A stretch of DNA of 64,000 nucleotides from Microgenomates group bacterium (GTDB lineage: Bacteria; Patescibacteriota; Microgenomatia; Daviesbacterales; UBA10151): positions 576,589 to 640,588 of the forward strand of contig JBAZXP010000001.1 of the NCBI GenBank assembly GCA_041659805.1, in the 5' to 3' direction. How positions within the stretch are numbered: position 1 is the stretch's first letter; the number at the start of each line of letters is the position of its first letter. This document shows, piece after piece, positions 1 to 64,000 of this stretch. The notes under the pieces were generated by a model, which saw only the letters and a program-made list of their open reading frames with translations, was not told where the DNA came from and ran no database searches. Made by a program: the position numbers and the translations under genes.

Positions 1-1
1 T

Positions 2-262
2 GGAATAGCCCCGATTGAAGCGATGAGCGCTAAATGTATACCGATACTATTTGATGGTGGGGGATTGCGCGAAACGATTTATAAAGCAGGGTTTAACGAA
101 AGGAATCTTTTTAAATCAATAAATGAACTTGTAGAAAATACAATCTATCATATCGATCATGCCGGTGAGTTAGACTGGACAGGCATTTTTTCAAGAATCG
201 ATTCAGAATTTTCCCTAGATGCTTTTCGTAAGAAGTTTCTAAGTATTTTACAAGAAAAGTAG
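2..262 (+). CDS. C-terminal fragment of a GT4 (glycosyltransferase family 1) enzyme; the 5' end lies outside the window
   Basis: Reading frame is open from base 2. Translation ...GIAPIEAMSAKCIPILFDGGG... matches the conserved EX7E / FG(I/L)APIEAM C-terminal motif of retaining GT-B glycosyltransferases. Confidence 0.6.
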   Translation, partial: GIAPIEAMSAKCIPILFDGGGLRETIYKAGFNERNLFKSINELVENTIYHIDHAGELDWTGIFSRIDSEFSLDAFRKKFLSILQEK

Positions 263-266
263 AGTA

Positions 267-1985
267 TTATTGGATTCGGTACATTTGATCGCCAATTTGT
301 TTTATGTTTTTCTCATTCTCAAATTTTTGTAAAAAAGAAGGAAATTCTTTAAGCACTTCTCTTGGGAATTGCTCAGTATTAAATTTAACTACGTCCGCTT
401 TAGATTTTTTGAGCTCTTTCATAAATATATCTGAATTATTGTCGATAATTGCCCGATATAAAACGTTTGAGAGAGCATACAGATGTGGCATGTCATAGCT
501 GCTGTAGCCATTTACCAAGTAGCATTGATGGTATGTAGAAGCTAGCTGAACCTTACTAATATAGTTTAAACCCGTAATGATATCAGGATAGGCGTTTAAG
601 TGAGTAACAGGAATCTCCAGTAGAACTAATTTCTTTGGTAAGCATAAATTTTTAAGAGTGAATTGATTACTATCAATATATTTTTCTGAATGAGTAGTTA
701 TATTGGTTGGTAAGTATTCAAGGAAGAAAAGAAGAAGCAATATTGCTGAAAGTAAGCGTATGTTTATTTTCATTTGTAGTCTTTTAATTGTTTGGAGAGC
801 AAAATATACGACTGCGATAATGAATAGGAAATACCAACGCGAAGGAGCTCTTACTTCTTCCTGAACCAAAGGCACTATTTTTAGGATTAAGTTGTATGGA
901 GTCGGAATATATGCGTAAGCACCGTTAAAATTTATTCTGGGTCCAAGAGAACTTAAAAAACCCACAATTAAAAGAATCAAAAAAAATAATTGTTCATTAT
1001 TTATGTCAAGTTTAAAAACTAATTTATTTTGGATTTTCTTTACTTCAAAGAGACTAAATATGAAAAGTGTAAAAAGAAGTAACCCCGGAAAAGATGCCTG
1101 TCCACCCATTGTATTTTTATTAAAGTTGTTCCATTTTTCCGCTAGTAATGACTGATGTAATATTGAGTCGATATGCGATGTGAATAAGTAATCGCTCAGA
1201 TGCGCAGAATATGTCACATTCTCTTTGAGTTCATGGCTGATGTTGTATAATTTTTTAGTATCAATAAAATTCTTAATAAAGTATCCATCCAACAGAACAA
1301 AAACAATCAGGATAATGCTTAGATTACGTATTAGGTGTATTCTTTTATCTTTTGTTCTGAGAATTTCAATAGAATAAAAAAGTATAATTATGAGCATTAG
1401 GAAAAATGAAAGATAAGCAGCTGCGAGGAATTGAATTGCTAAAAATATCCCCGCAAAAACCAAATTTCTTCGTTCTGTGTTCGTGCGGGATTTTAAAATA
1501 AAATATAAAGAAAAAAAGAATGGCCAAAAAGAAAGCATTGGAAAGTGGCTTATTTCAAGATGCGTAAATGGAGAAAAAATCGTAAATAAACTTCCAAAGA
1601 ATGCCAAGAAGTTCTTTTTAAAAATTTGTCTCCAAAAAAGAAATGTCGCAAAATAATTTAAAATAAAAGTAATAAAAAAAACAATATTAAAGGAGAGAAT
1701 AACGTTATGAGTGAGTAGATAGAAAGGTGTTTCTATAATTGCTTGGGGTAATAATAAATCAGAAAATAACAGAGAGTTCTTATACGGATAGAAAGCATTT
1801 GTATCAAAGTAACCATTAAAGTTTAAAGTAGTGAGTTTGGAAACATTTTGAAAAATCATCCAATCTATCGTTGGGTAGTCTCTCCAATCCATTAGGTTTG
1901 TAGACATATTAAAAAATAAAGATCGAAAGACAAAGATTAAGATTATGAGATAGAGAACAAAGAATAGAATGAAAGACTTTTTCAT
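267..1985 (-). CDS. Polytopic membrane protein with C-terminal soluble domain; putative GT-C-fold glycosyltransferase
   Basis: 578-aa ORF. Likely ATG start at 1985; the track start at 2003 is GTG. More than 10 predicted hydrophobic helices, then a ~170-aa hydrophilic C-terminal domain. Architecture resembles GT-C (PMT/ArnT/OST-like) enzymes. No family-specific motif was verified. Confidence 0.45.
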   Translation of the reverse strand: MKKSFILFFVLYLIILIFVFRSLFFNMSTNLMDWRDYPTIDWMIFQNVSKLTTLNFNGYFDTNAFYPYKNSLLFSDLLLPQAIIETPFYLLTHNVILSFNIVFFITFILNYFATFLFWRQIFKKNFLAFFGSLFTIFSPFTHLEISHFPMLSFWPFFFSLYFILKSRTNTERRNLVFAGIFLAIQFLAAAYLSFFLMLIIILFYSIEILRTKDKRIHLIRNLSIILIVFVLLDGYFIKNFIDTKKLYNISHELKENVTYSAHLSDYLFTSHIDSILHQSLLAEKWNNFNKNTMGGQASFPGLLLFTLFIFSLFEVKKIQNKLVFKLDINNEQLFFLILLIVGFLSSLGPRINFNGAYAYIPTPYNLILKIVPLVQEEVRAPSRWYFLFIIAVVYFALQTIKRLQMKINIRLLSAILLLLFFLEYLPTNITTHSEKYIDSNQFTLKNLCLPKKLVLLEIPVTHLNAYPDIITGLNYISKVQLASTYHQCYLVNGYSSYDMPHLYALSNVLYRAIIDNNSDIFMKELKKSKADVVKFNTEQFPREVLKEFPSFLQKFENEKNIKQIGDQMYRIQ

Positions 1986-2035
1986 CAATTGCAAATATAT
2001 CACACAACTTTGCTTAATAATACTGAGAAACTATG

Positions 2036-2647
2036 TTATTTTTCTAACAATATTAAAACGTGCATTTTTCTTCCGAACAATAAATTGAAAGGAAAAATAT
2101 AAAGTGGCAAATTGTTTTGCCATTTAAGGATATTTAGTTTATTTAACTTGAATAGCTCTTTCCACTCTTTATCTCGCTGGTAATTATAAACAAGCTTGAC
2201 TCCATATGGTTTATTACCGACCCAATCCATAACCTTTAATATATAGAATTCAAATTTATTTGAGTATATATGGTCTTTTATTAAGATATATCTTTTAGTA
2301 ACTCTCTGAGCTTCTTTTAATAAGACGTTTATATCTGTAGTGTGATGTAGCACATCAACCATCATGCAGAGATCGAATGAGTTATTTTTATAGGGAATTT
2401 TTTTGCCGTTAAAATATTTACATGGAATTAGGCATTTATTCCGTTTAAATACCTCAAGTCCTTGAATTTCTAAAGTTGAGCGTTTTTTCTGAATGATTGA
2501 ACTTATTAACCCATCACCGCAACCAATATCTAAAACACTTTGAGTGTTTTTAGGAATAATGGCATTAATTTTTTGTTCCAGAATATGGATTCTTTTATTG
2601 TGAATTAATTTGTTATGAAGGAATTGAGGGATGTAATTGGTAAGCAT
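2036..2647 (-). CDS. Class I SAM-dependent methyltransferase
   Basis: Motif I VLDIGCGDG, a Rossmann-fold methyltransferase signature. 1-nt stop/start overlap (TAATG) with the upstream GT2 gene suggests translational coupling. Confidence 0.7.
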   Translation of the reverse strand: MLTNYIPQFLHNKLIHNKRIHILEQKINAIIPKNTQSVLDIGCGDGLISSIIQKKRSTLEIQGLEVFKRNKCLIPCKYFNGKKIPYKNNSFDLCMMVDVLHHTTDINVLLKEAQRVTKRYILIKDHIYSNKFEFYILKVMDWVGNKPYGVKLVYNYQRDKEWKELFKLNKLNILKWQNNLPLYIFPFNLLFGRKMHVLILLEK

Positions 2648-3804
2648 TAAAATCTTGACTTTCTGGGGAGTAGAATTATTCCCAAGAAAAAGGTATTAAA
2701 AAATACTTGAAAGCCTAATTGAATAAGAAAAGCAGCTGGGATTACCATTCTCATCGTGACACTGTAATCTAATGCTCCGAAACCTTGTTGATACCATCCA
2801 AGAAATGTTTTAGCAACTATGATTAAACCCAGTAATAATGCAACTCCACATATTAACGTGGCTCTGTTTAAATGTTTTTTTATTAAAGTGAAAGCTAGCG
2901 GGTGGGTAGTCGGAATAATATTGTATTGGTGAAGGAAAATCTTTGTAAATAACCCTAAGAAAAGAATTTGAATACCGATTGAAATAAAGGTCGCGGAAAT
3001 TAGTAATGTATGAACATCTAGATTTATTCCGAATATTTCTGCAGGTTTAAATAGTGTTAAGACAAATAAGACTGTTCCGCTTGAGATTAGAAATAAACCC
3101 GGTCCCAGGAATAACCAGTCTGGTGCAAAAAGCAGCATAAAATGCAATGTTTTAAATCCGTCATGCCAGGTTTTTAAATGAGGTTTCCTTTGGCGGCCGT
3201 CTTTGTGTAAGGTGATAGGGGTTTCGGCAATCTTCATGTTTAAAATACTTGCTTTGGCAACCATCTCTATTGCATATTCCATGCCTGTAGTCTGTAGTGC
3301 CATCTTCTTCCACGCCTTTTTGGTAAAAGCACGAAGACCACAATAAAAATCTCCAACAGGTGAGTGAAAGAAAATCCTACCTAAAAGCGATAACATTGGG
3401 TTCCCAAAGAGTTGATGTTGCCATGGCATAGCACCGGGCATAATTTTCCCGGCAAAGCGGTTGCCCATTACTAAATCAAAACCTTGTTGCGTTTTTTCTA
3501 CAAAGGGGGTTATTTCAGAAAAATCGTAACTATCATCGGCGTCACCCATTATGATGTATTCGCCCTTCGCTTGTTCTATACCGTTTTGCAGCGCCGAGCC
3601 ATATCCTTTTTCGGAAACGTGAACAACCCTGGCGCCTTCCTTCTTAGCTATCTGTATTGATTTATCGGTGCTGCCATTGTCAGCTACAATAATCTCATAT
3701 TTTAGTTTAAGGGATCGGAATGATTTATGTATTTTTTTTATACAGGTTGCAAGCGTCCGTTCCTCATTTAAACATGGCATAACGACTGAAAAATCATATT
3801 TCAT
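2647..3804 (-). CDS. GT2 polyprenyl-phosphate glycosyltransferase (DPM1/GtrB/ArnC-like) with C-terminal transmembrane region
   Basis: N-terminal VVMPCLNEE...ADNGSTD...GDADDS (DxD) GT-A motifs. C-terminal ~120 aa has 2-4 hydrophobic helices, as in GtrB/ArnC. The ATG at 3802-3804 is preferred over the TTG at 3840. Confidence 0.75.
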   Translation of the reverse strand: MKYDFSVVMPCLNEERTLATCIKKIHKSFRSLKLKYEIIVADNGSTDKSIQIAKKEGARVVHVSEKGYGSALQNGIEQAKGEYIIMGDADDSYDFSEITPFVEKTQQGFDLVMGNRFAGKIMPGAMPWQHQLFGNPMLSLLGRIFFHSPVGDFYCGLRAFTKKAWKKMALQTTGMEYAIEMVAKASILNMKIAETPITLHKDGRQRKPHLKTWHDGFKTLHFMLLFAPDWLFLGPGLFLISSGTVLFVLTLFKPAEIFGINLDVHTLLISATFISIGIQILFLGLFTKIFLHQYNIIPTTHPLAFTLIKKHLNRATLICGVALLLGLIIVAKTFLGWYQQGFGALDYSVTMRMVIPAAFLIQLGFQVFFNTFFLGIILLPRKSRF

Positions 3805-3844
3805 TGATTGAATCTTAGTAGAGAAGTTAAGAAAATTCAATAGA

Positions 3845-4432
3845 TTAATCAGGTAATTTTTTAAGAATTATTAGATTGTTCCAGCCGAATTCAAAATAAG
3901 AATGAAAAACTGCTTGTTTTTTGTTTGTCTTAATTAATTTTAAAATACTTTCTTTATCAAAATAACCTTTATGTTCTTCAAGTTCACGTCGTGATATAAG
4001 ATTGAATTTATAGCAAAGAATTTCCAAAATTTTTTTACTTTTTTTAGAGGGAGTTGTAAAAATTGCCTTACCGTCCTTTTTTAGTACTCTGAAGATATCA
4101 TTCATAATATCTTCAGGATTGTTGAGATGCTCCAAAACTGCAAATCCGGTTAAAATATCGACAGATCCGGAAGGAAGGGGGATGGCGTTTGACATAGGTT
4201 TACGGATTAATCGGACATTCTTAAGCTCGACATCTTGTGCTAATGGATCTATACCAAAATATTGTTTGATTTTTATCTGATTTTTTTGTGCAAATTTATA
4301 AAAACGTATTTTGGGACCACACCCAATGTCCGCTAAAATCAATGGTTTGTTTTTAGGTATTTCAGCGACTCCTTTCATATAGCGAAAATAACGGGCGATA
4401 GGTTCTAACAATGCCTCCTCTGAAATATGCAT
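3845..4432 (-). CDS. Class I SAM-dependent methyltransferase
   Basis: Motif I LADIGCGP and a downstream acidic-loop motif. ~195 aa, typical Methyltransf_11/23 size. Confidence 0.7.
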   Translation of the reverse strand: MHISEEALLEPIARYFRYMKGVAEIPKNKPLILADIGCGPKIRFYKFAQKNQIKIKQYFGIDPLAQDVELKNVRLIRKPMSNAIPLPSGSVDILTGFAVLEHLNNPEDIMNDIFRVLKKDGKAIFTTPSKKSKKILEILCYKFNLISRRELEEHKGYFDKESILKLIKTNKKQAVFHSYFEFGWNNLIILKKLPD

Positions 4433-4434
4433 GA

Positions 4435-5166
4435 TTAACGTGATAGAAGATTAAACCTTATGATTTCCCAAAGGGCGTTTATACCGTCTTTCCAACCAAT
4501 CTTCTTCCCCTCCTCGTAAGTTCGTCCATAATACGATATGCCGACCTCAAAAATTTTTAGTCTTTTATCTTTTGATATTCTTGCAGTGAGCTCCGGCTCG
4601 ATACCGAACCTTTTACTTACCAGTCTTGGTGCAATGGATCTGATTAAATCTCCTCTGAAAACTTTGTATCCGGTTTCCATGTCAGTAAGGTTAAGGTTCG
4701 TTAACATATTCGAAAAAGAAGTTAAAAAACGATTTACCTGATAATGCCAAAAAAACAAGACACGATGAGGTCTGTTAGAAATGAATCTTGATCCATAGAC
4801 AACGTCGGCACTGTGTTTTATAAATGGTTCCATAAGTAAAGGGTAGTCTTCAGGGTTATATTCCAGATCAGCGTCTTGTACCAAAACTATGTCTCCGGTA
4901 GTAGCTAAAAACCCATCTTTTAAGGCTGCTCCTTTACCGGCATTCTTTTTTTTAAAAATAGTTTTGAAAGAAATATATTTATTTTTTTTCTCGAAAAGCT
5001 CTACTGTTGCCTTGATTTGCTCAACTGATTTATCTTTTGACCCGTCATCGACCAGGATGATTTCTTTATGAAAACCGTTTGCAGAAGAATCAATCACTGC
5101 CTCAACAGTTTTTTGGATGAATCCTTCTTCATTATAAACAGGGATGACTATCGACAATTTATTCAT
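4435..5166 (-). CDS. GT2 glycosyltransferase, dolichyl/polyprenyl-phosphate sugar synthase-like (soluble)
   Basis: SIVIPVYNEE...LVDDGSKD...VQDADLE motifs (GT-A DXD). 243 aa, no TM segment. Confidence 0.75.
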   Translation of the reverse strand: MNKLSIVIPVYNEEGFIQKTVEAVIDSSANGFHKEIILVDDGSKDKSVEQIKATVELFEKKNKYISFKTIFKKKNAGKGAALKDGFLATTGDIVLVQDADLEYNPEDYPLLMEPFIKHSADVVYGSRFISNRPHRVLFFWHYQVNRFLTSFSNMLTNLNLTDMETGYKVFRGDLIRSIAPRLVSKRFGIEPELTARISKDKRLKIFEVGISYYGRTYEEGKKIGWKDGINALWEIIRFNLLSR

Positions 5167-5169
5167 TCA

Positions 5170-6861
5170 ATGATTGATTATTACACAATGATTATATTTC
5201 TTTCAATTACCTGCTATTATTATGTCATGAAATTTTTAAAAGCACATACCTTTTTTCTATTTTTCTTTTTTATATTTTGCTTACTTCTTTTTAAGGATGT
5301 TTTTTCTGCTCGAACCTTAATTTCAAATATGGAACCTTTCCCGGATAGTATTCATTATGTTAATGCTGTTAGAAGTTTGTTGAGTGGAGATGGATTATTT
5401 ATTGTTAGAGAAGGAAGGGCTCTGGCTACATCTGTCCCGCCTTTATATTCCTTCTTCTTGGCTCCAGCATATATTTTAAATAATGATCCAAGAATGTTTT
5501 ATTTTATAAACGTTTTGCTTGCTCTAGCATCTTATTTTATTTTCTACCGTTTATTAATCATATTAGTAAATAATTCAATTATTAGAAATTTCATTTTATT
5601 TTTGTATATTACAAATTATTATTTATACTGGTTCCCGAACTTGGCTATGGCGGAAAATTTAATTCTTTTTCTTTTCGTTTCTTTTCTGATGCTTCTTTTA
5701 TCTAAAGCTAGCAGGTTTAATATTTTTATGGCAGGTTTATTAGCTATTTCGTTTTACGCAACCAAATACGCAAGTGTACCGTTAACAGCCTGCGCACTTT
5801 TGGCTTATTTTATTAAACTCATTTATCTTTGGCGGAACGGAAAATTGAAAATTAAGGGTTTCCTTCTTTTCTTTAGTAGTTCTTTTATAGCTTTTATGGC
5901 ATTTTCTCTTAGTGAATATATAACTAAAAATGTTATTCCTTTTAGTTTTTTAATAACTTTTGGTTCTAATTTTAGCAGTCAAACGAGTCAAAGTGCAGAA
6001 CAAGTGAGTGCAGCTCCTCGCTGGTTTTCTCTTGTATATGCTAAAGAAAATATAAGCCATTATTTAAATGTTATAACAGGCGGATCAGAGAGATTTCTGT
6101 GGGATTTTTCACCAATGGCTCCAAGATTTGTCGCTATTAGTGGGTTGTTAGGATTGATCCTCGGGATATTAACGAAAACCCACCGGCTTATTAGTATTAC
6201 ACTTTTAATTATGCTTGTAAGTTCGGTTTTATTTATGTCAACTTTTTATTCTGTCGACATGCGTTATATTTATCAAACTATTCCAACTCTTTTGTTGGGG
6301 TTTGGGATATTTATGCAGATTATTGTTAATAGAATAAAAAAACCTCAATTAAAGATTCTTTTTTATATTGGCCTAGCTTTTTTGATAATCTTTTATTTCA
6401 GTTTAAATGCTTTAAGAATTAAAAATCAAATAATGCTTAACATTAAGCATAGCGAAACTCCGTGGTATTACATGACTGTCCAGGAATTAAACAAATATTT
6501 TACTTCTGATAAAATATTGGTGGGCAAAAAACCAATTGTGATTTCTCCAATACCACCGTATTATATAGACTTTTTTTCAAACGGGAACTATACTCTTATG
6601 CCTTTGTCCCCACAGCAGGAATTTAGAAATTCTAAAGAAACTGTTTACGGACCAAATGACTATTCGGATTTGATTAAACTCTACCAAACTTATATCAAAA
6701 ATGGATATGGAGTATATGTTAATAAATATGGGATTGGTAATGAAAGTTATCTGAATGAAGATTTTCAGAATATAGTAAGTCGGTTTAAATTGATTGAAGT
6801 GGCATCAGGTTGTTTCGATGCATGCAATATTTACAAGGTCGAGTTAAAAACAGGTATTTGA
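5170..6861 (+). CDS. Polytopic membrane protein; putative GT-C-like glycosyltransferase
   Basis: Track ORF starts at 5068 but overlaps the upstream minus-strand gene; the in-frame ATG at 5170 was chosen. More than 10 hydrophobic helices followed by a ~170-aa hydrophilic C-terminal domain. Confidence 0.45.
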   Translation: MIDYYTMIIFLSITCYYYVMKFLKAHTFFLFFFFIFCLLLFKDVFSARTLISNMEPFPDSIHYVNAVRSLLSGDGLFIVREGRALATSVPPLYSFFLAPAYILNNDPRMFYFINVLLALASYFIFYRLLIILVNNSIIRNFILFLYITNYYLYWFPNLAMAENLILFLFVSFLMLLLSKASRFNIFMAGLLAISFYATKYASVPLTACALLAYFIKLIYLWRNGKLKIKGFLLFFSSSFIAFMAFSLSEYITKNVIPFSFLITFGSNFSSQTSQSAEQVSAAPRWFSLVYAKENISHYLNVITGGSERFLWDFSPMAPRFVAISGLLGLILGILTKTHRLISITLLIMLVSSVLFMSTFYSVDMRYIYQTIPTLLLGFGIFMQIIVNRIKKPQLKILFYIGLAFLIIFYFSLNALRIKNQIMLNIKHSETPWYYMTVQELNKYFTSDKILVGKKPIVISPIPPYYIDFFSNGNYTLMPLSPQQEFRNSKETVYGPNDYSDLIKLYQTYIKNGYGVYVNKYGIGNESYLNEDFQNIVSRFKLIEVASGCFDACNIYKVELKTGI

Positions 6862-6865
6862 GCTT

Positions 6866-8764
6866 ATGGATAGCGTTGTTGAGGTTTTTAAATTTTTGAC
6901 TGGGACAGTTTTTGCTATTTTAGTAGGAGCTTCTTTAATTGTTAGATTAGAGAAAAAAATATCCGTTAATATTTTATTAATTTCTTTGGTATTAGGGATC
7001 GTATTAATTTCTTTTATTTATTTATTTTTTACTTATTTGAAAATACCATTTTCGGCGATCAATCTCTTTTTGATTCTATTCGTTTTGATAAGAATGTTCA
7101 AATTTAAGCCTCAATTAGAATTGCATCTTCGTAATTTAATTTTACCTGTTATTTTTACTTTCACGGGGACTATTTTGTTGAACAGCAAATTATTTTTTGA
7201 GGGCTTTGATAAAAATGGGGGATTTATGTTGGCTAAAGGAAATGTTGATGCGCTGTGGCATATAGCACTGCAAGAATCATTAAAAATATCTGTGCCCCCT
7301 GTAAACCCTTTGTATTCCGGACAAATTTTATCGGGGTACCATTATTTAAATGATATATATTGGTCTTGGTTTAGTAGGGTTTTTGATATAACAACTATTA
7401 ATCTTTGTATCTTTTGGGCTCCTTTATTTATTTCAATGTTATTTGTTGCAACTACGCTATTGCTTACACTAAAGATATTTGGTGATAAAAGAGTTGCATA
7501 TGTTGCTTCGAGCATTGTAGTTTTTACATCGAGTTTGTCTTTTATAGCTCCGCTATTTTTCTCTAAAGCAGGGTTTCATCAATCTGTTTTTTGGTTGGAT
7601 CAACCGACGTACTATATTTTTAATCAACAATTGACCTTATCGATTGCAATTATAAATATAATTCTATTTTTGTTTATAAGTTCGTACAGGAAATGGTGGT
7701 GGGCGATAGGATTGCTTGTAGGAAGCTTAGCCGGAGTTAAGGTTTATGGATTGCTTATCATTTTCCCTGCTATTTCATTAATAGGTTTTTATCTTTGGTA
7801 TAAAAAGAAAGATTGGAATTATATTGGCTTACTTTTGTTATCGATTTTTATTTCTGTTTTTACAGTTTTTATTGAGGGTTCAAGCTCAGGATTTCCGTTT
7901 TACCTTGATCCAGGATTATTGATTCGGTCAATGTTTACTGATCCTTGGAGATTAAGCTATCCTGACTGGGAGGTTCATAGGCTTATTTTAGTAGAGCGGC
8001 ATGATTGGCTTAGATTAGCTTATCTTTGGGTTAAAGGACTAGCTATTTTTCTAATCGGAAATTTTAATTTAAAAATTTTATCGTTATTTTTTATTCCGAT
8101 TTTATTAAGAAATAAAAAATTATCTAAGGATAATAAAATTATTTTGTTGTTTTCATCAGTAATCATTGTATTAAGTATAAGTTCCGGTCTTTTGTTGGCA
8201 CAAAGAGCTGTTTCTTGGAATGTTGTTCAATTTCTCGTATATGCGCAGTTACCGTTAGTGGTAGTATTGGTATTTTGTGTCACAAAACTTTTGAATTACA
8301 GATACCAAGTTATAGTTTTTATTCTTATCTTTATTGTTGGAGTTCCTTCATCACTTCATCCGTTAAAATTTCATTCAAATATAAATTCATATATTTATTA
8401 TTCACCTGAGTTTATGAATATTTTGCAACAGGTTAGAACACTTCCGCCTAGTGTACAGATTATTGTAGGGGAAAAATATTACCTAAATAGTGTGGCGCCT
8501 GCTTTTGCAGGCCGTGGAGTTTATCTGGCAGATATCAATGTTCTTGATTTATTGCTTCCCTTCAGTGCAAAAGACAGAATCGAATATATTAAACAATTAG
8601 AAAATAGAGAAATCGAATGTCAGCCGAATCAGTATCTCATTTCTGATAAAAATCAAACGATTAGCTTACAAAATCAAAACGAATTTCAATTTGAAATAAT
8701 TTCTGAACGACGTAAGGTCTATCTTTTTAAATGTGAAAAAAGAAGTAGTTTACTGATTGATTGA
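6866..8764 (+). CDS. Polytopic membrane protein with C-terminal extracytoplasmic domain (GT-C-like architecture)
   Basis: 632-aa ORF, ATG start. Many TM helices, then a hydrophilic ~130-aa C-terminus. Immediately follows the previous gene (4-nt gap). Confidence 0.45.
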   Translation: MDSVVEVFKFLTGTVFAILVGASLIVRLEKKISVNILLISLVLGIVLISFIYLFFTYLKIPFSAINLFLILFVLIRMFKFKPQLELHLRNLILPVIFTFTGTILLNSKLFFEGFDKNGGFMLAKGNVDALWHIALQESLKISVPPVNPLYSGQILSGYHYLNDIYWSWFSRVFDITTINLCIFWAPLFISMLFVATTLLLTLKIFGDKRVAYVASSIVVFTSSLSFIAPLFFSKAGFHQSVFWLDQPTYYIFNQQLTLSIAIINIILFLFISSYRKWWWAIGLLVGSLAGVKVYGLLIIFPAISLIGFYLWYKKKDWNYIGLLLLSIFISVFTVFIEGSSSGFPFYLDPGLLIRSMFTDPWRLSYPDWEVHRLILVERHDWLRLAYLWVKGLAIFLIGNFNLKILSLFFIPILLRNKKLSKDNKIILLFSSVIIVLSISSGLLLAQRAVSWNVVQFLVYAQLPLVVVLVFCVTKLLNYRYQVIVFILIFIVGVPSSLHPLKFHSNINSYIYYSPEFMNILQQVRTLPPSVQIIVGEKYYLNSVAPAFAGRGVYLADINVLDLLLPFSAKDRIEYIKQLENREIECQPNQYLISDKNQTISLQNQNEFQFEIISERRKVYLFKCEKRSSLLID

Positions 8765-8788
8765 GTTTATGCTAATCTCTGCTGCAGA

Positions 8789-9568
8789 ATGAGTTTTTTA
8801 TATGATTGGTTTACTCCTAATATCCCTGTTTGGGAAAAGACTTTAAAGGGTTATAAGAATAAAGATAATCTTCTTTTTTTGGAAATCGGATGTTTTGAAG
8901 GGCAGGCAACCTCGTGGCTTTTAAAAAATGTATTGACTCATCCTAGTTCAAAAATAGTGGTAATAGATACTTTTCAAGGCGGTGACGACCAAAAAGATTT
9001 CGGAGTTAAAACTGGTAAGTTATTTGAAAGATTTAAAGAGAATTTAAAGGATTATATTTCTGAAAATCCTAAGATGAATAAAATTATTATTAAAAAAGGT
9101 TTTTCAGGAGAGGTTTTAAGGTTACTATCAGGAGAGTTTGATTTTATTTATGTTGACGGTTCGCATATTGCCAAAGACGTATTGGAAGATATTGTATTGA
9201 GCTGGAATTTATTGAAGGATAACGGAATAATAATTTTTGATGATTATGGATGGGATCGTTACAAGGATGAAACATTGAATCCCACACCCGCAATAAATTC
9301 TTTTTTAAAGGTATATAAGGGTTGGTACAGAATTTTACATTCCGGTTATCAAATAGTAGTGCAAAAAAAAGGCAAAAAAAATTATACGAATAAATCAACT
9401 GGAATTTTATATAAAAAATTGATATTAGCAGATTATTGTTCTAGACAAGAGATTAATGAATACTCTGAATTGATACAATTTAACAAAGTTATCAAAAATT
9501 CGAAATTCTATAAATTTTGGAGGATATATTGTGGTTTAAAAGATTACTTTAAACATAAACAAGATTGA
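8789..9568 (+). CDS. SAM-dependent methyltransferase (Methyltransf_24/TylF-like class I)
   Basis: LEIGCFEGQAT (motif I), VVIDTF and FDFIYVDGSH motifs typical of the macrocin-O-methyltransferase-like family. Confidence 0.6.
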   Translation: MSFLYDWFTPNIPVWEKTLKGYKNKDNLLFLEIGCFEGQATSWLLKNVLTHPSSKIVVIDTFQGGDDQKDFGVKTGKLFERFKENLKDYISENPKMNKIIIKKGFSGEVLRLLSGEFDFIYVDGSHIAKDVLEDIVLSWNLLKDNGIIIFDDYGWDRYKDETLNPTPAINSFLKVYKGWYRILHSGYQIVVQKKGKKNYTNKSTGILYKKLILADYCSRQEINEYSELIQFNKVIKNSKFYKFWRIYCGLKDYFKHKQD

Positions 9569-9576
9569 TTTATCTT

Positions 9577-10536
9577 ATGAAGAAGCAAACGAAGATTATA
9601 TTATGTGGCTCTATTGCAATAGATCGGATTATGAGCTTTTCAGGAAAATATAAAGATGTTTTAGACCTTGCTGAAAACGATGTGCTTTCAATCAGTGTTT
9701 TTTTATCCAATTTAAAAAATAATTATGGCGGGGTAGGAGCGAATATTGCTTATACGTTGGCTTTATTGGGAGACAAACCGATATTAGTTGGGTCTGTTGG
9801 AAAAGAAGCCTCTCTTTATTTACAGAAACTTTTATCTTTAGGGATAGATATATCAAATATCCACCTAAGTGATCTTGAAACAGCGTCTTTTAATGTAATT
9901 ACAGATGGGATGAATAATCAAATAGGTGGTTTTTACCCTGGCGCGATGTTTGATAGCGATAAACAAACACTCAAAAAATGGAAAGATAAAAATGTATTAG
10001 TGATAATTTCACCTCATGATCCTAAAGCAATGAGACGACAAATAGAAGAATGCTCCAAGTATAAATTTCAGATGTGCTACGACATCGGACAACAGGTATT
10101 AAATACATCTAAGGAGGATCTTATATTCGGTCTTTCAAAAGCGGATATCCTTATTTTAAATGAGTTTGAAATGAAAGCTTTATGTAAAAAAACGAATAAT
10201 TCCCAAGTTTTACTTAAATCAAAAATTCCTTTAGTTATTACTACTTTTGGAGAAAAAGGTTCGGTTATTGAGGGAAAGGATCTGTCTTCAAAAATTAAAA
10301 TTGATTCTATAAAACTTGATGAAATTATTGATCCGACCGGAGCCGGGGACGCATATAGGGGAGGATTTTTTTATGGGTATGCCAGAGGATTTGATTTAAG
10401 AACCTGCGGACAAATGGGAGCTTTGGCTGCCGCCTATGCAATCGGAAAACACGGAACACAGGAACATTCATTTACCAAAGAGGAATATACTAAAAAATAT
10501 GAGTCTTGTTTTGGTGAAAAGTTGTTGTTAATATAG
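9577..10536 (+). CDS. PfkB-family carbohydrate/nucleoside kinase, probably adenosine kinase
   Basis: C-terminal [13 protein letters not shown] anion-hole/catalytic motif of ribokinase/PfkB kinases. The ATG at 9577 is preferred over the TTG at 9565. Sits immediately upstream of ahcY. Confidence 0.7.
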
Positions 10537-10546
10537 CAAAACGAAT

Positions 10547-11842
10547 ATGGCGAAAAATGATTTTAAAGTAAAAGACCTGAAGCTTGCTAAATGGGGGCGG
10601 ATGGAAATAACCTTGGCAGAGAAAGAAATGCCGGGACTTATGAGTTTAAGACAAGAATTTGGTAAATCCAAACCACTTAAAGGCGCGAGGGTTGCAGGCT
10701 CATTGCATATGACAATCCAGACCGCTGTTTTGATTGAAACTTTACAGGCGCTTGGAGCAGAAGTCCGTTGGTCGTCCTGCAACATTTTTTCAACACAAGA
10801 TCATGCAGCTGCTGCCATTGCCGCCAAAAATACTCCTGTTTTTGCCTGGAAAGGTGAAACTGAAAAAGAATATTGGTGGTGTATTGAGGAGTCTCTTAAA
10901 TTTTCAAAAGGAAAAGGTCCCAATATGCTGCTTGATGATGGAGGAGATTTAACCGGTTATGTTCATAATGAGCATCCGGAACTTCTACAAGATATCAAAG
11001 GTGTTTCTGAAGAAACTACTACTGGTGTTCATCACCTTTATCAAATGTTGAAAGAAGAAAAATTAAAAATTCCTGCAATTAATGTAAACGATAGTGTGAC
11101 TAAATCTAAATTTGATAATCTTTATGGTTGTCGAGAATCTTTGACAGACGGAATCAAAAGGGCAACAGATATAATGCTTGCAGGAAAACAGGCTGTTGTT
11201 GCAGGTTATGGTGATGTTGGTAAAGGGAGTGCAGAATCACTCAGAGCTTTTGGTTGCCGTGTTATGGTGACAGAAATTGATCCGATCTGTGCGCTCCAGG
11301 CTTTGATGGCAGGATTCAGTGTTGTTACCATGGAACAAGCCTTAAAAGAAGCTGATATATTTGTTACAGCAACAGGTTGTAAAGATATTATTACTCTTGA
11401 ACATATGTTGAAAATGAAAGATACGGCAATCGTTTGTAACATTGGTCATTTTGATGTTGAGATACAAATAGAAAGGTTAAATAATTACCCTAAAATAAAG
11501 AAGGAAGAAATAAAACCACAGGTAGATCTATACACTTTTCCGGATGGGCACAGGATCATTGTTTTAGCGGAAGGAAGGTTAGTCAATTTAGGATGTGCTA
11601 CAGGTCATCCCTCTTTTGTAATGTCTAATTCTTTTACTAATCAGGTTTTGGCACAGATTGAACTTTATACAAAAGAATACGAGATTGGTGTTTACCGTCT
11701 TCCGAAACACTTGGATGAGAAAGTGGCAAGCTTGCATGTTGAACAACTGGGAGGGAAATTAACAAAATTGAATACAGATCAGTCAGAATATTTAAATATA
11801 CCTAAATCAGGGCCTTTTAAAGCAGACCACTACCGTTATTAG
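10547..11842 (+). CDS. ahcY: Adenosylhomocysteinase (S-adenosyl-L-homocysteine hydrolase)
   Basis: 431 aa. N-terminal [12 protein letters not shown] and LMSLRQEF motifs. NAD-binding [11 protein letters not shown]. Full-length colinear resemblance to SAHH. Confidence 0.9.
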
Positions 11843-11892
11843 AATTGTTACTTCTTCTATATAAATTCGATTAAAAAGATTAAAATCATTAT

Positions 11893-13026
11893 ATGAGGGT
11901 AATTAAGTTTATATTTTTTTCATTCATTCTTTTTTGGCTATGCCTGTTTTCTATTTTAATTATCAGTCGTGATGTTATTAATTATAGACAAGGGCAAGAG
12001 TTTACTAATATTTTGCATACAACTTCGGAATCAATTTTAAGCTTGTCACCTCTTTATCCCTGGGCAAATTTCGACGGCGTTCATTATCTGGCAATTGCGA
12101 AATATGGATATACGACTGATGCGGGATTTTTTCCTTTATATCCGGTAATGATTAATGTGCTCAGTTATTTAATCGGCGATTATTTTTTATCCGGATTAAT
12201 TCTTTCGAATTTATTTTTTATATCAGGACTGATAATTTTTTACAAATTAATCAGGTTGGATTTTACTAAAGAAGTTTCCTATCAATCAGTAATATTTTTA
12301 TTGATTTTTCCTACTGCTTTTTTCTTTTCTGCTATTTATAGTGAAAGCCTCTTCTTCTTATTGCTGATTCTGTCCTTCTATTTTGCCAGAAAGAGAATGT
12401 GGTTTTGTGCTGCGCTTTCAGGAATATTTTTATCTGCAACAAGGATAGTAGGAGTCTTAATATTACCCGCTTTGATGTGGGAATTTTATGCACTGGAAAA
12501 AGATAATATTAGAACAAATCTTAAAAAGTTTATTCCATTATTACTTGTTCCATTTGGGTTATTTTCATATATGTTTTTTAATTTTATGAATTGGGGAAAT
12601 CCTCTTTACTTTATTAAAGCACAAGGGATGTTGAGTAATAATCGGAGTGTGGATCAAATTATACTTTTTCCACAAACGTTATTCAGATATTTTAAGATCA
12701 TTACAACTGTTTCGTATCAGCAATTTGAATGGTGGATCGCCTTACTCGAGATATGTATAACTTTGTTGGTTCTATGTTTATTGTTTATTACGTATAAACA
12801 AAAAGTTAGGGTTTCATATATAATTTTTAGCCTTTTCGCACTACTGGTGCCCTTATCAACTGGCACATTAAGTGGTGTGCCGCGTTATGTTTTGGTCGCG
12901 TTCCCGGTATTTATTTCGATTGCTTTAATGAAAAACCAGTTATTTAAAATAGTTTATAGCATAGCAAGCGTATTTTTGTTAATAATATTATGGATGTTGT
13001 TTTCTAAAGGATACTATGTGGCTTAA
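11893..13026 (+). CDS. Polytopic membrane protein, possible GT-C/mannosyltransferase-like
   Basis: 377 aa, ~9-10 hydrophobic helices. First loop contains NFDGVHYLAIAKYGY, an acidic/aromatic loop as in GT-C enzymes. Not verified. Confidence 0.4.
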   Translation: MRVIKFIFFSFILFWLCLFSILIISRDVINYRQGQEFTNILHTTSESILSLSPLYPWANFDGVHYLAIAKYGYTTDAGFFPLYPVMINVLSYLIGDYFLSGLILSNLFFISGLIIFYKLIRLDFTKEVSYQSVIFLLIFPTAFFFSAIYSESLFFLLLILSFYFARKRMWFCAALSGIFLSATRIVGVLILPALMWEFYALEKDNIRTNLKKFIPLLLVPFGLFSYMFFNFMNWGNPLYFIKAQGMLSNNRSVDQIILFPQTLFRYFKIITTVSYQQFEWWIALLEICITLLVLCLLFITYKQKVRVSYIIFSLFALLVPLSTGTLSGVPRYVLVAFPVFISIALMKNQLFKIVYSIASVFLLIILWMLFSKGYYVA

Positions 13027-14422
13027 CAAAATTAGTATTTTATCGGTTATTCTGTTGGCAGCTTTTTTTCGATTAATTAGTTTAAATCAAAGTTTATGGT
13101 GGGATGAAGCTATTAATGTAGTCTATGCCAGACAAAGCGACCTATGGTGGTTTATTACAAAATATCCTCTTGGTGATTTTCATCCGCCGGGTTGGTTTTT
13201 TATTCTTTGGGTATGGGGTCATCTTTTCGGATGGTCAGAAGTTTCTGTAAGAATGCCCTCAGTTCTTTTAGGTATTGGAACAGTATATATAACGTATTTA
13301 ATTGCAAAGGAATTATTTTCAAGGAAGGTAGGACTTTTGGCGGCACTTATGCTTAGTTTGGCACCTTTGCATATATATTATTCGCAGGAAGCAAGAATGT
13401 ATGCTCTTAGTGCCTTTGCTGTGTCTCTTTCAATATATAGTCTGATCAGGCTATTAAGGAACGATAGATATAGTCTTTTAATTTATTTATTGTCCTCAGC
13501 TCTGGTTTTGTATTCAGATTATGTAGCATACTTTATTTTTCCCACTCAATTAATATATGTATTTTTATTTCAAAAACAATATATAAAAACAATATTACTT
13601 TCTTTGGGGTTAAGTGTAATGCTTTTTTCTCCCTGGTTATTTATATTTCCGAATCAACTTACAGCAGGGCAAAATACTGCAATTTTAATTCCCGGGTGGA
13701 AAGAAGTGGTTGGGGGGTCTTCCTTAAAAGAACTGGTGCTCTTGCCGGTAAAAACTTTAATGGGGAGGGTTAGTTTAGAAAACAGCCTATTATACTTATT
13801 GTTAATAGCGGTTCTTGCAAGCCCTTTTTTGTTTGTGTTTACTAATGTTAAAAAAGTTTTTGATAATAAATATTATTTGATTCTATTTTGGTTGATTTTT
13901 ACACCTGTTTTAGTGTGGATATTTTCTTATATCGTTCCTGTTTTTTCATATTTTCGTCTTTTGTATATTTTACCTGCTTTTTACATTGCAGCTGCTGTTT
14001 GTTTAGTTAAATTTTCTAACAGTTATTTTAAGATGCTTTTAGGTTTAATATTATTTTTTGAATTATCTGTCAGTTGTTTATATCTTTTTGATAATAATTT
14101 TCAAAGAGAAGACTGGAGAGGGGCAATTGATATAGTTACACAAAATATAGATAAACAAACACTGGTAGTTTTCGAAAATACTGAAATCCCTGCTGCAGCA
14201 AAATATTACAGCAATAACCTGACTAATTTTGAACCCGGTCTTGCAGATGATTTCGAAAGCAAATTCTTAAATGTAAGAAAAGTATATTTATTCGAATATC
14301 TTGCCGATGTTTATGATCCGGAAAGATCGATTGAGCAAAAAATTAAAGGTATGAATTTTATTGAAATTAATACATATAACTTTATCGGAGTGGGGTTTGT
14401 AAGGGTTTATACAAAGATGTAG
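13016..14422 (+). CDS. GT-C family glycosyltransferase (PMT/ArnT-like, GT39/GT83-like)
   Basis: First extracytoplasmic loop SLWWDEAINVVYAR resembles the DE/DD catalytic loop of PMT/ArnT enzymes. ~11 TM helices plus a C-terminal soluble domain. 11-nt overlap with the upstream gene. Confidence 0.55.
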   Translation: MWLNKISILSVILLAAFFRLISLNQSLWWDEAINVVYARQSDLWWFITKYPLGDFHPPGWFFILWVWGHLFGWSEVSVRMPSVLLGIGTVYITYLIAKELFSRKVGLLAALMLSLAPLHIYYSQEARMYALSAFAVSLSIYSLIRLLRNDRYSLLIYLLSSALVLYSDYVAYFIFPTQLIYVFLFQKQYIKTILLSLGLSVMLFSPWLFIFPNQLTAGQNTAILIPGWKEVVGGSSLKELVLLPVKTLMGRVSLENSLLYLLLIAVLASPFLFVFTNVKKVFDNKYYLILFWLIFTPVLVWIFSYIVPVFSYFRLLYILPAFYIAAAVCLVKFSNSYFKMLLGLILFFELSVSCLYLFDNNFQREDWRGAIDIVTQNIDKQTLVVFENTEIPAAAKYYSNNLTNFEPGLADDFESKFLNVRKVYLFEYLADVYDPERSIEQKIKGMNFIEINTYNFIGVGFVRVYTKM

Positions 14423-14431
14423 ACTAAGGAA

Positions 14432-15982
14432 ATGAAAATTTTTAAAGTAATAATTTTTATACTTATAGCTTTCAATATTCTATTGGCTTCCCGTTGGGCG
14501 CTGGACGGTAATCTTTTTTTCCATACTGATATTGCCAGGGATTTTTTATTGATTGAAGATATTGTCAATAACAAGCCCGTAACCTTAATAGGACCAAGAT
14601 CAGGAGCCATACCCGGTGTTTTTCATGGGCCGTTATGGCTTTATTTAAATGTTCCTGCTTTTATCGTAGGTAATGGCAATCCTGCAGTTATTGCTTGGTT
14701 TTGGGTAGGACTTTATTTGACTAGCTTATATTTTATTTATTATGTCGGTAAAAAAATATTTGATGAAAAAACCGGTTTATTAAGCAGTTTGATGCTCTCA
14801 TCAGTTACTGTCTTACAAGTAAGAACTCTTTTTAATCCTTATGGAGCACTGCTTTTACTCCCATTATTTTTATATTTCTTAATAAATTATTTGCAGGACA
14901 AAAATGTAAAAGTTTTAATCTTATCTTTATTAATTCTGGGCTTGATAATTCAATTTCAAATGGCTTTTGGGGTACCTATTTTAGCAATAACTTTTATTTA
15001 TCTTTGTTACTTTTTTTGGCAATCAAAAAGATTGAAAGATGCATTTGCTTTTTTTGTTCTGCTAATTCCGTTATCGACGTTTATATTATTTGATATCCGA
15101 AATAATTTTTTACAAATTAGATCGGTTATTAATTATCTAACAGGTGCAGAAAACCATGGAAAAATAGATCTAAACCTTATCCAACTATTAAATCTACGTT
15201 TTCAGGAAAGTATTTTAGGGGGATTAGGGGAAATTACTTTACATCTGGATGTTTTAACAATTTTTCTTGCAATATTTCTTCTATTTGCATTTTTAAAATT
15301 AAAAAATCAGAAAAAAATATTGCCTATTTATAAATTATTTATCTTTTTTTACTGTGGTTTTTGGCTGCTAACATTTTTATTTAAAGGACCGATTTGGAAT
15401 TATTATTATATTCCTTTTATCCCACTGATAATTTTGGTTTTCTGTTCTTTGTATAAACTTTTAGATCAGAGAATTTTTTATAGTCTTTTTATTTTGATAC
15501 TTATTTTTAATTTTCAAACAAATTTTAAAGACTTATTAAATTATAATCCGGATGCCTCAACACAGGATGTAAGCACCTGGAAATTTAATTATCTTGTAGC
15601 AGAAAATGCTTTCGGAGGAAAGAAAAATGAATTTGGTTATTATATATTTACTCCGGATTTATATGGTTATTCACCAAGGTATGCGATGAACTATTACCAA
15701 AAGATTTCTAAAGATAAAACGTCTTTTCCTTATAATAAGAAGGCAGTGACATATTTACTGATTGCTCCTCCTCCGGAATATGGTAAAGATCCGAGTAGTC
15801 TTTGGTATCAGAAAAATATTAACAGTGATTCATGGAAAAATAATGATGTTAGGATTAATAGAAAAGCAGATGAAACAAGAGGTTTTCCGAATGGCTTTAG
15901 AATTGAAAAATATAACCTGAATGAAAATGAAATAAAAATTCAAGCAAATCAATTTCTGATTCAATCTATATTCTTTAGATGA
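14432..15982 (+). CDS. Polytopic membrane protein, GT-C-like
   Basis: 516 aa. First loop FHTDIARDFLLIEDIV (acidic loop). Many TM helices and a C-terminal ~130-aa hydrophilic domain. Confidence 0.4.
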   Translation: MKIFKVIIFILIAFNILLASRWALDGNLFFHTDIARDFLLIEDIVNNKPVTLIGPRSGAIPGVFHGPLWLYLNVPAFIVGNGNPAVIAWFWVGLYLTSLYFIYYVGKKIFDEKTGLLSSLMLSSVTVLQVRTLFNPYGALLLLPLFLYFLINYLQDKNVKVLILSLLILGLIIQFQMAFGVPILAITFIYLCYFFWQSKRLKDAFAFFVLLIPLSTFILFDIRNNFLQIRSVINYLTGAENHGKIDLNLIQLLNLRFQESILGGLGEITLHLDVLTIFLAIFLLFAFLKLKNQKKILPIYKLFIFFYCGFWLLTFLFKGPIWNYYYIPFIPLIILVFCSLYKLLDQRIFYSLFILILIFNFQTNFKDLLNYNPDASTQDVSTWKFNYLVAENAFGGKKNEFGYYIFTPDLYGYSPRYAMNYYQKISKDKTSFPYNKKAVTYLLIAPPPEYGKDPSSLWYQKNINSDSWKNNDVRINRKADETRGFPNGFRIEKYNLNENEIKIQANQFLIQSIFFR

Positions 15983-15983
15983 T

Positions 15984-17840
15984 ATGTTTAAAAAAATAAT
16001 TGTAGGGTTATTTTTGTTTTTTTGTTTTTCTTTTTTTACCCCGTCAAATATTTATGCTCAACAAGTAAATACTGATTGTCCTAACAGGTATTTAACACTT
16101 ATTAATCCTGTAAGATCCAGATCTCTTTGGGTAGATAAAACTTTGAAACCAATTCAAGATCAATATGGTTTAATAGAAAGTAATAATTTTCCTGCCACTT
16201 GGCTTTTACAAAATGACGTTTTGTTTGATGGAGAACTGATAAATGAAATCAAAAGTTTTAACACAAACCAGGAAAAGGGATTATTCTTGGAAGTCTCAGA
16301 GCAATTAGCAAATAAAGCCAGGGTCGCTTATCCGCCTTTTACTCCCTGGTACGATCCTAAAACAGTATTTTTGTCCGGCTATTCTCAATCTGAGAGACGT
16401 CTTTTAATAGACCGTATGTTCAAAGATTTTTATCAGACTTTCGGATATTATCCTAAATCTGTCGGTGCGTGGTGGATTGATTCTTATTCTCTGCAATATA
16501 TGAAAGAGAAGTATCAAGTTAAAACTGCAATGATCGTAGCTGACCAAAAAACCACAGACAGCTATGGGGTGTGGGGTCAATGGTGGGGAGTGCCGTATTA
16601 TCCGTCAATTGCAAATATTTTAACTCCTGCAAGTGCTAAGGATAATAAACAGGATGTTGTCGTAATTCAATGGGCACAAAGAGATTTGCTTTTAGCCTAC
16701 GGAGAAGGTCCGAAGTCATCGAATTTTTCTCTACAGGCAAATGATTATATTAGCCTTGGTAAAGATACAGATTTTTTTAAAAATTTAGTAAATATTTATC
16801 TTGACTGTAGGAATCCGTTAGGTCAAGTTACAGTAGGGCTAGAGACAGGGATGGAAAGTGTAGGGTCATTATCAGAGTATAAAAATCAATTATTGGCGTT
16901 AAAGGAAATTAGAGGGTTACAGATAGTTAAAATGAGTGATTTTGCTGATAAATTTGCAAAAGTCTACCCACTTTTTCCGGAAAATATAAGCCTTGGAGAT
17001 CCTGTTGTCTGGAATTTAAATACTAAAAACAGAACTAATAATTCTCTTAATGATTTAGTTGGTTATAACCCAAACTTGTCATTTGCTGATTATTTTGTAT
17101 CTGATAAATCTTCTTTTTTAGATCGAAGTTTATTAAAGCTAAAAATAATTCCAAAAACACCCTTCCCCTGGTATTTATTTTTATTGGTAATTTTTGGTAT
17201 AGCTGCATATTTTTTGAAAAAGATTAAATTATATATTTTGACGATACTTTTTATTATTGTTGCTTATGGTTTAATTTTTAGATCATATATGCAATATGGT
17301 TGGGTTATTTACTTTAGTATTGTTGATAAAAACATCGAATTTATTAAGCTGGGATTAATTATATTTTCTTTTGTTTTGATGTGGTTTTTGGATAGATGGA
17401 GTAGTAGGACGCTATTTAGGAACTCGTTGTTTATATACCTAATCCCCTTCATTTTTGGGATAGATCTTGTTTTAGAATCAATTAGATATACTTCAATTTC
17501 AGGAAGACATTATCTTGGAATTATGTTGGATTCTTTAAGGATGCTTGGGTTTTCCTTTAAAGAGCCCTTCAATTTTTCTTTCGTAAATCAAGATTTTCCC
17601 AGTATACAAGTCGTAGCATTATTAAGATTTGATTTTGAAAAAATATGGAATAGTCCCTTTTTTACAGTTATTGTTTTTCCCTTTGCACACATTCTTTTAG
17701 CAGCTATTCTTTCATTACTATTATTGGTTGCTCCTAAGTATATAAAGAAGGCGCTAATAATTATTGTAATTTTACTTTTTATTCTGCAGTTAATACACAT
17801 TTTTCAGTCTGATCCGAGAATAGTAATCCCGATTAGTTAA
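15984..17840 (+). CDS. Secreted-domain/polytopic membrane fusion protein of unknown function
   Basis: Signal-peptide-like N-terminus (MFKKIIVGLFLFFCFSFFTPSNIYAQQ), a ~370-aa Trp/Tyr-rich soluble domain, then ~8 TM helices. ATG start 2 nt after the upstream stop. Confidence 0.4.
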   Translation: MFKKIIVGLFLFFCFSFFTPSNIYAQQVNTDCPNRYLTLINPVRSRSLWVDKTLKPIQDQYGLIESNNFPATWLLQNDVLFDGELINEIKSFNTNQEKGLFLEVSEQLANKARVAYPPFTPWYDPKTVFLSGYSQSERRLLIDRMFKDFYQTFGYYPKSVGAWWIDSYSLQYMKEKYQVKTAMIVADQKTTDSYGVWGQWWGVPYYPSIANILTPASAKDNKQDVVVIQWAQRDLLLAYGEGPKSSNFSLQANDYISLGKDTDFFKNLVNIYLDCRNPLGQVTVGLETGMESVGSLSEYKNQLLALKEIRGLQIVKMSDFADKFAKVYPLFPENISLGDPVVWNLNTKNRTNNSLNDLVGYNPNLSFADYFVSDKSSFLDRSLLKLKIIPKTPFPWYLFLLVIFGIAAYFLKKIKLYILTILFIIVAYGLIFRSYMQYGWVIYFSIVDKNIEFIKLGLIIFSFVLMWFLDRWSSRTLFRNSLFIYLIPFIFGIDLVLESIRYTSISGRHYLGIMLDSLRMLGFSFKEPFNFSFVNQDFPSIQVVALLRFDFEKIWNSPFFTVIVFPFAHILLAAILSLLLLVAPKYIKKALIIIVILLFILQLIHIFQSDPRIVIPIS

Positions 17841-17878
17841 TAATAATTTAATATTATTTGCTACAATGTATATACTTT

Positions 17879-18895
17879 ATGAAGGTAGGTTTTGATATAT
17901 CACAAATCGCACATAACGGGGGAGTTGCCACTTATACTGAGAATCTAACGGATCAGTTATCAAAAATTAAATCTTTAGACATGATTTATTTTTATTCCTC
18001 TTTTAGAAAATCTTATCAGGGGAATTTATCTAATGTTAAAACTTTTAAAATGCCACCAACTCTATTTGAAATATTTTTTAACAGGATAAGGAAAATTCCG
18101 ATTGAAAAATTTATCGGTCCGGTTGATATTTTTCATTCCTCAGATTGGGTTCAACCTCCAACAAATGCCAAGAAAGTCACTACTTACCATGATGTAGTTC
18201 CTTTAAAATACTCACAATGGTCTTCACCTAAAATCGTCGAGGTGCACAAAAGAAGGTTAAAAATTGTTGAAAAAGAGATAGATATGGTAATTGCAGTGTC
18301 AAACTATACAAAAAAAGATTTAATGGAAGTATCCTCCATCCCTGAAGAAAAAATTAAAGTTATATATGAGGCAGCGGGAGCTCAATTTAAACCACAAGAC
18401 AAAGAAAAGACCGAGGCTTTCAGAAATAAGTATGGGTTGCCAGAGGATTATGTTTTGGCAATCGGTGGAATAGGAGAAAGGAGAAATTTAAATAGAGTTA
18501 AGGAAGCTTCACACGGGTTTAATTTAGTAGTTACCGGTGAGACTATCCCTTGGGTTTCAAACGAAGATCTTCCGTTACTATATGCAGGAGCAAAAGTATT
18601 GCTATACCCATCTTTTTATGAGGGCTTCGGTCTTCCTATATTGGAAGCTATGAGTTGCGGAACCCCTGTTATTACTTCCAATAGCTCATCAATGCCGGAA
18701 GTTGGAGGAGAAGCTGCGATTTATATTGATCCTGAAAATATCGAAGAGATGAGTAAAAATTTAAGAATAGTAATGGAAGATCCGCTTTTAAGGCCTGAAC
18801 TCATTAAAAAAGGCTTTGAACAGGCGAAGAAATTTTCCTGGGAAAAGTGTGCTAAAGAAACTTTTGGGGTTTACCAAGATCTTTTGAATAAGTAG
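17879..18895 (+). CDS. GT4 (family 1) glycosyltransferase
   Basis: C-terminal [38 protein letters not shown] retaining GT-B motif. The ATG at 17879 is preferred over the track start at 17858. Confidence 0.8.
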
Positions 18896-18906
18896 TACTC
18901 TAAAGC

Positions 18907-20289
18907 TTATTTTCTGATTCTAAAATCAAACAAAGTTCCTGAGAGTTTGTCATTTGATGGTAACTTAAGGCCTTTTAAACGTTTTTGAATGCTGGATTTT
19001 AAAGACAGCGCAGCTTTTAATTTCTCCATAAGCCTCTTTTTTAAACCTTCACCGGAAACTTTACGGCGTAGAGCTTGCGCTTTTTGTGATAATTCTTTAT
19101 GCTCCTTGTTCTCAACAAACATTTTTTCATAAGCTTTAGACATCTCTGCCAATTTTTTTACTCTTTTTTGAAATCCTTTATCTTTATCTATTTCCGCAAG
19201 GTCCATTTCTTTGTGTATTTCTTCTAATTTTTCCAATTCTTCTCTCAACATCATTTGTTTCTCAAGATCAACAGGAATATTTAATCCGCTGGTATTCAGT
19301 TGTGTAAAAGTTTTGCTTTTTGAACGGAAGAGAGTCAACAACTTTCTTTGTTCACTATTTCTATGATAAGTTTCATCTCCCCCATTAAGATGGAGAGTGT
19401 GCAAACTGATACTCCTTGGAATTATTGGCAGGTAATCGGAGCTATCACAATCAGTTATCAGAAGGATTTCAGTTTCAAGTCCGTTCCTTACTCTTTCTTC
19501 GCGCATATCAAAAAGATCCCTAATAGCAACACTAACGGCATTCCCGATGTATGTGCCTGTTCCACTTAACGGGTAGCCTAAGACATTTCTGGCTAGAGGA
19601 CCGAATTGATCAGGTGAAAGACAATCTGTTCTTCCGTGTGCGTCACCTGAAAAAGCACGGAAATATACCTGGGCATCCTCCTCACTGGCTTTTTTGAAAT
19701 AGGCAAGTAAGATTGATTTAGCCACTATCAGTTTATAATTTTCTGCCATGGACATTGAGACATCCATTAAGGCGTAAACTGCCTGTCTTTTAGACATTCC
19801 TTTTACAAGTTTAGGAACAACTTCTTCCAAAGTTTCTGATTTTTCTTCAGTTTGTACTCTTGGTTTTTGTTGCTCGATAATAGGTAGGTTACCGGTAATA
19901 GCTTTATAGGCAAATATATCAGGATTAGTTGTTTTTAGTAGACGGTATGGGGGTAATACCTGAGGTAATTCCCTGAGTGACTGAATGGGCCTGATCTTAA
20001 TTGAGTCAGAGGGAAAATTTGTTTTTTGCTGCCATGTTCTGGTAACGTATCTTTTTTCATAAACAGTTTTTTGATCCCGTTCAAGTAATCCCATAAAATT
20101 TTCCGGAATATCTACCCCAGGGATGGGTTTGCCGTCAAGCAGGTTTCGGGCAATATTTAAGATATGTAAATAGTTATTCGGAAGTTGCTCAAGAGCTACT
20201 TGCATGGAATCAAAGATTCCCCAGGATTTATATAATTCTGTTAGATCTTCTGACTGCGCATAAGGGTTTGATTCATCCTCTTTTGCCAT
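18907..20289 (-). CDS. von Willebrand factor A (VWA) domain protein with C-terminal coiled coil; partner of the MoxR-type ATPase
   Basis: MIDAS residues: DVSMS (DxSxS), SGTGTYIGNA (Thr) and ILLITDCDSSD (Asp). ~150-aa N-terminal domain of unknown function. C-terminal ~110 aa is K/E-rich heptad-like sequence. Start is 2 nt after the MoxR stop. Confidence 0.75.
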   Translation of the reverse strand: MAKEDESNPYAQSEDLTELYKSWGIFDSMQVALEQLPNNYLHILNIARNLLDGKPIPGVDIPENFMGLLERDQKTVYEKRYVTRTWQQKTNFPSDSIKIRPIQSLRELPQVLPPYRLLKTTNPDIFAYKAITGNLPIIEQQKPRVQTEEKSETLEEVVPKLVKGMSKRQAVYALMDVSMSMAENYKLIVAKSILLAYFKKASEEDAQVYFRAFSGDAHGRTDCLSPDQFGPLARNVLGYPLSGTGTYIGNAVSVAIRDLFDMREERVRNGLETEILLITDCDSSDYLPIIPRSISLHTLHLNGGDETYHRNSEQRKLLTLFRSKSKTFTQLNTSGLNIPVDLEKQMMLREELEKLEEIHKEMDLAEIDKDKGFQKRVKKLAEMSKAYEKMFVENKEHKELSQKAQALRRKVSGEGLKKRLMEKLKAALSLKSSIQKRLKGLKLPSNDKLSGTLFDFRIRK

Positions 20290-20290
20290 T

Positions 20291-21634
20291 TTAATTAATC
20301 CTGTGCAAAATACTTTCTCTTACTTTTTGGACTTCAGGATTAGAAATATTCATGGCAGTTAAAGTATTTGAAAAAGTATTCTGGTTTACCTCAACCCAGG
20401 AAGTTACACCAAGTATTTCAGAAAGTAACGTAAAAGGTTTTTTAAAGATATTATCTCTTTTCTTTGCTTCGATTTGTCTGTTTTCCCTGTAGGCTTCATA
20501 GAAATCATTAATCTTAAAAAGATGCTCAATATCTTCTAAGTCTTTTCCTGAAAAAGCCCCCAGGGTATCATCCAAAGCTTTTAGAAATGATTCATCTTCA
20601 TCATTTTGGGTAGTAGCTCCTCCATCATTTTGTACAGTAGTAAGAAGATATCTTAATGTGGATAGATCCTGTCCTGTTACTTCAAAGCGCCCATGAAGCA
20701 AGGCAGAGGCATTCAGTGTATTTCTGCTTTTTGCGATTGTTCGTGGACTTATATAAGGTCTGTTGGCTTTTGAATCTTTCTGTTTTCTTTGTTCATAGAC
20801 ACCTTCTACAAAATTTCTAATTAATTGATTTTTTAAAAAAAGCACTGCATTGGATGCTGTGATTAATCTATTGGGGTTGTCACCATTAACAATTCCAGAT
20901 AACTCAGCAAGTACTTCCATAGGAATGTATTGATCAGGTGCAACAACATGGCCATTATGTTTGCTATATACACGATCAATTAATACCTGATCAAAAATAT
21001 CGACTTCCGGGTTTAATCTGGCCTTAAAAAGCATTCTGTCCAAAACAGCTTCTGAAGCATCTGTGACCCTTAAATAATTTGTGGTGGCAATAGCTGTATG
21101 GAGTTTTGCTTTTTCATGTTGTTGACCATTGATGAATTCTCGTTCATTTAGAATCCCCAAAAGCGTACGCAATACCATGTCATTTGCATCCATGAATTCA
21201 TCTAAAAAGGCAAAATTTGCTGTAATAATTGATCCTTCTGTTTTATTCCATAGGATACCATCATTAAACATAGCTAAATCATAAGCTCCAATGAGTTTTT
21301 CTTCTGTAGTGCCTTGAGATAATTGAATAGAAAATGTTTGAGCGTTTTCAAATTGTCCGAATACTGTTTTACCGTAAAGAGATTTGGCTGTTCCGGGTCT
21401 TGCAAAGATAAGCTGGTGTTCTTTGGTAAGTAAAGCGAGTAAGGTTTGTGAAACTAATTTGTCTCTGCCCACGACTCTTTGTGAGACATTCTTCATAGCT
21501 CCTTTTAGAGAATCTACTGCCTCAAAAGTGTCTAAAGATGTTTTATTTTTTCCTGTTTCCAGAAGCCCCTGATAACCTGTTAGAGGAGTCAGTAAGGCGG
21601 TATCTGAAAGATAATCTACTTCAATTTTTGCCAT
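20291..21634 (-). CDS. MoxR-family AAA+ ATPase with N- and C-terminal extensions
   Basis: Walker A FARPGTAKS, Walker B FAFLDEF, sensor-1 IATTNY, MoxR-type AVLDRM motif and lid ISPRTIAKSRNTLNASALLHGRFEV. 447 aa, about 120 aa longer than canonical MoxR. Confidence 0.8.
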   Translation of the reverse strand: MAKIEVDYLSDTALLTPLTGYQGLLETGKNKTSLDTFEAVDSLKGAMKNVSQRVVGRDKLVSQTLLALLTKEHQLIFARPGTAKSLYGKTVFGQFENAQTFSIQLSQGTTEEKLIGAYDLAMFNDGILWNKTEGSIITANFAFLDEFMDANDMVLRTLLGILNEREFINGQQHEKAKLHTAIATTNYLRVTDASEAVLDRMLFKARLNPEVDIFDQVLIDRVYSKHNGHVVAPDQYIPMEVLAELSGIVNGDNPNRLITASNAVLFLKNQLIRNFVEGVYEQRKQKDSKANRPYISPRTIAKSRNTLNASALLHGRFEVTGQDLSTLRYLLTTVQNDGGATTQNDEDESFLKALDDTLGAFSGKDLEDIEHLFKINDFYEAYRENRQIEAKKRDNIFKKPFTLLSEILGVTSWVEVNQNTFSNTLTAMNISNPEVQKVRESILHRIN

Positions 21635-21731
21635 GCTGGGAATTATAATAGTTATAGGATATAAAAGTCAAGGATATTTGTGATCCTATAGTTTGACTTT
21701 TCAGAACTTTTATATAATAATATGCCTCATT

Positions 21732-22622
21732 ATGAAAAACGAGGCGAGTAAAGAAGCTTCTGTAAATTTTTTAAGTGGTGAAAAATTTACAGATTTAGGA
21801 TTATCTGCTAGAGACATTGCACTTACCAGAAAAGTCTTGCAAACTTTAAAAAAGCATTCTGATTACCCTGCGGGTTATGATATCGCCTTAAAACAGGTGC
21901 TGGATGAGCAGGATAGGGCATTAGGGTTTAAGGCATTGGAAAGAGAGCTTAAAATGTCACAAGTTCAGCACACAAGAAAAAGTTTGGGACAAATTGCTTT
22001 AAGGGCAGCAGGAGTAGTAACTGTTGTTGCAGCTATGTGGGGTATATATAGTTGTTCTGACAGTTATAATTCCCCGGAAGCAGTTGAGAAAAGAGTAGCA
22101 CAAAATGCTATAAATCAAGAAAATGAAAGGGCAAAAAAAGAACAGGAATTCATAAGCAAGTCTCAGCTAGAAGGCGAGAGAACATTGGGATTGGAAAGAT
22201 CCCCTATTTCAAATACCGGTTTCTCTTTTCGCTATATGCCAAAGAAGGAAGGCGTAAGATATGTTGAAGTTGGAGGAACATATAATTCCTTTAATATTGG
22301 AAAAGCTTCCTATGTGAATTGGAAAGAAGAGAAATCTCCGAAAGAAACAGTAGATATAGTGACATGGATTTTTACCGATACCTATACCAGGGTAAAGGAT
22401 GGAAAAGTTGTTCCACAATTAACGATTGATCTATTAGGAGATAAAAGGACATTTGAGAAGCGTTACTTAAGAATTGAATCTACTGAGGATATTGATAATT
22501 CTATGTTGATTTTTGAAGATGTTAAAAAGAATAAAGAGTATATTTTCAAAGTCACACCTGTAAATGATATGACAACTCTACAATTTGTTCTCGTGAGGGA
22601 AGAAGCTGTAGATGGATCTTAA
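21732..22622 (+). CDS. Single-pass membrane protein of unknown function, divergently transcribed from the MoxR/VWA pair
   Basis: Track ORF starts at TTG 21693; the ATG at 21732 (MKNEASKEAS...) is preferred. One TM helix (IALRAAGVVTVVAAMWGIYS) separates a ~95-aa N-terminal helical domain from a ~180-aa beta-rich C-terminal domain. Only ~97 bp separate it from the MoxR start. Confidence 0.45.
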   Translation: MKNEASKEASVNFLSGEKFTDLGLSARDIALTRKVLQTLKKHSDYPAGYDIALKQVLDEQDRALGFKALERELKMSQVQHTRKSLGQIALRAAGVVTVVAAMWGIYSCSDSYNSPEAVEKRVAQNAINQENERAKKEQEFISKSQLEGERTLGLERSPISNTGFSFRYMPKKEGVRYVEVGGTYNSFNIGKASYVNWKEEKSPKETVDIVTWIFTDTYTRVKDGKVVPQLTIDLLGDKRTFEKRYLRIESTEDIDNSMLIFEDVKKNKEYIFKVTPVNDMTTLQFVLVREEAVDGS

Positions 22623-22667
22623 AAAAGACTGCAGAAAAGTGTAGAATCTTCTTAAGGATAAATTTAC

Positions 22668-23795
22668 ATGAATATTTGGATAGATGGATATGAAGCGAAT
22701 GTACCGCAAAGACTGGGATCTTCTCAGATTGGTTTTGAGCTTTTGCATCATCTGGAAAAAATAGATCACAAAAATGAATATACAATATTGTTGCCTTCAG
22801 CACCTCTTTCTGATTTGCCAAAGACACGCAAAGGTTGGACTTACAAGATTTTAAAGCCAAATAAACTTTGGACAAGGATTGCCCTTCCCTTTGCTTTATA
22901 TTCTGCAAAAGTAAAGCCTGATTTGATTTTTTCCCCGACACATTACATACCCCGTTTTTCACCGGTTAAAAGAATTGTTACTATTTTTGATTTATCTTAT
23001 CTTCATTTTCCGGAAATGATCCCCAAGGGGGATTTATGGAAAATGGTGAATTGGGGAAAATTTAGTATAGAAAATGCAGATCATATAGTAACTATTTCTA
23101 ATTTTTCTAAAAAAGACATAATTAAAAACTATAAAATTGATGCTGAGAAAATTACAGCTGCTTATCCTGGGTATGATAAAAATATCTTCAAACCTACCAG
23201 AGATCATAAAAAAATTGATTTAATTAAAGAAAAATATGGAATTATTGGTAAATACATTATATATATAGGAACAATTCAGCCAAAAAAGAATCTGATCAGG
23301 TTAATAGAAGCGTTTAAACCAATTGAAAATCTAAAACTCGTGATAGTCGGAAAGACAAAGGGTTTAGGAAGAGAAGGATGGATGTTTGATGAAATATTGG
23401 AAAAACCTGCAAAATTGGGGATTGAAGACAAAGTTGTATTTACAGGTTTTGTGCCAACTGAGGAACTACCATATTTATTATCAGACGCAGAAACATTTAT
23501 TCTGCCTTCTTTGTGGGAGGGATTTGGTATACCTGCTGTTGAGGCAATGGCATGTGGGGCACCGGTGATTGTTTCAAACGTTTCATCTTTACCGGAGGTT
23601 GTAGGGGAAGCAGGTTTGCTGATTGATCCCCGTTCTGTAACTCAAACTGAGCAGGCAATTAGAACTGTTACTACAGATAAAAAACTCAGAGAAAAAAGAG
23701 TTAAAGCAGGGTTGGAACAAGCCAAAAAATATTCCTGGAATAAAATGGCAAAAACTGTATTAAAAGTTTTTGAAGAAGTGGGTAAAAATGGTTAA
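22668..23795 (+). CDS. GT4 (family 1) glycosyltransferase
   Basis: [38 protein letters not shown] motif. 375 aa. Confidence 0.8.
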
Positions 23796-24696
23796 AGTAT
23801 CGATTGTTATTCCGTATTGGAATGGCGCAGAAAAAATTAAAAAACACTTACCCAAGGTTTTGGAATTTGCGCATAAAAATAATATTAAGGAAATTATTGC
23901 CTCTGACGATGCTTCGACTGATGGAACAGTGGGCCTTCTTAAAAATGATTTCCCTGAGGTAATAATTGTTGAAAGAAAAAAAAATGAAGGATTTGCTTCT
24001 AATGTAAATTCAGGTTTTGCCAAAGCTTCCGGTGATCTTGTATTTTTATTAAACAGCGATGCTTCACCGGATATGGACGCTTTAAAATATGCGCTTCCTC
24101 ATTTTGAAAACGAACAGGTTTTTAGTGTCGGTTGTAATGTGGGTGGTCTTTGGGCAATAGGAAAATTTGAAAACGGTTATTTTTGGCATAACGAAGCAGA
24201 CGTTGAACAAGAGGGAGAGATAAAGTCTCATCAAACGCTTTGGGCATCAGGCGGGTCAGCTATTTTCCGTAAATCTGTTTGGGATGAGTTGAAAGGACTA
24301 GATGAATTATTTAATCCTTTTTATGTAGAAGATGTGGATCTTGGGTATAGAGCAACAAAAAGAGGATATATCAATATTTGGGAACCTAAAAGTAAAGTAG
24401 AGCATTATAAAGAAAAGGGCGTTATCGAAAGTAATTTTTCCCGGAATAAAATTAATGATACTGCGGAAAGAAACATGTTGATTTTTATTTGGAAAAATAT
24501 AACCAGTGAAAAATTGATTAATGAACATAAAAAAGCTTTAATAAGAAGGTTGTTTTCACATCCTAAATATTGGTCAATATTTTTGGCAGCTTTCCCAAAA
24601 TACCCAGAAATTATGAAAAAGAGAGAAATTGAAAGAAAATATGCGAGATTAACTGATGAAGAAATATTTAACATTTTTTCTTCGACTCAAGTATAA
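23788..24696 (+). CDS. GT2 glycosyltransferase
   Basis: VSIVIPYWNG...SDDASTDGT GT-A motifs. The ATG at 23788 overlaps the upstream stop (ATGGTTAA). Confidence 0.75.
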   Translation: MVKVSIVIPYWNGAEKIKKHLPKVLEFAHKNNIKEIIASDDASTDGTVGLLKNDFPEVIIVERKKNEGFASNVNSGFAKASGDLVFLLNSDASPDMDALKYALPHFENEQVFSVGCNVGGLWAIGKFENGYFWHNEADVEQEGEIKSHQTLWASGGSAIFRKSVWDELKGLDELFNPFYVEDVDLGYRATKRGYINIWEPKSKVEHYKEKGVIESNFSRNKINDTAERNMLIFIWKNITSEKLINEHKKALIRRLFSHPKYWSIFLAAFPKYPEIMKKREIERKYARLTDEEIFNIFSSTQV

Positions 24697-24703
24697 TTAA
24701 GAT

Positions 24704-25306
24704 ATGAGTATATTTAAAGACAAGATGGGAAGAGATTTAAGTGCCTCAGAGGCTTCACAAAAAATAATTAACCGTTTATTCAGCTATATTTTAGATTTGG
24801 AACTCCTTATTGTAAGAATTGCAGGGTTTATTCCGATTTATACAATCAGATGGCTAATTTATATATGCTCAGGTGTCAAAATTCCATATAACTCTCATAT
24901 TCATATGAATGCTCAGTTTTTTGAGCCCTCTGGGATAGAAATCGGAGACGATACGATTATTGGTCAGGGAGTATTTTTAGACGGTAGGGCAAAGCTTAAA
25001 ATTGGAGATCATGTAGATATTGCGTCAGAGGTAATGATCTATAACTCTGAACATGATATGAATGCTGAGGATTTTCATGCAGTGAACGAACGGGTTGAGA
25101 TAGGAGATTATGTTTTTATCGGTCCCCGCGTGATAATTTTGCCGGGGGTTAAGATAGGAAAGGGAGCAATCGTTGCTGCAGGTGCAGTAGTTACCAAAGA
25201 TGTACCGGATTTTGCGGTAGTCGGTGGAGTACCTGCAAAAATGATCAAAGAAAGAGAGCTAAAAGATTTACATTATAAATTGGGAAGAGCAAGATTGTTT
25301 CAATAA
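24704..25306 (+). CDS. Hexapeptide-repeat (LbH) O-acetyltransferase
   Basis: Tandem hexapeptide repeats [15 protein letters not shown]...[11 protein letters not shown]...[31 protein letters not shown] typical of WbbJ/Mac-like sugar O-acetyltransferases. Confidence 0.8.
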
Positions 25307-25310
25307 ATAA

Positions 25311-25859
25311 ATGTCCAGATTAATTTTTATACTTTTTGCAATTATTTTATTAATTTATTTATTAATTCCGGGACCTTCTTCGATTAATGATTTTCCCGGG
25401 TTGCCTAATTCTGCTAAATCTAATCTTCCCGGGGATACGGTTCAAGTTCCTAATGTTTCAGGTTATTTTTCAGATAATTTCAGAGCATTTGTGACAAATT
25501 TTTATAAAATGAGTTATAAATCGCAAGTAGTAATTCCATTTTTGCCGATCAGATTAAATTATCCTCCTGAATTTGCCTATACCACTATTAAAGATCAAAC
25601 TCGGAGCACATATTTAGAAGAATATGTATACCCTTTGAGAGATTCGCTTTTTATAAATGGTTATGAACCGTTTTATGAAAACGGTAAACCGAAATTTTTT
25701 GGTTCTGTTAAATCGGATGAACAAAATGATATTTATTACAATAAAACTACTTTAAGATTTTATCCATCATCTATTTGGGTAAGAGTTGCTGTTTGGCTGG
25801 GGATTTTAGCTTCTGTTTATCTTATTTGGACATCAGCAAAGAGAGTAATACATGATTAA
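25311..25859 (+). CDS. Small membrane protein (N- and C-terminal TM helices), unknown function
   Basis: 182 aa. Hydrophobic N-terminus and C-terminal WVRVAVWLGILASVYLIW helix with a Tyr/Phe-rich extracytoplasmic middle. Confidence 0.4.
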   Translation: MSRLIFILFAIILLIYLLIPGPSSINDFPGLPNSAKSNLPGDTVQVPNVSGYFSDNFRAFVTNFYKMSYKSQVVIPFLPIRLNYPPEFAYTTIKDQTRSTYLEEYVYPLRDSLFINGYEPFYENGKPKFFGSVKSDEQNDIYYNKTTLRFYPSSIWVRVAVWLGILASVYLIWTSAKRVIHD

Positions 25860-26745
25860 TTTAGTAATCATTATTGTTAATTTTAATACTGAGAAACTTG
25901 TGTTGGAATGTTTGGACTCCATATTTAAAAACAAGCCTGACGGTGAATTTAAAGTAATTGTAGTTGACAATAATTCAACAGATGATTCAGTCGAGTCTAT
26001 TAAAAAACTATTTCCGGAAGTTGACTTAATTGAAAGCAAAGAAAATTTGGGTTTTGCAGGAGGAAATAATCTAGCGTTAACAGGAATTAATGCAAAGTAT
26101 TATTTACTTTTAAATTCTGACACATTGGTAAATAAAAATTCCTTAGATAATTTGGTTAATTTTGCAGAAAACTCAGATTATGGAATATGTTCTTGTAAGC
26201 TAACCTATCAGAATGGATCGTTCCAGCCAAACGCAGGAGAGCTGCCTTCTTTTATCCCGGTACTTTTATGGTTATCAGGTCTTGATGACATTTTAGGAAA
26301 AATAATTCATATAAAATCATATCAAGCCAGAGACAAGGGTTATTATAAGAATAAAACTCAAGTGGGGTGGATTTCAGGATCAGTAATGTTAATCAAAAAG
26401 GATGTAATTGAAAAAATCGGAGTACTGGACGAAGGTATCTTTATGTACGGGGAAGACGTTGATTACTGTTTCCGGGCAAACCGGGCCGGATTTAGAGTGG
26501 GCTGGACAGATGAGGCTGAAATTATCCATATTGGCGGAGCAAGCTCAAGCAAGCCGAAATATAATCAATGGATAGGAGAATTTCGAGGGATGATTTATGT
26601 ATATAATAAGTTATTCGGTTTTATGCCAGCTCAATTAATCCGAATATTTTTTTATTTTTTTATTTTGATAAGAGCATTTGCGTTTTTGGTTCTTGGTAAA
26701 ATTTTATATAGTAGAACTTATGCAAAAATTTTTATTAATCTTTGA
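25852..26745 (+). CDS. GT2 glycosyltransferase (rhamnosyltransferase-like)
   Basis: VIIIVNFNT...VVDNNSTDDS...LNSDTL and GEDVDYCFR motifs of the GT2/WbbL-like family. Confidence 0.8.
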   Translation: MINLVIIIVNFNTEKLVLECLDSIFKNKPDGEFKVIVVDNNSTDDSVESIKKLFPEVDLIESKENLGFAGGNNLALTGINAKYYLLLNSDTLVNKNSLDNLVNFAENSDYGICSCKLTYQNGSFQPNAGELPSFIPVLLWLSGLDDILGKIIHIKSYQARDKGYYKNKTQVGWISGSVMLIKKDVIEKIGVLDEGIFMYGEDVDYCFRANRAGFRVGWTDEAEIIHIGGASSSKPKYNQWIGEFRGMIYVYNKLFGFMPAQLIRIFFYFFILIRAFAFLVLGKILYSRTYAKIFINL

Positions 26746-28174
26746 TAAATATTTTTTTTGGTTAGTGCTGTTTTTAATGGCATTTATTCCGTTGTACCCA
26801 AAATTCCCATTGTTAAATGTAACCGGAACTTTTGTAGCAGTCAGAATCGAAGATTTTCTAATAGCTTTAATTTTAACTTTATGGGGATTACGTATAATTT
26901 TGGGTAAAAAAGTAATCTCAACTTTATCTGAGGGAGTAAATAAAACTATGCTGGTCTTCTTTTTCGTAGGGCTGGTATCTTTATTGTCCGGAATTTTATT
27001 AACTAAGACAGTCTCTCCTTCTCTGGCCTTATTGCATTTTTTAAGAAGGGTTGAGTTAATGATGTTGGTTCCCGTAGCTGCCAGTGTTTTGACAAAACGG
27101 AAACAAGTTTTAATTTTGCTCATAGCAGGGCTTCTTATCGCTTTTCTTGTTGACGGGTATGCATTCGGTCAAAAGTATCTGGATTGGCCGGTTATATCCA
27201 CGGGCAATTCGGAATTTTCCAAAGGTTTGATTTTAAAACTTAGCCCTGAAGCCCGTGTCAGCTCAACTTTTGCAGGACATTATGATCTGGCCGTTTTTAT
27301 GGTAATGGTGTTATCCATCGGAAGTGCAATCTTTTTTAACTTGAAAAAGCTATATATAAGGATAGCTTCTTTTTTAATATTTTTAGTATCAATTGTGGTT
27401 TTGGTGATGACGGCAGCCAGATTATCTTTTGTTGCAGTTTTAGTCGGGATTGCAACCTCGTTACTTTTAACAGGTAAGAAATGGTTTATTTTAGTGATGA
27501 TTATTATTTCTATTGCAATTTTGGCGTATCCGTCACAACTTCGGGAAAGATTAATCGCAACAGTTTCGGTCAGTATCCTACAGGAAGGGGATAGATATGT
27601 AAGCCCTAATGCAGATCAACAACAGGAGAGTAGAATAAATATTCCTACTTTATTAATTCAAACATCCAGCACCTCAGGCTTAAGACATGATTCAACTGAT
27701 TCGGCGTCAACGCCTGAATCGACCATTTCTGCTCAAATATCTGATATCGTTCCGGGAGAGCCAACTAATATAACTGATTTAGCAGTGTACAGATCTTATG
27801 GAATACGATTTAATCAGGAGTGGCCTAGAGCAATTAGGGCTTTTGAAAAAAATCCTTTGCTCGGTACAGGTTATTCATCTTTGGGGTTAGCTACGGACAA
27901 TGATTTTTTGAGGTCTTTAGGAGAGGTAGGTATCTTGGGTACAATCGCGTTTTCTTTGGTGATTATCGAGATTATGAAAAAGATTTGGATTTCATACAGA
28001 AAGATAAATGATAAATTAATAAAATTCGTGGCTGCAGGATTGCTTGCAATGATGATAGCGTTTGTTGCTAATGGTATTTTTATTGATGTATTTGAGGCTT
28101 CGAAAGTAGCAACTTTGTTTTGGCTTTTTTGTGGATTTGGTATCGCTTTGAGGAACTTTAATGAAAATACTTAA
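26720..28174 (+). CDS. O-antigen ligase/polymerase-like polytopic membrane protein (Wzy_C-like) with low-complexity periplasmic loop
   Basis: ~10 TM helices with a large loop between late helices containing a Ser/Thr/Gln-rich stretch (QQQESRINIPTLLIQTSSTSGLRHDSTDSASTPESTISAQ). Topology resembles WaaL/Wzy. No motif was verified. The ATG at 26720 is preferred over 26678. Confidence 0.4.
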   Translation: MQKFLLIFDKYFFWLVLFLMAFIPLYPKFPLLNVTGTFVAVRIEDFLIALILTLWGLRIILGKKVISTLSEGVNKTMLVFFFVGLVSLLSGILLTKTVSPSLALLHFLRRVELMMLVPVAASVLTKRKQVLILLIAGLLIAFLVDGYAFGQKYLDWPVISTGNSEFSKGLILKLSPEARVSSTFAGHYDLAVFMVMVLSIGSAIFFNLKKLYIRIASFLIFLVSIVVLVMTAARLSFVAVLVGIATSLLLTGKKWFILVMIIISIAILAYPSQLRERLIATVSVSILQEGDRYVSPNADQQQESRINIPTLLIQTSSTSGLRHDSTDSASTPESTISAQISDIVPGEPTNITDLAVYRSYGIRFNQEWPRAIRAFEKNPLLGTGYSSLGLATDNDFLRSLGEVGILGTIAFSLVIIEIMKKIWISYRKINDKLIKFVAAGLLAMMIAFVANGIFIDVFEASKVATLFWLFCGFGIALRNFNENT

Positions 28175-29639
28175 AATTATTTCCAATCAATATTTTTGGC
28201 TATTTCTGATTTTAATAATTGGTTATTCTGTGCGTCTTTATAAAATTGATACTCCGCTTGCTGATTGGCATTCATGGAGACAAGCAGATACTGCTGCTGT
28301 TGCCAGAAATTTTTATAAGGATGGCTATACTCCATTTATCCCCAGGTATGATGATATGTCGGGAGTTGCAGAAGATCCTGTAATGAATCCTAGCAGATAC
28401 CGTTTTGTGGAATTTCCTATTTATAACAGTTTAGTTTATTTTGCATATGTAATTAATGGTGGAGTTGATATTAAGCTTGCCAGACTTGTTTCTGTTTTAA
28501 TGTCTCTTGGATCAATGATTTTCCTTTTCTTGATTGTCAGAAGACAACTGGATGTTGTTACAGGATTGATGACAGCTTTAGTATTTGCAGTTTTGCCCTA
28601 CAGTATTTTTTATTCAAGAGTGGTTTTACCTGAACCAACTTTAATTTTTTTCAGTCTTGGGATGTTTTATTTTGTCGAACTTTGGATTTGGAAAGATGGA
28701 TATAAGCTCTTTTTTGCTTCCACCTTTTTCACCATCTGTGCTTTTTTGATTAAACCAATTGCCCTTTTCTTTTTATTGCCTTTAATGTATTCATATTTGA
28801 AGAAAGAGGGAAAGTTGTGGCCGATACCAAACAGGTATTATGTTTGGTCGATTTTTTCATTAGCTCCTTTTGCTCTTTGGAGGATTTGGATGTCTCATTA
28901 CCCTGAAGGTATACCGGCTTCAAACTGGCTGTTTAACGGTACTCATATAAGATTTAGACCGGCATTTTGGAGATGGATATTTGGGGATAGATTGGGCAGG
29001 GAAATATTGGGAATGGCAGGCTCGTTTTTATTTTTCTTTGGTTTAATTAAAAAACCGGAGAACGGAAAATATCTTTTGCATTTTCTGTCTCTTTCAGCAT
29101 TATCGTATTTGTTGGTTTTCGCTACGGGAAATGTTACTCACGATTATTATCAGACAATAATTGTTCCGGCTTTATCAATTTTTGCGGCTGTTGGGTTTGT
29201 CACCCTTTTTAGAGGTTTTAATGGAATGATTCCCCGTTTATTTACAATTCCTTTAGCTCTTTTTATATTTTCTTTGATGACTTATTTACAGTGGCAGGAA
29301 GTAAAAGGATTGTATCAGATTAATAATGGGCCAATTGTTGAAGCAGGGCAATTTGCAGATAAAATCTTGCCGAAGGATGCCCTTGTGGTTGCGCCATACG
29401 GTGGTGATACTGCGTTTTTGTACCAAACAAACCGTCACGGATTTGCCTACTCTGTGCTTCCAGTTGTGGACTTAGTAAAGATATATAAAATTCAATACTA
29501 TGTCTCGGTTGATTATAATGATAAAACTAACTGGATAATCAGGAATTTTAAAGTTTTAGAAAAAAATCCTAAATTTGTGATAGCAGATTTAATGCAACCG
29601 ATTTCTACCCCTGGGGCAAAGCCGGACCCTGAACCATAA
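28161..29639 (+). CDS. GT-C family glycosyltransferase (ArnT/PMT-like)
   Basis: N-terminal loop ADWHSWRQADTAAVARNFYKDGYTPFIPRYDD resembles the ArnT/PMT first periplasmic loop. 11+ TM helices and a C-terminal soluble domain. Confidence 0.6.
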   Translation: MKILKIISNQYFWLFLILIIGYSVRLYKIDTPLADWHSWRQADTAAVARNFYKDGYTPFIPRYDDMSGVAEDPVMNPSRYRFVEFPIYNSLVYFAYVINGGVDIKLARLVSVLMSLGSMIFLFLIVRRQLDVVTGLMTALVFAVLPYSIFYSRVVLPEPTLIFFSLGMFYFVELWIWKDGYKLFFASTFFTICAFLIKPIALFFLLPLMYSYLKKEGKLWPIPNRYYVWSIFSLAPFALWRIWMSHYPEGIPASNWLFNGTHIRFRPAFWRWIFGDRLGREILGMAGSFLFFFGLIKKPENGKYLLHFLSLSALSYLLVFATGNVTHDYYQTIIVPALSIFAAVGFVTLFRGFNGMIPRLFTIPLALFIFSLMTYLQWQEVKGLYQINNGPIVEAGQFADKILPKDALVVAPYGGDTAFLYQTNRHGFAYSVLPVVDLVKIYKIQYYVSVDYNDKTNWIIRNFKVLEKNPKFVIADLMQPISTPGAKPDPEP

Positions 29640-29645
29640 AAAGAT

Positions 29646-30842
29646 ATGAAAATTTTAATGTTAACACCATATTTACCATATCCTCCTTCATCGGGCGGTC
29701 AAATTAGATCCTACAATCTAATTAAACAGCTTTCAAAAAAACACGAGATTACCTTATATTCTTTAATAAAATATGAAAATGAAAAAAAGTATGTTACAGA
29801 ACTTGAAAAATACTGTAAGTCGGTAAAAATTTTCAGAAGGCCTCAAAAACCATGGACTCCCACTAATATTTTTAAGACAGCAATGAGCACCTATCCTTTT
29901 TTAGTGATTAGAAATTATTCTTCAGAAGAAAAGAATGATATAACTAAAACATTAAAAAAAGAACATTTTGATTTGATACACGCAGAAACTTTTTATGTAA
30001 GTCCACACATTCCCACGACAGATATACCAATGGTATTGGTAGACCAGACAATTGAATTCCAGGTATACCAACACTATGTGCAAACCTTTAAGTGGTTTTT
30101 CTTAAAACCGATGCTTCTAATTGATGTTTTAAAAATTAAATATTGGGAAACATATTTTTGGAAAAAAGCGAAAAAAGTTGTGGCTGTTTCTGTGTCTGAC
30201 GCCAAAAAAATGAGACAACTCGTTCCGGGTCTAAATGTTTCCGTTGTGCCCAACGGGGTTGGTGAAGATTTAATGGAGGAAATTCCAATTCATTTTTCTC
30301 AAAAAATATTATTTATGGGAAATTATGCCTGGTTACAAAATATAGAAGCTGCCAGGATTTTAGCGAAAGAAGTCTTCCCTTTAATTAAAAAACAGGTGCC
30401 TGAAGCTCAGTTAATTATTGCTGGCCAATATACTGAAAAGATTGCTGAACTTGAATCAACTGATGTCAAATTAATAAATTTAGGACTTGATGATATTGAA
30501 GGGGTTAAAAGAGCTTATCAGGAATGTGGGATACTAGTTGCTCCTTTATACGGACCGGGAGGAACAAGATTAAAAATATTGGGAGCGATGGCTGCTAAAC
30601 TACCTGTTGTAACAACAAACGTTGGGATTGAGGGTATTGAGGCTGTTAATGGCAGACATGCTTTATATGGAGATAGTCCAGAGTCACTAGCTGAGTTAGC
30701 GGTAAAACTTCTGGTAGATAAGAAGCTTTACATAAATGTTGCAAATAATGCCAGAAGATTGGTTGAAGAAAAGTATACTTACACTGCCGTTGCAGACCAA
30801 TTGGAAAGTATTTATCAGGAGGTAAAAAATAATGCAGGATAA
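29646..30842 (+). CDS. GT4 (family 1) glycosyltransferase
   Basis: N-terminal MKILMLTPYLPYPPSSGGQIRSYNLIKQL (GT4 N-domain) and a C-terminal Rossmann domain. Confidence 0.8.
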   Translation: MKILMLTPYLPYPPSSGGQIRSYNLIKQLSKKHEITLYSLIKYENEKKYVTELEKYCKSVKIFRRPQKPWTPTNIFKTAMSTYPFLVIRNYSSEEKNDITKTLKKEHFDLIHAETFYVSPHIPTTDIPMVLVDQTIEFQVYQHYVQTFKWFFLKPMLLIDVLKIKYWETYFWKKAKKVVAVSVSDAKKMRQLVPGLNVSVVPNGVGEDLMEEIPIHFSQKILFMGNYAWLQNIEAARILAKEVFPLIKKQVPEAQLIIAGQYTEKIAELESTDVKLINLGLDDIEGVKRAYQECGILVAPLYGPGGTRLKILGAMAAKLPVVTTNVGIEGIEAVNGRHALYGDSPESLAELAVKLLVDKKLYINVANNARRLVEEKYTYTAVADQLESIYQEVKNNAG

Positions 30843-31707
30843 ATTATCTATTGTTATTGTAAATTATAATTCAGGCGATTTTTTGAGTGATTGTTTGGAA
30901 TCTATTTATAAAAGCGACAAAATAATAGATTTTGATATTTGGGTAGTCGATAGTGCTTCGTCCGATAAAAGTATAGATAACGCTAAAAAAAGGTTTCCTA
31001 AAATTAATTATCTTTTGAACAAAGACAATGTAGGTTTTACCAAGTCTAACAACCAAGCATTAAGGAAAGTTAAAAATGAATTTATTTTAATTCTTAATCC
31101 GGACACCAAAGTTTTACCCGATACTTTGAGTCACATGATTAAATTTATAAAAAGTAATCCTGAAGTCGGTGCTGCTACATGCCGGGTGGAACTTGCAAAT
31201 GGAAAAATAGACTGGGGATCACACAGAGGATTTCCGACACCAACGGCGTCTTTCTTCTATTATTTTTTGCATGATGATACCTATTACCATCTAAGTAATT
31301 TGGATATGACAAAAGATCACGAAGTGGATGCAATAACAGGAGCATTCTTTTTAACCAGAAAATCAGTTCTAGATAAAGTAGGATTATTTGATGAAGATTA
31401 TTTTATGTATGGGGAAGATCTAGATCTTTGTTTCAGAATTAAAAAGGCTGGGTATAAAATAATGTTTACACCAGAGGTTAAAATAATTCATTATAAGGGA
31501 GTTTCCTCTGGGATAAAACAACATAGTCAAGAAATTACGCAAGCTAGTAAAGAGTCTAAGATAAGAGCTTTTAATTCTTTTTATGAAACAATGAAAATTT
31601 TTTACCGAAAGAATCTTGCAAAAGACTATCCATTTTTTATAAATTGGTTAGTTTATTTAGGGATTAATTTAAAATGGTTTTTGGCTTTAAGGAAATTACA
31701 TGTATGA
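30832..31707 (+). CDS. GT2 glycosyltransferase
   Basis: LSIVIVNYNSGDFL...VVDSASSDKS...LNPDTK and GEDLDLCFR motifs. Confidence 0.8.
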   Translation: MQDKLSIVIVNYNSGDFLSDCLESIYKSDKIIDFDIWVVDSASSDKSIDNAKKRFPKINYLLNKDNVGFTKSNNQALRKVKNEFILILNPDTKVLPDTLSHMIKFIKSNPEVGAATCRVELANGKIDWGSHRGFPTPTASFFYYFLHDDTYYHLSNLDMTKDHEVDAITGAFFLTRKSVLDKVGLFDEDYFMYGEDLDLCFRIKKAGYKIMFTPEVKIIHYKGVSSGIKQHSQEITQASKESKIRAFNSFYETMKIFYRKNLAKDYPFFINWLVYLGINLKWFLALRKLHV

Positions 31708-32822
31708 GGATTGTAATTGATGCTCGTCTTTGGTCTGAGAGTGGGCTAGGAAGGTATATCAGAAACTTAGTATTGGAACTTGCAAAAATTGATTCAGCAA
31801 ATCATTATGATATTCTTCTTTTAAAAAAAGACTTTGACAAAATAGATTATTTTAGAAATAATTTTCATAAAGTTTTGGCTGATTTTAAGTGGTATGGGTT
31901 TGCTGAGCAGATTAAAATGCCAAAGTTATTAAATAGTTTAAAACCTGATTTGGTGCATTTCCCTCATTTCAATGTACCTATTTTATACAAAGGAAAGTTT
32001 GTAGTAACGATTCATGATTTAATTCATCAACATTATAAAACCAGAGAATCTACAACTCATAATAAATTGATGTATAGTATGAAAAATCTCGGATATAAAA
32101 AAATTTTTAGCAATGCTATTAAGAAAGCCGATAGAATTATTACTCCGTCAAAGTCCGTAAAGAACCAATTAATTAATGAATGGAATATAGATCAGGCAAA
32201 AATTGAGATTACTCCTGAGGCAGTAGATACTTCTTTAATAAATATTTCCAAGCAAATTAGGAATAATGATTTCCAAAAAGTAAGTCATAAATGGGGTATA
32301 AAAAAACCATATATTTTTTATGTCGGAAATGCTCAACCGCACAAAAATATAGAACGGTTAATTGAGGTATTTATTCAAATAAAAAATAAGTATTCTGAAT
32401 ATCAATTAATTTTGTCAGGCCCTGACAATTATTTTTGGAATAAAACTATAAAAAGATATAATGTTAAGGATTTAATTTTTACAGGTTTTTTAAGTGAGAG
32501 GGAACTCGTAACTTTGTATAAAAATGCTGATCTCTTTGTGCTCCCATCATTGGAGGAAGGATTCGGGATTCCTGTCTTGGAGGCAATGGCATGCGGTTGT
32601 CCTGTTGTATGTTCTAATACAGGGTCTTTACCAGAGGTTGCCGCGGATGCAGCTGTTTATTTTAACCCCCGGATTCTAAAAGATATGGAAGAAAAAATTT
32701 CTTCAGTTTTGGAAAACCGGAAATTTAGAAAAGAATTAATCGAAAAAGGTGAATTGAGATTTAAAAAATTTAGTTGGAAAAGATTAGCTCATCAAACTCT
32801 GGAAATTTATCTAAAATCTTAA
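31704..32822 (+). CDS. GT4 (family 1) glycosyltransferase
   Basis: EGFGIPVLEAMACGCPVVCSNTGSLPEVAADAAVYFNP. The ATG at 31704 overlaps the upstream stop (ATGA). Confidence 0.8.
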   Translation: MRIVIDARLWSESGLGRYIRNLVLELAKIDSANHYDILLLKKDFDKIDYFRNNFHKVLADFKWYGFAEQIKMPKLLNSLKPDLVHFPHFNVPILYKGKFVVTIHDLIHQHYKTRESTTHNKLMYSMKNLGYKKIFSNAIKKADRIITPSKSVKNQLINEWNIDQAKIEITPEAVDTSLINISKQIRNNDFQKVSHKWGIKKPYIFYVGNAQPHKNIERLIEVFIQIKNKYSEYQLILSGPDNYFWNKTIKRYNVKDLIFTGFLSERELVTLYKNADLFVLPSLEEGFGIPVLEAMACGCPVVCSNTGSLPEVAADAAVYFNPRILKDMEEKISSVLENRKFRKELIEKGELRFKKFSWKRLAHQTLEIYLKS

Positions 32823-33730
32823 ATTTTTTCTGCTGCGCGGAGTTTAGCACTACGGGAACGCGGGTTAACTTCAACTTCTGACTCTGTTGGCTCAATTGGT
32901 TTTTGAGTAATAATTTTGATCGAGTACTTTTCTTCCTCAATTTTAAAGAAATTCTTAACAATTCTGTCTTCCAACGAGTGGAAACTAATTACAACTATCC
33001 TACCGAAGGGTTGTAAAACATCTAGTGCTTGGGGTAATGCATCTTCCAGACTGCGTAACTCGTCATTTACAGCAATACGCAATGCTTGGAATACTTTTGT
33101 TGCCGGATGAATTTTGTTTACACGATTAAATCTTTTTACTGAAAGAATAATTTGTGATAATTTTTCTGTAGTATCAATTTTTTCACGACTTCTGTATTCG
33201 ATAATTTTTTTGGCAATAGGTTTTGCAAATTGCTCATCCCCGTATTTCCAAAATAGTTCTGTAAGCTCTGATAAATACAATCCGTTTACAAGATCAGCTG
33301 CTGTTAAACTTTGGGATCTGTTCATCCTCATATCTAAAGGTGCATTTTTATTAAAAGAGAATCCTCTTGAGGTTGTGTCTAATTGACTTGATGAAAGTCC
33401 CAGATCAAATAGTATACCTGCAGGATCCTGTTTCAGAAATTGCGACGAGATGTCTTTTAATTGAGAAAAATTTGCCTGACAGATAATTAATTTATCAGAA
33501 ACTGCCAGGAAACGGTCATTAACTAAATTAACCGTTAGCTTGTGTTTTTCAGCAACTTCTTTAATTGCCTCAAAATCCAAATCTATCCCCAATACATTTC
33601 CCCCTTCTTCAAGTATTTTATCCGTGTGCCCTCCGCCACCCAGATTGCAATCAATATACCAGGCATTTTTTTTGATTTTTAAATATTGGATTGCCTCGTT
33701 TGCCATGACTGGAATATGATATGTGCCCAT
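32819..33730 (-). CDS. rsmH: 16S rRNA (cytosine1402-N4)-methyltransferase RsmH (MraW)
   Basis: N-terminal HIPVMANEAIQYL...YIDCNLGGGGHT and C-terminal FHSLEDRIVK motifs. 303 aa. Confidence 0.9.
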   Translation of the reverse strand: MGTYHIPVMANEAIQYLKIKKNAWYIDCNLGGGGHTDKILEEGGNVLGIDLDFEAIKEVAEKHKLTVNLVNDRFLAVSDKLIICQANFSQLKDISSQFLKQDPAGILFDLGLSSSQLDTTSRGFSFNKNAPLDMRMNRSQSLTAADLVNGLYLSELTELFWKYGDEQFAKPIAKKIIEYRSREKIDTTEKLSQIILSVKRFNRVNKIHPATKVFQALRIAVNDELRSLEDALPQALDVLQPFGRIVVISFHSLEDRIVKNFFKIEEEKYSIKIITQKPIEPTESEVEVNPRSRSAKLRAAEKI

Positions 33731-33764
33731 GTCTGTATTTTAGCATTCTGATACAATTTAAAAT

Positions 33765-34850
33765 ATGAATAGAAATTTAAAAGTAGCACTTGCACATGAT
33801 GATTTAGTTCAATGGGGTGGAGCAGAAAGGGTTTTGGTAACTTTAAGCCAAATGTTTCCTGAAGCGCCTATCTATACCTCTGTATTTGATAAAGATAATA
33901 GGATGTTAAGGCGTCATTTTGCTGATCGGAAAATAATCACTTCTTTTATTCAAAAAATACCATTTTGGAAACAAATGTACAGAATGATGCTCCCTTTTTA
34001 TTCTATTGCGTTCGAGGCATTTGATTTCAGCGATTATGATTTAGTAATTTCACAGACCACCCGCTTCGCGAAAGGAATTATTACTAAATCGGGAACAACT
34101 CATATTAGCTACGTTCATACACCACCTCGTTTTTTATGGGATTTTTCAGGAGGAAAAATTACCGGGTTTGCCCAGCTCTTTTTTTGCTGTCAGAGAATAT
34201 TAGATCAGATTACCAGCTCGCGTGTAGATATATTTGTAGCCGGTTCTAAAAACGCACAGAAAAGAATAAACAAAATCTATAAAAAGAAAGCAAGCATTAT
34301 ATATCCTTTTGTTGATTTAACCAGATTTTCAAATGTTTCTTCGTTTGATGGTGGCTACTTATTAGTCGTTTCACGGCTAAACAATTACAAAAGAGTAGAT
34401 TTAGTTATTACTGCTGCCAATAAACTGAACATTCCTCTGAAAATTGTCGGAACAGGACCACAGGAGGAAAGATTAAAAAAACTGGCTAACCCGAATGTAA
34501 CATTTCTTGGATCAGTTGATGAGGAATCTTTAGCTTTGCTTCTTTCTGGTTGTAAGGCATTAGTTATAGCTGCAGAAGAGGATTTTGGGTTGATGCCACT
34601 TGAAGCGCAAGCCCTTTCAAAACCAGTAATAGCTTATAAAAAGGGCGGGGTTGCAGAAACTGTGAAGGATGGGGAAACAGGTATATTATTTGATGTTCAA
34701 AGTGCTGAGAGTATAATATCTGCATTGGTTAAATTGGACAAACATGGGTATAATAAAAAAACATGTCTTAACCAAGCTCGGTTTTTTTCAAAGGATAAAT
34801 TTATTCAGGAATTTAATTCTCTTGTAAAATCAGCTATAAATGTAAATTAA
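33765..34850 (+). CDS. GT4 (family 1) glycosyltransferase
   Basis: GT-B fold pattern. The C-terminal EEDFGLMPLEAQALSKPVIAYKKGG motif is related to EX7E. Confidence 0.7.
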   Translation: MNRNLKVALAHDDLVQWGGAERVLVTLSQMFPEAPIYTSVFDKDNRMLRRHFADRKIITSFIQKIPFWKQMYRMMLPFYSIAFEAFDFSDYDLVISQTTRFAKGIITKSGTTHISYVHTPPRFLWDFSGGKITGFAQLFFCCQRILDQITSSRVDIFVAGSKNAQKRINKIYKKKASIIYPFVDLTRFSNVSSFDGGYLLVVSRLNNYKRVDLVITAANKLNIPLKIVGTGPQEERLKKLANPNVTFLGSVDEESLALLLSGCKALVIAAEEDFGLMPLEAQALSKPVIAYKKGGVAETVKDGETGILFDVQSAESIISALVKLDKHGYNKKTCLNQARFFSKDKFIQEFNSLVKSAINVN

Positions 34851-34852
34851 AT

Positions 34853-35530
34853 ATGCTTGAATCTGAAATTAACGAAGAAAACCTAATAGTCCGCGAAGAT
34901 AAAATATTTGATTTCCTTAAAAGACTAATTGATATTTTTGGTGCAGTTGTGGGAATTGTGTTGTTTTCTCCCGTTATGTTGATCACAGCTATTTTAATTA
35001 AACTTGATTCCAGCGGTCCTGTATTTGCAGACACTCCAATGAGAGTTGGAAAAGACGGCAAACATTTTAAAATGTATAAATTCCGTTCAATGGTGGAAAA
35101 TGCCCATCAACTTTTGCAAAAAAATCCTAAACTGCTTAAAGAATACAAGAAGAATAGCTATAAAATTGTAGATGATCCAAGAGTAACCCGCGTAGGACGA
35201 GTTATCAGGAAGGTTTCCATTGATGAGATGCCTCAATTTTTTAATGTTTTGAAAGGGGATATGAGTATTGTGGGCATCAGGCCTTATTACCCTTTTGAAT
35301 TAGAAGAACAGCAACAAAAGTATCCACAAAGTAAAAAATTTGTTAAGATAGTTTTACAGTCAAAACCAGGAATAACCGGAGTTTGGCAGGTATCAGGCAG
35401 GTCTAATATAAATTTTGATAAAAGAGTACAGATGGATGCAGATTATGTGCAAAAAAAATCTATACTCTATGACATTCAACTCATTTTGAGGACTATTCCT
35501 GTAGTTTTACTGGGTCAAGGCGCGATTTAA
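34853..35530 (+). CDS. Polyprenyl-phosphate sugar phosphotransferase (bacterial sugar transferase, WbaP/WcaJ C-terminal-domain type)
   Basis: Single N-terminal TM helix, then VGIRPYYPFELEEQ and PGITGVWQVSGRS motifs characteristic of the Bac_transf family that initiates glycan synthesis on undecaprenyl phosphate. Confidence 0.85.
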   Translation: MLESEINEENLIVREDKIFDFLKRLIDIFGAVVGIVLFSPVMLITAILIKLDSSGPVFADTPMRVGKDGKHFKMYKFRSMVENAHQLLQKNPKLLKEYKKNSYKIVDDPRVTRVGRVIRKVSIDEMPQFFNVLKGDMSIVGIRPYYPFELEEQQQKYPQSKKFVKIVLQSKPGITGVWQVSGRSNINFDKRVQMDADYVQKKSILYDIQLILRTIPVVLLGQGAI

Positions 35531-35538
35531 AACTGTCT

Positions 35539-37446
35539 ATGAACATTACTAATTTAAATAAGAAAATAGATACTTTTAAAAAAACCGACTCATATAAAGT
35601 AAAAAAGAACCGGAAATCCAGAATAATTAAAATTCTTTTTGTAATCGGACTTTTATTCTTATTAGTTTATTTGCCTGCCAGAAATATTTATTCCTCGGCT
35701 AAACAAGCCATGCTTGGGGTAAATCAAATGAATGCCGGCATGAAAGCCGAGAATTTAGATGATATTAAGGTGGGTCTTGCAACTAGCAAGTCTGCAATCG
35801 GCAGTATAAATTTTTCTCTTAATTTTTATTTTTATCTTAGAATAATTCCGTTTGTAGGCGGGTATTACTCTGACGCAAAACATTTTGTAACAGCAGCGGG
35901 CTATGAAATGGATGCTGCCCAAACAATCGTAGATGGATTGGATCCTTACAAAAATGAGCTTGGCTTTACTGGACAATCAACAGCAGGTCAGGATCGTATA
36001 GCCCAAATTGTTAAGATTTTAGACAAAACATTACCTAATATTGATAAATTTGCGCCACATATGAAGAAAGCACGGGATGAAGTAAGTAGCATTGATGTTT
36101 CAAAATATCCTGAACAAATTGGTAATAGGCAATTAAGATCCAGGGTGGACGAAGCTAAGAATTTTATTATTGGTGCTCATGTTGCAGTGACAGATGCCAG
36201 GCCGGCACTGGAAATTGCACCGAGTATGTTGGGAGAACCATCGCCCAAAACCTATCTTATGTTATTTCAAAACGATAAGGAGCTTCGCGCAACCGGAGGA
36301 TTTTTAACTGCCTACGCCTTTTTAAAGCTTGATAGAGGTCATTTAACTACAACCCAGTCTGATGATATCTATAGACTCGATGAAAAATTGCTTAAGGTAT
36401 GCTTGAATAAAATTTGTCCGCTGACTCCTCCTGCACCTATTGTTAAGTATTTGCCTGAAGTTACCGGAAAACCACGTTCTGCCTGGTCAATGAGGGATTC
36501 TAATTTATCTCCAGACTTACCAACTTCTATGAAGGAATTTGAAAAAATGTATTCAATAATTGATTCAACGAATGCTTTCGACGGAATTATTATGATTGAT
36601 ACAAATGTGGTGGAAGAGTTAATTAAAATTACAGGGCCCGTTGAAGTAAATGGTACAAAATACAGTGCGGATAAAGATAATAGATGTAATTGTGCTAATG
36701 TTATTTATGAGCTTGAGCATTATGCAGAGATTGCTTCAAAAGGAGAAGCAGATAGAAAAGAAGTGGTGGGGACTTTGATGCAAACAATACTCGCCAGATT
36801 GCTTGGATCGGGTGCAGATAAGCTACCTACCTTTATTAATGTCGGGGTAAAATTGTTAAACAGTAAAAATATCATGATGTATATGCATGATAACAAGCCT
36901 CAGCAAGCCTTCGCCTCTTTAAATTGGACCGGAGAAATCAAGAGAGATGTTTCAGGTGATTACTTGCATATAAATGATTCCAACTTCGCAGGCGGAAAAT
37001 CAAATCTTTATGTAACAGAAAAGGTGAATTTAGCAGTTAAAGTTGAGGGTGATGGAACAGTGAAAAATAAATTAACAATTGATTATAAAAATCCCCAATC
37101 TTTTAATACATGGTTAAATGGTATCAACCGTAGCTATGTCAGGGTTTACGTTCCTAAAGGTTCAAAGTTGACCTTTTCCAAGGGCTCAGATGATATTGTG
37201 AATGCTGTTAATGATGATAATTTGAATAAAACTTATTTTGAGGGTTTCGTTCAAGTCAGACCGCAAAATTCAAGAACATTAGTTTTAGAATATACTCTGC
37301 CATTTAAAGTTACAGATAAAAAATACCCGCTATTAATTCAAAAACAGCCAGGAACTAAAGATCATCATTATACAATTAAGATAAACGGTGGGGCTAAAGC
37401 TGATTTCGATCTAACTACAGATAATTTGTTAAATCTCTCTTTCTGA
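35539..37446 (+). CDS. Membrane-anchored secreted protein of unknown function (possibly DUF4012-like)
   Basis: 635 aa. N-terminal TM anchor (IIKILFVIGLLFLLVYL), then a large hydrophilic domain. Family assignment is from memory only and unverified. Confidence 0.35.
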   Translation: MNITNLNKKIDTFKKTDSYKVKKNRKSRIIKILFVIGLLFLLVYLPARNIYSSAKQAMLGVNQMNAGMKAENLDDIKVGLATSKSAIGSINFSLNFYFYLRIIPFVGGYYSDAKHFVTAAGYEMDAAQTIVDGLDPYKNELGFTGQSTAGQDRIAQIVKILDKTLPNIDKFAPHMKKARDEVSSIDVSKYPEQIGNRQLRSRVDEAKNFIIGAHVAVTDARPALEIAPSMLGEPSPKTYLMLFQNDKELRATGGFLTAYAFLKLDRGHLTTTQSDDIYRLDEKLLKVCLNKICPLTPPAPIVKYLPEVTGKPRSAWSMRDSNLSPDLPTSMKEFEKMYSIIDSTNAFDGIIMIDTNVVEELIKITGPVEVNGTKYSADKDNRCNCANVIYELEHYAEIASKGEADRKEVVGTLMQTILARLLGSGADKLPTFINVGVKLLNSKNIMMYMHDNKPQQAFASLNWTGEIKRDVSGDYLHINDSNFAGGKSNLYVTEKVNLAVKVEGDGTVKNKLTIDYKNPQSFNTWLNGINRSYVRVYVPKGSKLTFSKGSDDIVNAVNDDNLNKTYFEGFVQVRPQNSRTLVLEYTLPFKVTDKKYPLLIQKQPGTKDHHYTIKINGGAKADFDLTTDNLLNLSF

Positions 37447-37503
37447 TTTTTGGGTAATTGATTTTTTGAATCTATTAGAGTATTTTACTTTTACAGAAAT
37501 CAG

Positions 37504-37971
37504 ATGAAAGAATTAATTATTGAATCTGTTAATACCTCCACCAACCTGGATCAAACATTTACCAATCTTTCCCAGGTTTTAGAAGAAGTTAGGATGAGTA
37601 AATCTCCAAGGATTGGATATGTTGCAGGAATTATAACCTCTGATGGATCTGAACTTATAGAAAAAAATATCGAGATACTAAGGTTATACACAAACCTTAT
37701 TAGGGTCCAAAGCGGAATTCCGACCTTTTGTGCCAGCGATGTTTTTGGGCATGGTTTATATGAGAGGTTGGAAGAAATGAAACTTTCCTATTCTGAAAGG
37801 GAACCGAAATTTGTAAATTTTTGGAGAAAAGTCTTAACCTCCGGACATGTAACAGACATATTTATGACCCCAGGTTGGACCAGGTCTAACGGAGCAAGAG
37901 ATGAACATAGCCTTAGTAAGGAAATAAATTTAAGATTATTTTATATTAATCCCTTAATTAACACTGATTAA
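37504..37971 (+). CDS. Hypothetical protein
   Basis: 155-aa ORF with ATG start, codon usage like its neighbours and no TM segment. No recognisable motif. Confidence 0.35.
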   Translation: MKELIIESVNTSTNLDQTFTNLSQVLEEVRMSKSPRIGYVAGIITSDGSELIEKNIEILRLYTNLIRVQSGIPTFCASDVFGHGLYERLEEMKLSYSEREPKFVNFWRKVLTSGHVTDIFMTPGWTRSNGARDEHSLSKEINLRLFYINPLINTD

Positions 37972-37985
37972 CCCACCTCTGACCA

Positions 37986-38834
37986 TTACAAAATATGATT
38001 TTCGAAGATAAATTTAGCCATTTCATCGCTGATTAAATATATACCTTTGGGTGAAGGATGAATATAATCTAGAGTGTTTATATAGTCCAAATTTAAATCC
38101 CCATCAGAGTTTAGAGATTTTGAAAAAACATTTATAAGGGGGATATTGTGTGCTTTGGCATATTCCATATGGTTTTTGATATAGGCAATCCTCTCAAGGG
38201 CCCATTTTTCCCTTACTTCGGGGGTTAAATCCGCTATTCCTCTGGCATAATGTTTTTTACTTGGAGCTAAGGTTGCAACAAAAACGATTTTGGCATGGGA
38301 ATTGTTTTCTATAATTGTTTTAACAATATTATCTAAAGCCTCGGTTTGTTTTTGTAACCCTTGATCTAGTGGAAATTCTGATAAAGGATTATGTCCGAAT
38401 GATTCAACCAATATTAAATCAAAATCAATATTAATTATCGGACGGAAAACACGACCATTAAAAGTTTCAGATTCCAGTCTTTTTTGGGCAGATAGAATGT
38501 TCGTTGATCCAAATCCGTAATTCAAAACTTCAAAAGTTTTTTTGGGATAATAATTTGCTAAATCGGCAAGTAACTCGTCACTATTACCAAGTCTTTCTGT
38601 CATAGAATCTCCGAGTAAGACGATTGTGAAATCCTGTGGGTATTTGATCCTTCTTTTCCCATCTATAATTACTTCTGTGGGTTTTAAGGAAACAGAAGTT
38701 CCTTTAACGTTTTTGTTTTGCGTGATTTTTGTTAAAAAATTTCTGGCGCCGGTCGACTTAGTTAAAGATATTGTAATAAAAATCCCTGTTGCAAAAAGTA
38801 CTAGAAGAAAAATAAGTAGCTTTGTTTTTTGCAT
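37986..38834 (-). CDS. SGNH/GDSL-family hydrolase (lipase/acylesterase-like), secreted
   Basis: N-terminal signal/anchor, block I IVLLGDSMTERLGN (GDS motif with catalytic Ser), C-terminal DYIHPS (DxxH block V-like). Confidence 0.65.
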   Translation of the reverse strand: MQKTKLLIFLLVLFATGIFITISLTKSTGARNFLTKITQNKNVKGTSVSLKPTEVIIDGKRRIKYPQDFTIVLLGDSMTERLGNSDELLADLANYYPKKTFEVLNYGFGSTNILSAQKRLESETFNGRVFRPIINIDFDLILVESFGHNPLSEFPLDQGLQKQTEALDNIVKTIIENNSHAKIVFVATLAPSKKHYARGIADLTPEVREKWALERIAYIKNHMEYAKAHNIPLINVFSKSLNSDGDLNLDYINTLDYIHPSPKGIYLISDEMAKFIFENHIL

Positions 38835-38905
38835 CCCTTAATATGCTCACAAAGGTAAGTTAAATTCAACCCGCAAAACTTACAATCAAGGTATAATGCT
38901 GTTGC

Positions 38906-39550
38906 ATGGGAGTAATTACAACTGAAGGAATAATTATAAAGCGATCAAATTTTGGGGAAGCTGACCGGATTTTAACAGTGATAACTCCATACAAAGGGAA
39001 GATTAAAATTGTTGCCAAAGGGGTTCGGAAAATAACATCACGCCGTGGTGGGAATGTAGAATTATTAAACAAGGTAAGGCTTCATATTTATCAGGCAACC
39101 GGAATGCCGATACTTACAGAAGCAGAATCAATTGAAACTTTTCCTAAAATTAAAAATGATTTAATAATGTCTTCTTATGGCTCATATATCATTGAATTGG
39201 CAGATAAATTATTACCTGAAGAGCAGGCAAATCCTGCAGCTTATCAGTTACTTGCATCAATCTTAGGCCTTTTGGAAACAAATCCAAGGCAAATATTTAT
39301 CAGGGCATATGAGTTAAAATTACTTTCTGTGATGGGTTTTTGGTCTCTTGATGAAATTTCTGTGACTTCGGAAATTAAAGATCTGTTAGAGACATTACAA
39401 CACGAAACTTGGACAAATATTGAGAAAATGGATATAACTAAAAATCAGGCTATGGAACTGGAGAAAATAGTACGCTATTATATAGAAAAGATTTTGGAGT
39501 CGACGTTGCAATCGGTTAAAATACTCCAAAGATTAAAACAAAATGGATAA
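38906..39550 (+). CDS. recO: DNA repair protein RecO
   Basis: N-terminal OB-fold signature GIIIKRSNFGEADRILTVITPYKGKIKIVAKGVRK. 214 aa. Followed by glyQS, the conserved recO-gly synthetase synteny. Confidence 0.75.
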   Translation: MGVITTEGIIIKRSNFGEADRILTVITPYKGKIKIVAKGVRKITSRRGGNVELLNKVRLHIYQATGMPILTEAESIETFPKIKNDLIMSSYGSYIIELADKLLPEEQANPAAYQLLASILGLLETNPRQIFIRAYELKLLSVMGFWSLDEISVTSEIKDLLETLQHETWTNIEKMDITKNQAMELEKIVRYYIEKILESTLQSVKILQRLKQNG

Positions 39551-40943
39551 AGATTTACTAGATAAAATAGTTGCACTTTGTAAAAGAAGAGGATTTATTT
39601 TTGCGGGATCCGAGATTTACGGAGGTCTTGCTAATACTTATGATTTCGGTCCTCTTGGGGCTGAACTAAAACGTAATTTGACTAATTTCTGGTGGCAGAA
39701 CTTTGTGTCAAAACGCGAGGATATGTTGGGGCTTGATTCATCTATTTTGATGAGCCCAAAAGTATGGGAAGCTTCAGGACACACAGCAAGTTTTACAAAT
39801 GTGCTAATAGATTGCACCACCTGTAAACTCAGGACCAGAACTGATCACTTGATTGAAGATGCATTACCTGAAATTAAGGATGTAGAGGGTTTACCGCTCG
39901 AAGAATTAGACAAAATTATTGCTGAAAATAAAATTAAATGTCCTAATTGTGGAAAATCAACCTGGACAAAATCACGTAATTTTAATCAATTATTTGAAAC
40001 AAAAGTTGGAATTCTAACTTCTGAAAAAAATACTGCATATTTGCGGGGAGAACTGGCGCAGGGAATGTTTGTTAATTTTAAACAGGTTTTAGACAGTATG
40101 CATCCCAAATTGCCTTTTGGTTTGGCTCAATCCGGTAAAGTCTTTAGAAACGAAATTACCATGGGTAAATTTACTTTCAGAACTTTGGAGTTTGATTTAG
40201 CTGAATTTGAATATTTTGTGCGTCCTGATGAATGGGAAAAAACATTTGAATATTGGAAAAAAGAAATGTGGGAGTTCGCGTTGTCATTAGGACTTGATGA
40301 AAAGAAATTGCGTTGGAGGCCTCATTCCGAAAAAGAACTTTCTCATTATTCCAAAAGAACTGAAGATTTAGAATATGAATTTCCTTGGGGGTATAAAGAG
40401 ATGTGGGGTTTGGCATACCGCACTGATTTTGACTTAAAAAATCACATGGAACAATCAGGTGTTGATTTAAGATATATAGACCCCTTTACCAATGAAAAAT
40501 TTATTCCGCATGTGATTGAACCAACTTTCGGTTTGTCCCGTTTAATTACAATTTTGTTGATGGACGCTTACTTTGAAGATACTGAAAAACAAAGGGTTGT
40601 TTTAAAATTGCCTATTCAATTGGCTCCATATAAAGCTGCTGTTTTTCCGTTGCTCGCCAATAAACCAAAACTCGTTAAAAAGGCTAAAGAAATTTTCAAT
40701 GATTTGAAGAAAGATTTTGTTGTGGCTTGGGATGAAAGAGGAAATATTGGTAAAAGATATGCGTCGCAAGATGAAGCGGGAACACCGTATTGTTTAACTA
40801 TTGACTTCCAGAGCTTAGAGGATGATACAGTAACTATGAGAGACAGGGATACTGCCAAACAGGAAAGAATAAAGATTGATGAATTATCAAAAGAAATTTC
40901 AAATCGAATAAATAAAAATGGGTCTAGAGTCTCCACAACATGA
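39543..40943 (+). CDS. glyQS: Glycine--tRNA ligase (dimeric alpha2 GlyQS type)
   Basis: 466 aa. N-terminal RRGFIFAGSEIYGGLANTYDFGPLGAELKRNL and class II motif regions. Length matches alpha2-type GlyRS. Confidence 0.9.
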   Translation: MDKDLLDKIVALCKRRGFIFAGSEIYGGLANTYDFGPLGAELKRNLTNFWWQNFVSKREDMLGLDSSILMSPKVWEASGHTASFTNVLIDCTTCKLRTRTDHLIEDALPEIKDVEGLPLEELDKIIAENKIKCPNCGKSTWTKSRNFNQLFETKVGILTSEKNTAYLRGELAQGMFVNFKQVLDSMHPKLPFGLAQSGKVFRNEITMGKFTFRTLEFDLAEFEYFVRPDEWEKTFEYWKKEMWEFALSLGLDEKKLRWRPHSEKELSHYSKRTEDLEYEFPWGYKEMWGLAYRTDFDLKNHMEQSGVDLRYIDPFTNEKFIPHVIEPTFGLSRLITILLMDAYFEDTEKQRVVLKLPIQLAPYKAAVFPLLANKPKLVKKAKEIFNDLKKDFVVAWDERGNIGKRYASQDEAGTPYCLTIDFQSLEDDTVTMRDRDTAKQERIKIDELSKEISNRINKNGSRVSTT

Positions 40944-42336
40944 GTGCGGCGTAATAGGTATTTTTTCTCCCGGAAAAGAAGTTAGTCAAGAAATTTTTTA
41001 TGGTTTAATTGCTCTTCAAAATAGAGGACAGGAAGGCAGTGGAATTGCTACAGTTGATGAAAATGGCAAGATATATCTCCGTAAAGATGAAGGCCTGGTT
41101 TATGCTGTTTACAGTAAAGATGACATTGCTTCTTTAAAGGGGAGTATTGGTGTGGGTCATAATAGATATGGGATAACAGGTAAATCATCAAAAGAAAACG
41201 CTCACCCATTTTTGGTTGACTCGGATATCGGACCTTTTGCATTTGTACACAATGGTAATATTCATAATACTTTAGAATTGCGGAAAGAATTAGCCGAAAA
41301 CGGGGTAAAATTTGATTCTTCTACAGATAGTGAGGTGGTTGCTCAACTGATTGCAAAGTCTTCTGCCAAAACAATGGTTGGAAAAATAAAAGAAGCTGCC
41401 CCTAAAATAAAAGGAGCTTACAGTTGCTTAATTGCCAACAAAGATTCTCTTATTGGTTTTAAGGATCCCAGAGGAGTTTGGCCTTTAAGTATAGGAAGAT
41501 TTAATGGTAATGGTTATATTGTAGCTTCAGAAACAAATGGTATAGAAAAAGCAGGCGGATCTAATTGTGAAGATATTAATGCTGGTGAAATTGTAGTAAT
41601 TGACAGAGAGGGTGCAAGGTATGATTCTCTGGGAAGAGAGCAGGAATCTTTGTGTAGCTTTGAATATTACTATTTTTGTGATCCTTATAGTAAGTTACTT
41701 GGGAGGAGAGTGGAAAACGCCAGATTTGATATGGGGGTTGCTTTGGCAGAAGAACATTCTTTTGATGCTGATTGGATTATACCTGTACCAGAGACAGCCA
41801 GGCCTGCAGCAGAAGGATATGCATTTGCCTCAAAAATTCCAGTAAGAAGTGCATTAATTAGGAACAGATGGTTGGGAAGAACATTTATTGAACCTTCTCA
41901 AAGGCTTCGTGAACTTGCTGCTGAGTTGAAATATGGATCTCTGCCAGAAATTATAGAGGGGAAAAAGATAATTGTGATTGATGACACTATTGTTAGAGGA
42001 ACAACTACAAAAAAACTTGTAAAACTGGTAAGAAATGCAGGAGCAAAAGAAGTAAGTGTTTTAAGTACCGCGCCACCAATCAGAGGTGTATGTTGGGATG
42101 GAGTGGATACGGCTGATCTTTCGGAACTGATTGCTGCCAATAAGAGTATAGAAGAAATAAGAGCATTTATCGGTGCTGATCACCTGGGTTATCTTAGCTT
42201 GGAAGCAGGGATAAAGGCAATTGGATTGAATTTAAAAGACAGGCTTTGCATAAGTTGTTTTACAGGACAATACAGGATGCAAATTCCGAACGGACGTGAT
42301 AAATTTATACTGGAAGGTGAAAAAGTACATGCCTAA
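40918..42336 (+). CDS. purF: Amidophosphoribosyltransferase (glutamine-PRPP amidotransferase)
   Basis: Propeptide MGLESPQHE then the Ntn nucleophile CGVIGIF. QNRGQEGSGI, VGHNRYGITG and FVHNGNIHN motifs. PRT motif IVIDDTIVRGTTT. C-terminal Cys ligands (CWDG...CISCFTGQY) as in [4Fe-4S] B. subtilis-type PurF. Confidence 0.85.
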   Translation: MGLESPQHECGVIGIFSPGKEVSQEIFYGLIALQNRGQEGSGIATVDENGKIYLRKDEGLVYAVYSKDDIASLKGSIGVGHNRYGITGKSSKENAHPFLVDSDIGPFAFVHNGNIHNTLELRKELAENGVKFDSSTDSEVVAQLIAKSSAKTMVGKIKEAAPKIKGAYSCLIANKDSLIGFKDPRGVWPLSIGRFNGNGYIVASETNGIEKAGGSNCEDINAGEIVVIDREGARYDSLGREQESLCSFEYYYFCDPYSKLLGRRVENARFDMGVALAEEHSFDADWIIPVPETARPAAEGYAFASKIPVRSALIRNRWLGRTFIEPSQRLRELAAELKYGSLPEIIEGKKIIVIDDTIVRGTTTKKLVKLVRNAGAKEVSVLSTAPPIRGVCWDGVDTADLSELIAANKSIEEIRAFIGADHLGYLSLEAGIKAIGLNLKDRLCISCFTGQYRMQIPNGRDKFILEGEKVHA

Positions 42337-43204
42337 AATTAATAATCTTTTACACAATAAGCTTACACTCGGTTTAATTATAATAATTATTGTTTTAATT
42401 GTTGGAGGTGTATTTGCCTATCAAAAATTTATTTCTTCTAAGGATGATTCTCAGATTTTAGAGGAGGTTGATTTGCCTTTTGATCCTGAAGGACCCTATG
42501 CCTTGCTTTATCCGAGAAAAGATGGAAATGCATTAGTACTAAATCTTAAAAGGACTGGTTCTTATGACAAGATTAGTTATGACTTAGCTTATGTAAGCGA
42601 AGCAGAAAAAAGTTCAGAGTCAGGGGAAGTGCCTTCCGGAGGGATTGATCGGGGTGTGTCTGGTGATATTAATACAAAGGATAAAAAAGGAGAATATGAA
42701 CAGGAAATTCTATTTGGAACTTGTAGCAAAAATGTATGTAAATATGATAAAGGTGTGGAAAACGGAACTCTAACTCTTCATATTCAAAAAGGAAACCATG
42801 CATATCGAATGATTACCCAGTGGCATATACAAAAACCTGATATTGCATTGGGAAAATTAACATCAGGAGACACTCATTTTATCTATCAAATTGACCCCAA
42901 TTCTACCCAGCTTTCTCTAGTAGATTATTCTATTATTAATGATTTATCAGGTGCGCCTAAATTAGCAGGTGATAAACAGATTCTCGGAAAAGTTTATGGA
43001 GTAAATGCACCCGTTGCAAAGACTATGCCTTTTGGTCAAATTACGATTGAACTGGCTGAAAACCCGCCGGTTGACGCAAAAATAGCCCGTTTTGATGAGT
43101 CGTTAAATAAATGGATAGAAATGGATACTAAAATAAGTGGCAGTACTTTAACTGCAAAATCAGACACAGCAGGGATTATCACTGTTCTTTCTGCAACGAA
43201 ATAA
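42329..43204 (+). CDS. Membrane-anchored extracytoplasmic protein, unknown function
   Basis: The ATG at 42329 overlaps the purF stop (ATGCCTAA). TM anchor LGLIIIIIVLIVGGVFAY followed by a ~260-aa hydrophilic domain. Confidence 0.4.
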   Translation: MPKINNLLHNKLTLGLIIIIIVLIVGGVFAYQKFISSKDDSQILEEVDLPFDPEGPYALLYPRKDGNALVLNLKRTGSYDKISYDLAYVSEAEKSSESGEVPSGGIDRGVSGDINTKDKKGEYEQEILFGTCSKNVCKYDKGVENGTLTLHIQKGNHAYRMITQWHIQKPDIALGKLTSGDTHFIYQIDPNSTQLSLVDYSIINDLSGAPKLAGDKQILGKVYGVNAPVAKTMPFGQITIELAENPPVDAKIARFDESLNKWIEMDTKISGSTLTAKSDTAGIITVLSATK

Positions 43205-43276
43205 TTTTCGTTTTCACAACAAGATAAATTTATTGTTTTAGCTTCAAATTACTTTCTTTTTTCGTGAAAAGGGGTA

Positions 43277-43304
43277 TTGACTTATTTTTTCAATGGTTTA
43301 ATAT
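43277..43304 (+). promoter_or_regulatory. Candidate sigma70-type promoter of the mraZ/dcw operon
   Basis: TTGACT (43277-43282), 16-nt spacer, TAATAT (43299-43304). Lies in the 173-bp gap upstream of mraZ. Confidence 0.4.
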
Positions 43305-43377
43305 GGATAAAGATGGTGAAAAAAGGTGAAGTCACATTCGTGATTGATCCATCATATTCTGCCCGGAAAGAACCTCA

Positions 43378-43782
43378 ATGTTTTTGGGCGAATATCAAAC
43401 CAAATTTTCTGGACAAGGAAGGATTATCCTACCTAAGAAATTCCGAAAAGAATTATCCGGGTTTAAGGAAATAGTTTTAAGTAGAGGATTTGAGGGATGT
43501 ATTTGGGGTTATTCTGTACCTGATTTTGCCAAAGAGGCAGAAAGACAATTGGCAATCTCGCCAACTGAGGAAGGAGCAAGGCATTTAAGGCGATATTTAT
43601 TTTCAGGAGCAGAGGAAACAATATTGGATGAACAGGGTAGATTTGTAATACCGAAAGCTCTAATAGATTATGCGGGTTTGGCAACAGAGGTGGTTTTAAT
43701 CGGAACAGGGGATCATTTTGAAATTTGGGATCCCCAAAAATGGAGTGATCTAATTAGTAAAATCACTCAGGAAGGGAAATGA
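43378..43782 (+). CDS. mraZ: Transcriptional regulator MraZ
   Basis: MFLGEYQTKFSGQGRIILPKKFRKEL. Duplicated SpoVT/AbrB-like halves with a second GRFVIPKAL repeat. 134 aa. First gene of the dcw cluster. Confidence 0.85.
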   Translation: MFLGEYQTKFSGQGRIILPKKFRKELSGFKEIVLSRGFEGCIWGYSVPDFAKEAERQLAISPTEEGARHLRRYLFSGAEETILDEQGRFVIPKALIDYAGLATEVVLIGTGDHFEIWDPQKWSDLISKITQEGK

Positions 43783-43856
43783 TTTGGCTATTATTAAAAA
43801 AATCTGGATATTAGATTCATTAATGAAATTATGGTTAAGTCCTGTGAAATAAAGAT

Positions 43857-44201
43857 ATGAAAAGAATTATTTTAGAAGAAAAGAGGAGAACAATGATAGC
43901 GCATACCCTTAGGGGCTCTTCTTCAAAGATGCGTCTTACTATTGGCTGTTTAACTGTTCTATTGATTATTCTTTTTGTAGAAATTTGGGTTGCAAACAGA
44001 ACATCTACTTATGGAGATAAAATTTATCAATTAAAACAATCTCAAGCACGTCTTGAACTTGAAAATCAAGTACTGGCAAACTCGATTGCTGCGTCATCTG
44101 CTATGGTTTTACTTGAGAGAAAAGCAAATCTCTTGGGTTTTAATACAATAAACCAACTTGATTATATTAAGCTTTCAGATAAACTTGCTTCTGCTAACTA
44201 G
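43857..44201 (+). CDS. ftsL: FtsL/DivIC-like cell-division protein
   Basis: 114 aa. Short cytoplasmic N-terminus, one TM helix (LTIGCLTVLLIILFVEIWV), then a coiled-coil segment. Positioned between mraZ and ftsI. Confidence 0.55.
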   Translation: MKRIILEEKRRTMIAHTLRGSSSKMRLTIGCLTVLLIILFVEIWVANRTSTYGDKIYQLKQSQARLELENQVLANSIAASSAMVLLERKANLLGFNTINQLDYIKLSDKLASAN

Positions 44202-44245
44202 ATTGTGTAAGAATTGTTTTGTCCCTATATTAAGATATCTTTTTC

Positions 44246-45967
44246 ATGAGGCTTAAGCTTGTTAAGTTAATCTATTATTCATTTATATTTTTAATCCTTA
44301 TAAGGTTATTCTATTGGCAAATAATTCGCTTTGATGATATGTCTGCGATGGCTGAGAAGCAGCATCTCTCAACATCTTCACTTAGTGCTCCCAGGGGAAT
44401 AATCTATTCAGAAGATGGGGGAATTTATGCAACCAACAAACCAGTATATACACTTTTTTCAAATCCTACCTTAATAAAAGACAAAAAAACTGCTGTCGGT
44501 GAACTTGCAAATATTCTTGCATTAGCAAAAATAGAACCTACTGATACTGATTATAAGAAGCAATTGATAAACATCAGAGAAGCCTTAAATAACAAGCTTA
44601 ATCAAAATCTAAGCTGGGTTGCATTAGAACGAAACATAGAACTAGAAACTAAAAAATCCATTGAAAGCTTAAAAATTCCGGGAATAGGTTTTGATGAAAA
44701 CTCTGCAAGATTATATCCAGAAAGCTCTTCAGCGGCGAATATTTTGGGCTTTGTCGGCTTGGATAAAATAGGTAACCCTAAAGGATATTTTGGAATTGAA
44801 GGTTATTATGACAGGCAGTTAACCGGTGTTAAAGGTGAAATTACTGAAGAGAAAGATGCAGAAGGATTGCCTATTCTAATGGGTACTTTTTCCTTGCAGG
44901 ATTCCAAAAAAGGATATGATTTAACTTTGAATATTGACCGTGGAGTTCAGTATATTGTGGAGAAGAAATTAAAACTTGGTTTAGAAAAATACGGAGCAAA
45001 ATCCGGCTCTGTTGTAGTGATGGATCCTTTTACAGGTGCGATATTGGCAATGGCAACTTTTCCGAATTATGATCCGAATGACTATACAAATTATCCAAAG
45101 GATTCATTTAAAAATTTAGTTGTAGCAGACTCATATGAACCGGGTTCGACTTTCAAGACTTTAATTATGGCTGCCGGTATAAATGAGAATGTAGTGAAGC
45201 CGGAAACAATTTGTGACGAAACTTGTGAGGGACCAGTAGCTATTGGTGAATACAAAATCCGTACACATGATAACAAATATAGGAAAAAAGAGACCATGCA
45301 GGATGTTATTACTCAGTCAGATAATACCGGAATGGTTTTTGTAGGACGAAAATTGGGAGAGGATAAAGTTTTTGATTATATTCAGCGTTTCGGAATAGGC
45401 AAGCTTACTCAAGTTGATTTAGAGGACGAGATTACGCCTGATTTGAGATTAAGAAAAGATTGGAAGGAAATTGACTATGCAACGGCGACATTTGGACAGG
45501 GTATTGCTGTCACCCCAATTCAAATGGTAAAGGCTGTTGCATCAATTGCAAATGGAGGGTATTTAATGGAACCGCATGTTGTTAAAAATATAAACACGAA
45601 GAATAAGATATCAGAAATAAAACCTAAAATTGTCGGGAATCCTATTTCTAAAGAAACTGCATATACTGTGAAAGAAATGATGGTTAAGGCAGTAGATGAA
45701 GGAGAGGCCGGTGGATATGCTCCTAAAAATTATAAAATTGCCGGTAAAACAGGTACAGCTCAAATTCCAATAGCAGGACATTATGATGCAACAAAATACG
45801 TTGCCTCTTTTGTAGGATTTGCACCAGCAGATAATCCAAAATTTATTATGTTAGTCCGCTATGTAGAACCGACATCTTCAATTTACGGAACTTCAACTGC
45901 AGCTCCTACTTTTTTTGAAATTGCCAAAGAGCTTTTTTCGTATTATCAAATTACGCCTGATCGATAG
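44246..45967 (+). CDS. ftsI: Peptidoglycan D,D-transpeptidase (class B PBP, FtsI-like)
   Basis: N-terminal TM anchor. Catalytic motifs STFK (YEPGSTFK), SDN (QSDNTG) and KTGT (AGKTGTAQ). Confidence 0.85.
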   Translation: MRLKLVKLIYYSFIFLILIRLFYWQIIRFDDMSAMAEKQHLSTSSLSAPRGIIYSEDGGIYATNKPVYTLFSNPTLIKDKKTAVGELANILALAKIEPTDTDYKKQLINIREALNNKLNQNLSWVALERNIELETKKSIESLKIPGIGFDENSARLYPESSSAANILGFVGLDKIGNPKGYFGIEGYYDRQLTGVKGEITEEKDAEGLPILMGTFSLQDSKKGYDLTLNIDRGVQYIVEKKLKLGLEKYGAKSGSVVVMDPFTGAILAMATFPNYDPNDYTNYPKDSFKNLVVADSYEPGSTFKTLIMAAGINENVVKPETICDETCEGPVAIGEYKIRTHDNKYRKKETMQDVITQSDNTGMVFVGRKLGEDKVFDYIQRFGIGKLTQVDLEDEITPDLRLRKDWKEIDYATATFGQGIAVTPIQMVKAVASIANGGYLMEPHVVKNINTKNKISEIKPKIVGNPISKETAYTVKEMMVKAVDEGEAGGYAPKNYKIAGKTGTAQIPIAGHYDATKYVASFVGFAPADNPKFIMLVRYVEPTSSIYGTSTAAPTFFEIAKELFSYYQITPDR

Positions 45968-45981
45968 GGTATAATATCATA

Positions 45982-47169
45982 ATGACTATAAAATTACGTA
46001 AGTTCATTCCTCACTCTTTTGTAAATTATGGTAAGCATTTGCCAAAGGCTGTGGTGGCAAGTGTGAGGCATGGTTTTCCTGGTAAAAAACTCCATGTGAT
46101 TGGAGTAACAGGGACAGATGGGAAAACCACTACTGTTAACATGATTTACCAAATCCTCAAAGCTGCCGGGAAAAAAGTTTCTATGATTTCAACTATTAAT
46201 GCTGAAATAGGAGGTAAAAGTTATGATACAGGTTTACATGTTACCAGTCCAGAGGCATCAGATATTCAAAAATTTATGAAAAAATCTTTAGAAAACGGAG
46301 ATGAATATATGGTGCTTGAAGTTTCTTCTCATGCTCTGGAACAATTTAGGGTTTGGAGTATTAATTTTGAGATTGGGGTAATAACTAATATTACCTCTGA
46401 TCATCTTGATTATCACGGAAGTTTAAAAAATTATATTGAAGCTAAAAGTAAGTTAATTAAAAATGTTAAGTGGGCAATATTAAATAAAGATGATTCTTAT
46501 TTTGAAATATTAAAAAAGATGACTTCTGGTAAAATCCTTACTTTTCCCAGTAATCTTGGTTTAAATTTAAAAATTATCGGAGATTTTAATATTTTAAATG
46601 CAGAAGCGGCCTTTTTAGTGGGAAGAACTTTGGATATTGATGAAAAATTGATTAAAAATACTTTAGAAAATTTTGCCGGTTTAGTTGGACGAATGGAAGA
46701 AATTGATAATGAACTTGGTATTAAAATATTCGTCGATTTTGCAACTAATCAAAACGCTTTGGAAAATGCGCTAACAGCTCTTAGAAAACAAACAAAAGGA
46801 AAGCTGATTGCTTTATTTGGTGTTCCGTCTGAGCGTGATTCCAGTAAAAGACCATTGATGGGTGAAGTGTCTGCTAAACTGGCTGACATTACCGTTTTGA
46901 CTGAAGATGATCCGAGATTTGAAGATAAAAATAAAATTATTGAAGAAATTGCTGAAGGGTATTATAAAATTAAAGGGAAAAATGATAAAAATCTTTATAA
47001 AGAACCTAATCGTCAGAAAGCAATTCAGATAGCGATCGATTTAGCTAAAAGAGGAGATGTAGTAGGACTTTTTGGTAAGGGGCATGAAAAATCTATGAGT
47101 TATCAAGGTCTAGAACTTCCTTGGTCTGATTCTGATGCTGTAAAGGAAGTTATATGGAAGAAAAAATAA
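45982..47169 (+). CDS. murE: UDP-N-acetylmuramoyl-L-alanyl-D-glutamate--2,6-diaminopimelate (or L-lysine) ligase
   Basis: P-loop VIGVTGTDGKTTT. Mur ligase middle and C-terminal domain pattern. Position after ftsI. Confidence 0.85.
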   Translation: MTIKLRKFIPHSFVNYGKHLPKAVVASVRHGFPGKKLHVIGVTGTDGKTTTVNMIYQILKAAGKKVSMISTINAEIGGKSYDTGLHVTSPEASDIQKFMKKSLENGDEYMVLEVSSHALEQFRVWSINFEIGVITNITSDHLDYHGSLKNYIEAKSKLIKNVKWAILNKDDSYFEILKKMTSGKILTFPSNLGLNLKIIGDFNILNAEAAFLVGRTLDIDEKLIKNTLENFAGLVGRMEEIDNELGIKIFVDFATNQNALENALTALRKQTKGKLIALFGVPSERDSSKRPLMGEVSAKLADITVLTEDDPRFEDKNKIIEEIAEGYYKIKGKNDKNLYKEPNRQKAIQIAIDLAKRGDVVGLFGKGHEKSMSYQGLELPWSDSDAVKEVIWKKK

Positions 47170-47741
47170 ATCTTTTAGTCAGCCAGCTTGGTGAAATTAG
47201 GGTAAAAAAAGATGCTGATATTGGTGAGTATTTAGGTGAAAATTATAAAGGAAAAATCGGAGCTTTATATATCGCAACATCTGTTTCTGAATTGATTAAA
47301 GTTGTGACTTTGTGTGAAGAGCTAAATATAACTTATTTATTAATCGGTTCAGGAAGTAAGGTTTTTATTAAAGATTCTAAATTACCAGTTTTGATAATCA
47401 AAAACCGCAGCAAGAACCTTAAAATTTTTGGAGTAAAAGGAAAAGTATCACGTTCTGGTATAGGAATTAAAGAAGCCTTTGTGGAGGCTGACTCAGGAGT
47501 TACTCTGCCTGATTTAGCAGCTTTTTCTGAAAGTCAGGGTCTTGCAGGCTTTGATGATTTAAGGCTGTCTAAAAGTACTGTTGGGGGGTCTATTTTAAGC
47601 AATAAAATTTTGCAAGATAAGGTAACTCAGATAATTGTTTTAAGTAATAAAAATACAGAAAACAGAAAAGAGATTCAAGAGCTATCAAGCAATGAAGTTA
47701 TACTAAGAGTAATTTTTCACTTAAAAGCAAGGGAAGTTTAA
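47154..47741 (+). CDS. Truncated MurB-like protein (UDP-N-acetylenolpyruvoylglucosamine reductase FAD-binding domain only)
   Basis: 195 aa versus ~300 for MurB. Aligns to the MurB N-terminal FAD-binding region (ELNITYLLIGSGSKVFIKD resembles LGxGSNLL; GFDDLRLSKSTVGGSI resembles GIPGTVGGA). The C-terminal substrate-binding domain with catalytic Ser/Glu appears missing. Confidence 0.5.
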   Translation: MEEKINLLVSQLGEIRVKKDADIGEYLGENYKGKIGALYIATSVSELIKVVTLCEELNITYLLIGSGSKVFIKDSKLPVLIIKNRSKNLKIFGVKGKVSRSGIGIKEAFVEADSGVTLPDLAAFSESQGLAGFDDLRLSKSTVGGSILSNKILQDKVTQIIVLSNKNTENRKEIQELSSNEVILRVIFHLKAREV

Positions 47742-47776
47742 AATTGTTTGTATTTAAAGTATAATTCTAGGCGTGT

Positions 47777-48958
47777 ATGGAGATTAAAAATCATCCGATT
47801 TGGAATAATATAAAATCCTATAAAAAGCCTGCTCACCTAGCAAGGTTTTTTGTAGCAAAGCGTTATGCCTGTTTATTTTCCAGAACAACTTTTATTGGCA
47901 TTACTGGTTCAGTAAGCAAAACGAGCACCACTATCAGTTGTTTGAATGTTCTTTCGGAAAAATTCACAACAATTGCAACAGATATAAATCTGGATTCTAT
48001 TTTAAATATCCCTATCACTTTATTAAAAGCAAGGCCAAAAACAAAAAAAGTTATTCTTGAAATGGGGGTAGAATACCCCGGTGAGATGGATTTTTATCTT
48101 TCGTTGGTTCGTCCTGCTACCGCAATAATTACCAGAATATCTTACGCTCATAGTGAGTTTTTAGGGAATATAGAAGGGATTTTAAAAGAGAAGTCTCCTT
48201 TAGTAAAACAACTTCCCAAAAACGGTTTTGCAATTTTAAATTACGATGATCCGTATTGCAGAAGACTTGCAAAGGAAACAGAAGCTCAGGTAATTTTTTA
48301 TGGCTTTGATAGTCAAAAATGTGATGTTTGGAGTTCAAATGTAAGACTGGAAGATGGACTCACAAAATTTGAATTAAATTATGGGGTAGAAAGAGTAGAG
48401 GTCTCTTTTAAGTTTTTAGGCCGTCACATGGTATATCCTGCACTAGCGGCTGCAGCATTAGGGATTAGCTGTGATATGAATCTTATACAAATTAAAAAAG
48501 GTTTAGAAAAAGTAAAACCTGTTTCTCATAGGCTACAGCTATTAGAAGGAATAAACGGTTTTAATGTAATAGATGACACTCACAACTCATCTCCGGCAGC
48601 TGTAGAAGAGGCGCTGAATGTTTTAAATGAGTTACCTGCTAAAAAAAGAATTGCAATACTAGGAGAGATGAAAGAATTAGGGGATTATTCTGAACACCTT
48701 CATCGAAGTATTGCTCAAAAAATCGTTAAAGACAGAATTGATTTAGTGCTTCTTGGATCAGGAGATGCAGTATTTATTTATGACGAATTAATTAAATTAG
48801 GATTTCCAAGTGAACGCGTCGAAGCTAATTTATCGAATACACAATTAGTTTCTAAAATAGTCAGATTCGCAGGAAAAGGGGATTTGGTATTAATAAAAGG
48901 GTCGCATGCTGTTAAACTGAATGAAGTGGTTCAAAGGATTACAAAGCATAAAAAATAA
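47777..48958 (+). CDS. murF: UDP-N-acetylmuramoyl-tripeptide--D-alanyl-D-alanine ligase
   Basis: P-loop IGITGSVSKTSTT and Mur ligase C-terminal domain. Placed between murE and mraY as in canonical dcw order. Confidence 0.8.
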   Translation: MEIKNHPIWNNIKSYKKPAHLARFFVAKRYACLFSRTTFIGITGSVSKTSTTISCLNVLSEKFTTIATDINLDSILNIPITLLKARPKTKKVILEMGVEYPGEMDFYLSLVRPATAIITRISYAHSEFLGNIEGILKEKSPLVKQLPKNGFAILNYDDPYCRRLAKETEAQVIFYGFDSQKCDVWSSNVRLEDGLTKFELNYGVERVEVSFKFLGRHMVYPALAAAALGISCDMNLIQIKKGLEKVKPVSHRLQLLEGINGFNVIDDTHNSSPAAVEEALNVLNELPAKKRIAILGEMKELGDYSEHLHRSIAQKIVKDRIDLVLLGSGDAVFIYDELIKLGFPSERVEANLSNTQLVSKIVRFAGKGDLVLIKGSHAVKLNEVVQRITKHKK

Positions 48959-48960
48959 AA

Positions 48961-49974
48961 ATGACAGAACTTTTGGGTTTAATAATTATATCCTTTTTTA
49001 CAACAAGTTTTTTCTTACTTCCATATATTGATTTGCTTTACTATTTCAGAGCAAAAAAGATTAGTGTTTCACAGATTTCTGCTGATATAAAATCAAATAC
49101 GCCAATCCATGATAAGTTAATGAAAAAAGATTTTGGAACGCCTGTCGGTGGAGGAATTTTGGTTATTCCTGTGGTAATAATTTTAAATCTTTTAGTTTTT
49201 TCTTTTACACATCTAAAAATTAACTGGGAAATTATCGTTATTTTCTTTACAATGTGTACTTTTGGTACTCTTGGATTAGTAGATGATTTAAGGCATATTT
49301 ATTCAAGTACTTTGGGGAAGTTTAAAGGTTTGTCTACAGCAAAGATACTTCTTTTTCAGGTTGTTTTTGCACTATCTGTTGCTTTATTACTTTATTTTAA
49401 AGTCGGTCTTAATAATATCTATATTCCTGTTTTTGGTAATATTATTTTAGGTTGGTGGTATATTCCGCTTGCTGTTTTTGCAATCGTTTCTTTTACAAAT
49501 GCATATAATATTTCTGATGGATTAGACGGCTTATCGACAGGGCTTTTGACTATTTGTTTGTTTGCGTTTCTTGCGCTTGTTAATTCTGTCTTTGATCAAA
49601 ATTTAGCTATTTTTGTCGGTATTTGGATTGGAGCTTTAATTGCATATTTATACTTCAATGTTTTCCCTGCCCGTATATATTTAGGGGATGCCGGTGCTTT
49701 TAGTTTTGGTGCAACATTGGCAGTAGTAGGATTGCTTACCGGTAAAATTTTAGCGCTGGCGGTAATTGGGGGAATTTATATTGTTATAATTCTTTCCTCG
49801 TTGCTTCAAATATTATCCAAAAAAATATTTAACAAAAAAATCATGCCTGTTGCTCCGATTCATATGTATTTTAAATATATTGGCTGGGAAGAACCAAAAA
49901 TCGTAATGAGGTTTTGGCTGGCCGGATCGATGTTTGCTATCTTTGGTTTATGGTTAGCTTTACTCTCTAAGTAG
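48961..49974 (+). CDS. mraY: Phospho-N-acetylmuramoyl-pentapeptide-transferase
   Basis: KKDFGTPVGGGIL, NAYNISDGLDGL and GDAGAFSFG motifs. ~10 TM helices. Confidence 0.9.
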   Translation: MTELLGLIIISFFTTSFFLLPYIDLLYYFRAKKISVSQISADIKSNTPIHDKLMKKDFGTPVGGGILVIPVVIILNLLVFSFTHLKINWEIIVIFFTMCTFGTLGLVDDLRHIYSSTLGKFKGLSTAKILLFQVVFALSVALLLYFKVGLNNIYIPVFGNIILGWWYIPLAVFAIVSFTNAYNISDGLDGLSTGLLTICLFAFLALVNSVFDQNLAIFVGIWIGALIAYLYFNVFPARIYLGDAGAFSFGATLAVVGLLTGKILALAVIGGIYIVIILSSLLQILSKKIFNKKIMPVAPIHMYFKYIGWEEPKIVMRFWLAGSMFAIFGLWLALLSK

Positions 49975-50012
49975 ATATATTTTTTGAGATTTGTGCAGGT
50001 AAAAATATTACA

Positions 50013-51113
50013 ATGAGACATTTACGTTCACTACCACAAAATAAAAAAATCGACATTATTTTATTAATTACCGTGATCCTTTTGTGTTTACTGGGACTTC
50101 TGGCAGTATTTGATGCTTCACAGTTTCAGGCTTTTCAGGAATTTGGTGACAAAATGTATTTCATAAGACAACAACTGATTTCTGCGGGAATAGGGTTTAT
50201 TTTTCTTACCTTTTTCGTCTTTTTTGATTATCACAGGTTGGAAAAAATTGCTTTGCCCCTTTTATTATTTTCAATTTTACTGCTTATTTTAGTTTTTGTT
50301 CCCGGTTTTGGGGTATTGGCAGGAGGAGCTCATCGTTGGTTGAAATTCGGAGGTTTTACCATTCAACCTGCTGAGATAATAAAACTTTCGTCAATCATAT
50401 ATCTTGCATCTGTTTTTCAGAAGGCCGCAAATACAAAGATATTCATAACAGTATTTAGTATCGTGGCAATAATAATTGGTGTTTTTCAAAAGGATTTGGG
50501 TTCAGCTATTGTTTATAGCCTGATTGTTTTTTCATTATATTTTATCGCCGAAGCGCCGATTTCTCATTTTTTAGGTTTATTTTTTATCGGAATTAGCGGA
50601 GCTGTTGCATTTATAATCACTGCGCCATACAGAGTTCAACGTGTTTTGGCTTTTATGGATCCATTCGCGGATACGCAAGGTTTTACATACCATATTTCAC
50701 AAGTTCTGATTGCAATTGGTTCGGGAGGGCTGTTGGGCCTTGGGATTGGTCAATCCAGACAAAAATTTTCATATATTCCGGAGGTTACTACTGATTCAAT
50801 TTTTTCAATTATCGGCGAGGAAATCGGCTTCATCGGATGTCTGCTACTCATATCAATAATCGGACTTTTAATACACAGGGCATTTAAAATAGCAGAAAAT
50901 GCATCTGATAAATTCGGAAAATTTTTGGCAGTTGGTTTGGTTGTTTGGTTGGGGTCGCAAACAATTGTTAATTTAGCAGCAATGGTTTCATTGTTGCCGC
51001 TTACAGGAGTCCCCTTACCTTTTATTTCATATGGTGGATCAGCACTCATTGCAAATCTCGTGTCAGTTGGTATATTACTTAATATATCTAAACAAGGACA
51101 CACACATAGATGA
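50013..51113 (+). CDS. ftsW: SEDS-family peptidoglycan glycosyltransferase FtsW
   Basis: 366 aa, 10 TM helices. Conserved SEDS loop FGGFTIQPAEIIKL and C-terminal LPLTGVPLPFISYGGSA. dcw position after mraY. Confidence 0.8.
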   Translation: MRHLRSLPQNKKIDIILLITVILLCLLGLLAVFDASQFQAFQEFGDKMYFIRQQLISAGIGFIFLTFFVFFDYHRLEKIALPLLLFSILLLILVFVPGFGVLAGGAHRWLKFGGFTIQPAEIIKLSSIIYLASVFQKAANTKIFITVFSIVAIIIGVFQKDLGSAIVYSLIVFSLYFIAEAPISHFLGLFFIGISGAVAFIITAPYRVQRVLAFMDPFADTQGFTYHISQVLIAIGSGGLLGLGIGQSRQKFSYIPEVTTDSIFSIIGEEIGFIGCLLLISIIGLLIHRAFKIAENASDKFGKFLAVGLVVWLGSQTIVNLAAMVSLLPLTGVPLPFISYGGSALIANLVSVGILLNISKQGHTHR

Positions 51114-52240
51114 AAACAATTATTACAGGAACACACCTAACGCCGTCTTTAGCAGTTATAGAAGAATTAAAGAAAGTTTCCGGTATGGAAGTAACTTATT
51201 TTGGCAGGTCCTCTACCATGGAAGGGGATAGGACAAAATCAGTAGAGTCTCAGGTTTTGTCAGGCCTTGGTATAAGATTTATATCCGTTACTTCAGGAAG
51301 ATTGCAACGGTCTTTTACTATTCACACGATTCCATCATTACTCAAAATTCCGATTGGTTTTTTGGAAGCACTTTATTATTTATTCGACGAGGAGCCAGAT
51401 GTTGTTTTATCAATGGGTGGGTATACATCTGTTCCAGTAGTCTTCGCGGCCTGGCTTCTAAAAATTCCGGTAATAATCCATGAGCAAACTCTAGTTCCTG
51501 GATTGGCAAACACTATTAATAGTTGGTTTGCTGATAAAATTGCCATTTCATTTCCGGAAAATGTTTTTTATAAAAATAACAAAACGGTTTTAACAGGAAA
51601 TCCTTTAAGAAAAGAGGTCCTAAACCCTCAAAATACAAAAGATGAGGAATTAAAAAAAATTGTTGAGACATCTTTGAAAAATAAACAGCCCTTAATACTA
51701 ATTACAGGAGGGAATCAGGGATCACATGCTATAAATCAGGCAGTTACTGATAATCTAAATGAATTAACTCAAAATTCTTATATTATTCACCAAACAGGTG
51801 ATTCTAAATTTGCGGATTTTGATAAATTGCAATCCTATAAAAAATCTATGAAAAATCCTGAAAAATATGTTGTTAGAAAATGGATCAACAGTGATGATTG
51901 GGGATTCTTGCTGAAGAAAGTAGACTTGGTTATTTCTCGGGCCGGAATAAATACACTACTCGAACTCAGTCTCTTTGCGATCCCGACTATTGCAGTACCT
52001 TTACCTGCTTCACAAAATAAAGAACAAGCAATTAATGCAGATTTTTTTGAAAAAGTCGGATTAGTTAAAGTTTTACTTCAAAATAATCTGAATAAAAATT
52101 TAACTAAAAATATTTTAGAAATTATAAACAACTTAGATGATTGGGAAAAAACAGCTAAACAGGCTTCAAAGCTGGTGATTCCTGATGCTGCAAAAAGATT
52201 AGCTCTGGAAATTGTGTTGCTGGCGAAGAAAAGGACATGA
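51110..52240 (+). CDS. murG: Undecaprenyldiphospho-muramoylpentapeptide beta-N-acetylglucosaminyltransferase
   Basis: GT28 two-domain pattern. C-terminal glycine loop ILITGGNQGSHAIN. 4-nt overlap with ftsW. Confidence 0.8.
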   Translation: MKTIITGTHLTPSLAVIEELKKVSGMEVTYFGRSSTMEGDRTKSVESQVLSGLGIRFISVTSGRLQRSFTIHTIPSLLKIPIGFLEALYYLFDEEPDVVLSMGGYTSVPVVFAAWLLKIPVIIHEQTLVPGLANTINSWFADKIAISFPENVFYKNNKTVLTGNPLRKEVLNPQNTKDEELKKIVETSLKNKQPLILITGGNQGSHAINQAVTDNLNELTQNSYIIHQTGDSKFADFDKLQSYKKSMKNPEKYVVRKWINSDDWGFLLKKVDLVISRAGINTLLELSLFAIPTIAVPLPASQNKEQAINADFFEKVGLVKVLLQNNLNKNLTKNILEIINNLDDWEKTAKQASKLVIPDAAKRLALEIVLLAKKRT

Positions 52241-53013
52241 AACTTAAGATTTTGATTCTTCTTTTGTCGATCCTCTTTATCATAATTATCTGGAGGCTAA
52301 ATATTTTATCAATTGAAAAAGTCAATGTTATAAACTTTGCAGAATGCGTGAGTGTTAATGATTTAAGTACAGAAATAAACCGTTTTGATAAAAATTCGAT
52401 TTTGATTAGTCCGGAAAGGTTGAAAAACGAGTTAAGTTCTAAATACAAATGTATAAAAGATATAAGCATGTCTTATGAATTTCCAAAAACAGTTAACGTT
52501 AATGTTTACGGCCGGAAATTTTTAACAAAGATCTATTCTGTGGAGACGCCTCTTAATCTGACAGATTTGGAAGCAAGCATATCATCTGAAACTTCTTTAC
52601 TTGATTGGAATTTTCCTCAAGAATCTTCTGAAGATGCATTTGTTACCGATGAGACGGGTTTTGTATTTACGAAGGTTAAACCGGAAACGTCATTACCGAT
52701 TTTATTTCTAAATGAAAATATTATTTTGGGTACTCAATTGGATCCTCCTATTTTTAAATCCATCGAGCAAATATTTTCGAAGATTTTAACATTGGCACCA
52801 ATTTCTTATCAGCCAAATTTTAAAGCAAAAAAATATAGCAATATATTATTAATTAATACTTCTCCAAAAGTTGCTTTTTCGCTAGAAAAGGACATTTTGA
52901 GGCAACTCGCCTCTTTACAACTAATCTTGCAAAAAGCTAAAATAGACGAGAGGGTGGCTGAATTTATTGACTTAAGATTTGATAAGCCAGTCGTGCAATA
53001 TCGCACAAAATGA
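52237..53013 (+). CDS. ftsQ: FtsQ/DivIB-like cell-division protein
   Basis: N-terminal TM helix (LKILILLLSILFIIIIW) followed by a POTRA-like region. Located between murG and ftsA. Confidence 0.55.
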   Translation: MKLKILILLLSILFIIIIWRLNILSIEKVNVINFAECVSVNDLSTEINRFDKNSILISPERLKNELSSKYKCIKDISMSYEFPKTVNVNVYGRKFLTKIYSVETPLNLTDLEASISSETSLLDWNFPQESSEDAFVTDETGFVFTKVKPETSLPILFLNENIILGTQLDPPIFKSIEQIFSKILTLAPISYQPNFKAKKYSNILLINTSPKVAFSLEKDILRQLASLQLILQKAKIDERVAEFIDLRFDKPVVQYRTK

Positions 53014-53035
53014 GTAAATAATTTGGGTAAAAAAT

Positions 53036-54337
53036 ATGGCTAAAGATAAAGTAATCTGTGCAATTGATGTAGGGTCTTCAAAAATCGCGACTTTGATTGC
53101 TTCAATAGGTGAAGATGAAAAAATTAATCTAATTGGAGTTTCTGCAGTAAATTCTAAAGGAGTTAAGAAAGGTCAGATAGTTGATATCGAAGATGCTGTA
53201 ACTGCAATTACGGAAAGCATCGAAGCTTCAGAAAGAATGGGTGGTTATTCCGTATCTTCAGTTTTTGTTTCAATCGGAGGGCCCCATATTGAAAGCATAA
53301 ACTCTCACGCTGTGGTGGCTGTGGCTAAACCTGAAGGAGAGATTGAAGAAAATGATATCTTGCGTGTTAATGATGCAGCCCGTGCAGTACCGTTACCAAC
53401 TTCAAAAGAAATTCTGCATGTTATCCCGCGGACATTTACCGTTGATGGTCAGGAAGGTATAAGAGACCCGATTGGGATGACAGGAGTGAGACTTGAAACT
53501 GATACACACATTATTACTGGATCCACAACTGCGATGAAAAATCTTATTAAGTGTATGGAGCTAGTAGGGGTGGGTGTTGAAGAGCTTGTTTTTACCGGAA
53601 TTGCTTCATCACATGCAGTGCTGACTGATACAGAAAAAGAATTAGGAGTAATTTTGGTTGATATTGGGGGTGAAACTACTGATATTGTAATTTATGTTGA
53701 TGGTGCAATAGCTTACTCTTCTGTTATACCAATTGGCGCAAGACACATAACTTCTGATTTGGCTGTGGGGCTTCGGGTCTCTTTGGAATCTGCAGAAAAG
53801 ATTAAACTTTATTTAGGAAAAATTAGTAAACAACCTACAATGCCTGAAGCAAGTGAGAAAGAAGACGATAGAAGGGGGCTCAGTAAAGCAAAAGAGGAGC
53901 CTCTGGATGTGAAAGCCTTAGGTATCTCTGAAGAAATTCAAAAAATCTCTAAAAAAGCTGTGGTTGATTCTATCATCAGACCGAGAGTCAGAGAGATTTT
54001 TGAGTTGGTAGGTAAAGAAGTTAAAAAGAGTGGTTTTGGAGCTCAAACTCCATCAGGATTAGTGATTTGTGGCGGAGGATCTTTAACAGTAGGACTCTTG
54101 GATCAGGCTAAATATGTAATGGGTTATCCTGCACGACTTGGAAAAGTAGAAGGGTTATCTGGTATGGTTGATGAGATTGATTCTCCTGTCTTTGCAACAG
54201 CAGCAGGGCTCATAATTTACGGGGCTAAAAACGACACCGGTTCTTCACAATTTAGTTTACCTGTTTTGGCAAAAGGATTACCTATAAAAGAGGTGGTACA
54301 AAGAGGAATTAATCTGATTAAATCATTCTTGCCCTGA
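53036..54337 (+). CDS. ftsA: Cell division protein FtsA
   Basis: Actin-fold motifs ICAIDVGSSKI and VILVDIGGETTD. 433 aa. Precedes ftsZ. Confidence 0.9.
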   Translation: MAKDKVICAIDVGSSKIATLIASIGEDEKINLIGVSAVNSKGVKKGQIVDIEDAVTAITESIEASERMGGYSVSSVFVSIGGPHIESINSHAVVAVAKPEGEIEENDILRVNDAARAVPLPTSKEILHVIPRTFTVDGQEGIRDPIGMTGVRLETDTHIITGSTTAMKNLIKCMELVGVGVEELVFTGIASSHAVLTDTEKELGVILVDIGGETTDIVIYVDGAIAYSSVIPIGARHITSDLAVGLRVSLESAEKIKLYLGKISKQPTMPEASEKEDDRRGLSKAKEEPLDVKALGISEEIQKISKKAVVDSIIRPRVREIFELVGKEVKKSGFGAQTPSGLVICGGGSLTVGLLDQAKYVMGYPARLGKVEGLSGMVDEIDSPVFATAAGLIIYGAKNDTGSSQFSLPVLAKGLPIKEVVQRGINLIKSFLP

Positions 54338-54352
54338 GTTTCTTAGCCGTTG

Positions 54353-54381
54353 TTGACGGTGGTGTATTTTATTGTTAGAAT
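54353..54381 (+). promoter_or_regulatory. Near-consensus sigma70 promoter for ftsZ in the ftsA-ftsZ spacer
   Basis: TTGACG (54353-54358), 17-nt spacer, TAGAAT (54376-54381), 30 nt upstream of the ftsZ ATG at 54412. Confidence 0.5.
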
Positions 54382-54411
54382 CTGCCCAAAGAGTGTGTAT
54401 AGGATAAATTT

Positions 54412-55599
54412 ATGCTTATTAAGCCTGATGTTCAAAAATTTGCAAAAATAAAAGTTATCGGTCTTGGTGGCGGTGGAACAAACGCTCTTTCTTCGATGAT
54501 AGCACTGCAACAGATACAGGGAGTGGAATTTATTGCCATCAATACTGATGCTCAGGCGTTACTCGCTAATCAATCACCCACAAAAGTTCAAATAGGAGAA
54601 GCTTTAACAAAAGGGCTCGGTTCCGGCGGAAATCCTGAAGTAGGTCGCCAGGCAGCTGAAGAATCAGCCCAAAAAATTGAAGATGTTATTGCTGACGCAG
54701 ATATGGTTTTTTTAACAGCTGGTATGGGTGGAGGAACAGGAACAGGATCAATTGCAGTGGCTGCACAAATTGCCCGTAAATTGGGGGCATTAACTGTAGC
54801 TGTTGTTACAAAGCCATTTAATTTTGAAGGAACCAGACGGATGATGGTGGCAGAAGAAGGTGTGGAAGAATTGCGCGATAAAGTTGACGCATTGATTGTT
54901 ATACCAAATCAAAGACTCTTGGAAGTTATTGATAGAAATATGTCTCTTCAGGAAGCTTTTAAGATGGCTGATAATGTTTTGGGTCAGGGGGTGCAGGGTA
55001 TTTCTGATTTGATTGTTATGCCGGGGCTCATTAATGTTGACTTTGCTGATGTAAAAACCATTATGACTGATGCAGGGTCTGCCTTGATGGGTATTGGTCA
55101 GGCTGGTGGTGAAAATAGGGCAGAAGTTGCAGCTAGGATGGCTATTGCTTCTCACTTATTGGAAGTATCAATCGAAGGAGCAAAAGGTGTGCTATTCAAT
55201 ATTGTGGGAGGGTCAGATCTTACAATGGAAGAGGTTGATAAAGCTGCTAAGATTATTTCTGCTGCAGCAGATCCTGACGCCAATATTATCTTTGGAGCAA
55301 CAATTAAGGATGATCAGGAACATTTCGATCAGATCAAGATTTCTGTTATTGCCACTGGTTTTGATCAAAATAGAGCACGGTTACGGGAATATGCCGGTAC
55401 AAATGCAGGCGTTAATCCTTTGCCACAGATGAATTTCAACCAGCCTCAACAGCAAAACCAGTATCAGGGTCAACAGGATCCTTCAAATGCACAGGATGAT
55501 GATCCACTGGTTTCTGAAGAATCTATGGTAAAAGAAGAGTCTGATGATGTAGATGAAAGCAGATTAGATATTCCCGCATTTTTAAGACGCAATAACTAA
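54412..55599 (+). CDS. ftsZ: Cell division GTPase FtsZ
   Basis: GLGGGGTNA and GMGGGTGTG tubulin signatures. T7 loop NVDFADV. Q/N-rich linker and C-terminal conserved peptide DIPAFLRR. Confidence 0.95.
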
Positions 55600-55620
55600 G
55601 TTTTTTGCTACAATATTAGT

Positions 55621-56178
55621 ATGCAACCCGGACAAATTATATTTCAGGGAAAGACCAAAAAGGATCTTGAGATTTTAGTGCGGTATCCTCAACAGGGAGA
55701 TGCACAATTGCTTTGTGATTATATAAATACACTTTCTTTAGAAAAAACATTTATCCGTTTTCAAGGCGAACAAGTAAGTTTAGAAGACGAACAAAAATAT
55801 TTGGATAATCAGTTAAAAGGTATAGGAGAGGGAACTGTTGCTATGTTACTTGTTTTTGATGGTATTAAATTAATTGCTGTTTCTGATATTAATATGAAGG
55901 ATAAAGCTGAGAAACACATTGGTTATTTCGGAATATCTGTTGCAAAAGAATACCGTGGAAAGGGAATAGGTGGTTTGCTGATGGATTTAGTAATCAAAGA
56001 AGCTGAAAAGAATCTTAAAGATTTAAAAATTATTGAATTAAGTGTTTTTAGCGACAACCCTGTAGCAATGTCTCTTTATGAAAAATTTGGGTTTCAAAAA
56101 TTTGGAATTTTACCAGAAGGAGTTTTGCATGCAGATGTTCCGGTTGATCATATCTACATGTATAAAAAAGTAGCTTAG
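55621..56178 (+). CDS. GNAT-family N-acetyltransferase
   Basis: Motif A region VAKEYRGKGIGGLLMD (R/QxxGxG/A). 185 aa. Confidence 0.7.
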   Translation: MQPGQIIFQGKTKKDLEILVRYPQQGDAQLLCDYINTLSLEKTFIRFQGEQVSLEDEQKYLDNQLKGIGEGTVAMLLVFDGIKLIAVSDINMKDKAEKHIGYFGISVAKEYRGKGIGGLLMDLVIKEAEKNLKDLKIIELSVFSDNPVAMSLYEKFGFQKFGILPEGVLHADVPVDHIYMYKKVA

Positions 56179-56220
56179 GAGCTAGTTTGATCCCATGTTT
56201 TTTGTTAGAATACTCCTATT

Positions 56221-59040
56221 ATGACAAAGTTCAAACAAGTTTCATCGCAAGTAGATTTTTTTGCCATCGAAGAGGAGACTCTTAAGTATTGGAAAGAAAA
56301 AAAGATTTTTGAAAAATCTATTTCATTGCGTCCGGAAGATAAAACCTGGAATTTCCTTGACGGTCCTCCTTTTGTAACAGGAATGCCTCATTATGGTTCG
56401 CTTTTATCGAGTATGCCAAAAGATTTATTCGGCAGATATTGGACTATGAAAGGTTATCGGGTAAGACGCGTTTGGGGTTGGGATGGACACGGTTTACCGA
56501 TTGAAAATAAGGTTGAAAGTAAACTTGGAATAAAACGCAAAAAAGACATAGAAGAAAAAGTTGGAGTGGACCGATTTGTTAAGGAATGTTTGGGATATGT
56601 AAATGAAATATCTTCGGAATGGCAGTGGTATATCGATCATATCGGGAGATGGGTAGATTTTGAAAATGCTTATAAAACCTGGGACATAAATTACATGGAA
56701 TCTGTAATGTGGGTTTTTAAGCAAATGTATGATAAAGATTTAATCTATAAAGGACTCCGCGTTTCACTTTATTGTCCTCATTGTGTTACACCAATTTCTA
56801 ATTTTGAGGTAGCGATGGATGTTGAAAATTATAAAAATGTTACAGAGCCAGCAACAACTTATAAATATCAGATAAAAGGCGAAAAAGATACTTACCTTTT
56901 GGCTTGGTCTACAACACCATGGAATAAATTAGCAACTCCAGCTTTGGCAGTTAATCCAAAGTTGGATTATGTAAAGGTGAAGCAAGGTGATAATTATTAT
57001 ATTTTGGGTAAGAAAACTTTGGGTATGTTAAAAGATGAACTATATAAAGTGGTAGAGGAATTTAAGGGAGAAAAGTTAGTTAATAAAGAATTTATTCCAA
57101 GCTATGATTATTACAAGATTGAAAAGGATAAAAGAGCTTTTGTTGTTATCCCTGGTGATTTTGTAACAGAAGAAGAAGGAACAGGAGTGGTTACTATAGC
57201 TGCATATGGTGAAGAAGATTTGGCAGTTATGAAAAAAGAAAATATTCAGATAGTCTTACATGTTGATGATGAAGGTTTTATAAAACAAGATGTACCAAAA
57301 TTTGGCGGGATGTATTATTTGGACGCAAATGAAGCAGTGAACAAAGATTTGGCAGATAGAGGCTTCGTGTATGATGAGAAATTATATACTCATTCCGTAG
57401 CACATTGCTGGAGATGCGCAACAAGACTTATTTATGCGCCAAAAGATGCGTGGTTTGTGAACGTTCAAACTTTAAAGCCAAGATTATTTAAAAATAACGA
57501 AAATATTAATTGGTTTCCAAAACATTTTAAACATGGTCGATTTGAAAAAAGTATGGAATCAGCTCCTGACTGGAATATTTCAAGAAATAGATATTGGGGT
57601 TCTCCTGTCCCTGTTTGGGAATGTGAGTGTGGAGAAAGAATTGTTCCTGGTTCTATTGCCGAACTTGAGAAACTATCTGGACAAAAAGTAACCAATTTAC
57701 ATAAGCCAGAAATTGATGAGGTGGAAATAATCTGCCCAAAGTGTGCTAAATCGGTTAAAAGAGTGCCCGAGGTGTTGGATTCGTGGATAGAAGCTGGAAG
57801 CGCATCATTTGCAGAAAGACACTTTCCTTTTGAAAACCAAAAACTTGAAGATTTTTTTCCACCCGATTTTATTGCAGAATATACCGGTCAAATCAGGGCC
57901 TGGTTTTATGTGATTCATGTTATCTCAACTGCCCTTTATGACGGTCCTGGCTTTAAAAATGTTTTAGTTGAAGGAGTTCTTTTGGGAAATGACGGAAGGA
58001 AGATGAGTAAAAATTATAGTAATTTTCCAGACCCCAAAAATTTAATTGAACAATATGGAGGCGATGCTCTCAGGACTTATTTAATGGGTTCTCCCTTGAT
58101 GAAAGGTGAGGATATAGATTTTGCAAATGATGGAGTTCCAGAAGTAACACGGGGATTTTTCTTAATATTGTGGAATTGCTATAAATATTTTATTGATTAT
58201 GCAATTACCTATGATTTTGACAAAGATAAATCTAATGTTAATTTTAAAGATTGTTCTATTTTAGATAAATGGATTCTAGCCCGTTTAGAGGAATTAGTTC
58301 TTCAACTCTCAGAGTCTTTGGAAAAATATGATACTTTAAATAGTGTAAGGTTGCTTAGAAGTTTTATCGTTGATGACTTTTCAACCTGGTATATTAGACG
58401 GAGTCGCGATAGGGTTAATAATAATTCAGAAAGTAAAGATCGGGATTTGACTTTAAGTGTTATGCATGCTGTTCTAGCTAAATATAGTCAATTATTAGCT
58501 CCCCTTGCACCTTTTATTTCCGAGGAAATATTTATGAACTTAACTGGGGAAGAGTCTGTTCATCTTTCAGATTTTCCAAGGCCAAATTTAGATTTAATTG
58601 ATGAAGAATTAATTTCACAAATGTCGATCTTGAGAAAATTTGCGGAGATGGGTCACGGTCAACGGAAAGACGCGGGGATAAAACTCAGACAACCCCTTTC
58701 AGGGTTTACTTATCATCTGAAAAATAAATTAGATGAAGATTTAGAAAAAATATTAGCAGAAGAATTAAATGTTAAAAAAATTACTTTCAAAAAATCTGAT
58801 GAAGTTAAGGGAAAAATAGAAACAAAAATTTCCCCTGAACTTCAGGCCGAGGGAGATACTAGGGAATTAATCAGACAGATTCAAAATCTGAGAAAAGAAC
58901 AGGGTTTAACGTTAAAAGATGAAATTAATATCACCTCGCTATTTATTCCGAAAGAAGAAGACCTTAAAAAATTAATTTTAAAACAGACAAATGCCAAACA
59001 GATTAAACTAGGCGATAAAGTAGAAATTGAAGTGTTGTAA
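56221..59040 (+). CDS. ileS: Class I aminoacyl-tRNA synthetase, most likely isoleucine--tRNA ligase
   Basis: HIGH-region PPFVTGMPHYGS, KMSKS-like GRKMSKN, editing/CP1 region and IleRS-like HCWRCATRLIYAP and LDSWIEAGS motifs. 939 aa. A ValRS assignment is not fully excluded. Confidence 0.6.
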   Translation: MTKFKQVSSQVDFFAIEEETLKYWKEKKIFEKSISLRPEDKTWNFLDGPPFVTGMPHYGSLLSSMPKDLFGRYWTMKGYRVRRVWGWDGHGLPIENKVESKLGIKRKKDIEEKVGVDRFVKECLGYVNEISSEWQWYIDHIGRWVDFENAYKTWDINYMESVMWVFKQMYDKDLIYKGLRVSLYCPHCVTPISNFEVAMDVENYKNVTEPATTYKYQIKGEKDTYLLAWSTTPWNKLATPALAVNPKLDYVKVKQGDNYYILGKKTLGMLKDELYKVVEEFKGEKLVNKEFIPSYDYYKIEKDKRAFVVIPGDFVTEEEGTGVVTIAAYGEEDLAVMKKENIQIVLHVDDEGFIKQDVPKFGGMYYLDANEAVNKDLADRGFVYDEKLYTHSVAHCWRCATRLIYAPKDAWFVNVQTLKPRLFKNNENINWFPKHFKHGRFEKSMESAPDWNISRNRYWGSPVPVWECECGERIVPGSIAELEKLSGQKVTNLHKPEIDEVEIICPKCAKSVKRVPEVLDSWIEAGSASFAERHFPFENQKLEDFFPPDFIAEYTGQIRAWFYVIHVISTALYDGPGFKNVLVEGVLLGNDGRKMSKNYSNFPDPKNLIEQYGGDALRTYLMGSPLMKGEDIDFANDGVPEVTRGFFLILWNCYKYFIDYAITYDFDKDKSNVNFKDCSILDKWILARLEELVLQLSESLEKYDTLNSVRLLRSFIVDDFSTWYIRRSRDRVNNNSESKDRDLTLSVMHAVLAKYSQLLAPLAPFISEEIFMNLTGEESVHLSDFPRPNLDLIDEELISQMSILRKFAEMGHGQRKDAGIKLRQPLSGFTYHLKNKLDEDLEKILAEELNVKKITFKKSDEVKGKIETKISPELQAEGDTRELIRQIQNLRKEQGLTLKDEINITSLFIPKEEDLKKLILKQTNAKQIKLGDKVEIEVL

Positions 59041-59049
59041 CTTCTAAGT

Positions 59050-60111
59050 ATGAATAAGCAGTCAATTTTGATTCCGGATTTTTATATTTCAATTCCTGCT
59101 ATTCTTTTAATGAGTCTTGGTGTTTTAGTTATTTATTCTTCTGAACCGAAATTAGCGATTCAACAATTAATAATTGCAGTTATTGGTATAGGTTTATATT
59201 GGTTCTTTTCATTAATTGACCTTAGATTTTATCAGGAATACTTAAAATTTATATATGGTTTTATGTTATTTCTTTTAGGTGTTGTTTTTATTTTAGGTTT
59301 TGAAACCAGAGGATCTATTAGATGGATACCTCTTGGGTTATTTAATTTCCAACCATCAGAATTTATAAAACCTATTTTGATTCTTTTGCTTGCTAAATTT
59401 TGGTCAGACAATAATTCAAGTTGGCTAAATATTGTAAAGAGTATCTTAATTATATCTCCTGCAATTATCCTCATTTTTAAACAGCCTGATTTAGGTACAA
59501 CTTTAACTGTAATAATGATTTGGATTTTTATGCTTATTGGTTCAAATATTTCTGTTTTGAAATTATTTCTAATGTTTATTACTTCGTTAATCTTAACCCC
59601 TCTTGGGTGGTTATTTCTAAAAGATTACCAAAAATATAGAATTACCAGTTTTTTATCTCCAGAAAAAGATCCTTTAGGTATTGGCTATAATGCAATTCAG
59701 TCAACTATTGCTGTTGGATCAGGAGAAGTATTTGGTCGGGGGCTTGGCAGAGGAACCCAATCAAGGTTGCAGTTTTTACCGGAATTCAGGACTGATTTTA
59801 TTTTTGCATCAATCGCAGAGGAATTTGGATTTTTAGGTTCAGTAATTTTGTTGTTTTTGTATTCGGCTATTATTGGTCGAAGCTTGCGGATTATGCATAA
59901 CGCAAACAACCGGTTTAGCAACTTAGTGGTGTTGGGAGTTTTAGGAATGTTTTTCTTTCAGATTATAGTGAATATTGGAATGAACATTGGGATATTACCA
60001 ATCACCGGAATTACTCTTCCGCTTGTTTCTTACGGCGGAAGTTCTCTTCTTACTACCTTGATTTGCCTTGGTTTTATAGCCTCTGTTGCTAAATTTGGCA
60101 ATCAGAGGTAA
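59050..60111 (+). CDS. rodA: SEDS-family peptidoglycan glycosyltransferase RodA
   Basis: 353 aa, 10 TM helices. LPEFRTDFIFASIAEEFGFLGS and LPITGITLPLVSYGGSS SEDS motifs. Second SEDS paralog in the window. Confidence 0.75.
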   Translation: MNKQSILIPDFYISIPAILLMSLGVLVIYSSEPKLAIQQLIIAVIGIGLYWFFSLIDLRFYQEYLKFIYGFMLFLLGVVFILGFETRGSIRWIPLGLFNFQPSEFIKPILILLLAKFWSDNNSSWLNIVKSILIISPAIILIFKQPDLGTTLTVIMIWIFMLIGSNISVLKLFLMFITSLILTPLGWLFLKDYQKYRITSFLSPEKDPLGIGYNAIQSTIAVGSGEVFGRGLGRGTQSRLQFLPEFRTDFIFASIAEEFGFLGSVILLFLYSAIIGRSLRIMHNANNRFSNLVVLGVLGMFFFQIIVNIGMNIGILPITGITLPLVSYGGSSLLTTLICLGFIASVAKFGNQR

Positions 60112-60123
60112 AATACGCTTTGT

Positions 60124-60477
60124 ATGCAATATAATATAGTTCAAATTGGAAGCAGACAATATAAGATTGAACCAGGCCAGACGATTGAAATCGACAGGCT
60201 TCCCGATGATGTCAAAAAATTAACAGTAGATAAAGTTTTACTTAAGGTTGACGACGATAAAGTTCAAATCGGCACACCTTATTTAAAAGAAACTTTAGAG
60301 CTTGATGTTCTTGAAACTGTTAAAAAACTAAAAATCAGAGTATTAAAATTTAAGTCTAAAGCTAACTATCGAAAAGTTACAGGGTCAAGAAGACAGATGA
60401 CAAAAGTTAAATTACAGGATAATAGTCCAAAAGCAAAATCAGAAAAAAAAGAAACTGTGAAAAAGGTATTGACATAA
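60124..60477 (+). CDS. rplU: 50S ribosomal protein L21
   Basis: MQYNIVQIGSRQYKIEPGQTIEIDRL N-terminal signature. Basic C-terminal extension. Confidence 0.9.
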   Translation: MQYNIVQIGSRQYKIEPGQTIEIDRLPDDVKKLTVDKVLLKVDDDKVQIGTPYLKETLELDVLETVKKLKIRVLKFKSKANYRKVTGSRRQMTKVKLQDNSPKAKSEKKETVKKVLT

Positions 60478-60497
60478 GTTTTCACGAAAGGTAATCT
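60469..60497 (+). promoter_or_regulatory. Candidate internal promoter for rpmA within the 3' end of rplU
   Basis: TTGACA (60469-60474), 17-nt spacer, TAATCT (60492-60497), 6 nt before the rpmA ATG at 60504. Confidence 0.3.
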
Positions 60498-60503
60498 AAA
60501 GAC

Positions 60504-60755
60504 ATGGCACATACAAAAGCAGGCGGAACAACAAAAACCAATAGAGATTCAATTTCAAAACGCTTAGGTGTTAAACATTATGGTGGAGAATTAGTTAAAC
60601 CCGGAAATATTATTATAAGACAAAAAGGAAATAAATATTATCCCGGAGTCGGAGTGAAGCAAGGCAATGATTACACTTTGTTTGCTATAACATCCGGAGT
60701 AGTTCAATTTGTTAAGAGAAAAGGACGAAACTTAATAAATATCAATGGACTCTAA
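60504..60755 (+). CDS. rpmA: 50S ribosomal protein L27
   Basis: [16 protein letters not shown]...[18 protein letters not shown], a classic L27 sequence. Confidence 0.9.
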
Positions 60756-61596
60756 CGATCAAATCTACTTACTTGAAATAAATTTACTTGAACCAAATCC
60801 TCTTCAGCCCCGTGGGCTCATTACACCAGAATCATTAGCCGAGTTAGCAGAATCAATTCGGGAACATGGGATTTTAGAGCCTATTGTGGTTGCCAAAACT
60901 CCCGCAGGTTTTCAAATCATTGCAGGAGAACGACGTTGGAGAGCTTCCAAATTAGTCGGACTTCCGAAGGTCCCTGTTGTAATAAAAGAAACCACTCCTC
61001 AAGGTATGTTGGAAATGGCAATTGTAGAGAATGTTCAGCGTCAGGATTTAAATCCTTTGGAAAGAGCCCAGGCTTATCGCCGTTTAATGGATGAGTTTGG
61101 TCTGCCTAATTCTGAAATCGCTCAAAAAGTTGGTAAAAGCCCGGCTTATATTTCCAATACAATCAGACTGCTTACCCTGCCTGATGCCCTTAAGGATGCC
61201 TTAATGTCCGGTCAAACAACAGAAGGGCATGTAAGAGCAATGTCTGCCTTGGAAGACCCCCATCTTATTATAGAGGCTTATAAAGAAGTGCTTCGAAAGA
61301 ACTTATCTGTTAGAGGAACAGAAGAATTAGTCAGGAAAATGAAAGCAAAGTTTAATGTTGCTCCAAAAAGAAACGTTGATGTTGAAAGTATGCATATTTT
61401 AAATGAAGAAGTTGATAGAATTCAGGAAGGTTTAGCAGAAGCATTAACTTCAAATGATAAGAAAGCAACGGTTAAGTATGTATTAACAGGTAATCATGCC
61501 CGTTTAGATATAAGATTACCGGGTAATCCGGAGCAAACAACTGAGTTGATGAGAAAAGTTTATAAGGCAATTACTTCTTATCAGGAAATTAATTAG
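60745..61596 (+). CDS. parB: ParB/Spo0J-like partition or nucleoid-associated protein
   Basis: ParB box [11 protein letters not shown] and HTH region [21 protein letters not shown]. Overlaps rpmA by 11 nt. No parA nearby. Confidence 0.8.
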
Positions 61597-62221
61597 TTGA
61601 AGTTCCAATTGGAATAATTACCATTTTGTCCACCGGCCAATATCTTAAAAAAGCCTGACCTATAATTTCACTTTTGGGAATAAGTCCAAATTGTCTTGAG
61701 TCTGAACTATTCTTACGGTTATCTCCCATTACAAAATAGTTATCTGCAGGCATAGTGATTTCATCGCCATCTTTTAAGAAGCCTTCGCCGTGTGTTTCTA
61801 AATCCTGAGGTAAATAAGGCTCGTTTAATAATGTTTCATTTATATATACTTTCCCGTCTGATAATTTTAATGTTTCACCTGGTAACCCTATTACTCTTTT
61901 GATGAATACTTCTTTCTCTGGATTTTGAGGGTTCTTAAGGATAATAATTTCACCTCTTTGATAAGCAGAAGATCTGGTTGCGAGTTTATTAGTTATTATA
62001 TAATCCCCATCCTGAAAATTCGGAACCATAGATTTTCCTGAAACTTTATGAGGTTCAGCGATAAAAACCCTGATGATCATTAAAATAGAAGCAACTATTG
62101 CTACAAATTGGATTAACTCGACTAAACTATCTTTAAATCTAGTACCCAAACCCGGTTCTTCAAGCTGGTAATCTGGTGCTGCTTGTGCTGATTGTTGTGC
62201 CGAAGGTGGTGTTGGTTCCAT
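61589..62221 (-). CDS. lepB: Signal peptidase I
   Basis: TM anchor. Box B GKSMVPNF (catalytic Ser), box D GDYIITNK (Lys), box E VMGDNRKNSSDSRQFG. Confidence 0.85.
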   Translation of the reverse strand: MEPTPPSAQQSAQAAPDYQLEEPGLGTRFKDSLVELIQFVAIVASILMIIRVFIAEPHKVSGKSMVPNFQDGDYIITNKLATRSSAYQRGEIIILKNPQNPEKEVFIKRVIGLPGETLKLSDGKVYINETLLNEPYLPQDLETHGEGFLKDGDEITMPADNYFVMGDNRKNSSDSRQFGLIPKSEIIGQAFLRYWPVDKMVIIPIGTSTN

Positions 62222-62286
62222 AGATATGTATTATCCCTATTTTTTATTTGTAAGACAAGAGGTTGAATGCTAAAATAAGACGTTTA

Positions 62287-62360
62287 GGTCGTATAGCTCA
62301 GTTGGTTAGAGCGCTTCATTCACATTGAAGAGGTCTCTGGTTCGAGTCCAGATACGACCA
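62287..62360 (+). tRNA. tRNA-Val (anticodon CAC)
   Basis: 74-nt cloverleaf read by eye. Acceptor stem GGTCGTA/TACGACC, D-arm GCTC-AGTTGGTTA-GAGC, anticodon stem CTTCA/TGAAG with loop TTCACAT (U33, CAC, A37), T-arm TCTGG-TTCGAGT-CCAGA, discriminator A. No encoded CCA. Confidence 0.85.
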
Positions 62361-62369
62361 CATTTTTAT

Positions 62370-63635
62370 TTAAGTTTGTTGAAAGACGAAAATTTCGCGG
62401 TGCACGGTTTGGTCGGGACGGAAATAAATTATTGATCCACGATCTGTTATTTCCAGATGCAGTTCTTCATTGACAGAATTTTTCTGAAAATTAACTGGAG
62501 TGAATCCAAGTTTTGATAGTTGGGGTAAAATATTTAGAGTATGTAGAATATTTCCCAGTTTAAAAGTAGGGAAAATGATAACTATTTTTCCGTCTGAATT
62601 TAGCAGCGATTTAAATTGATAAAAAGCATCTAAATATAATTTTTCTAAAATCTTTATTTCGTTTTCGATTTGTCCAATATTAAAGTGTTTCGATTTTGGT
62701 GATCCTAAAAATGGTTCAGTAATAATTACATCAATGCTTTTTTCACCAAATGCTTTACTTAATTTTCTAACATCATATTGAAAAGCCTTGATATTAAATT
62801 CTGATCTTTTTAAATCTGGATATTGTTGAAAAAGCCAATCAATATTCTGATTTGTTTTTTCTATCTGATCTTTTTTAAAATCTGTTCCTATAATATTTTT
62901 ATAATCTAAAAGGATTAATTCCTGCAGAATTGTACCGTTGCCGCAAAAAGGATCCAAGATAGTGTCGTCTAATTCTTTTCCTGCAATATTGATCATAATT
63001 TTTGCAAGTTTAGGGGGAAGCATCCCGGCTTCTGTGTCTCTTCCTGGTCTTCTGTAGTCTCTGAAACTATAGTCTTCAAAATTCTGGACTGCCAGTGTTT
63101 TTCCGAAATAGACGGTGTTTTCTTCAACGCAAATATCTAATTCGAAACCATCAGATATTAATTTATTTTTTACAACCGAAACACTGGAGATATATCTTTC
63201 ATGCGATTTAAAGAAATTTACTTTGTAAGAATCTTGTAGGAACTGTTTCATTTTCGGCAATGTTTTGATTGCTTGGGGGAAGACTTGATTGATATGACTT
63301 ATTGGTGTACCTGCGTTGTAAATACTAATGCCGAAAGATAGTTTTGTCAGCTGTGGATCAAAAAGTTTACTTAAAAAATCTAAATCAGTTACTAAAGAGC
63401 CAAATTGTTCTGAGAATTTTTCAAACGGAATTGAATCTATAATTTCACCGATTTTTATTGTTCCTCCGAGTTTTGTCATCAGGTTTTGTGAATCAATTTC
63501 CTGACTTGTTTCTAAGATAAATATTTCTTGGGACGATGTAATAATCTTAGATTTCTGATGCTTATCTAAAAGCGCCAAAATTTCTACCTTTGAAAGCGAG
63601 TGATTATTACCCAAAACAAAAAAATATTTATGCAT
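62370..63635 (-). CDS. SAM-dependent RNA methyltransferase, UPF0020/Trm11-like (putative N2-guanine or N6-adenine class)
   Basis: Motif I DPFCGNGTIL and motif IV-like VIITEPFLGSP (variant of D/NPPY/F). Extended N-terminal domain of ~190 aa. 421 aa. Confidence 0.5.
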   Translation of the reverse strand: MHKYFFVLGNNHSLSKVEILALLDKHQKSKIITSSQEIFILETSQEIDSQNLMTKLGGTIKIGEIIDSIPFEKFSEQFGSLVTDLDFLSKLFDPQLTKLSFGISIYNAGTPISHINQVFPQAIKTLPKMKQFLQDSYKVNFFKSHERYISSVSVVKNKLISDGFELDICVEENTVYFGKTLAVQNFEDYSFRDYRRPGRDTEAGMLPPKLAKIMINIAGKELDDTILDPFCGNGTILQELILLDYKNIIGTDFKKDQIEKTNQNIDWLFQQYPDLKRSEFNIKAFQYDVRKLSKAFGEKSIDVIITEPFLGSPKSKHFNIGQIENEIKILEKLYLDAFYQFKSLLNSDGKIVIIFPTFKLGNILHTLNILPQLSKLGFTPVNFQKNSVNEELHLEITDRGSIIYFRPDQTVHREIFVFQQT

Positions 63636-63660
63636 GAAGGTAGTTTAGCACGAATGATGC

Positions 63661-64000
63661 CTAATCTCCATTTTTTCTGGCTATAATTAATATATAAGCA
63701 CAGAGATTTTTTAACCCAAGTGTATATAAAATCAATTCATAAATAATTGAAACAATATAAAAAGGCAGGAAGAAACTAAAATATCTTGATTGGTAATAAC
63801 TTAATTTAATTTTTTCAACAGTAAATCCATTCTTAAGATAAATATTTATAATTGAATCATAAAAGCAATAATTGTAGTTAGTCTTGAAACCTCTAATATG
63901 TTGACTTCCCGGGATTAAATTATTTAATAGTATTTTTGCGAGTTTACTTGGAATAAGCTGATTTAATATAGAAAATATAGCGAATTTACAGGAAAAAAGA
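63661..64000 (-). CDS. C-terminal fragment of a membrane protein; the 5' end lies outside the window
   Basis: Open frame on the minus strand from the window edge to a TAG stop at 63661-63663. Translation ...PGSQHIRGFKTNYNYCFYDSIINIYLKNGFTVEKIKLSYYQSRYFSFFLPFYIVSIIYELILYTLGLKNLCAYILIIARKNGD. Absent from the ORF track because it has no start codon in the window. Confidence 0.3.
   Translation of the reverse strand, partial: LFSCKFAIFSILNQLIPSKLAKILLNNLIPGSQHIRGFKTNYNYCFYDSIINIYLKNGFTVEKIKLSYYQSRYFSFFLPFYIVSIIYELILYTLGLKNLCAYILIIARKNGD

Follow-up and report, generated by a model that had tools for sequence, protein, structure and literature searches.

Extracytoplasmic glycosylation systems that combine a synthase, a flippase and a GT-C transferase follow a 'three-component' logic (PMC11127046). 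O-antigen ligases are classed as GT-C_B enzymes (PMC10920833), and the DUF4012 family, which is enriched in CPR and Gram-positive bacteria, is tied to CPS/EPS clusters (PMC6744442). GT2 enzymes resembling polyprenyl-phosphate-sugar synthases, together with many GT-C transferases, are the hallmark of extracytoplasmic glycosylation. Such a set is found at positions 267-37446 (~37 kb, 32 genes) of the window, by which we mean the whole 64-kb stretch of DNA analysed, taken from the 1.1-Mb genome of an ultra-small CPR bacterium of the Daviesbacteria type (contig 1.13 Mb). There is a good chance that this region is a lineage-conserved locus for cell-envelope glycoconjugate biosynthesis in Daviesbacteria-type CPR, which appears to run two coupled stages.

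Composition and extent of the locus

Seventeen glycosyltransferases are encoded in the locus (Table 1): seven GT-C enzymes, two GT2 of the polyprenyl-phosphate-sugar-synthase-like kind, five GT4 and three other GT2. The remaining glycan-related genes encode a Bac_transf enzyme, a Wzy_C/O-antigen-ligase-like protein, an LbH acetyltransferase, three SAM methyltransferases and a DUF4012 ectoprotein. Enzymes that form glycan bonds account for 19 of the 32 consecutive genes, a clustering that is clearly not due to chance and that recurs in the same order in other genomes. The dense glycosylation locus described in a sequence-only reading is real, as every gene class listed there was found with Pfam, including several GT4 and GT2 transferases, Bac_transf, the LbH enzyme, the three SAM methyltransferases and, with a match below the cut-off, the O-antigen-ligase-like protein. 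The methylated and acetylated sugars it envisaged agree with the methylation and acetylation enzymes present. For the PfkB kinase, the SAH hydrolase, VWA and MoxR, RsmH and two unknown ORFs, no glycan role is demonstrable.

The locus sits just upstream of the division/cell-wall (dcw) cluster, with peptidoglycan and division genes nearby. The end of a GT4-like gene at 1-262 and the two GT2 genes upstream of it in the source genome (both matching Glycos_transf_2) indicate that the locus is cut by the left edge of the window; these genes were viewed in locus L003 of the same genome (offset +4774; genes at L003 1040-5036). The DUF4012 gene forms the right-hand end of the conserved locus and is followed by RecO in L008/L009. 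The SGNH esterase that had been assigned to the cluster is present, but it lies beyond 37446 and is a variable accessory gene, found in L007 only among the related loci.

Table 1 Genes of the glycan locus and its borders, in window positions
Position	Strand	Assignment	Basis or features
1-262	+	3' end of GT4-like gene (526 aa in source genome)	Glycos_transf_1
267-2003	-	GT-C-fold, DUF6311-related family	hhalign; ~9 TM helices, ~147-aa C-terminal soluble domain
2036-2647	-	Class I SAM methyltransferase, cytoplasmic	Methyltransf_11/23 E 1e-10; no TM helices
2647-3840	-	Polyprenyl-phosphate sugar synthase-like GT2	Glycos_transf_2 103 bits; 4 C-terminal TM helices
3845-4432	-	Class I SAM methyltransferase, cytoplasmic	Methyltransf_23/11 E 9e-13
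4435-5166	-	Soluble polyprenyl-phosphate sugar synthase-like GT2 (DPM1/Ppm1-type)	Glycos_transf_2 116 bits
5227-6861	+	GT-C-fold, widespread family, no Pfam match for any listed member	AF2+Foldseek; ~150-aa C-terminal alpha/beta domain
6866-8764	+	GT-C-fold, narrow family	AF2+Foldseek; four helices precede catalytic-type loop
8789-9568	+	Class I methyltransferase, Methyltransf_24 type	Methyltransf_24 64 bits
9565-11842	+	PfkB-family kinase and S-adenosylhomocysteine hydrolase	PfkB 121 bits; AdoHcyase 454 bits
11893-13026	+	GT-C, PIG-V/GT76-like	Mannosyl_trans2 26.5 bits (cut-off 22.4); PMT_2 weak
13016-14422	+	GT-C, PMT_2 type	PMT_2 60 bits; 111-aa C-terminal domain
14432-15982	+	GT-C, PMT_2 type	PMT_2 35 bits; 152-aa C-terminal domain
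15984-17840	+	DUF3863-like ectodomain protein	Signal peptide, ~370-aa ectodomain, 6 C-terminal TM helices
17858-18895	+	GT4 (GT-B), cytoplasmic	Glycos_transf_1 81 bits
18907-20289	-	VWA	Pfam
20291-21634	-	MoxR AAA+	bpMoxR, Pfam
21693-22622	+	1-TM ORF of no assigned family	
22668-23795	+	GT4	Pfam; orthologues 65-90% identity
23770-24696	+	GT2	Pfam; orthologues 51-78% identity
24704-25306	+	LbH (left-handed beta-helix, hexapeptide) acetyltransferase	Hexapep 61 bits
25311-25859	+	Conserved 182-aa protein	N- and C-terminal TM helices flank ~125-aa domain
25852-26745	+	GT2	Glycos_transf_2 79 bits
26678-28174	+	Wzy_C/O-antigen-ligase-like polytopic protein	Wzy_C 29.7 bits, just under 31.7 cut-off
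28161-29639	+	GT-C, PMT_2 type	PMT_2 34 bits; 116-aa C-terminal domain
29646-30842	+	GT4	Pfam; synteny with relatives
30832-31707	+	GT2	Pfam; synteny with relatives
31674-32822	+	GT4	Pfam; synteny with relatives
32819-33730	-	RsmH (MraW) 16S rRNA methyltransferase	Methyltransf_5 321 bits
33765-34850	+	GT4	Glycos_transf_1 96 bits
34853-35530	+	Bac_transf, small monotopic initiating phosphoglycosyl transferase	208 bits, full length
35539-37446	+	DUF4012 protein	DUF4012 89 bits; N-terminal TM helix, ~580-aa ectodomain
37986-38834	-	SGNH/GDSL esterase, membrane-anchored or secreted	Lipase_GDSL_2 42 bits

Conservation among relatives

The core gene order is kept in five other Daviesbacteria-type genomes, at 44-90% amino-acid identity (GCA_028687915.1, GCA_000992645.1 and three further Daviesbacteria/Patescibacteria contigs), and the expectation of a hypervariable island had to be abandoned; variation is confined to the locus edges, to tailoring genes and to the number of GT-C copies. 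Few genes of the left module are as well conserved as the soluble synthase-like GT2 at 4435 (69-83% identity), and the GT4 at 17858 is 66-76% identical. The LbH gene is kept in all relatives, and the 182-aa protein encoded beside it, for which a Pfam search gave no match, has the same position in all of them (50-72% identity). RsmH, a housekeeping gene inside the glycan locus, occupies the same position in L007 and L008. The PfkB/AdoHcyase pair, which possibly serves SAH removal for the methyltransferases, is found at the same position only in the closest relative (in L001/L004, not in L005/L006).

In this genome modules A and B are split by the stretch with MoxR, VWA and the 1-TM ORF, a separation that would fit the idea that the two modules could make separate products. 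In the relatives A and B are directly adjacent: the stretch has no counterpart in L004-L009, and the two modules there either abut or have a 421-aa PMT_2 gene between them. The stretch is an interruption that stands outside the pathway, and the modules are treated below as parts of one locus with two coupled stages.

The GT-C enzymes and their DUF3863-like neighbour

The GT-C assignments are based on Pfam matches above cut-off for four proteins (PMT_2 for three, PIG-V for one), on AlphaFold2 models compared with Foldseek for two, and on hhalign for one. At least eight GT-C-like proteins had been counted earlier; seven could be assigned, whereas the eighth (15984-17840) is a DUF3863-like protein with six TM helices, and a total of eight is reached only when the Wzy_C protein is counted in. 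None of the large membrane proteins classifies as a transporter or Wzx, and seven are positively GT-C.

A Pfam search with the 267-2003 protein itself gave no match; precomputed Pfam assigns DUF6311 to it and to its orthologue. Its family (3208 representatives) aligns with the 5227 family (hhalign 93%, E 3.5e-7, 375 columns) and with the PMT_2 family of 13016 (94.7%, E 6e-8), and its true start is likely M7. For the 5227-6861 protein the mechanical ORF (5068-6861) overlaps the neighbouring gene, and 5227 is the start of the database protein (P0010, 100% identical). None of the 120 listed of its 332 homologues has a Pfam match. Its model (pLDDT 87.9, pTM 0.87) gave 19 PDB matches at E<=1e-3, all of them GT-C (STT3, ArnT, ALG9/12, AftA, DPY19), with TM values of 0.55-0.57 against ArnT. 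For the 6866-8764 protein, a search found nine homologues, none with a Pfam match, and the 17 PDB matches of its model (pLDDT 86, pTM 0.89) at E<=1e-3 are likewise all GT-C (STT3/PglB/AglB, DPY19, AftA). The 11893 protein has ~10 TM helices and is without a C-terminal domain, that of 13016 matches the Agl23-type TIGR03663 below cut-off (E 2e-10), and an orthologue of the 28161 protein matches PMT as well.

Acidic first-loop motifs had been ascribed to three GT-C proteins, but in all seven the first large loop carries an acidic residue that is invariant among homologues. These are D42 (267), D40 with a nearly invariant E36 (5227), D128 together with invariant W131 and H132 (6866), and the residues in the invariant motifs 'PWANFDG.HY' (11893), 'W.DE' directly after TM1 (13016), 'HTDIARDF' (14432) and 'ADWHSWRQADTAAV' (28161). 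That the acidic loops face outside, as was predicted, is suggested by the topology of the families and by a crude positive-inside count; the count is clear for three of the seven (N-in/loop-1-out for 267, 5227 and 28161), but gives no clear orientation for the other four.

The protein at 15984-17840 is a conserved partner of PMT_2 genes, and one of its 678 homologues, P0167, is a fusion with a PMT_2 protein. It matches DUF3863 with E 1.5e-3, as do 5 of 23 homologues (best E 5e-5), and PDB entry 3lm3 with E 0.9; a positive-inside count puts the ectodomain outside. It was rejected as a GT-C candidate on its architecture and on hhalign to a GT-C family (1.6%). DUF3863 is, we assume, a member of the glycoside-hydrolase/deacetylase superfamily.

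Proposed pathway and comparison with known systems

Each protein's family or fold, the conserved loop-1 acidic residue and the gene order form the basis of the following scheme, in which donors, step order, topology, acceptor and product are proposals. In the first stage, at the cytoplasmic face, Bac_transf (one hydrophobic helix, residues 18-39) would start a glycan on polyprenyl phosphate, the five GT4 and three GT2 would lengthen it from nucleotide sugars, and the LbH enzyme would acetylate it, as family membership suggests. Nucleotide-sugar synthesis genes are absent from the locus in this genome. A putative flippase would take the glycan across the membrane; neither the 64-kb window nor the related loci, searched through their precomputed Pfam lists, gave a flippase of a recognised family (Wzx, MurJ, ABC, GtrA). 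Outside, the Wzy_C-like protein may polymerise the glycan or ligate it to an acceptor, with the DUF4012 ectoprotein as a candidate accessory. Surface proteins, an S-layer and a wall glycan are candidate acceptors, between which the sequence does not discriminate. The Wzy_C-like protein has a ~130-aa loop and is of the polymerase, ligase or O-oligosaccharyltransferase type; Wzy_C is also the Pfam family listed for its orthologues in L005/L006. The locus showed neither a chain-length regulator nor an LCP-type ligase.

In the second stage, which would serve the outer face, the two DPMS/GtrB/ArnC-like GT2 would load monosaccharides onto polyprenyl phosphate. The presence of two such synthases suggests two donors, and the three cytoplasmic SAM methyltransferases interleaved with them suggest methylated sugars; no locus protein reached an NCBIfam equivalog cut-off, so the donor sugar cannot be named. 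Once flipped, the donors would be used by seven different GT-C enzymes, each adding a residue to the glycan or to another acceptor by means of the acidic residue of the first outside loop. The probable role of the DUF3863-like secreted, membrane-anchored enzyme, encoded beside PMT_2 genes, is to trim or remodel the product. Of the original extracytoplasmic glycosylation reading, the combination of synthase-like GT2 and GT-C enzymes stands, but not the hypervariable island or the eighth GT-C.

The two DPM1/GtrB-like GT2 enzymes, recognised as such from the outset, have polyprenyl-phosphate glycosyltransferases as closest solved relatives (Pyrococcus Dol-P-Man synthase 5mlz, GtrB 5ekp and ArnC). 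The 2647 enzyme has a DAD motif at residue 100, matches AglJ (136 bits), Dol-P-hexose transferase, PpgS and ArnC in NCBIfam, and finds 5mlz, GtrB (over residues 15-305) and ArnC as best PDB matches; its orthologues bear GT2_TM_C. In the 4435 enzyme the DAD motif is at residue 98, the NCBIfam matches are AglJ, PgfS and ArnC, and 5mlz (E 8e-17) precedes ArnC and GtrB in the PDB. The density of GT-C enzymes is high, with seven in this locus and nine in that of one relative. The machinery is of a familiar kind; its dose may be unusually large for a genome of this size.

Gene content and conservation of the locus

Pfam scans over all 32 ORFs between positions 267 and 37446 yielded the genes collected in the table below, where genes and proteins are named by the window position at which they start. 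Each gene class that a sequence-only reading had placed in this region was recovered, including two GT2 enzymes resembling DPM1 and GtrB, and its general interpretation as a large glycosylation locus is reasonable. The SGNH esterase that it listed does exist, but its gene falls outside the span 267-37446 and was found in one relative only. Hydropathy analysis gives 10 polytopic proteins in this span, where at least eight polytopic glycosyltransferases of the GT-C superfamily had been proposed. Seven of these could be assigned positively, whereas the 15984 protein was rejected as a GT-C enzyme, since its hhalign probability with the 5227 family was only 1.6%.

Genes of the glycosylation locus and other features of the window, with conserved residues or motifs in the first large loop (loop 1) of the GT-C proteins
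Feature	Position	Evidence	Loop 1
GT4 enzymes	starts 17858, 22668, 29646, 31674, 33765	Pfam	
Ordinary GT2 enzymes	starts 23770, 25852, 30832	Pfam	
Initiating, monotopic Bac_transf phosphoglycosyl transferase	34853-35530	208 bits, full length	
Hexapeptide (LbH) acetyltransferase	24704-25306	Pfam	
SAM methyltransferases	starts 2036, 3845, 8789	Pfam	
Wzy_C-like protein	26678-28174	29.7 bits, below 31.7 cut-off	
DUF4012 protein, ectoprotein	35539-37446	Pfam	
GT2 synthase-like, four C-terminal TM helices	2647-3840		
GT2 synthase-like, soluble	4435-5166		
GT-C	267-2003	no Pfam match, see text	D42
GT-C	5227-6861	no Pfam match, see text	D40 invariant, E36 nearly invariant
GT-C	6866-8764	no Pfam match, see text	D128, W131, H132
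PIG-V/Mannosyl_trans2 GT-C	11893-13026	26.5 bits vs 22.4 cut-off	PWANFDG.HY
PMT_2 GT-C	13016-14422	60 bits	W.DEAINV
PMT_2 GT-C	14432-15982	35 bits	HTDIARDF
PMT_2 GT-C	28161-29639	34 bits	ADWHSWRQADTAAV
Signal peptide/DUF3863-like/6-TM protein, not GT-C	15984-17840		
PfkB-family kinase and S-adenosylhomocysteine (SAH) hydrolase	9565-11842		
VWA protein, MoxR-type AAA+ ATPase, 1-TM ORF 21693	18907-22622	bpMoxR, 113 bits	
182-aa protein	25311-25859	no family match	
RsmH (MraW)	32819-33730 (-)		
SGNH esterase	37986-38834		
MraZ	43378-43782 (+)		
MurB-like ORF, 195 aa	47154-47741	FAD_binding_4	
tRNA-Val (CAC) and 421-aa methyltransferase, minus strand	62287-63635	N6_N4_Mtase; PADLOC mad2, 58 bits; Type II MTase models	

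The left edge of the window truncates the locus. Another stretch of the same genome (L003, offset +4774) carries two GT2 genes and a 526-aa GT4-like gene immediately to the left, and window positions 1-262 are the 3' end of the latter. The right end is the DUF4012 gene, which is directly followed by RecO in two of the relatives (L008 and L009). The comparison covered GCA_028687915.1 (loci L001, L004 and L007), GCA_000992645.1 (L005), a Logan contig (L006), CAZDEH010000006.1 (L008) and JBBTSA010000010.1 (L009). In these five other genomes or contigs a core gene order is kept at 44-90% amino acid identity. The core starts with the gene for the soluble DPMS-like GT2, divergent from that of the 5227-type GT-C, and continues with the PIG-V-like GT-C gene, PMT_2 genes and the gene for the DUF3863-like/6-TM protein. 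It then runs through GT4, GT4, GT2, LbH, 182-aa protein and GT2 genes, Wzy_C followed by PMT_2, and finally GT4, GT2, GT4, GT4, Bac_transf and DUF4012. The variable genes are those for the 6866-type and 267-type GT-C enzymes, the TM-bearing GT2, the methyltransferases, the PfkB kinase and the SAH hydrolase; the number of PMT_2 paralogues also varies, with nine GT-C genes in the locus of GCA_028687915.1. Since the core order is kept, the expectation that the island would be hypervariable was not borne out, and the locus is a conserved feature of the lineage with plastic edges.

Several observations concern individual parts of this arrangement. At the left edge of L005 (positions 1-5462 in GCA_000992645.1) a GHMP kinase, a nucleotidyltransferase, a B12-binding radical-SAM enzyme and an Acyl_transf_3 protein replace the methyltransferases, and because these tailoring genes stand in their place, a differently tailored sugar donor is suggested for this relative. 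The PfkB-family kinase and the SAH hydrolase, encoded between methyltransferase and GT-C genes, occur here and in GCA_028687915.1 (92% identical) and are lacking in the loci further removed; their recruitment may have served to clear SAH for the sugar methyltransferases. The 182-aa protein has a TM helix at each end and a middle domain of about 125 aa, and is found at 50-72% identity in the same position, right after LbH and upstream of Wzy_C, in all relatives examined. The 3.7-kb insert with the VWA and MoxR-type proteins and the 1-TM ORF of unknown type is unique to this genome; relatives have nothing at this place or, in one case, a 421-aa PMT_2 gene. The bpMoxR family is that of the 'MoxR-vWA-beta-propeller ternary systems', and no beta-propeller partner was seen. 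A role as a defence insert was rejected, as a PADLOC match was not obtained. Finally, the 53.9-kb contig CAZDEH010000006.1 is labelled 'uncultured Gammaproteobacteria bacterium' and is probably mis-binned or mislabelled, since it carries the same syntenic CPR locus (55-81% amino acid identity to the window).

The window is AT-rich (GC about 0.29-0.40) with dense coding, and the genome is about 1.1 Mb. The closest named relatives are Candidatus Daviesbacteria MAGs, and the organism is therefore a Candidate Phyla Radiation (CPR) bacterium. Rightward, the locus is followed by genes for RecO, a class II aminoacyl-tRNA synthetase and a PurF-like amidotransferase, and then by a complete division and cell-wall (dcw) cluster (MraZ, a PBP, Mur ligases, MraY, FtsW, MurG, FtsQ, FtsA and FtsZ), so that wall and division genes are found directly downstream of the glycosylation locus. 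Past the cluster come a GNAT acetyltransferase, a class I aminoacyl-tRNA synthetase, a second SEDS protein (FTSW_RODA_SPOVE family), ribosomal protein L21, ParB and a signal peptidase. Since the division and wall cluster is complete, the organism is predicted to make peptidoglycan. The RsmH gene stands apart from the dcw cluster and its MraZ gene, some 10 kb away on the opposite strand within the glycosylation locus, a layout that is shared by L007 and L008 and not by L009. In the dcw cluster, the MurB-like ORF is the sole gene between two Mur ligase genes of about 395 aa. MurB proteins have about 300 aa or more, and because the ORF is short by this measure, MurB may here be truncated, split or unusually small. 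The tRNA-Val gene adjoins the gene for the 421-aa DNA-methylase-type protein, for which the window showed no partner nuclease.

Membrane glycosyltransferases, lipid-sugar synthases and their partners

The locus encodes seven enzymes of the GT-C_A type, a class with a polytopic core of about 7-13 TM helices (PMC11127046); each of the seven proteins has 9-13 hydrophobic segments. The architecture of a multi-TM core plus a C-terminal soluble domain, as originally described for these proteins, applies to six of the seven (110-150 aa) and not to the PIG-V-like protein. Four membrane proteins of the locus (267, 5227, 6866 and 15984) lack a significant Pfam or NCBIfam match even at E<=10. For two of them, 5227 and 6866, AF2 models were obtained, and both are all-helical membrane bundles. 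The 5227 protein, whose database entry begins at 5227 and whose mechanical ORF begins at 5068, belongs to a well conserved family (332 matches, about 45% identity), with a Pfam match in none of the 120 members listed. Its model (pLDDT 88, pTM 0.87) gave 19 PDB matches in Foldseek at E<=1e-3, all of them GT-C proteins (STT3, ArnT with TM-scores of 0.55-0.57, ALG9, ALG12, AftA, DPY19). The 6866 family is narrow, with nine homologues and no Pfam match, and the model based on the homologue alignment (pLDDT 86, pTM 0.89) likewise matched GT-C proteins in 17 out of 17 cases at this threshold (STT3, PglB, AglB, DPY19, AftA). Transporters appeared among the matches of the two models solely at E>0.1, with TM-scores of about 0.1. 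The hhalign comparisons of the 13016 PMT_2 family with the 5227 and 6866 families were weak (12% and 14%), so that it is structure, rather than sequence, that places these two proteins among the GT-C enzymes.

Structure models cover 6866 and 5227; the other five assignments are based on Pfam PMT_2 or PIG-V matches above cut-off or on hhalign probabilities of 93-95%. The latter concerns the 267 protein, member of a large family (3208 representatives at E<=1e-3), the profile of which aligned with the 5227 family (93% probability, E 3.5e-7, 375 columns) and with the Pfam-validated PMT_2 family of 13016 (94.7%, E 6e-8, 287 columns). Precomputed Pfam data list DUF6311 for a 541-aa call of this gene, while direct scans of the 578-aa ORF gave no match; a few members of the family match DUF6311 or PMT_2 weakly, with DUF6311 found in 2 out of 40. 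Profile searches of the PDB with the three orphan GT-C families returned no matches for one family, one chance match for another and transporter-like noise at E>0.1 for the third, and single-sequence PDB searches with 13016, 28161, 26678 and 11893 were empty or gave chance matches.

An acidic first-loop motif had been attributed to three of the membrane proteins, but each of the seven GT-C proteins was found to have, in its first large loop, an Asp or Glu that is invariant among homologues. These residues are presumably the equivalents of the known catalytic residues of ArnT and PglB. A crude positive-inside count placed the N-terminus inside and loop 1 outside for three of the seven (267, 5227 and 28161), the other four being too roughly segmented; the same count puts the ectodomain of 15984 outside.

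When the proteins were classified against CAZy-type families, as the sequence-only reading had proposed, the PIG-V/GT76 match of 11893 was above cut-off. It covers profile positions 24-247 of 443 and indicates family-level similarity only; the L006 orthologue matches as well. Membership of GT39 (PMT) is not indicated, as PMT_2 (PF13231) was matched and no PMT (PF02366), MIR or PMT_4TMC domain was found on window proteins. For GT66 (STT3/PglB/AglB), the C-terminal domains of 110-150 aa lack WWD.G, there is no STT3 Pfam match, and the sole 'WWD' among the GT-C proteins is the WWDE in loop 1 of 13016; the likeness to GT66 is confined to the common GT-C core (TM-scores of about 0.44-0.55). The possibility that 6866 is an oligosaccharyltransferase was considered in view of its top Foldseek matches, STT3 and PglB, and was rejected because it has no WWDYG and a small C-terminal domain. 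An ArnT-type NCBIfam model (GT83) was matched by none of the GT-C proteins, and ArnT appears only as a structural match, for 5227.

Both synthase-like GT2 enzymes, 2647 and 4435, have AglJ as top NCBIfam match (136 and 82 bits), followed by dolichyl-phosphate hexose transferase, PpgS, ArnC and PgfS, at scores that are far under the equivalog cut-offs (e.g. 136 vs 325). Their best solved relatives are the Pyrococcus Dol-P-Man synthase 5mlz, GtrB 5ekp (aligned with 2647 over residues 15-305) and ArnC. Both are GT-A enzymes with a DXD motif, DAD at residue 98 in 4435 and at residue 100 in 2647, and both are closer to DPMS, GtrB and ArnC than to processive or soluble-acceptor GT2 enzymes. Their prediction as polyprenyl-phosphate glycosyltransferases is sound at the family level, at which no sugar can be named. 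The co-location of these two genes with the GT-C genes suggests that the GT-C enzymes may use a lipid-phosphate-linked sugar donor.

The Wzy_C-like protein 26678 has no PDB sequence match, and its orthologues in relatives are listed with Wzy_C. Since O-antigen ligases have been placed in class GT-C_B (PMC10920833), it could count as an eighth GT-C protein. The 15984 protein starts with a cleavable-looking signal peptide, followed by an ectodomain of about 370 aa with many invariant Trp, Asp and Glu residues and by six TM helices at the C-terminus. This ectodomain weakly resembles DUF3863 (E 1.5e-3), which is matched by five of 23 homologues (best E 5e-5); a search of the PDB with the family profile gave 3lm3 at E 0.9 and nothing useful. 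DUF3863, to which structure 3lm3 belongs, we take to be part of the glycoside-hydrolase/deacetylase superfamily. In one database protein, P0167 (1064 aa, from a 6.8-kb Logan contig), an N-terminal PMT_2 GT-C is fused to a 15984-type DUF3863-like/6-TM protein, with the C-terminus of the GT-C in place of most of the signal peptide. This is a single instance that may be due to sequencing or assembly read-through.

Proposed pathway and alternatives

Judged from family membership, the locus probably specifies two parts. The first would be an Und-PP-type assembly line composed of the phosphoglycosyl transferase, eight cytoplasmic GT-A/GT-B enzymes, the acetyltransferase, a Wzy_C polymerase or ligase and the DUF4012 ectoprotein; DUF4012 is enriched in CPR and Gram-positive bacteria and tied to CPS/EPS loci (Méheust et al., PMC6744442). 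The second would be a module for decoration or extension outside the membrane, with two polyprenyl-phosphate sugar synthases and seven GT-C enzymes. These parts are regarded as one pathway because, inside the first of them, the Wzy_C gene ends within a PMT_2 gene, the modules abut in relatives, and the P0167 fusion was found. Three cytoplasmic methyltransferases interleaved with the synthases, together with the adjacent SAH hydrolase and PfkB genes, suggest that methylated sugars are involved. A Wzx/MurJ (Polysacc_synt) match was obtained neither among the window's ORFs of 100 aa or more nor in the precomputed Pfam lists of L001-L006. A GtrA-type flippase is not found beside the synthase and GT-C genes, where the gaps between genes leave no room for an overlooked one, nor were an ABC-type flippase, a chain-length regulator or an LCP ligase found in the window; nucleotide-sugar genes are not present at the locus. 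The acceptor could be a wall-linked polymer, a lipoglycan or a surface protein such as a pilin or S-layer protein.

If proteins were the main target, the PMT_2 GT-C enzymes would act on secreted proteins such as pilins, S-layer proteins or others at the surface, O-glycosylating them residue-wise from polyprenyl-P-sugars, much like the actinobacterial Ppm1/Pmt system. The Wzy_C protein would then be an O-oligosaccharyltransferase of the PglL/PilO type that transfers the Und-PP-linked glycan en bloc, the Wzy_C domain being common to O-antigen ligases and the O-oligosaccharyltransferases PglL and PilO. The three PMT_2 matches fit such a role, as do the PMT match of an orthologue of 28161, the best NCBIfam match of the GT2 enzymes to AglJ of archaeal S-layer glycosylation, the second match of 4435 to PgfS of streptococcal protein glycosylation, and a window that lacks an LCP-type wall ligase. 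However, MIR, PMT_4TMC and PF02366 are missing from the window proteins, the locus has no obvious gene for a Ser/Thr-rich substrate, seven GT-C enzymes exceed the needs of any known protein O-mannosylation system, and ligase, polymerase and O-oligosaccharyltransferase are inseparable within Wzy_C by sequence. We consider protein as the main target a serious alternative of rather low probability; protein glycosylation is compatible with, and not exclusive of, the two-part pathway.

The two modules may also be independent pathways, or more than two, that happen to lie side by side: on the left (1-18895), for example, a lipoglycan made wholly outside in the manner of LM/LAM, and on the right (22668-37446) an ordinary Wzy-type exopolysaccharide locus. 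The 3.7-kb unrelated insert separates the modules in this genome, variation at the left edge and among the tailoring genes is not coupled to the right module, and L009 retains the right module with one left-module-type GT-C upstream. Yet the right module has the gene of the PMT_2 GT-C 28161 at its centre, where it follows Wzy_C immediately with overlapping reading frames, and in L004/L007, L005 and L006 the modules abut in the same order, which makes such a separation unlikely. That the large Pfam-less membrane proteins are transporters, flippases or unrelated DUFs, as the sequence-only reading had itself considered, could appeal to the absence of family matches for 267, 5227 and 6866, of PDB matches by sequence profile and of a flippase in the locus, but it is largely refuted and very improbable, because every significant Foldseek match of both models is a GT-C protein, hhalign ties 267 to a Pfam-validated PMT_2 family, and all three proteins have a conserved acidic residue in loop 1.

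A further, joint reading we offer with low confidence. Daviesbacteria-type CPR bacteria would build a complex methylated and acetylated envelope heteroglycan mostly on the external side of the membrane by means of 7-9 GT-C enzymes, in a manner analogous to mycobacterial arabinogalactan/LAM but with an independent evolutionary origin. The 5227, 6866 and 267/DUF6311 types, which the Pfam scans did not capture, would then be new glycosyltransferase families, and the 15984-type protein a new obligatory partner, either a remodelling enzyme or the missing lipid-sugar flippase. It is similarly doubtful, but conceivable, that the polymer could mediate host attachment of these ultra-small cells. CPR bacteria form a large share of bacterial diversity, almost none have been cultured and their envelope chemistry is essentially obscure. 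About 3% of the contig of about 1.13 Mb is spent on this one glycan locus, and its number of GT-C enzymes (7-9) is of the order reported for whole actinobacterial genomes. In the literature, no description was found of the locus or of a GT-C/mannosyltransferase expansion in CPR/Patescibacteria. For a 1.1-Mb CPR genome, the GT-C enzymes are notable in both number and diversity; also of note are two conserved GT-C families outside Pfam and a conserved, uncharacterised, putative membrane ecto-enzyme. The models provide two protein families that have no Pfam annotation with a predicted fold and probable role, and the soluble DPMS-like GT2, the 5227-type GT-C and the DUF3863-like membrane protein are conserved targets for heterologous biochemistry and for the interpretation of cryo-ET or glycomic data obtained on enrichments.

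Comparison with known systems

The combination of a lipid-sugar synthase and a GT-C enzyme beside an Und-PP pathway is well established, and no new mechanism is demonstrated here. It is known from the 'three-component' systems (reviewed in PMC11127046), i.e. GtrB/GtrA/Gtr* in Shigella and Salmonella, CsbB/GtcA/YfhO, the GacI/GacL-type systems of Gram-positives and the pentofuranose systems, in which a GT2 synthase and a GT-C enzyme act on a separate Und-PP glycan. Whereas these systems have one of each, the locus has seven GT-C enzymes and two synthases. Further differences are that a GtrA-type flippase is not detectable, that the GT-C proteins match no YfhO- or Gtr-specific families, and that one synthase is soluble and the other has four rather than two TM helices. 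With the Wzx/Wzy capsule and EPS loci that carry DUF4012, as in Bifidobacterium longum 105-A (CPS/EPS; PMC6744442), the locus shares Bac_transf, several GT4 and GT2 enzymes, an acetyltransferase, a Wzy_C-type protein and DUF4012 in a single cluster. It differs in that Wzx, a tyrosine kinase and a chain-length regulator were not found, a GT-C gene is embedded and the Wzy_C match is below cut-off.

Haloarchaeal S-layer N-glycosylation by the Agl system (AglJ, AglS, Agl23) employs, as this locus would, lipid-phosphate-hexose donors, with a GT-C enzyme adding sugar outside, and 13016 matches the Agl23-type model TIGR03663. All scores are far under the equivalog cut-offs (325 and 126 bits), however, and the locus has no oligosaccharyltransferase of the AglB/STT3 type, given the absence of WWDYG and the short C-terminal domains. 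In the arabinogalactan and LM/LAM pathways of mycobacteria and corynebacteria (Ppm1; PimE, MptA-C, AftA-D, EmbA-C), many paralogous GT-C enzymes use polyprenyl-phosphate sugars to build a complex glycan outside on a cytoplasmic primer, as is proposed for this locus. AftA, AftB and Emb are among the structural matches of the GT-C proteins, and the soluble Ppm1-like synthase is a further parallel. In contrast to these pathways, the locus proteins have no Pfam membership in the mycobacterial GT-C families, decaprenyl-phospho-arabinose genes were not seen, and the organism, with its genome of about 1.1 Mb, belongs to the CPR and is unrelated. The parallel is one of logic rather than evidence for pathway homology. 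Memberships hold at the superfamily or Pfam level only, namely for the GT-C fold, PMT_2, the PIG-V-like group, the polyprenyl-phosphate GT2 enzymes and Bac_transf. While belonging to none of their specific families, the locus would work like the Gtr-, CsbB/YfhO- and Gac-type systems and the actinobacterial wall-glycan systems.

Follow-up and report, generated by a model that had tools for sequence, protein, structure and literature searches.

A divergent RavA/ViaA-type ATPase–VWA pair with a candidate lineage-specific membrane partner in a Microgenomates bacterium

Introduction

What does a MoxR-type ATPase, encoded next to a VWA protein, do in a Microgenomates group bacterium in which the two genes face a divergently transcribed membrane protein gene and are surrounded by genes for glycosylation? 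The locus lies within a 64,000-nucleotide stretch of contig JBAZXP010000001.1, referred to here as the window. An initial annotation of these genes had proposed either an envelope-associated remodelling or sensor module, or a minimal conflict system. Our analysis shows that the two-gene motor is real but fairly ordinary, a distant cousin of the RavA-ViaA pair of E. coli. While RavA/ViaA-type motors are known, the new element is the neighbouring membrane protein, acquired in one small CPR group.

Results

Gene organization and the divergent control region

All three open reading frames named in the initial annotation were recovered at the same positions (Table 1). Automated ORF calling prolongs the membrane protein frame to a TTG at 21693 (309 aa). 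As this TTG falls within the -35 hexamer of a promoter-like site, and homologues of the protein align from the ATG at 21732, we take the protein to be 296 aa long and the divergent gap to be 97 bp, as originally proposed. The junction between the ATPase and VWA genes did need a small correction: it reads TAA-A-ATG, leaving a spacer of 1 nt and not the 2 nt first reported. An AGGA lies ~10 nt 5' of the VWA start, and with 1-nt spacing the translation of the VWA gene is probably coupled to that of the ATPase gene upstream.

The divergent region contains two back-to-back sigma-70-like promoters, recognized purely as consensus matches. Their -35 hexamers form an inverted repeat (AAAAGTCAA/TTGACTTTT) that recurs in the corresponding intergenic regions of loci L087 and L002.

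Table 1. Features of the locus (nucleotide positions are those of the window; aa, residues of the protein concerned).
Feature	Position	Strand	Detail
VWA protein gene	18907-20289	-	460 aa
ATPase gene	20291-21634	-	447 aa
Single-pass membrane protein gene	21732-22622	+	296 aa
Divergent control region	21635-21731		97 bp between ATPase gene and membrane protein gene
Predicted promoter, minus strand	21671->21642	-	TTGACT-18-TATAAT, 11/12
Predicted promoter, plus strand	21693-21721	+	TTGACT-17-AATAAT
ATPase, AAA+ core	aa ~52-209		
ATPase, AAA_lid_8	aa 277-331		
ATPase, C-terminal domain	aa 332-447		family-specific
VWA protein, N-terminal domain	aa 1-165		
VWA protein, VWA domain	aa ~166-335		with MIDAS
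VWA protein, helical region	aa ~340-440		
VWA protein, basic tail			
Membrane protein, helical part	aa 1-85		predicted cytoplasmic
Membrane protein, hydrophobic segment	aa 88-106		
Membrane protein, helical stalk			
Membrane protein, all-beta domain	aa ~160-296		predicted extracytoplasmic

RavA-clade membership of the ATPase

Judged by its sequence, the ATPase is a RavA-clade MoxR AAA+ protein whose catalytic residues are intact. Walker A K84, Walker B D145/E146, sensor-1 N186, R200 and lid P297/R298 are invariant across 35 homologues, and the P-loop is of the variant form ARPGTAKS. In Pfam the protein matches bpMoxR (PF20030, 1.6e-32), AAA_5 (5.5e-15) and AAA_lid_8 (4.9e-6), the last being the lid type of RavA. 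RavA was its sole match in a phmmer search of the PDB (1.4e-21) and by far the best for its profile (1.6e-27; next 2r44, 2.8e-8), and its AAA+ core and lid (aa 52-331) align with E. coli RavA at an hhalign probability of 99.6. The only NCBIfam match is again RavA (equivalog NF010054), which scores 91.5 bits where the cutoff is 681. The LARA_dom (PF20265) and ATPase_RavA_C (PF12592) domains were absent at Pfam E <= 1, while the E. coli RavA control matched them at 1e-39 and 1.8e-23, respectively. With this score and without these domains, RavA orthology as such is ruled out. The N- and C-terminal extensions, which had been held not to fit a MoxR protein, correspond to the long architecture of the RavA type and are conserved throughout the family.

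A client-linked pair of the CbbQ/NorQ type was also considered and rejected, as a PDB search with the ATPase profile picked up neither NorQ nor CbbQ at E <= 1e-3 and the adjoining genes are exclusively glycosylation genes. Client enzyme genes (nor, cbb, cox) were not found near the pair.

The VWA protein resembles ViaA

Judging by its residues, the product of the downstream gene is a ViaA-like VWA protein whose MIDAS is complete. The DxSxS...T...D pattern sits on a confidently modelled VWA fold; 14 close homologues all retain D176, S178, S180, T246 and D280, and all of these but S180 are invariant in 31 distant homologues as well. Together with the Pfam and RavA matches and the invariant catalytic residues of the ATPase, this bears out the original reading of the two genes as encoding a MoxR-type AAA+ ATPase paired with a MIDAS-VWA protein. 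The VWA domain and ~70 preceding residues align with ViaA 250-450 (probability 96.6). No counterpart of ViaA residues 1-250 was detected in the window protein, whose own N-terminal domain is conserved; NCBIfam returned nothing for the protein beyond one chance-level match (E 0.18).

The C-terminal ~120 aa are helical by DSSP of the model, with residues 340-440 modelled as helices at pLDDT ~70-87, and the protein ends in a basic tail (GTLFDFRIRK) whose extreme C-terminus is conserved. The last 40 residues carry a net charge of +8, exactly as in E. coli ViaA, and at least +4 in 27 of 31 family members, the rest of the protein being acidic or neutral. The tail is weakly amphipathic, with a hydrophobic moment of 0.37 versus 0.54 for ViaA. 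In ViaA, the basic amphipathic C-terminus is an experimentally demonstrated lipid-binding element (PMC9489729).

The membrane protein defines a small CPR family

The membrane protein has a single hydrophobic segment (KD19 = 1.70) with K/R enriched ahead of it. Hydropathy and this K/R bias indicate a putative N-in/C-out topology, with the all-beta domain predicted to be extracytoplasmic. The AF2 model is of low confidence (pLDDT 54) and was used for secondary structure alone; it places ~135 residues of beta structure past the stalk. Searches of Pfam (including TPR and propeller families), NCBIfam, PADLOC, PHROGs and the PDB gave no match. The family comprises 40 clusters among 1.84 billion representatives, with lengths of 190-365 aa (260-365 aa in all but one), and every member placed so far belongs to CPR/Patescibacteria.

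The N-terminal part carries the motif YPxGYDxALKxxLDEQD. Its core, YPxG[YL]D, occurs only in representatives from loci that hold all three genes (hereafter triad loci) and in one of unplaced context; it was found in 0 of 27 others. Homologues in triad loci are 28-43% identical to the window protein. Family members in L089, L090 and L091 have no ATPase-VWA pair, and the L091 protein resembles the window protein as much as that of the triad locus L002 does.

The pair is widespread and the triad is restricted to close relatives

We compared 83 loci of Chloroflexota, Planctomycetota, Armatimonadota, Desulfobacterota and CPR; in ~70 of them, the ATPase gene is followed directly by the VWA gene. The ATPase-then-VWA pair is thus shown to be the conserved core, present in several phyla. 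Outside the window its neighbours vary, and those in other phyla have housekeeping or metabolic functions.

The full triad was verified at four loci (the window, L001, L002/L003 and L087), which differ in their flanks and have a divergent gap of 90-132 bp; contigs of matching length lead us to infer two more (P0003/P0122 and P0007/P0140). All triad loci fall within one ATPase clade of at least 52% identity, and the loci in which the membrane protein gene adjoins the pair are confined to the closest relatives of the window. The gene is absent beside the pair in L083/L094, in L093 and in all non-CPR loci. The divergent membrane protein gene is a conserved gene: in these close relatives it stays with the pair, whereas the rest of the flanking genes vary. 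The triad is not an obligate unit; the pair and the membrane protein family each occur alone.

Discussion

On balance, we favour as somewhat probable the reading that the locus encodes a divergent RavA/ViaA-type, membrane-proximal remodelling machine, with the membrane protein as its lineage-specific partner or client; a role of this kind near the membrane or envelope, as initially suggested, appears reasonable. The likeness to E. coli RavA-ViaA extends from the aligned ATPase core and lid, for which RavA is the sole strong PDB relative, to the abutting genes in the order ATPase then VWA, and to the aligned VWA region, complete MIDAS and strongly basic tail of the VWA protein. The differences are equally clear. 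In place of the LARA and RavA C-terminal domains, the window ATPase has an unrelated C-terminal domain of ~115 aa, and its N-terminus is ~30 aa longer. In ViaA, an alpha-helical domain that binds RavA (NTV, 1-319) makes up the N-terminal part and the VWA domain the C-terminal part, whereas the window protein has its VWA domain in the middle, with ~120 helical residues after it. The window clade also adds the candidate membrane partner, which is specific to it. To our knowledge, CPR bacteria lack the respiratory complexes and the LdcI that have been proposed as partners of RavA-ViaA.

Other MoxR systems offer more limited parallels. In Bacteroides, the Bat (aerotolerance) operons combine a MoxR ATPase of the MRP subfamily with DUF58 and the VWA proteins BatA and BatB, which are themselves membrane-anchored. 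The window locus resembles them in joining a MoxR ATPase, a VWA protein and membrane anchoring; it differs in that its ATPase is of the RavA clade (the weak 2r44 match is to an MRP-type structure), DUF58 is absent, and the membrane segment lies on a separate, unrelated protein. With NorQ-NorD, CbbQ-CbbO and CoxD-CoxE it would share the logic of a MoxR hexamer served by a single MIDAS-VWA adaptor, but it has neither NorQ/CbbQ sequence matches nor a nearby client gene, and the regions on either side of the VWA domain differ.

It is possible, though unlikely, that the pair works by itself and that the membrane protein gene is an unrelated neighbour kept by descent in one clade; the client might then be encoded at some other locus, or the pair might act on lipids of the membrane or on generic substrates, as has been suggested for RavA-ViaA. 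In ~70 loci from other phyla, and in the nearest outgroups (L083 and L093), the pair does occur without this gene, the membrane protein family occurs without the pair in L089-L091, and the confinement of the triad to a single ATPase clade is compatible with a single historical juxtaposition. Against this, all four verified triad loci keep the divergent layout, a gap of similar length and the back-to-back -35 boxes, while their other flanking genes all differ; the arrangement is retained even where the membrane protein is only 28% identical, and the cytoplasmic motif is specific to pair-linked family members. That the pair might instead be devoted to maturing or remodelling the surrounding envelope glycosylation machinery, with a glycosyltransferase, PMT-like enzyme or polymerase as its client, we consider decidedly improbable. 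The module does lie within a large + strand glycosylation locus (GT4, GT2, PMT_2, Wzy_C, Bac_transf, DUF4012), in the closest relative, L001, GT2 genes and an ABC-2 exporter lie close by, and a PIG-L deacetylase gene adjoins the pair in L085. However, the pair runs opposite to the island, glycosylation genes are absent within 5-6 kb in L002 and L087, and the neighbours in other phyla include acetyl-CoA synthetase, PAS/histidine kinase, enoyl-CoA hydratase, LUD/Fe-S and sigma-54 genes. The proposed glycosylation link is not conserved, other triad loci adjoining LexA/PGI, ParE/TatD/Crp or patatin/ABC transporter genes, and the glycosylation genes around the window locus are probably just neighbours. 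Of the earlier description of the pair as inserted antisense, the orientation is correct; for the insertion itself, no relative with an empty site was found, and the GC content is 0.36 at the locus versus 0.31-0.34 in the flanks.

We regard as highly improbable the suggestion of a minimal MoxR-vWA-centred conflict (defence or suicide) system with the membrane protein as sensor or effector. Systems of this kind were described by Kaur, Burroughs, Iyer and Aravind (2020, eLife; PMC7159879), the source of PF20030, which is annotated as the 'MoxR domain in the MoxR-vWA-beta-propeller ternary systems' and is the top Pfam match of the window ATPase. The xxxGTAKS type of P-loop noted for the ternary systems is also present, the membrane protein, with its globular N-terminal part and one membrane segment, resembles third components described there (PMC7159879), and a ParE-like toxin gene lies near the triad in L002. 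Yet neither the Pfam match nor the P-loop discriminates: E. coli RavA carries xxxGIAKS (GPPGIAKS), and the PF20030 match is no pointer to a conflict system because RavA matches the same model more strongly (1.5e-56). No beta-propeller, the defining feature of those systems, follows the VWA domain (no propeller or WD/Kelch-type Pfam match at E <= 1), and the third component has neither TPR nor propeller. None of the three proteins matched PADLOC-DB v2 at E <= 1, and no VMAP, iSTAND, FtsH component or effector was found at the pair. Phage relatives are generic MoxR proteins of 25-29% identity, and the two-gene architecture is conserved in housekeeping contexts across phyla. The conflict-system lead is largely refuted already by the missing defining domains, and nothing in the locus marks a defence system.

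For the RavA/ViaA-type remodelling machine that we favour, a working scheme can be drawn from the cryo-EM of NorQ-NorD, in which the NorD VWA finger enters the NorQ pore and the NorD C-terminus contacts NorQ (PMC13036017, PMC9976466), and from work on RavA-ViaA. By analogy, the ATPase would form a hexameric ring on which one VWA protein docks, through its N-terminal region if it follows ViaA, or through a protruding beta element and/or its conserved extreme C-terminus if it follows NorD. The MIDAS metal would grip an acidic residue of the client protein, and ATP hydrolysis would pull or twist the VWA adaptor so that the client is remodelled. The basic, aromatic-containing tail of the VWA protein may hold the complex against the cytoplasmic side of the membrane, where the divergently promoted membrane protein could serve as a lineage-specific anchor or client in this CPR sub-clade. 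The conserved acidic cytoplasmic motif of this protein is confined to the pair-linked members of its family.

A bolder version, which we consider improbable, is that the triad forms a transmembrane 'inside-out' remodelling device of a CPR (Microgenomates-related) lineage. The membrane-tethered motor would grip the acidic cytoplasmic motif YPxGYDxALKxxLDEQD through the MIDAS and pull or reorient the membrane protein, so that ATP use changes the state or exposure of the extracytoplasmic beta-domain at the surface of an episymbiotic, ultra-small bacterium. If true, this would also hint at an ancestral, respiration-independent job of RavA-ViaA-type machines.

The ATPase and its VWA partner are related to RavA and ViaA

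The Pfam matches of the ATPase are bpMoxR (PF20030, 1.6e-32), AAA_5 and AAA_lid_8, and its only NCBIfam match is RavA, where it scores 91.5 bits and the equivalog cutoff is 681. When the single sequence was compared with the PDB only RavA was retrieved (1.4e-21, over the core and lid), and a 35-sequence family profile gave RavA at 1.6e-27, followed by the generic MoxR structure 2r44 (2.8e-8), with no NorQ or CbbQ chain in the profile search. Using hhalign, residues 52-331 of the ATPase family were aligned with residues 20-284 of E. coli RavA at a probability of 99.6. The Walker A lysine, the Walker B DE, the sensor-1 asparagine, Arg200 and the PR motif of the lid are invariant in the ATPase alignment. 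Taken together, these comparisons establish the ATPase as a catalytically intact RavA-clade protein.

As a control, E. coli RavA was itself compared with Pfam. It matched PF20030 at 1.5e-56, more strongly than the window ATPase, and PF20030 is therefore a marker of the RavA clade rather than the sign of a conflict system. E. coli RavA also matches LARA_dom and ATPase_RavA_C, both of which the window ATPase lacks; the extra regions of the latter correspond to the additional C-terminal domains of RavA in position but not in sequence. These N- and C-terminal extensions, which the initial annotation had considered a poor fit to MoxR, are retained across the whole family, whose members are ~440 aa long (784 matches). 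Longer variants of 538-737 aa also occur, for example in Azambacteria (locus L024, 1356-3422), and include the proteins P0027, P0031 and P0035. These have the Walker A sequence SRAG[LM]AKS and carry low-complexity, P/E/A/S-rich N-terminal extensions of 90-300 residues, in which no Pfam domain or membrane segment was found.

As anticipated, profile searches placed AAA_5 in the ATPase and VWA in its partner, where the Pfam match is confined to the central region. Close homologues show no variation at the MIDAS residues D176, S178, S180, T246 and D280, and D176, S178, T246 and D280 are invariant in distant ones as well. A 31-sequence profile of the VWA protein aligned with E. coli ViaA at a probability of 96.6 (hhalign, E 5.7e-10), over the VWA domain and the ~70 residues ahead of it (residues 97-303 against ViaA 250-450), while the first 250 residues of ViaA have no counterpart in the window protein. 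The extreme C-terminus is conserved, as GTLFDFRI[KR] in CPR bacteria and G-x-x-F-R-x-[RK] in Chloroflexota. The last 40 residues, often W/F/R-rich, have a net charge of at least +4 in 27 of the 31 family members, with the rest of the protein acidic or neutral; the corresponding value for E. coli ViaA is +8. In ViaA, the basic amphipathic C-terminus has been shown experimentally to bind anionic lipids and target the membrane (PMC9489729). Sequence comparison identifies the product of the gene abutting the ATPase as a ViaA-like MIDAS-VWA protein. The top PDB sequence match of the VWA profile, Sulfolobus ArnB (8s05), was set aside, its likeness being limited to the VWA domain.

The AlphaFold2 model of the VWA protein has a mean pLDDT of 69.9, with the VWA domain at 80-90 and residues 340-440 helical. 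Modelling is poor over the first 165 residues (pLDDT 31-64), where a pair of long predicted strands, 73-92 and 144-163, might make up a protruding ribbon.

Organization of the locus

The three open reading frames described in the initial annotation are all present, on a 1.13-Mb contig of a Microgenomates-group (CPR) bacterium. The ATPase and VWA genes abut at the junction TAA-A-ATG, with an AGGA ~10 nt upstream of the ATG. Translational coupling, as originally suggested, is plausible from this arrangement, although the spacer is one nucleotide and not two. The ORF listing begins the divergent gene at TTG 21693, but this TTG begins a -35-like hexamer and all homologues align from the downstream ATG, which confirms the previously reported protein length and a divergent gap of 97 bp.

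Within this gap, two near-consensus -35 boxes (TTGACT) stand back to back and make up a perfect inverted repeat of 9 nt, AAAAGTCAA/TTGACTTTT. The symmetric TTGACT arrangement is also seen in L087 and L002, two loci that share the three-gene organization; across the window, L087 and L002 the spacings of the repeat are 21, 18 and 7 nt. A second inverted repeat of 8 nt, TATAGGAT/ATCCTATA, lies between the -35 boxes in the window and could be an operator.

The ATPase-VWA pair does run antisense within a co-directional glycosylation locus, as first described. One flank encodes two PMT_2-type proteins, a PIG-V-like protein and a GT4; the other encodes GT4, GT2, a hexapeptide acyltransferase, GT2, Wzy_C, PMT_2, further GT4 and GT2 proteins, Bac_transf and DUF4012. 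In total, the glycosylation locus holds three PMT_2-type proteins, at least five GT4 and four GT2 proteins, a Wzy_C-like protein and a priming transferase (Bac_transf). The description of the pair as inserted was not borne out: the GC content of the locus is 0.36 against 0.31-0.34 in the flanks, and no relative with an empty site was found.

Besides the pair, an MraW/RsmH methyltransferase gene is the other opposite-strand exception in the glycosylation locus. Between PMT_2 and GT4 genes lies the gene of a 618-aa protein that has a signal-like segment at its N-terminus and whose long C-terminal half is hydrophobic and multi-pass. No Pfam family matched this protein at E <= 0.001; it may be a polymerase or act in envelope glycan processing, as a protein not yet characterised. 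ARAGORN and Rfam detected just one RNA gene, a tRNA-Val, in the 64 kb of the window.

Coordinates of features in the window and in homologous loci (L numbers)
Feature	Sequence	Position	Strand	Remarks
ATPase gene	Window	20291-21634	minus	447 aa
VWA-protein gene	Window	18907-20289	minus	460 aa
Membrane-protein gene	Window	21732-22622	plus	296 aa, start ATG 21732
-35 boxes, divergent region	Window	21653-21721
Symmetric TTGACT arrangement	L087	5744-5777
Symmetric TTGACT arrangement	L002	5939-5971
Glycosylation/polysaccharide locus	Window	11893-37446	plus (flanks)	very large, almost wholly co-directional
MraW/RsmH gene	Window	32819-33730	opposite
618-aa protein gene	Window	15984-17840	plus
tRNA-Val (CAC)	Window	62287-62361	plus
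Acetyl-CoA synthetase gene	L057	3170-5152
Acetyl-CoA synthetase gene	L064	3197-5182
Acetyl-CoA synthetase gene	L066	3168-5141
Acetyl-CoA synthetase gene	L061	1-1004
Acetyl-CoA synthetase gene	L044	2246-4297
Acetyl-CoA synthetase gene	L045	2457-4667
Stand-alone membrane-family gene	L089	5001-5825		Curtissbacteria JACPEV010000010.1
Stand-alone membrane-family gene	L090	3625-4596
Stand-alone membrane-family gene	L091	3519-4469

The pair is conserved as a two-gene module

When each GTDB species was represented by one genome, a scan recovered 299 relatives, of which the best 80 loci belong to Patescibacteria, Chloroflexota (Dehalococcoidia and Tepidiformales, among them the cultured Tepidiforma flava), Planctomycetota, Armatimonadota, Desulfobacterota, Kapabacteria and other groups. 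According to the family HMM, the VWA gene directly follows that of the ATPase in ~70 of 83 loci, and several of the loci without it are cut by contig ends. The remaining neighbours differ between loci and have housekeeping roles (acetyl-CoA synthetase, PAS/histidine kinase, enoyl-CoA hydratase, LUD/Fe-S proteins, radical SAM, sigma-54). Based on this, the conserved functional unit is a two-gene module. Neighbour clustering gave only locally recurring genes, such as the PAS or histidine-kinase genes beside the pair in some loci, and no universal third gene across phyla; only HMM-confirmed matches were counted, as neighbour families f2 and f4 are antisense shadow ORFs in high-GC loci.

In three loci of more distant relatives from Kapabacteria/Bacteroidota, L075 (7356-9020), L072 and L076, no VWA gene follows the ATPase, which instead precedes, within a conserved block, rpoN (sigma-54) and a gene resembling that of dihydroorotate dehydrogenase. 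Members of the ATPase clade can therefore lack an adjacent VWA partner.

A clade-restricted membrane protein

The membrane protein has no match in Pfam, NCBIfam, PADLOC, PHROGs or the PDB. Its gene is real and conserved: HMMER, run exhaustively against 1.84 billion representatives, recovered 40 clusters, 22 of them below 1e-10. Members are 190-365 aa long (all but one 260-365 aa) and have a single hydrophobic segment, in a constant position and with K/R ahead of it, from which an N-in/C-out topology is predicted. Their extracytoplasmic parts have the motifs SPEA, LGLxPSxxSxxGW and IDTRVVxFE in common. The AlphaFold2 model, built on an alignment of only 3 sequences, has a pLDDT of 54 and its fold is not usable.

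The divergent triad, that is the pair with the membrane-protein gene, was verified in the window, L001, L002/L003 and L087, where the membrane proteins are 43%, 28% and 42% identical to that of the window, respectively. The other flanks all differ: patatin/ABC/GT2 in L001, ParE/TatD/Crp in L002/L003 and LexA/PGI in L087. We infer two further triads, P0003/P0122 and P0007/P0140, from the identical lengths of the contigs in each case. The membrane gene accompanies every ATPase of at least 52% identity whose context was visible. A cytoplasmic motif, YPxG[YL]D, is found only in the triad-locus representatives and one of unseen context, and is absent from the 27 others. These sequence data show a clade-restricted, divergently transcribed membrane gene from a tiny orphan family.

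A first metagenome scan for the context of this family yielded nothing; a second, using the VWA alignment, gave 5 loci. Stand-alone members, which share no other neighbours, occur with no pair nearby in L089 (full 5-kb flanks), L090 and L091. They lie among small unannotated genes, that of L091 adjoining an RDD/TPR protein and that of L090 near a PIN/RHH toxin-antitoxin pair.

Potential function

RavA-ViaA is among the least understood MoxR systems, and its proposed partners (fumarate reductase, Complex I and LdcI), as well as its membrane-lipid link, are debated. The present locus lies in a CPR genome of ~1.1 Mb, and such genomes should lack the proposed respiratory partners. The locus represents a sister family of RavA/ViaA that spans several phyla, is uncharacterised and differs in its domain periphery; we found no published description of it. 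The core of the ATPase, the VWA domain with its MIDAS and a basic tail at the C-terminus are kept, the enterobacterial add-ons are lacking, and in one CPR sub-clade a membrane partner from a tiny orphan family is added. With the core kept, and the add-ons and respiratory partners lacking, this sister family could help to separate core RavA/ViaA function from lineage-specific clients, and the CPR-specific membrane partner is one concrete candidate client. The advance is incremental, as neither a new mechanism nor a new kind of system is demonstrated; its mild interest is as a handle on core RavA-ViaA-type function, and there is little here to surprise a specialist strongly.

We lean slightly towards a membrane-tethered remodelling machine of the RavA/ViaA type, with the membrane protein as its lineage-specific anchor or client; the classification is much firmer than the assignment of the client. 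By analogy with published MoxR/VWA work (PMC13036017, PMC9976466, PMC9489729), the ATPase would assemble as a hexameric ring on which a single VWA adaptor would dock, the MIDAS site would grip an acidic residue of the client, and ATP-driven pulling or twisting would remodel it, with the basic tail of the VWA protein tethering the complex to the membrane. From the present analysis, the cytoplasmic N-terminal part of the membrane protein may be the anchor or client.

The triad holds in close relatives but is not obligate, as the membrane family occurs alone and the pair is found without the membrane gene in L083/L094, L093 and all non-CPR loci. It seems to us rather unlikely that the pair acts elsewhere, with the membrane gene as an unrelated bystander. 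The position of the pair might instead suggest that it matures the surrounding glycosylation machinery, but that context is not conserved and we consider this improbable. Least probable of all is the minimal conflict system of the Aravind type raised in the initial annotation. Although the ATPase matches PF20030, this does not discriminate, given the RavA control; none of the components that define such systems (propeller, TPR, VMAP, iSTAND, FtsH) is present, and neither effector domains nor a PADLOC match were found. This conflict or defence reading was rejected. A phage link was likewise rejected, since PHROGs gave a generic ATPase family only and tblastn against phages gave MoxR matches at 25-29% identity.

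Separately from the remodelling reading with the membrane protein as partner, an acetyl-CoA synthetase gene (ACAS_N and AMP-binding) lies just upstream of the pair in four Desulfobacterota and two Planctomycetota loci, a cross-phylum recurrence that could be a lead to a client or a coincidence.
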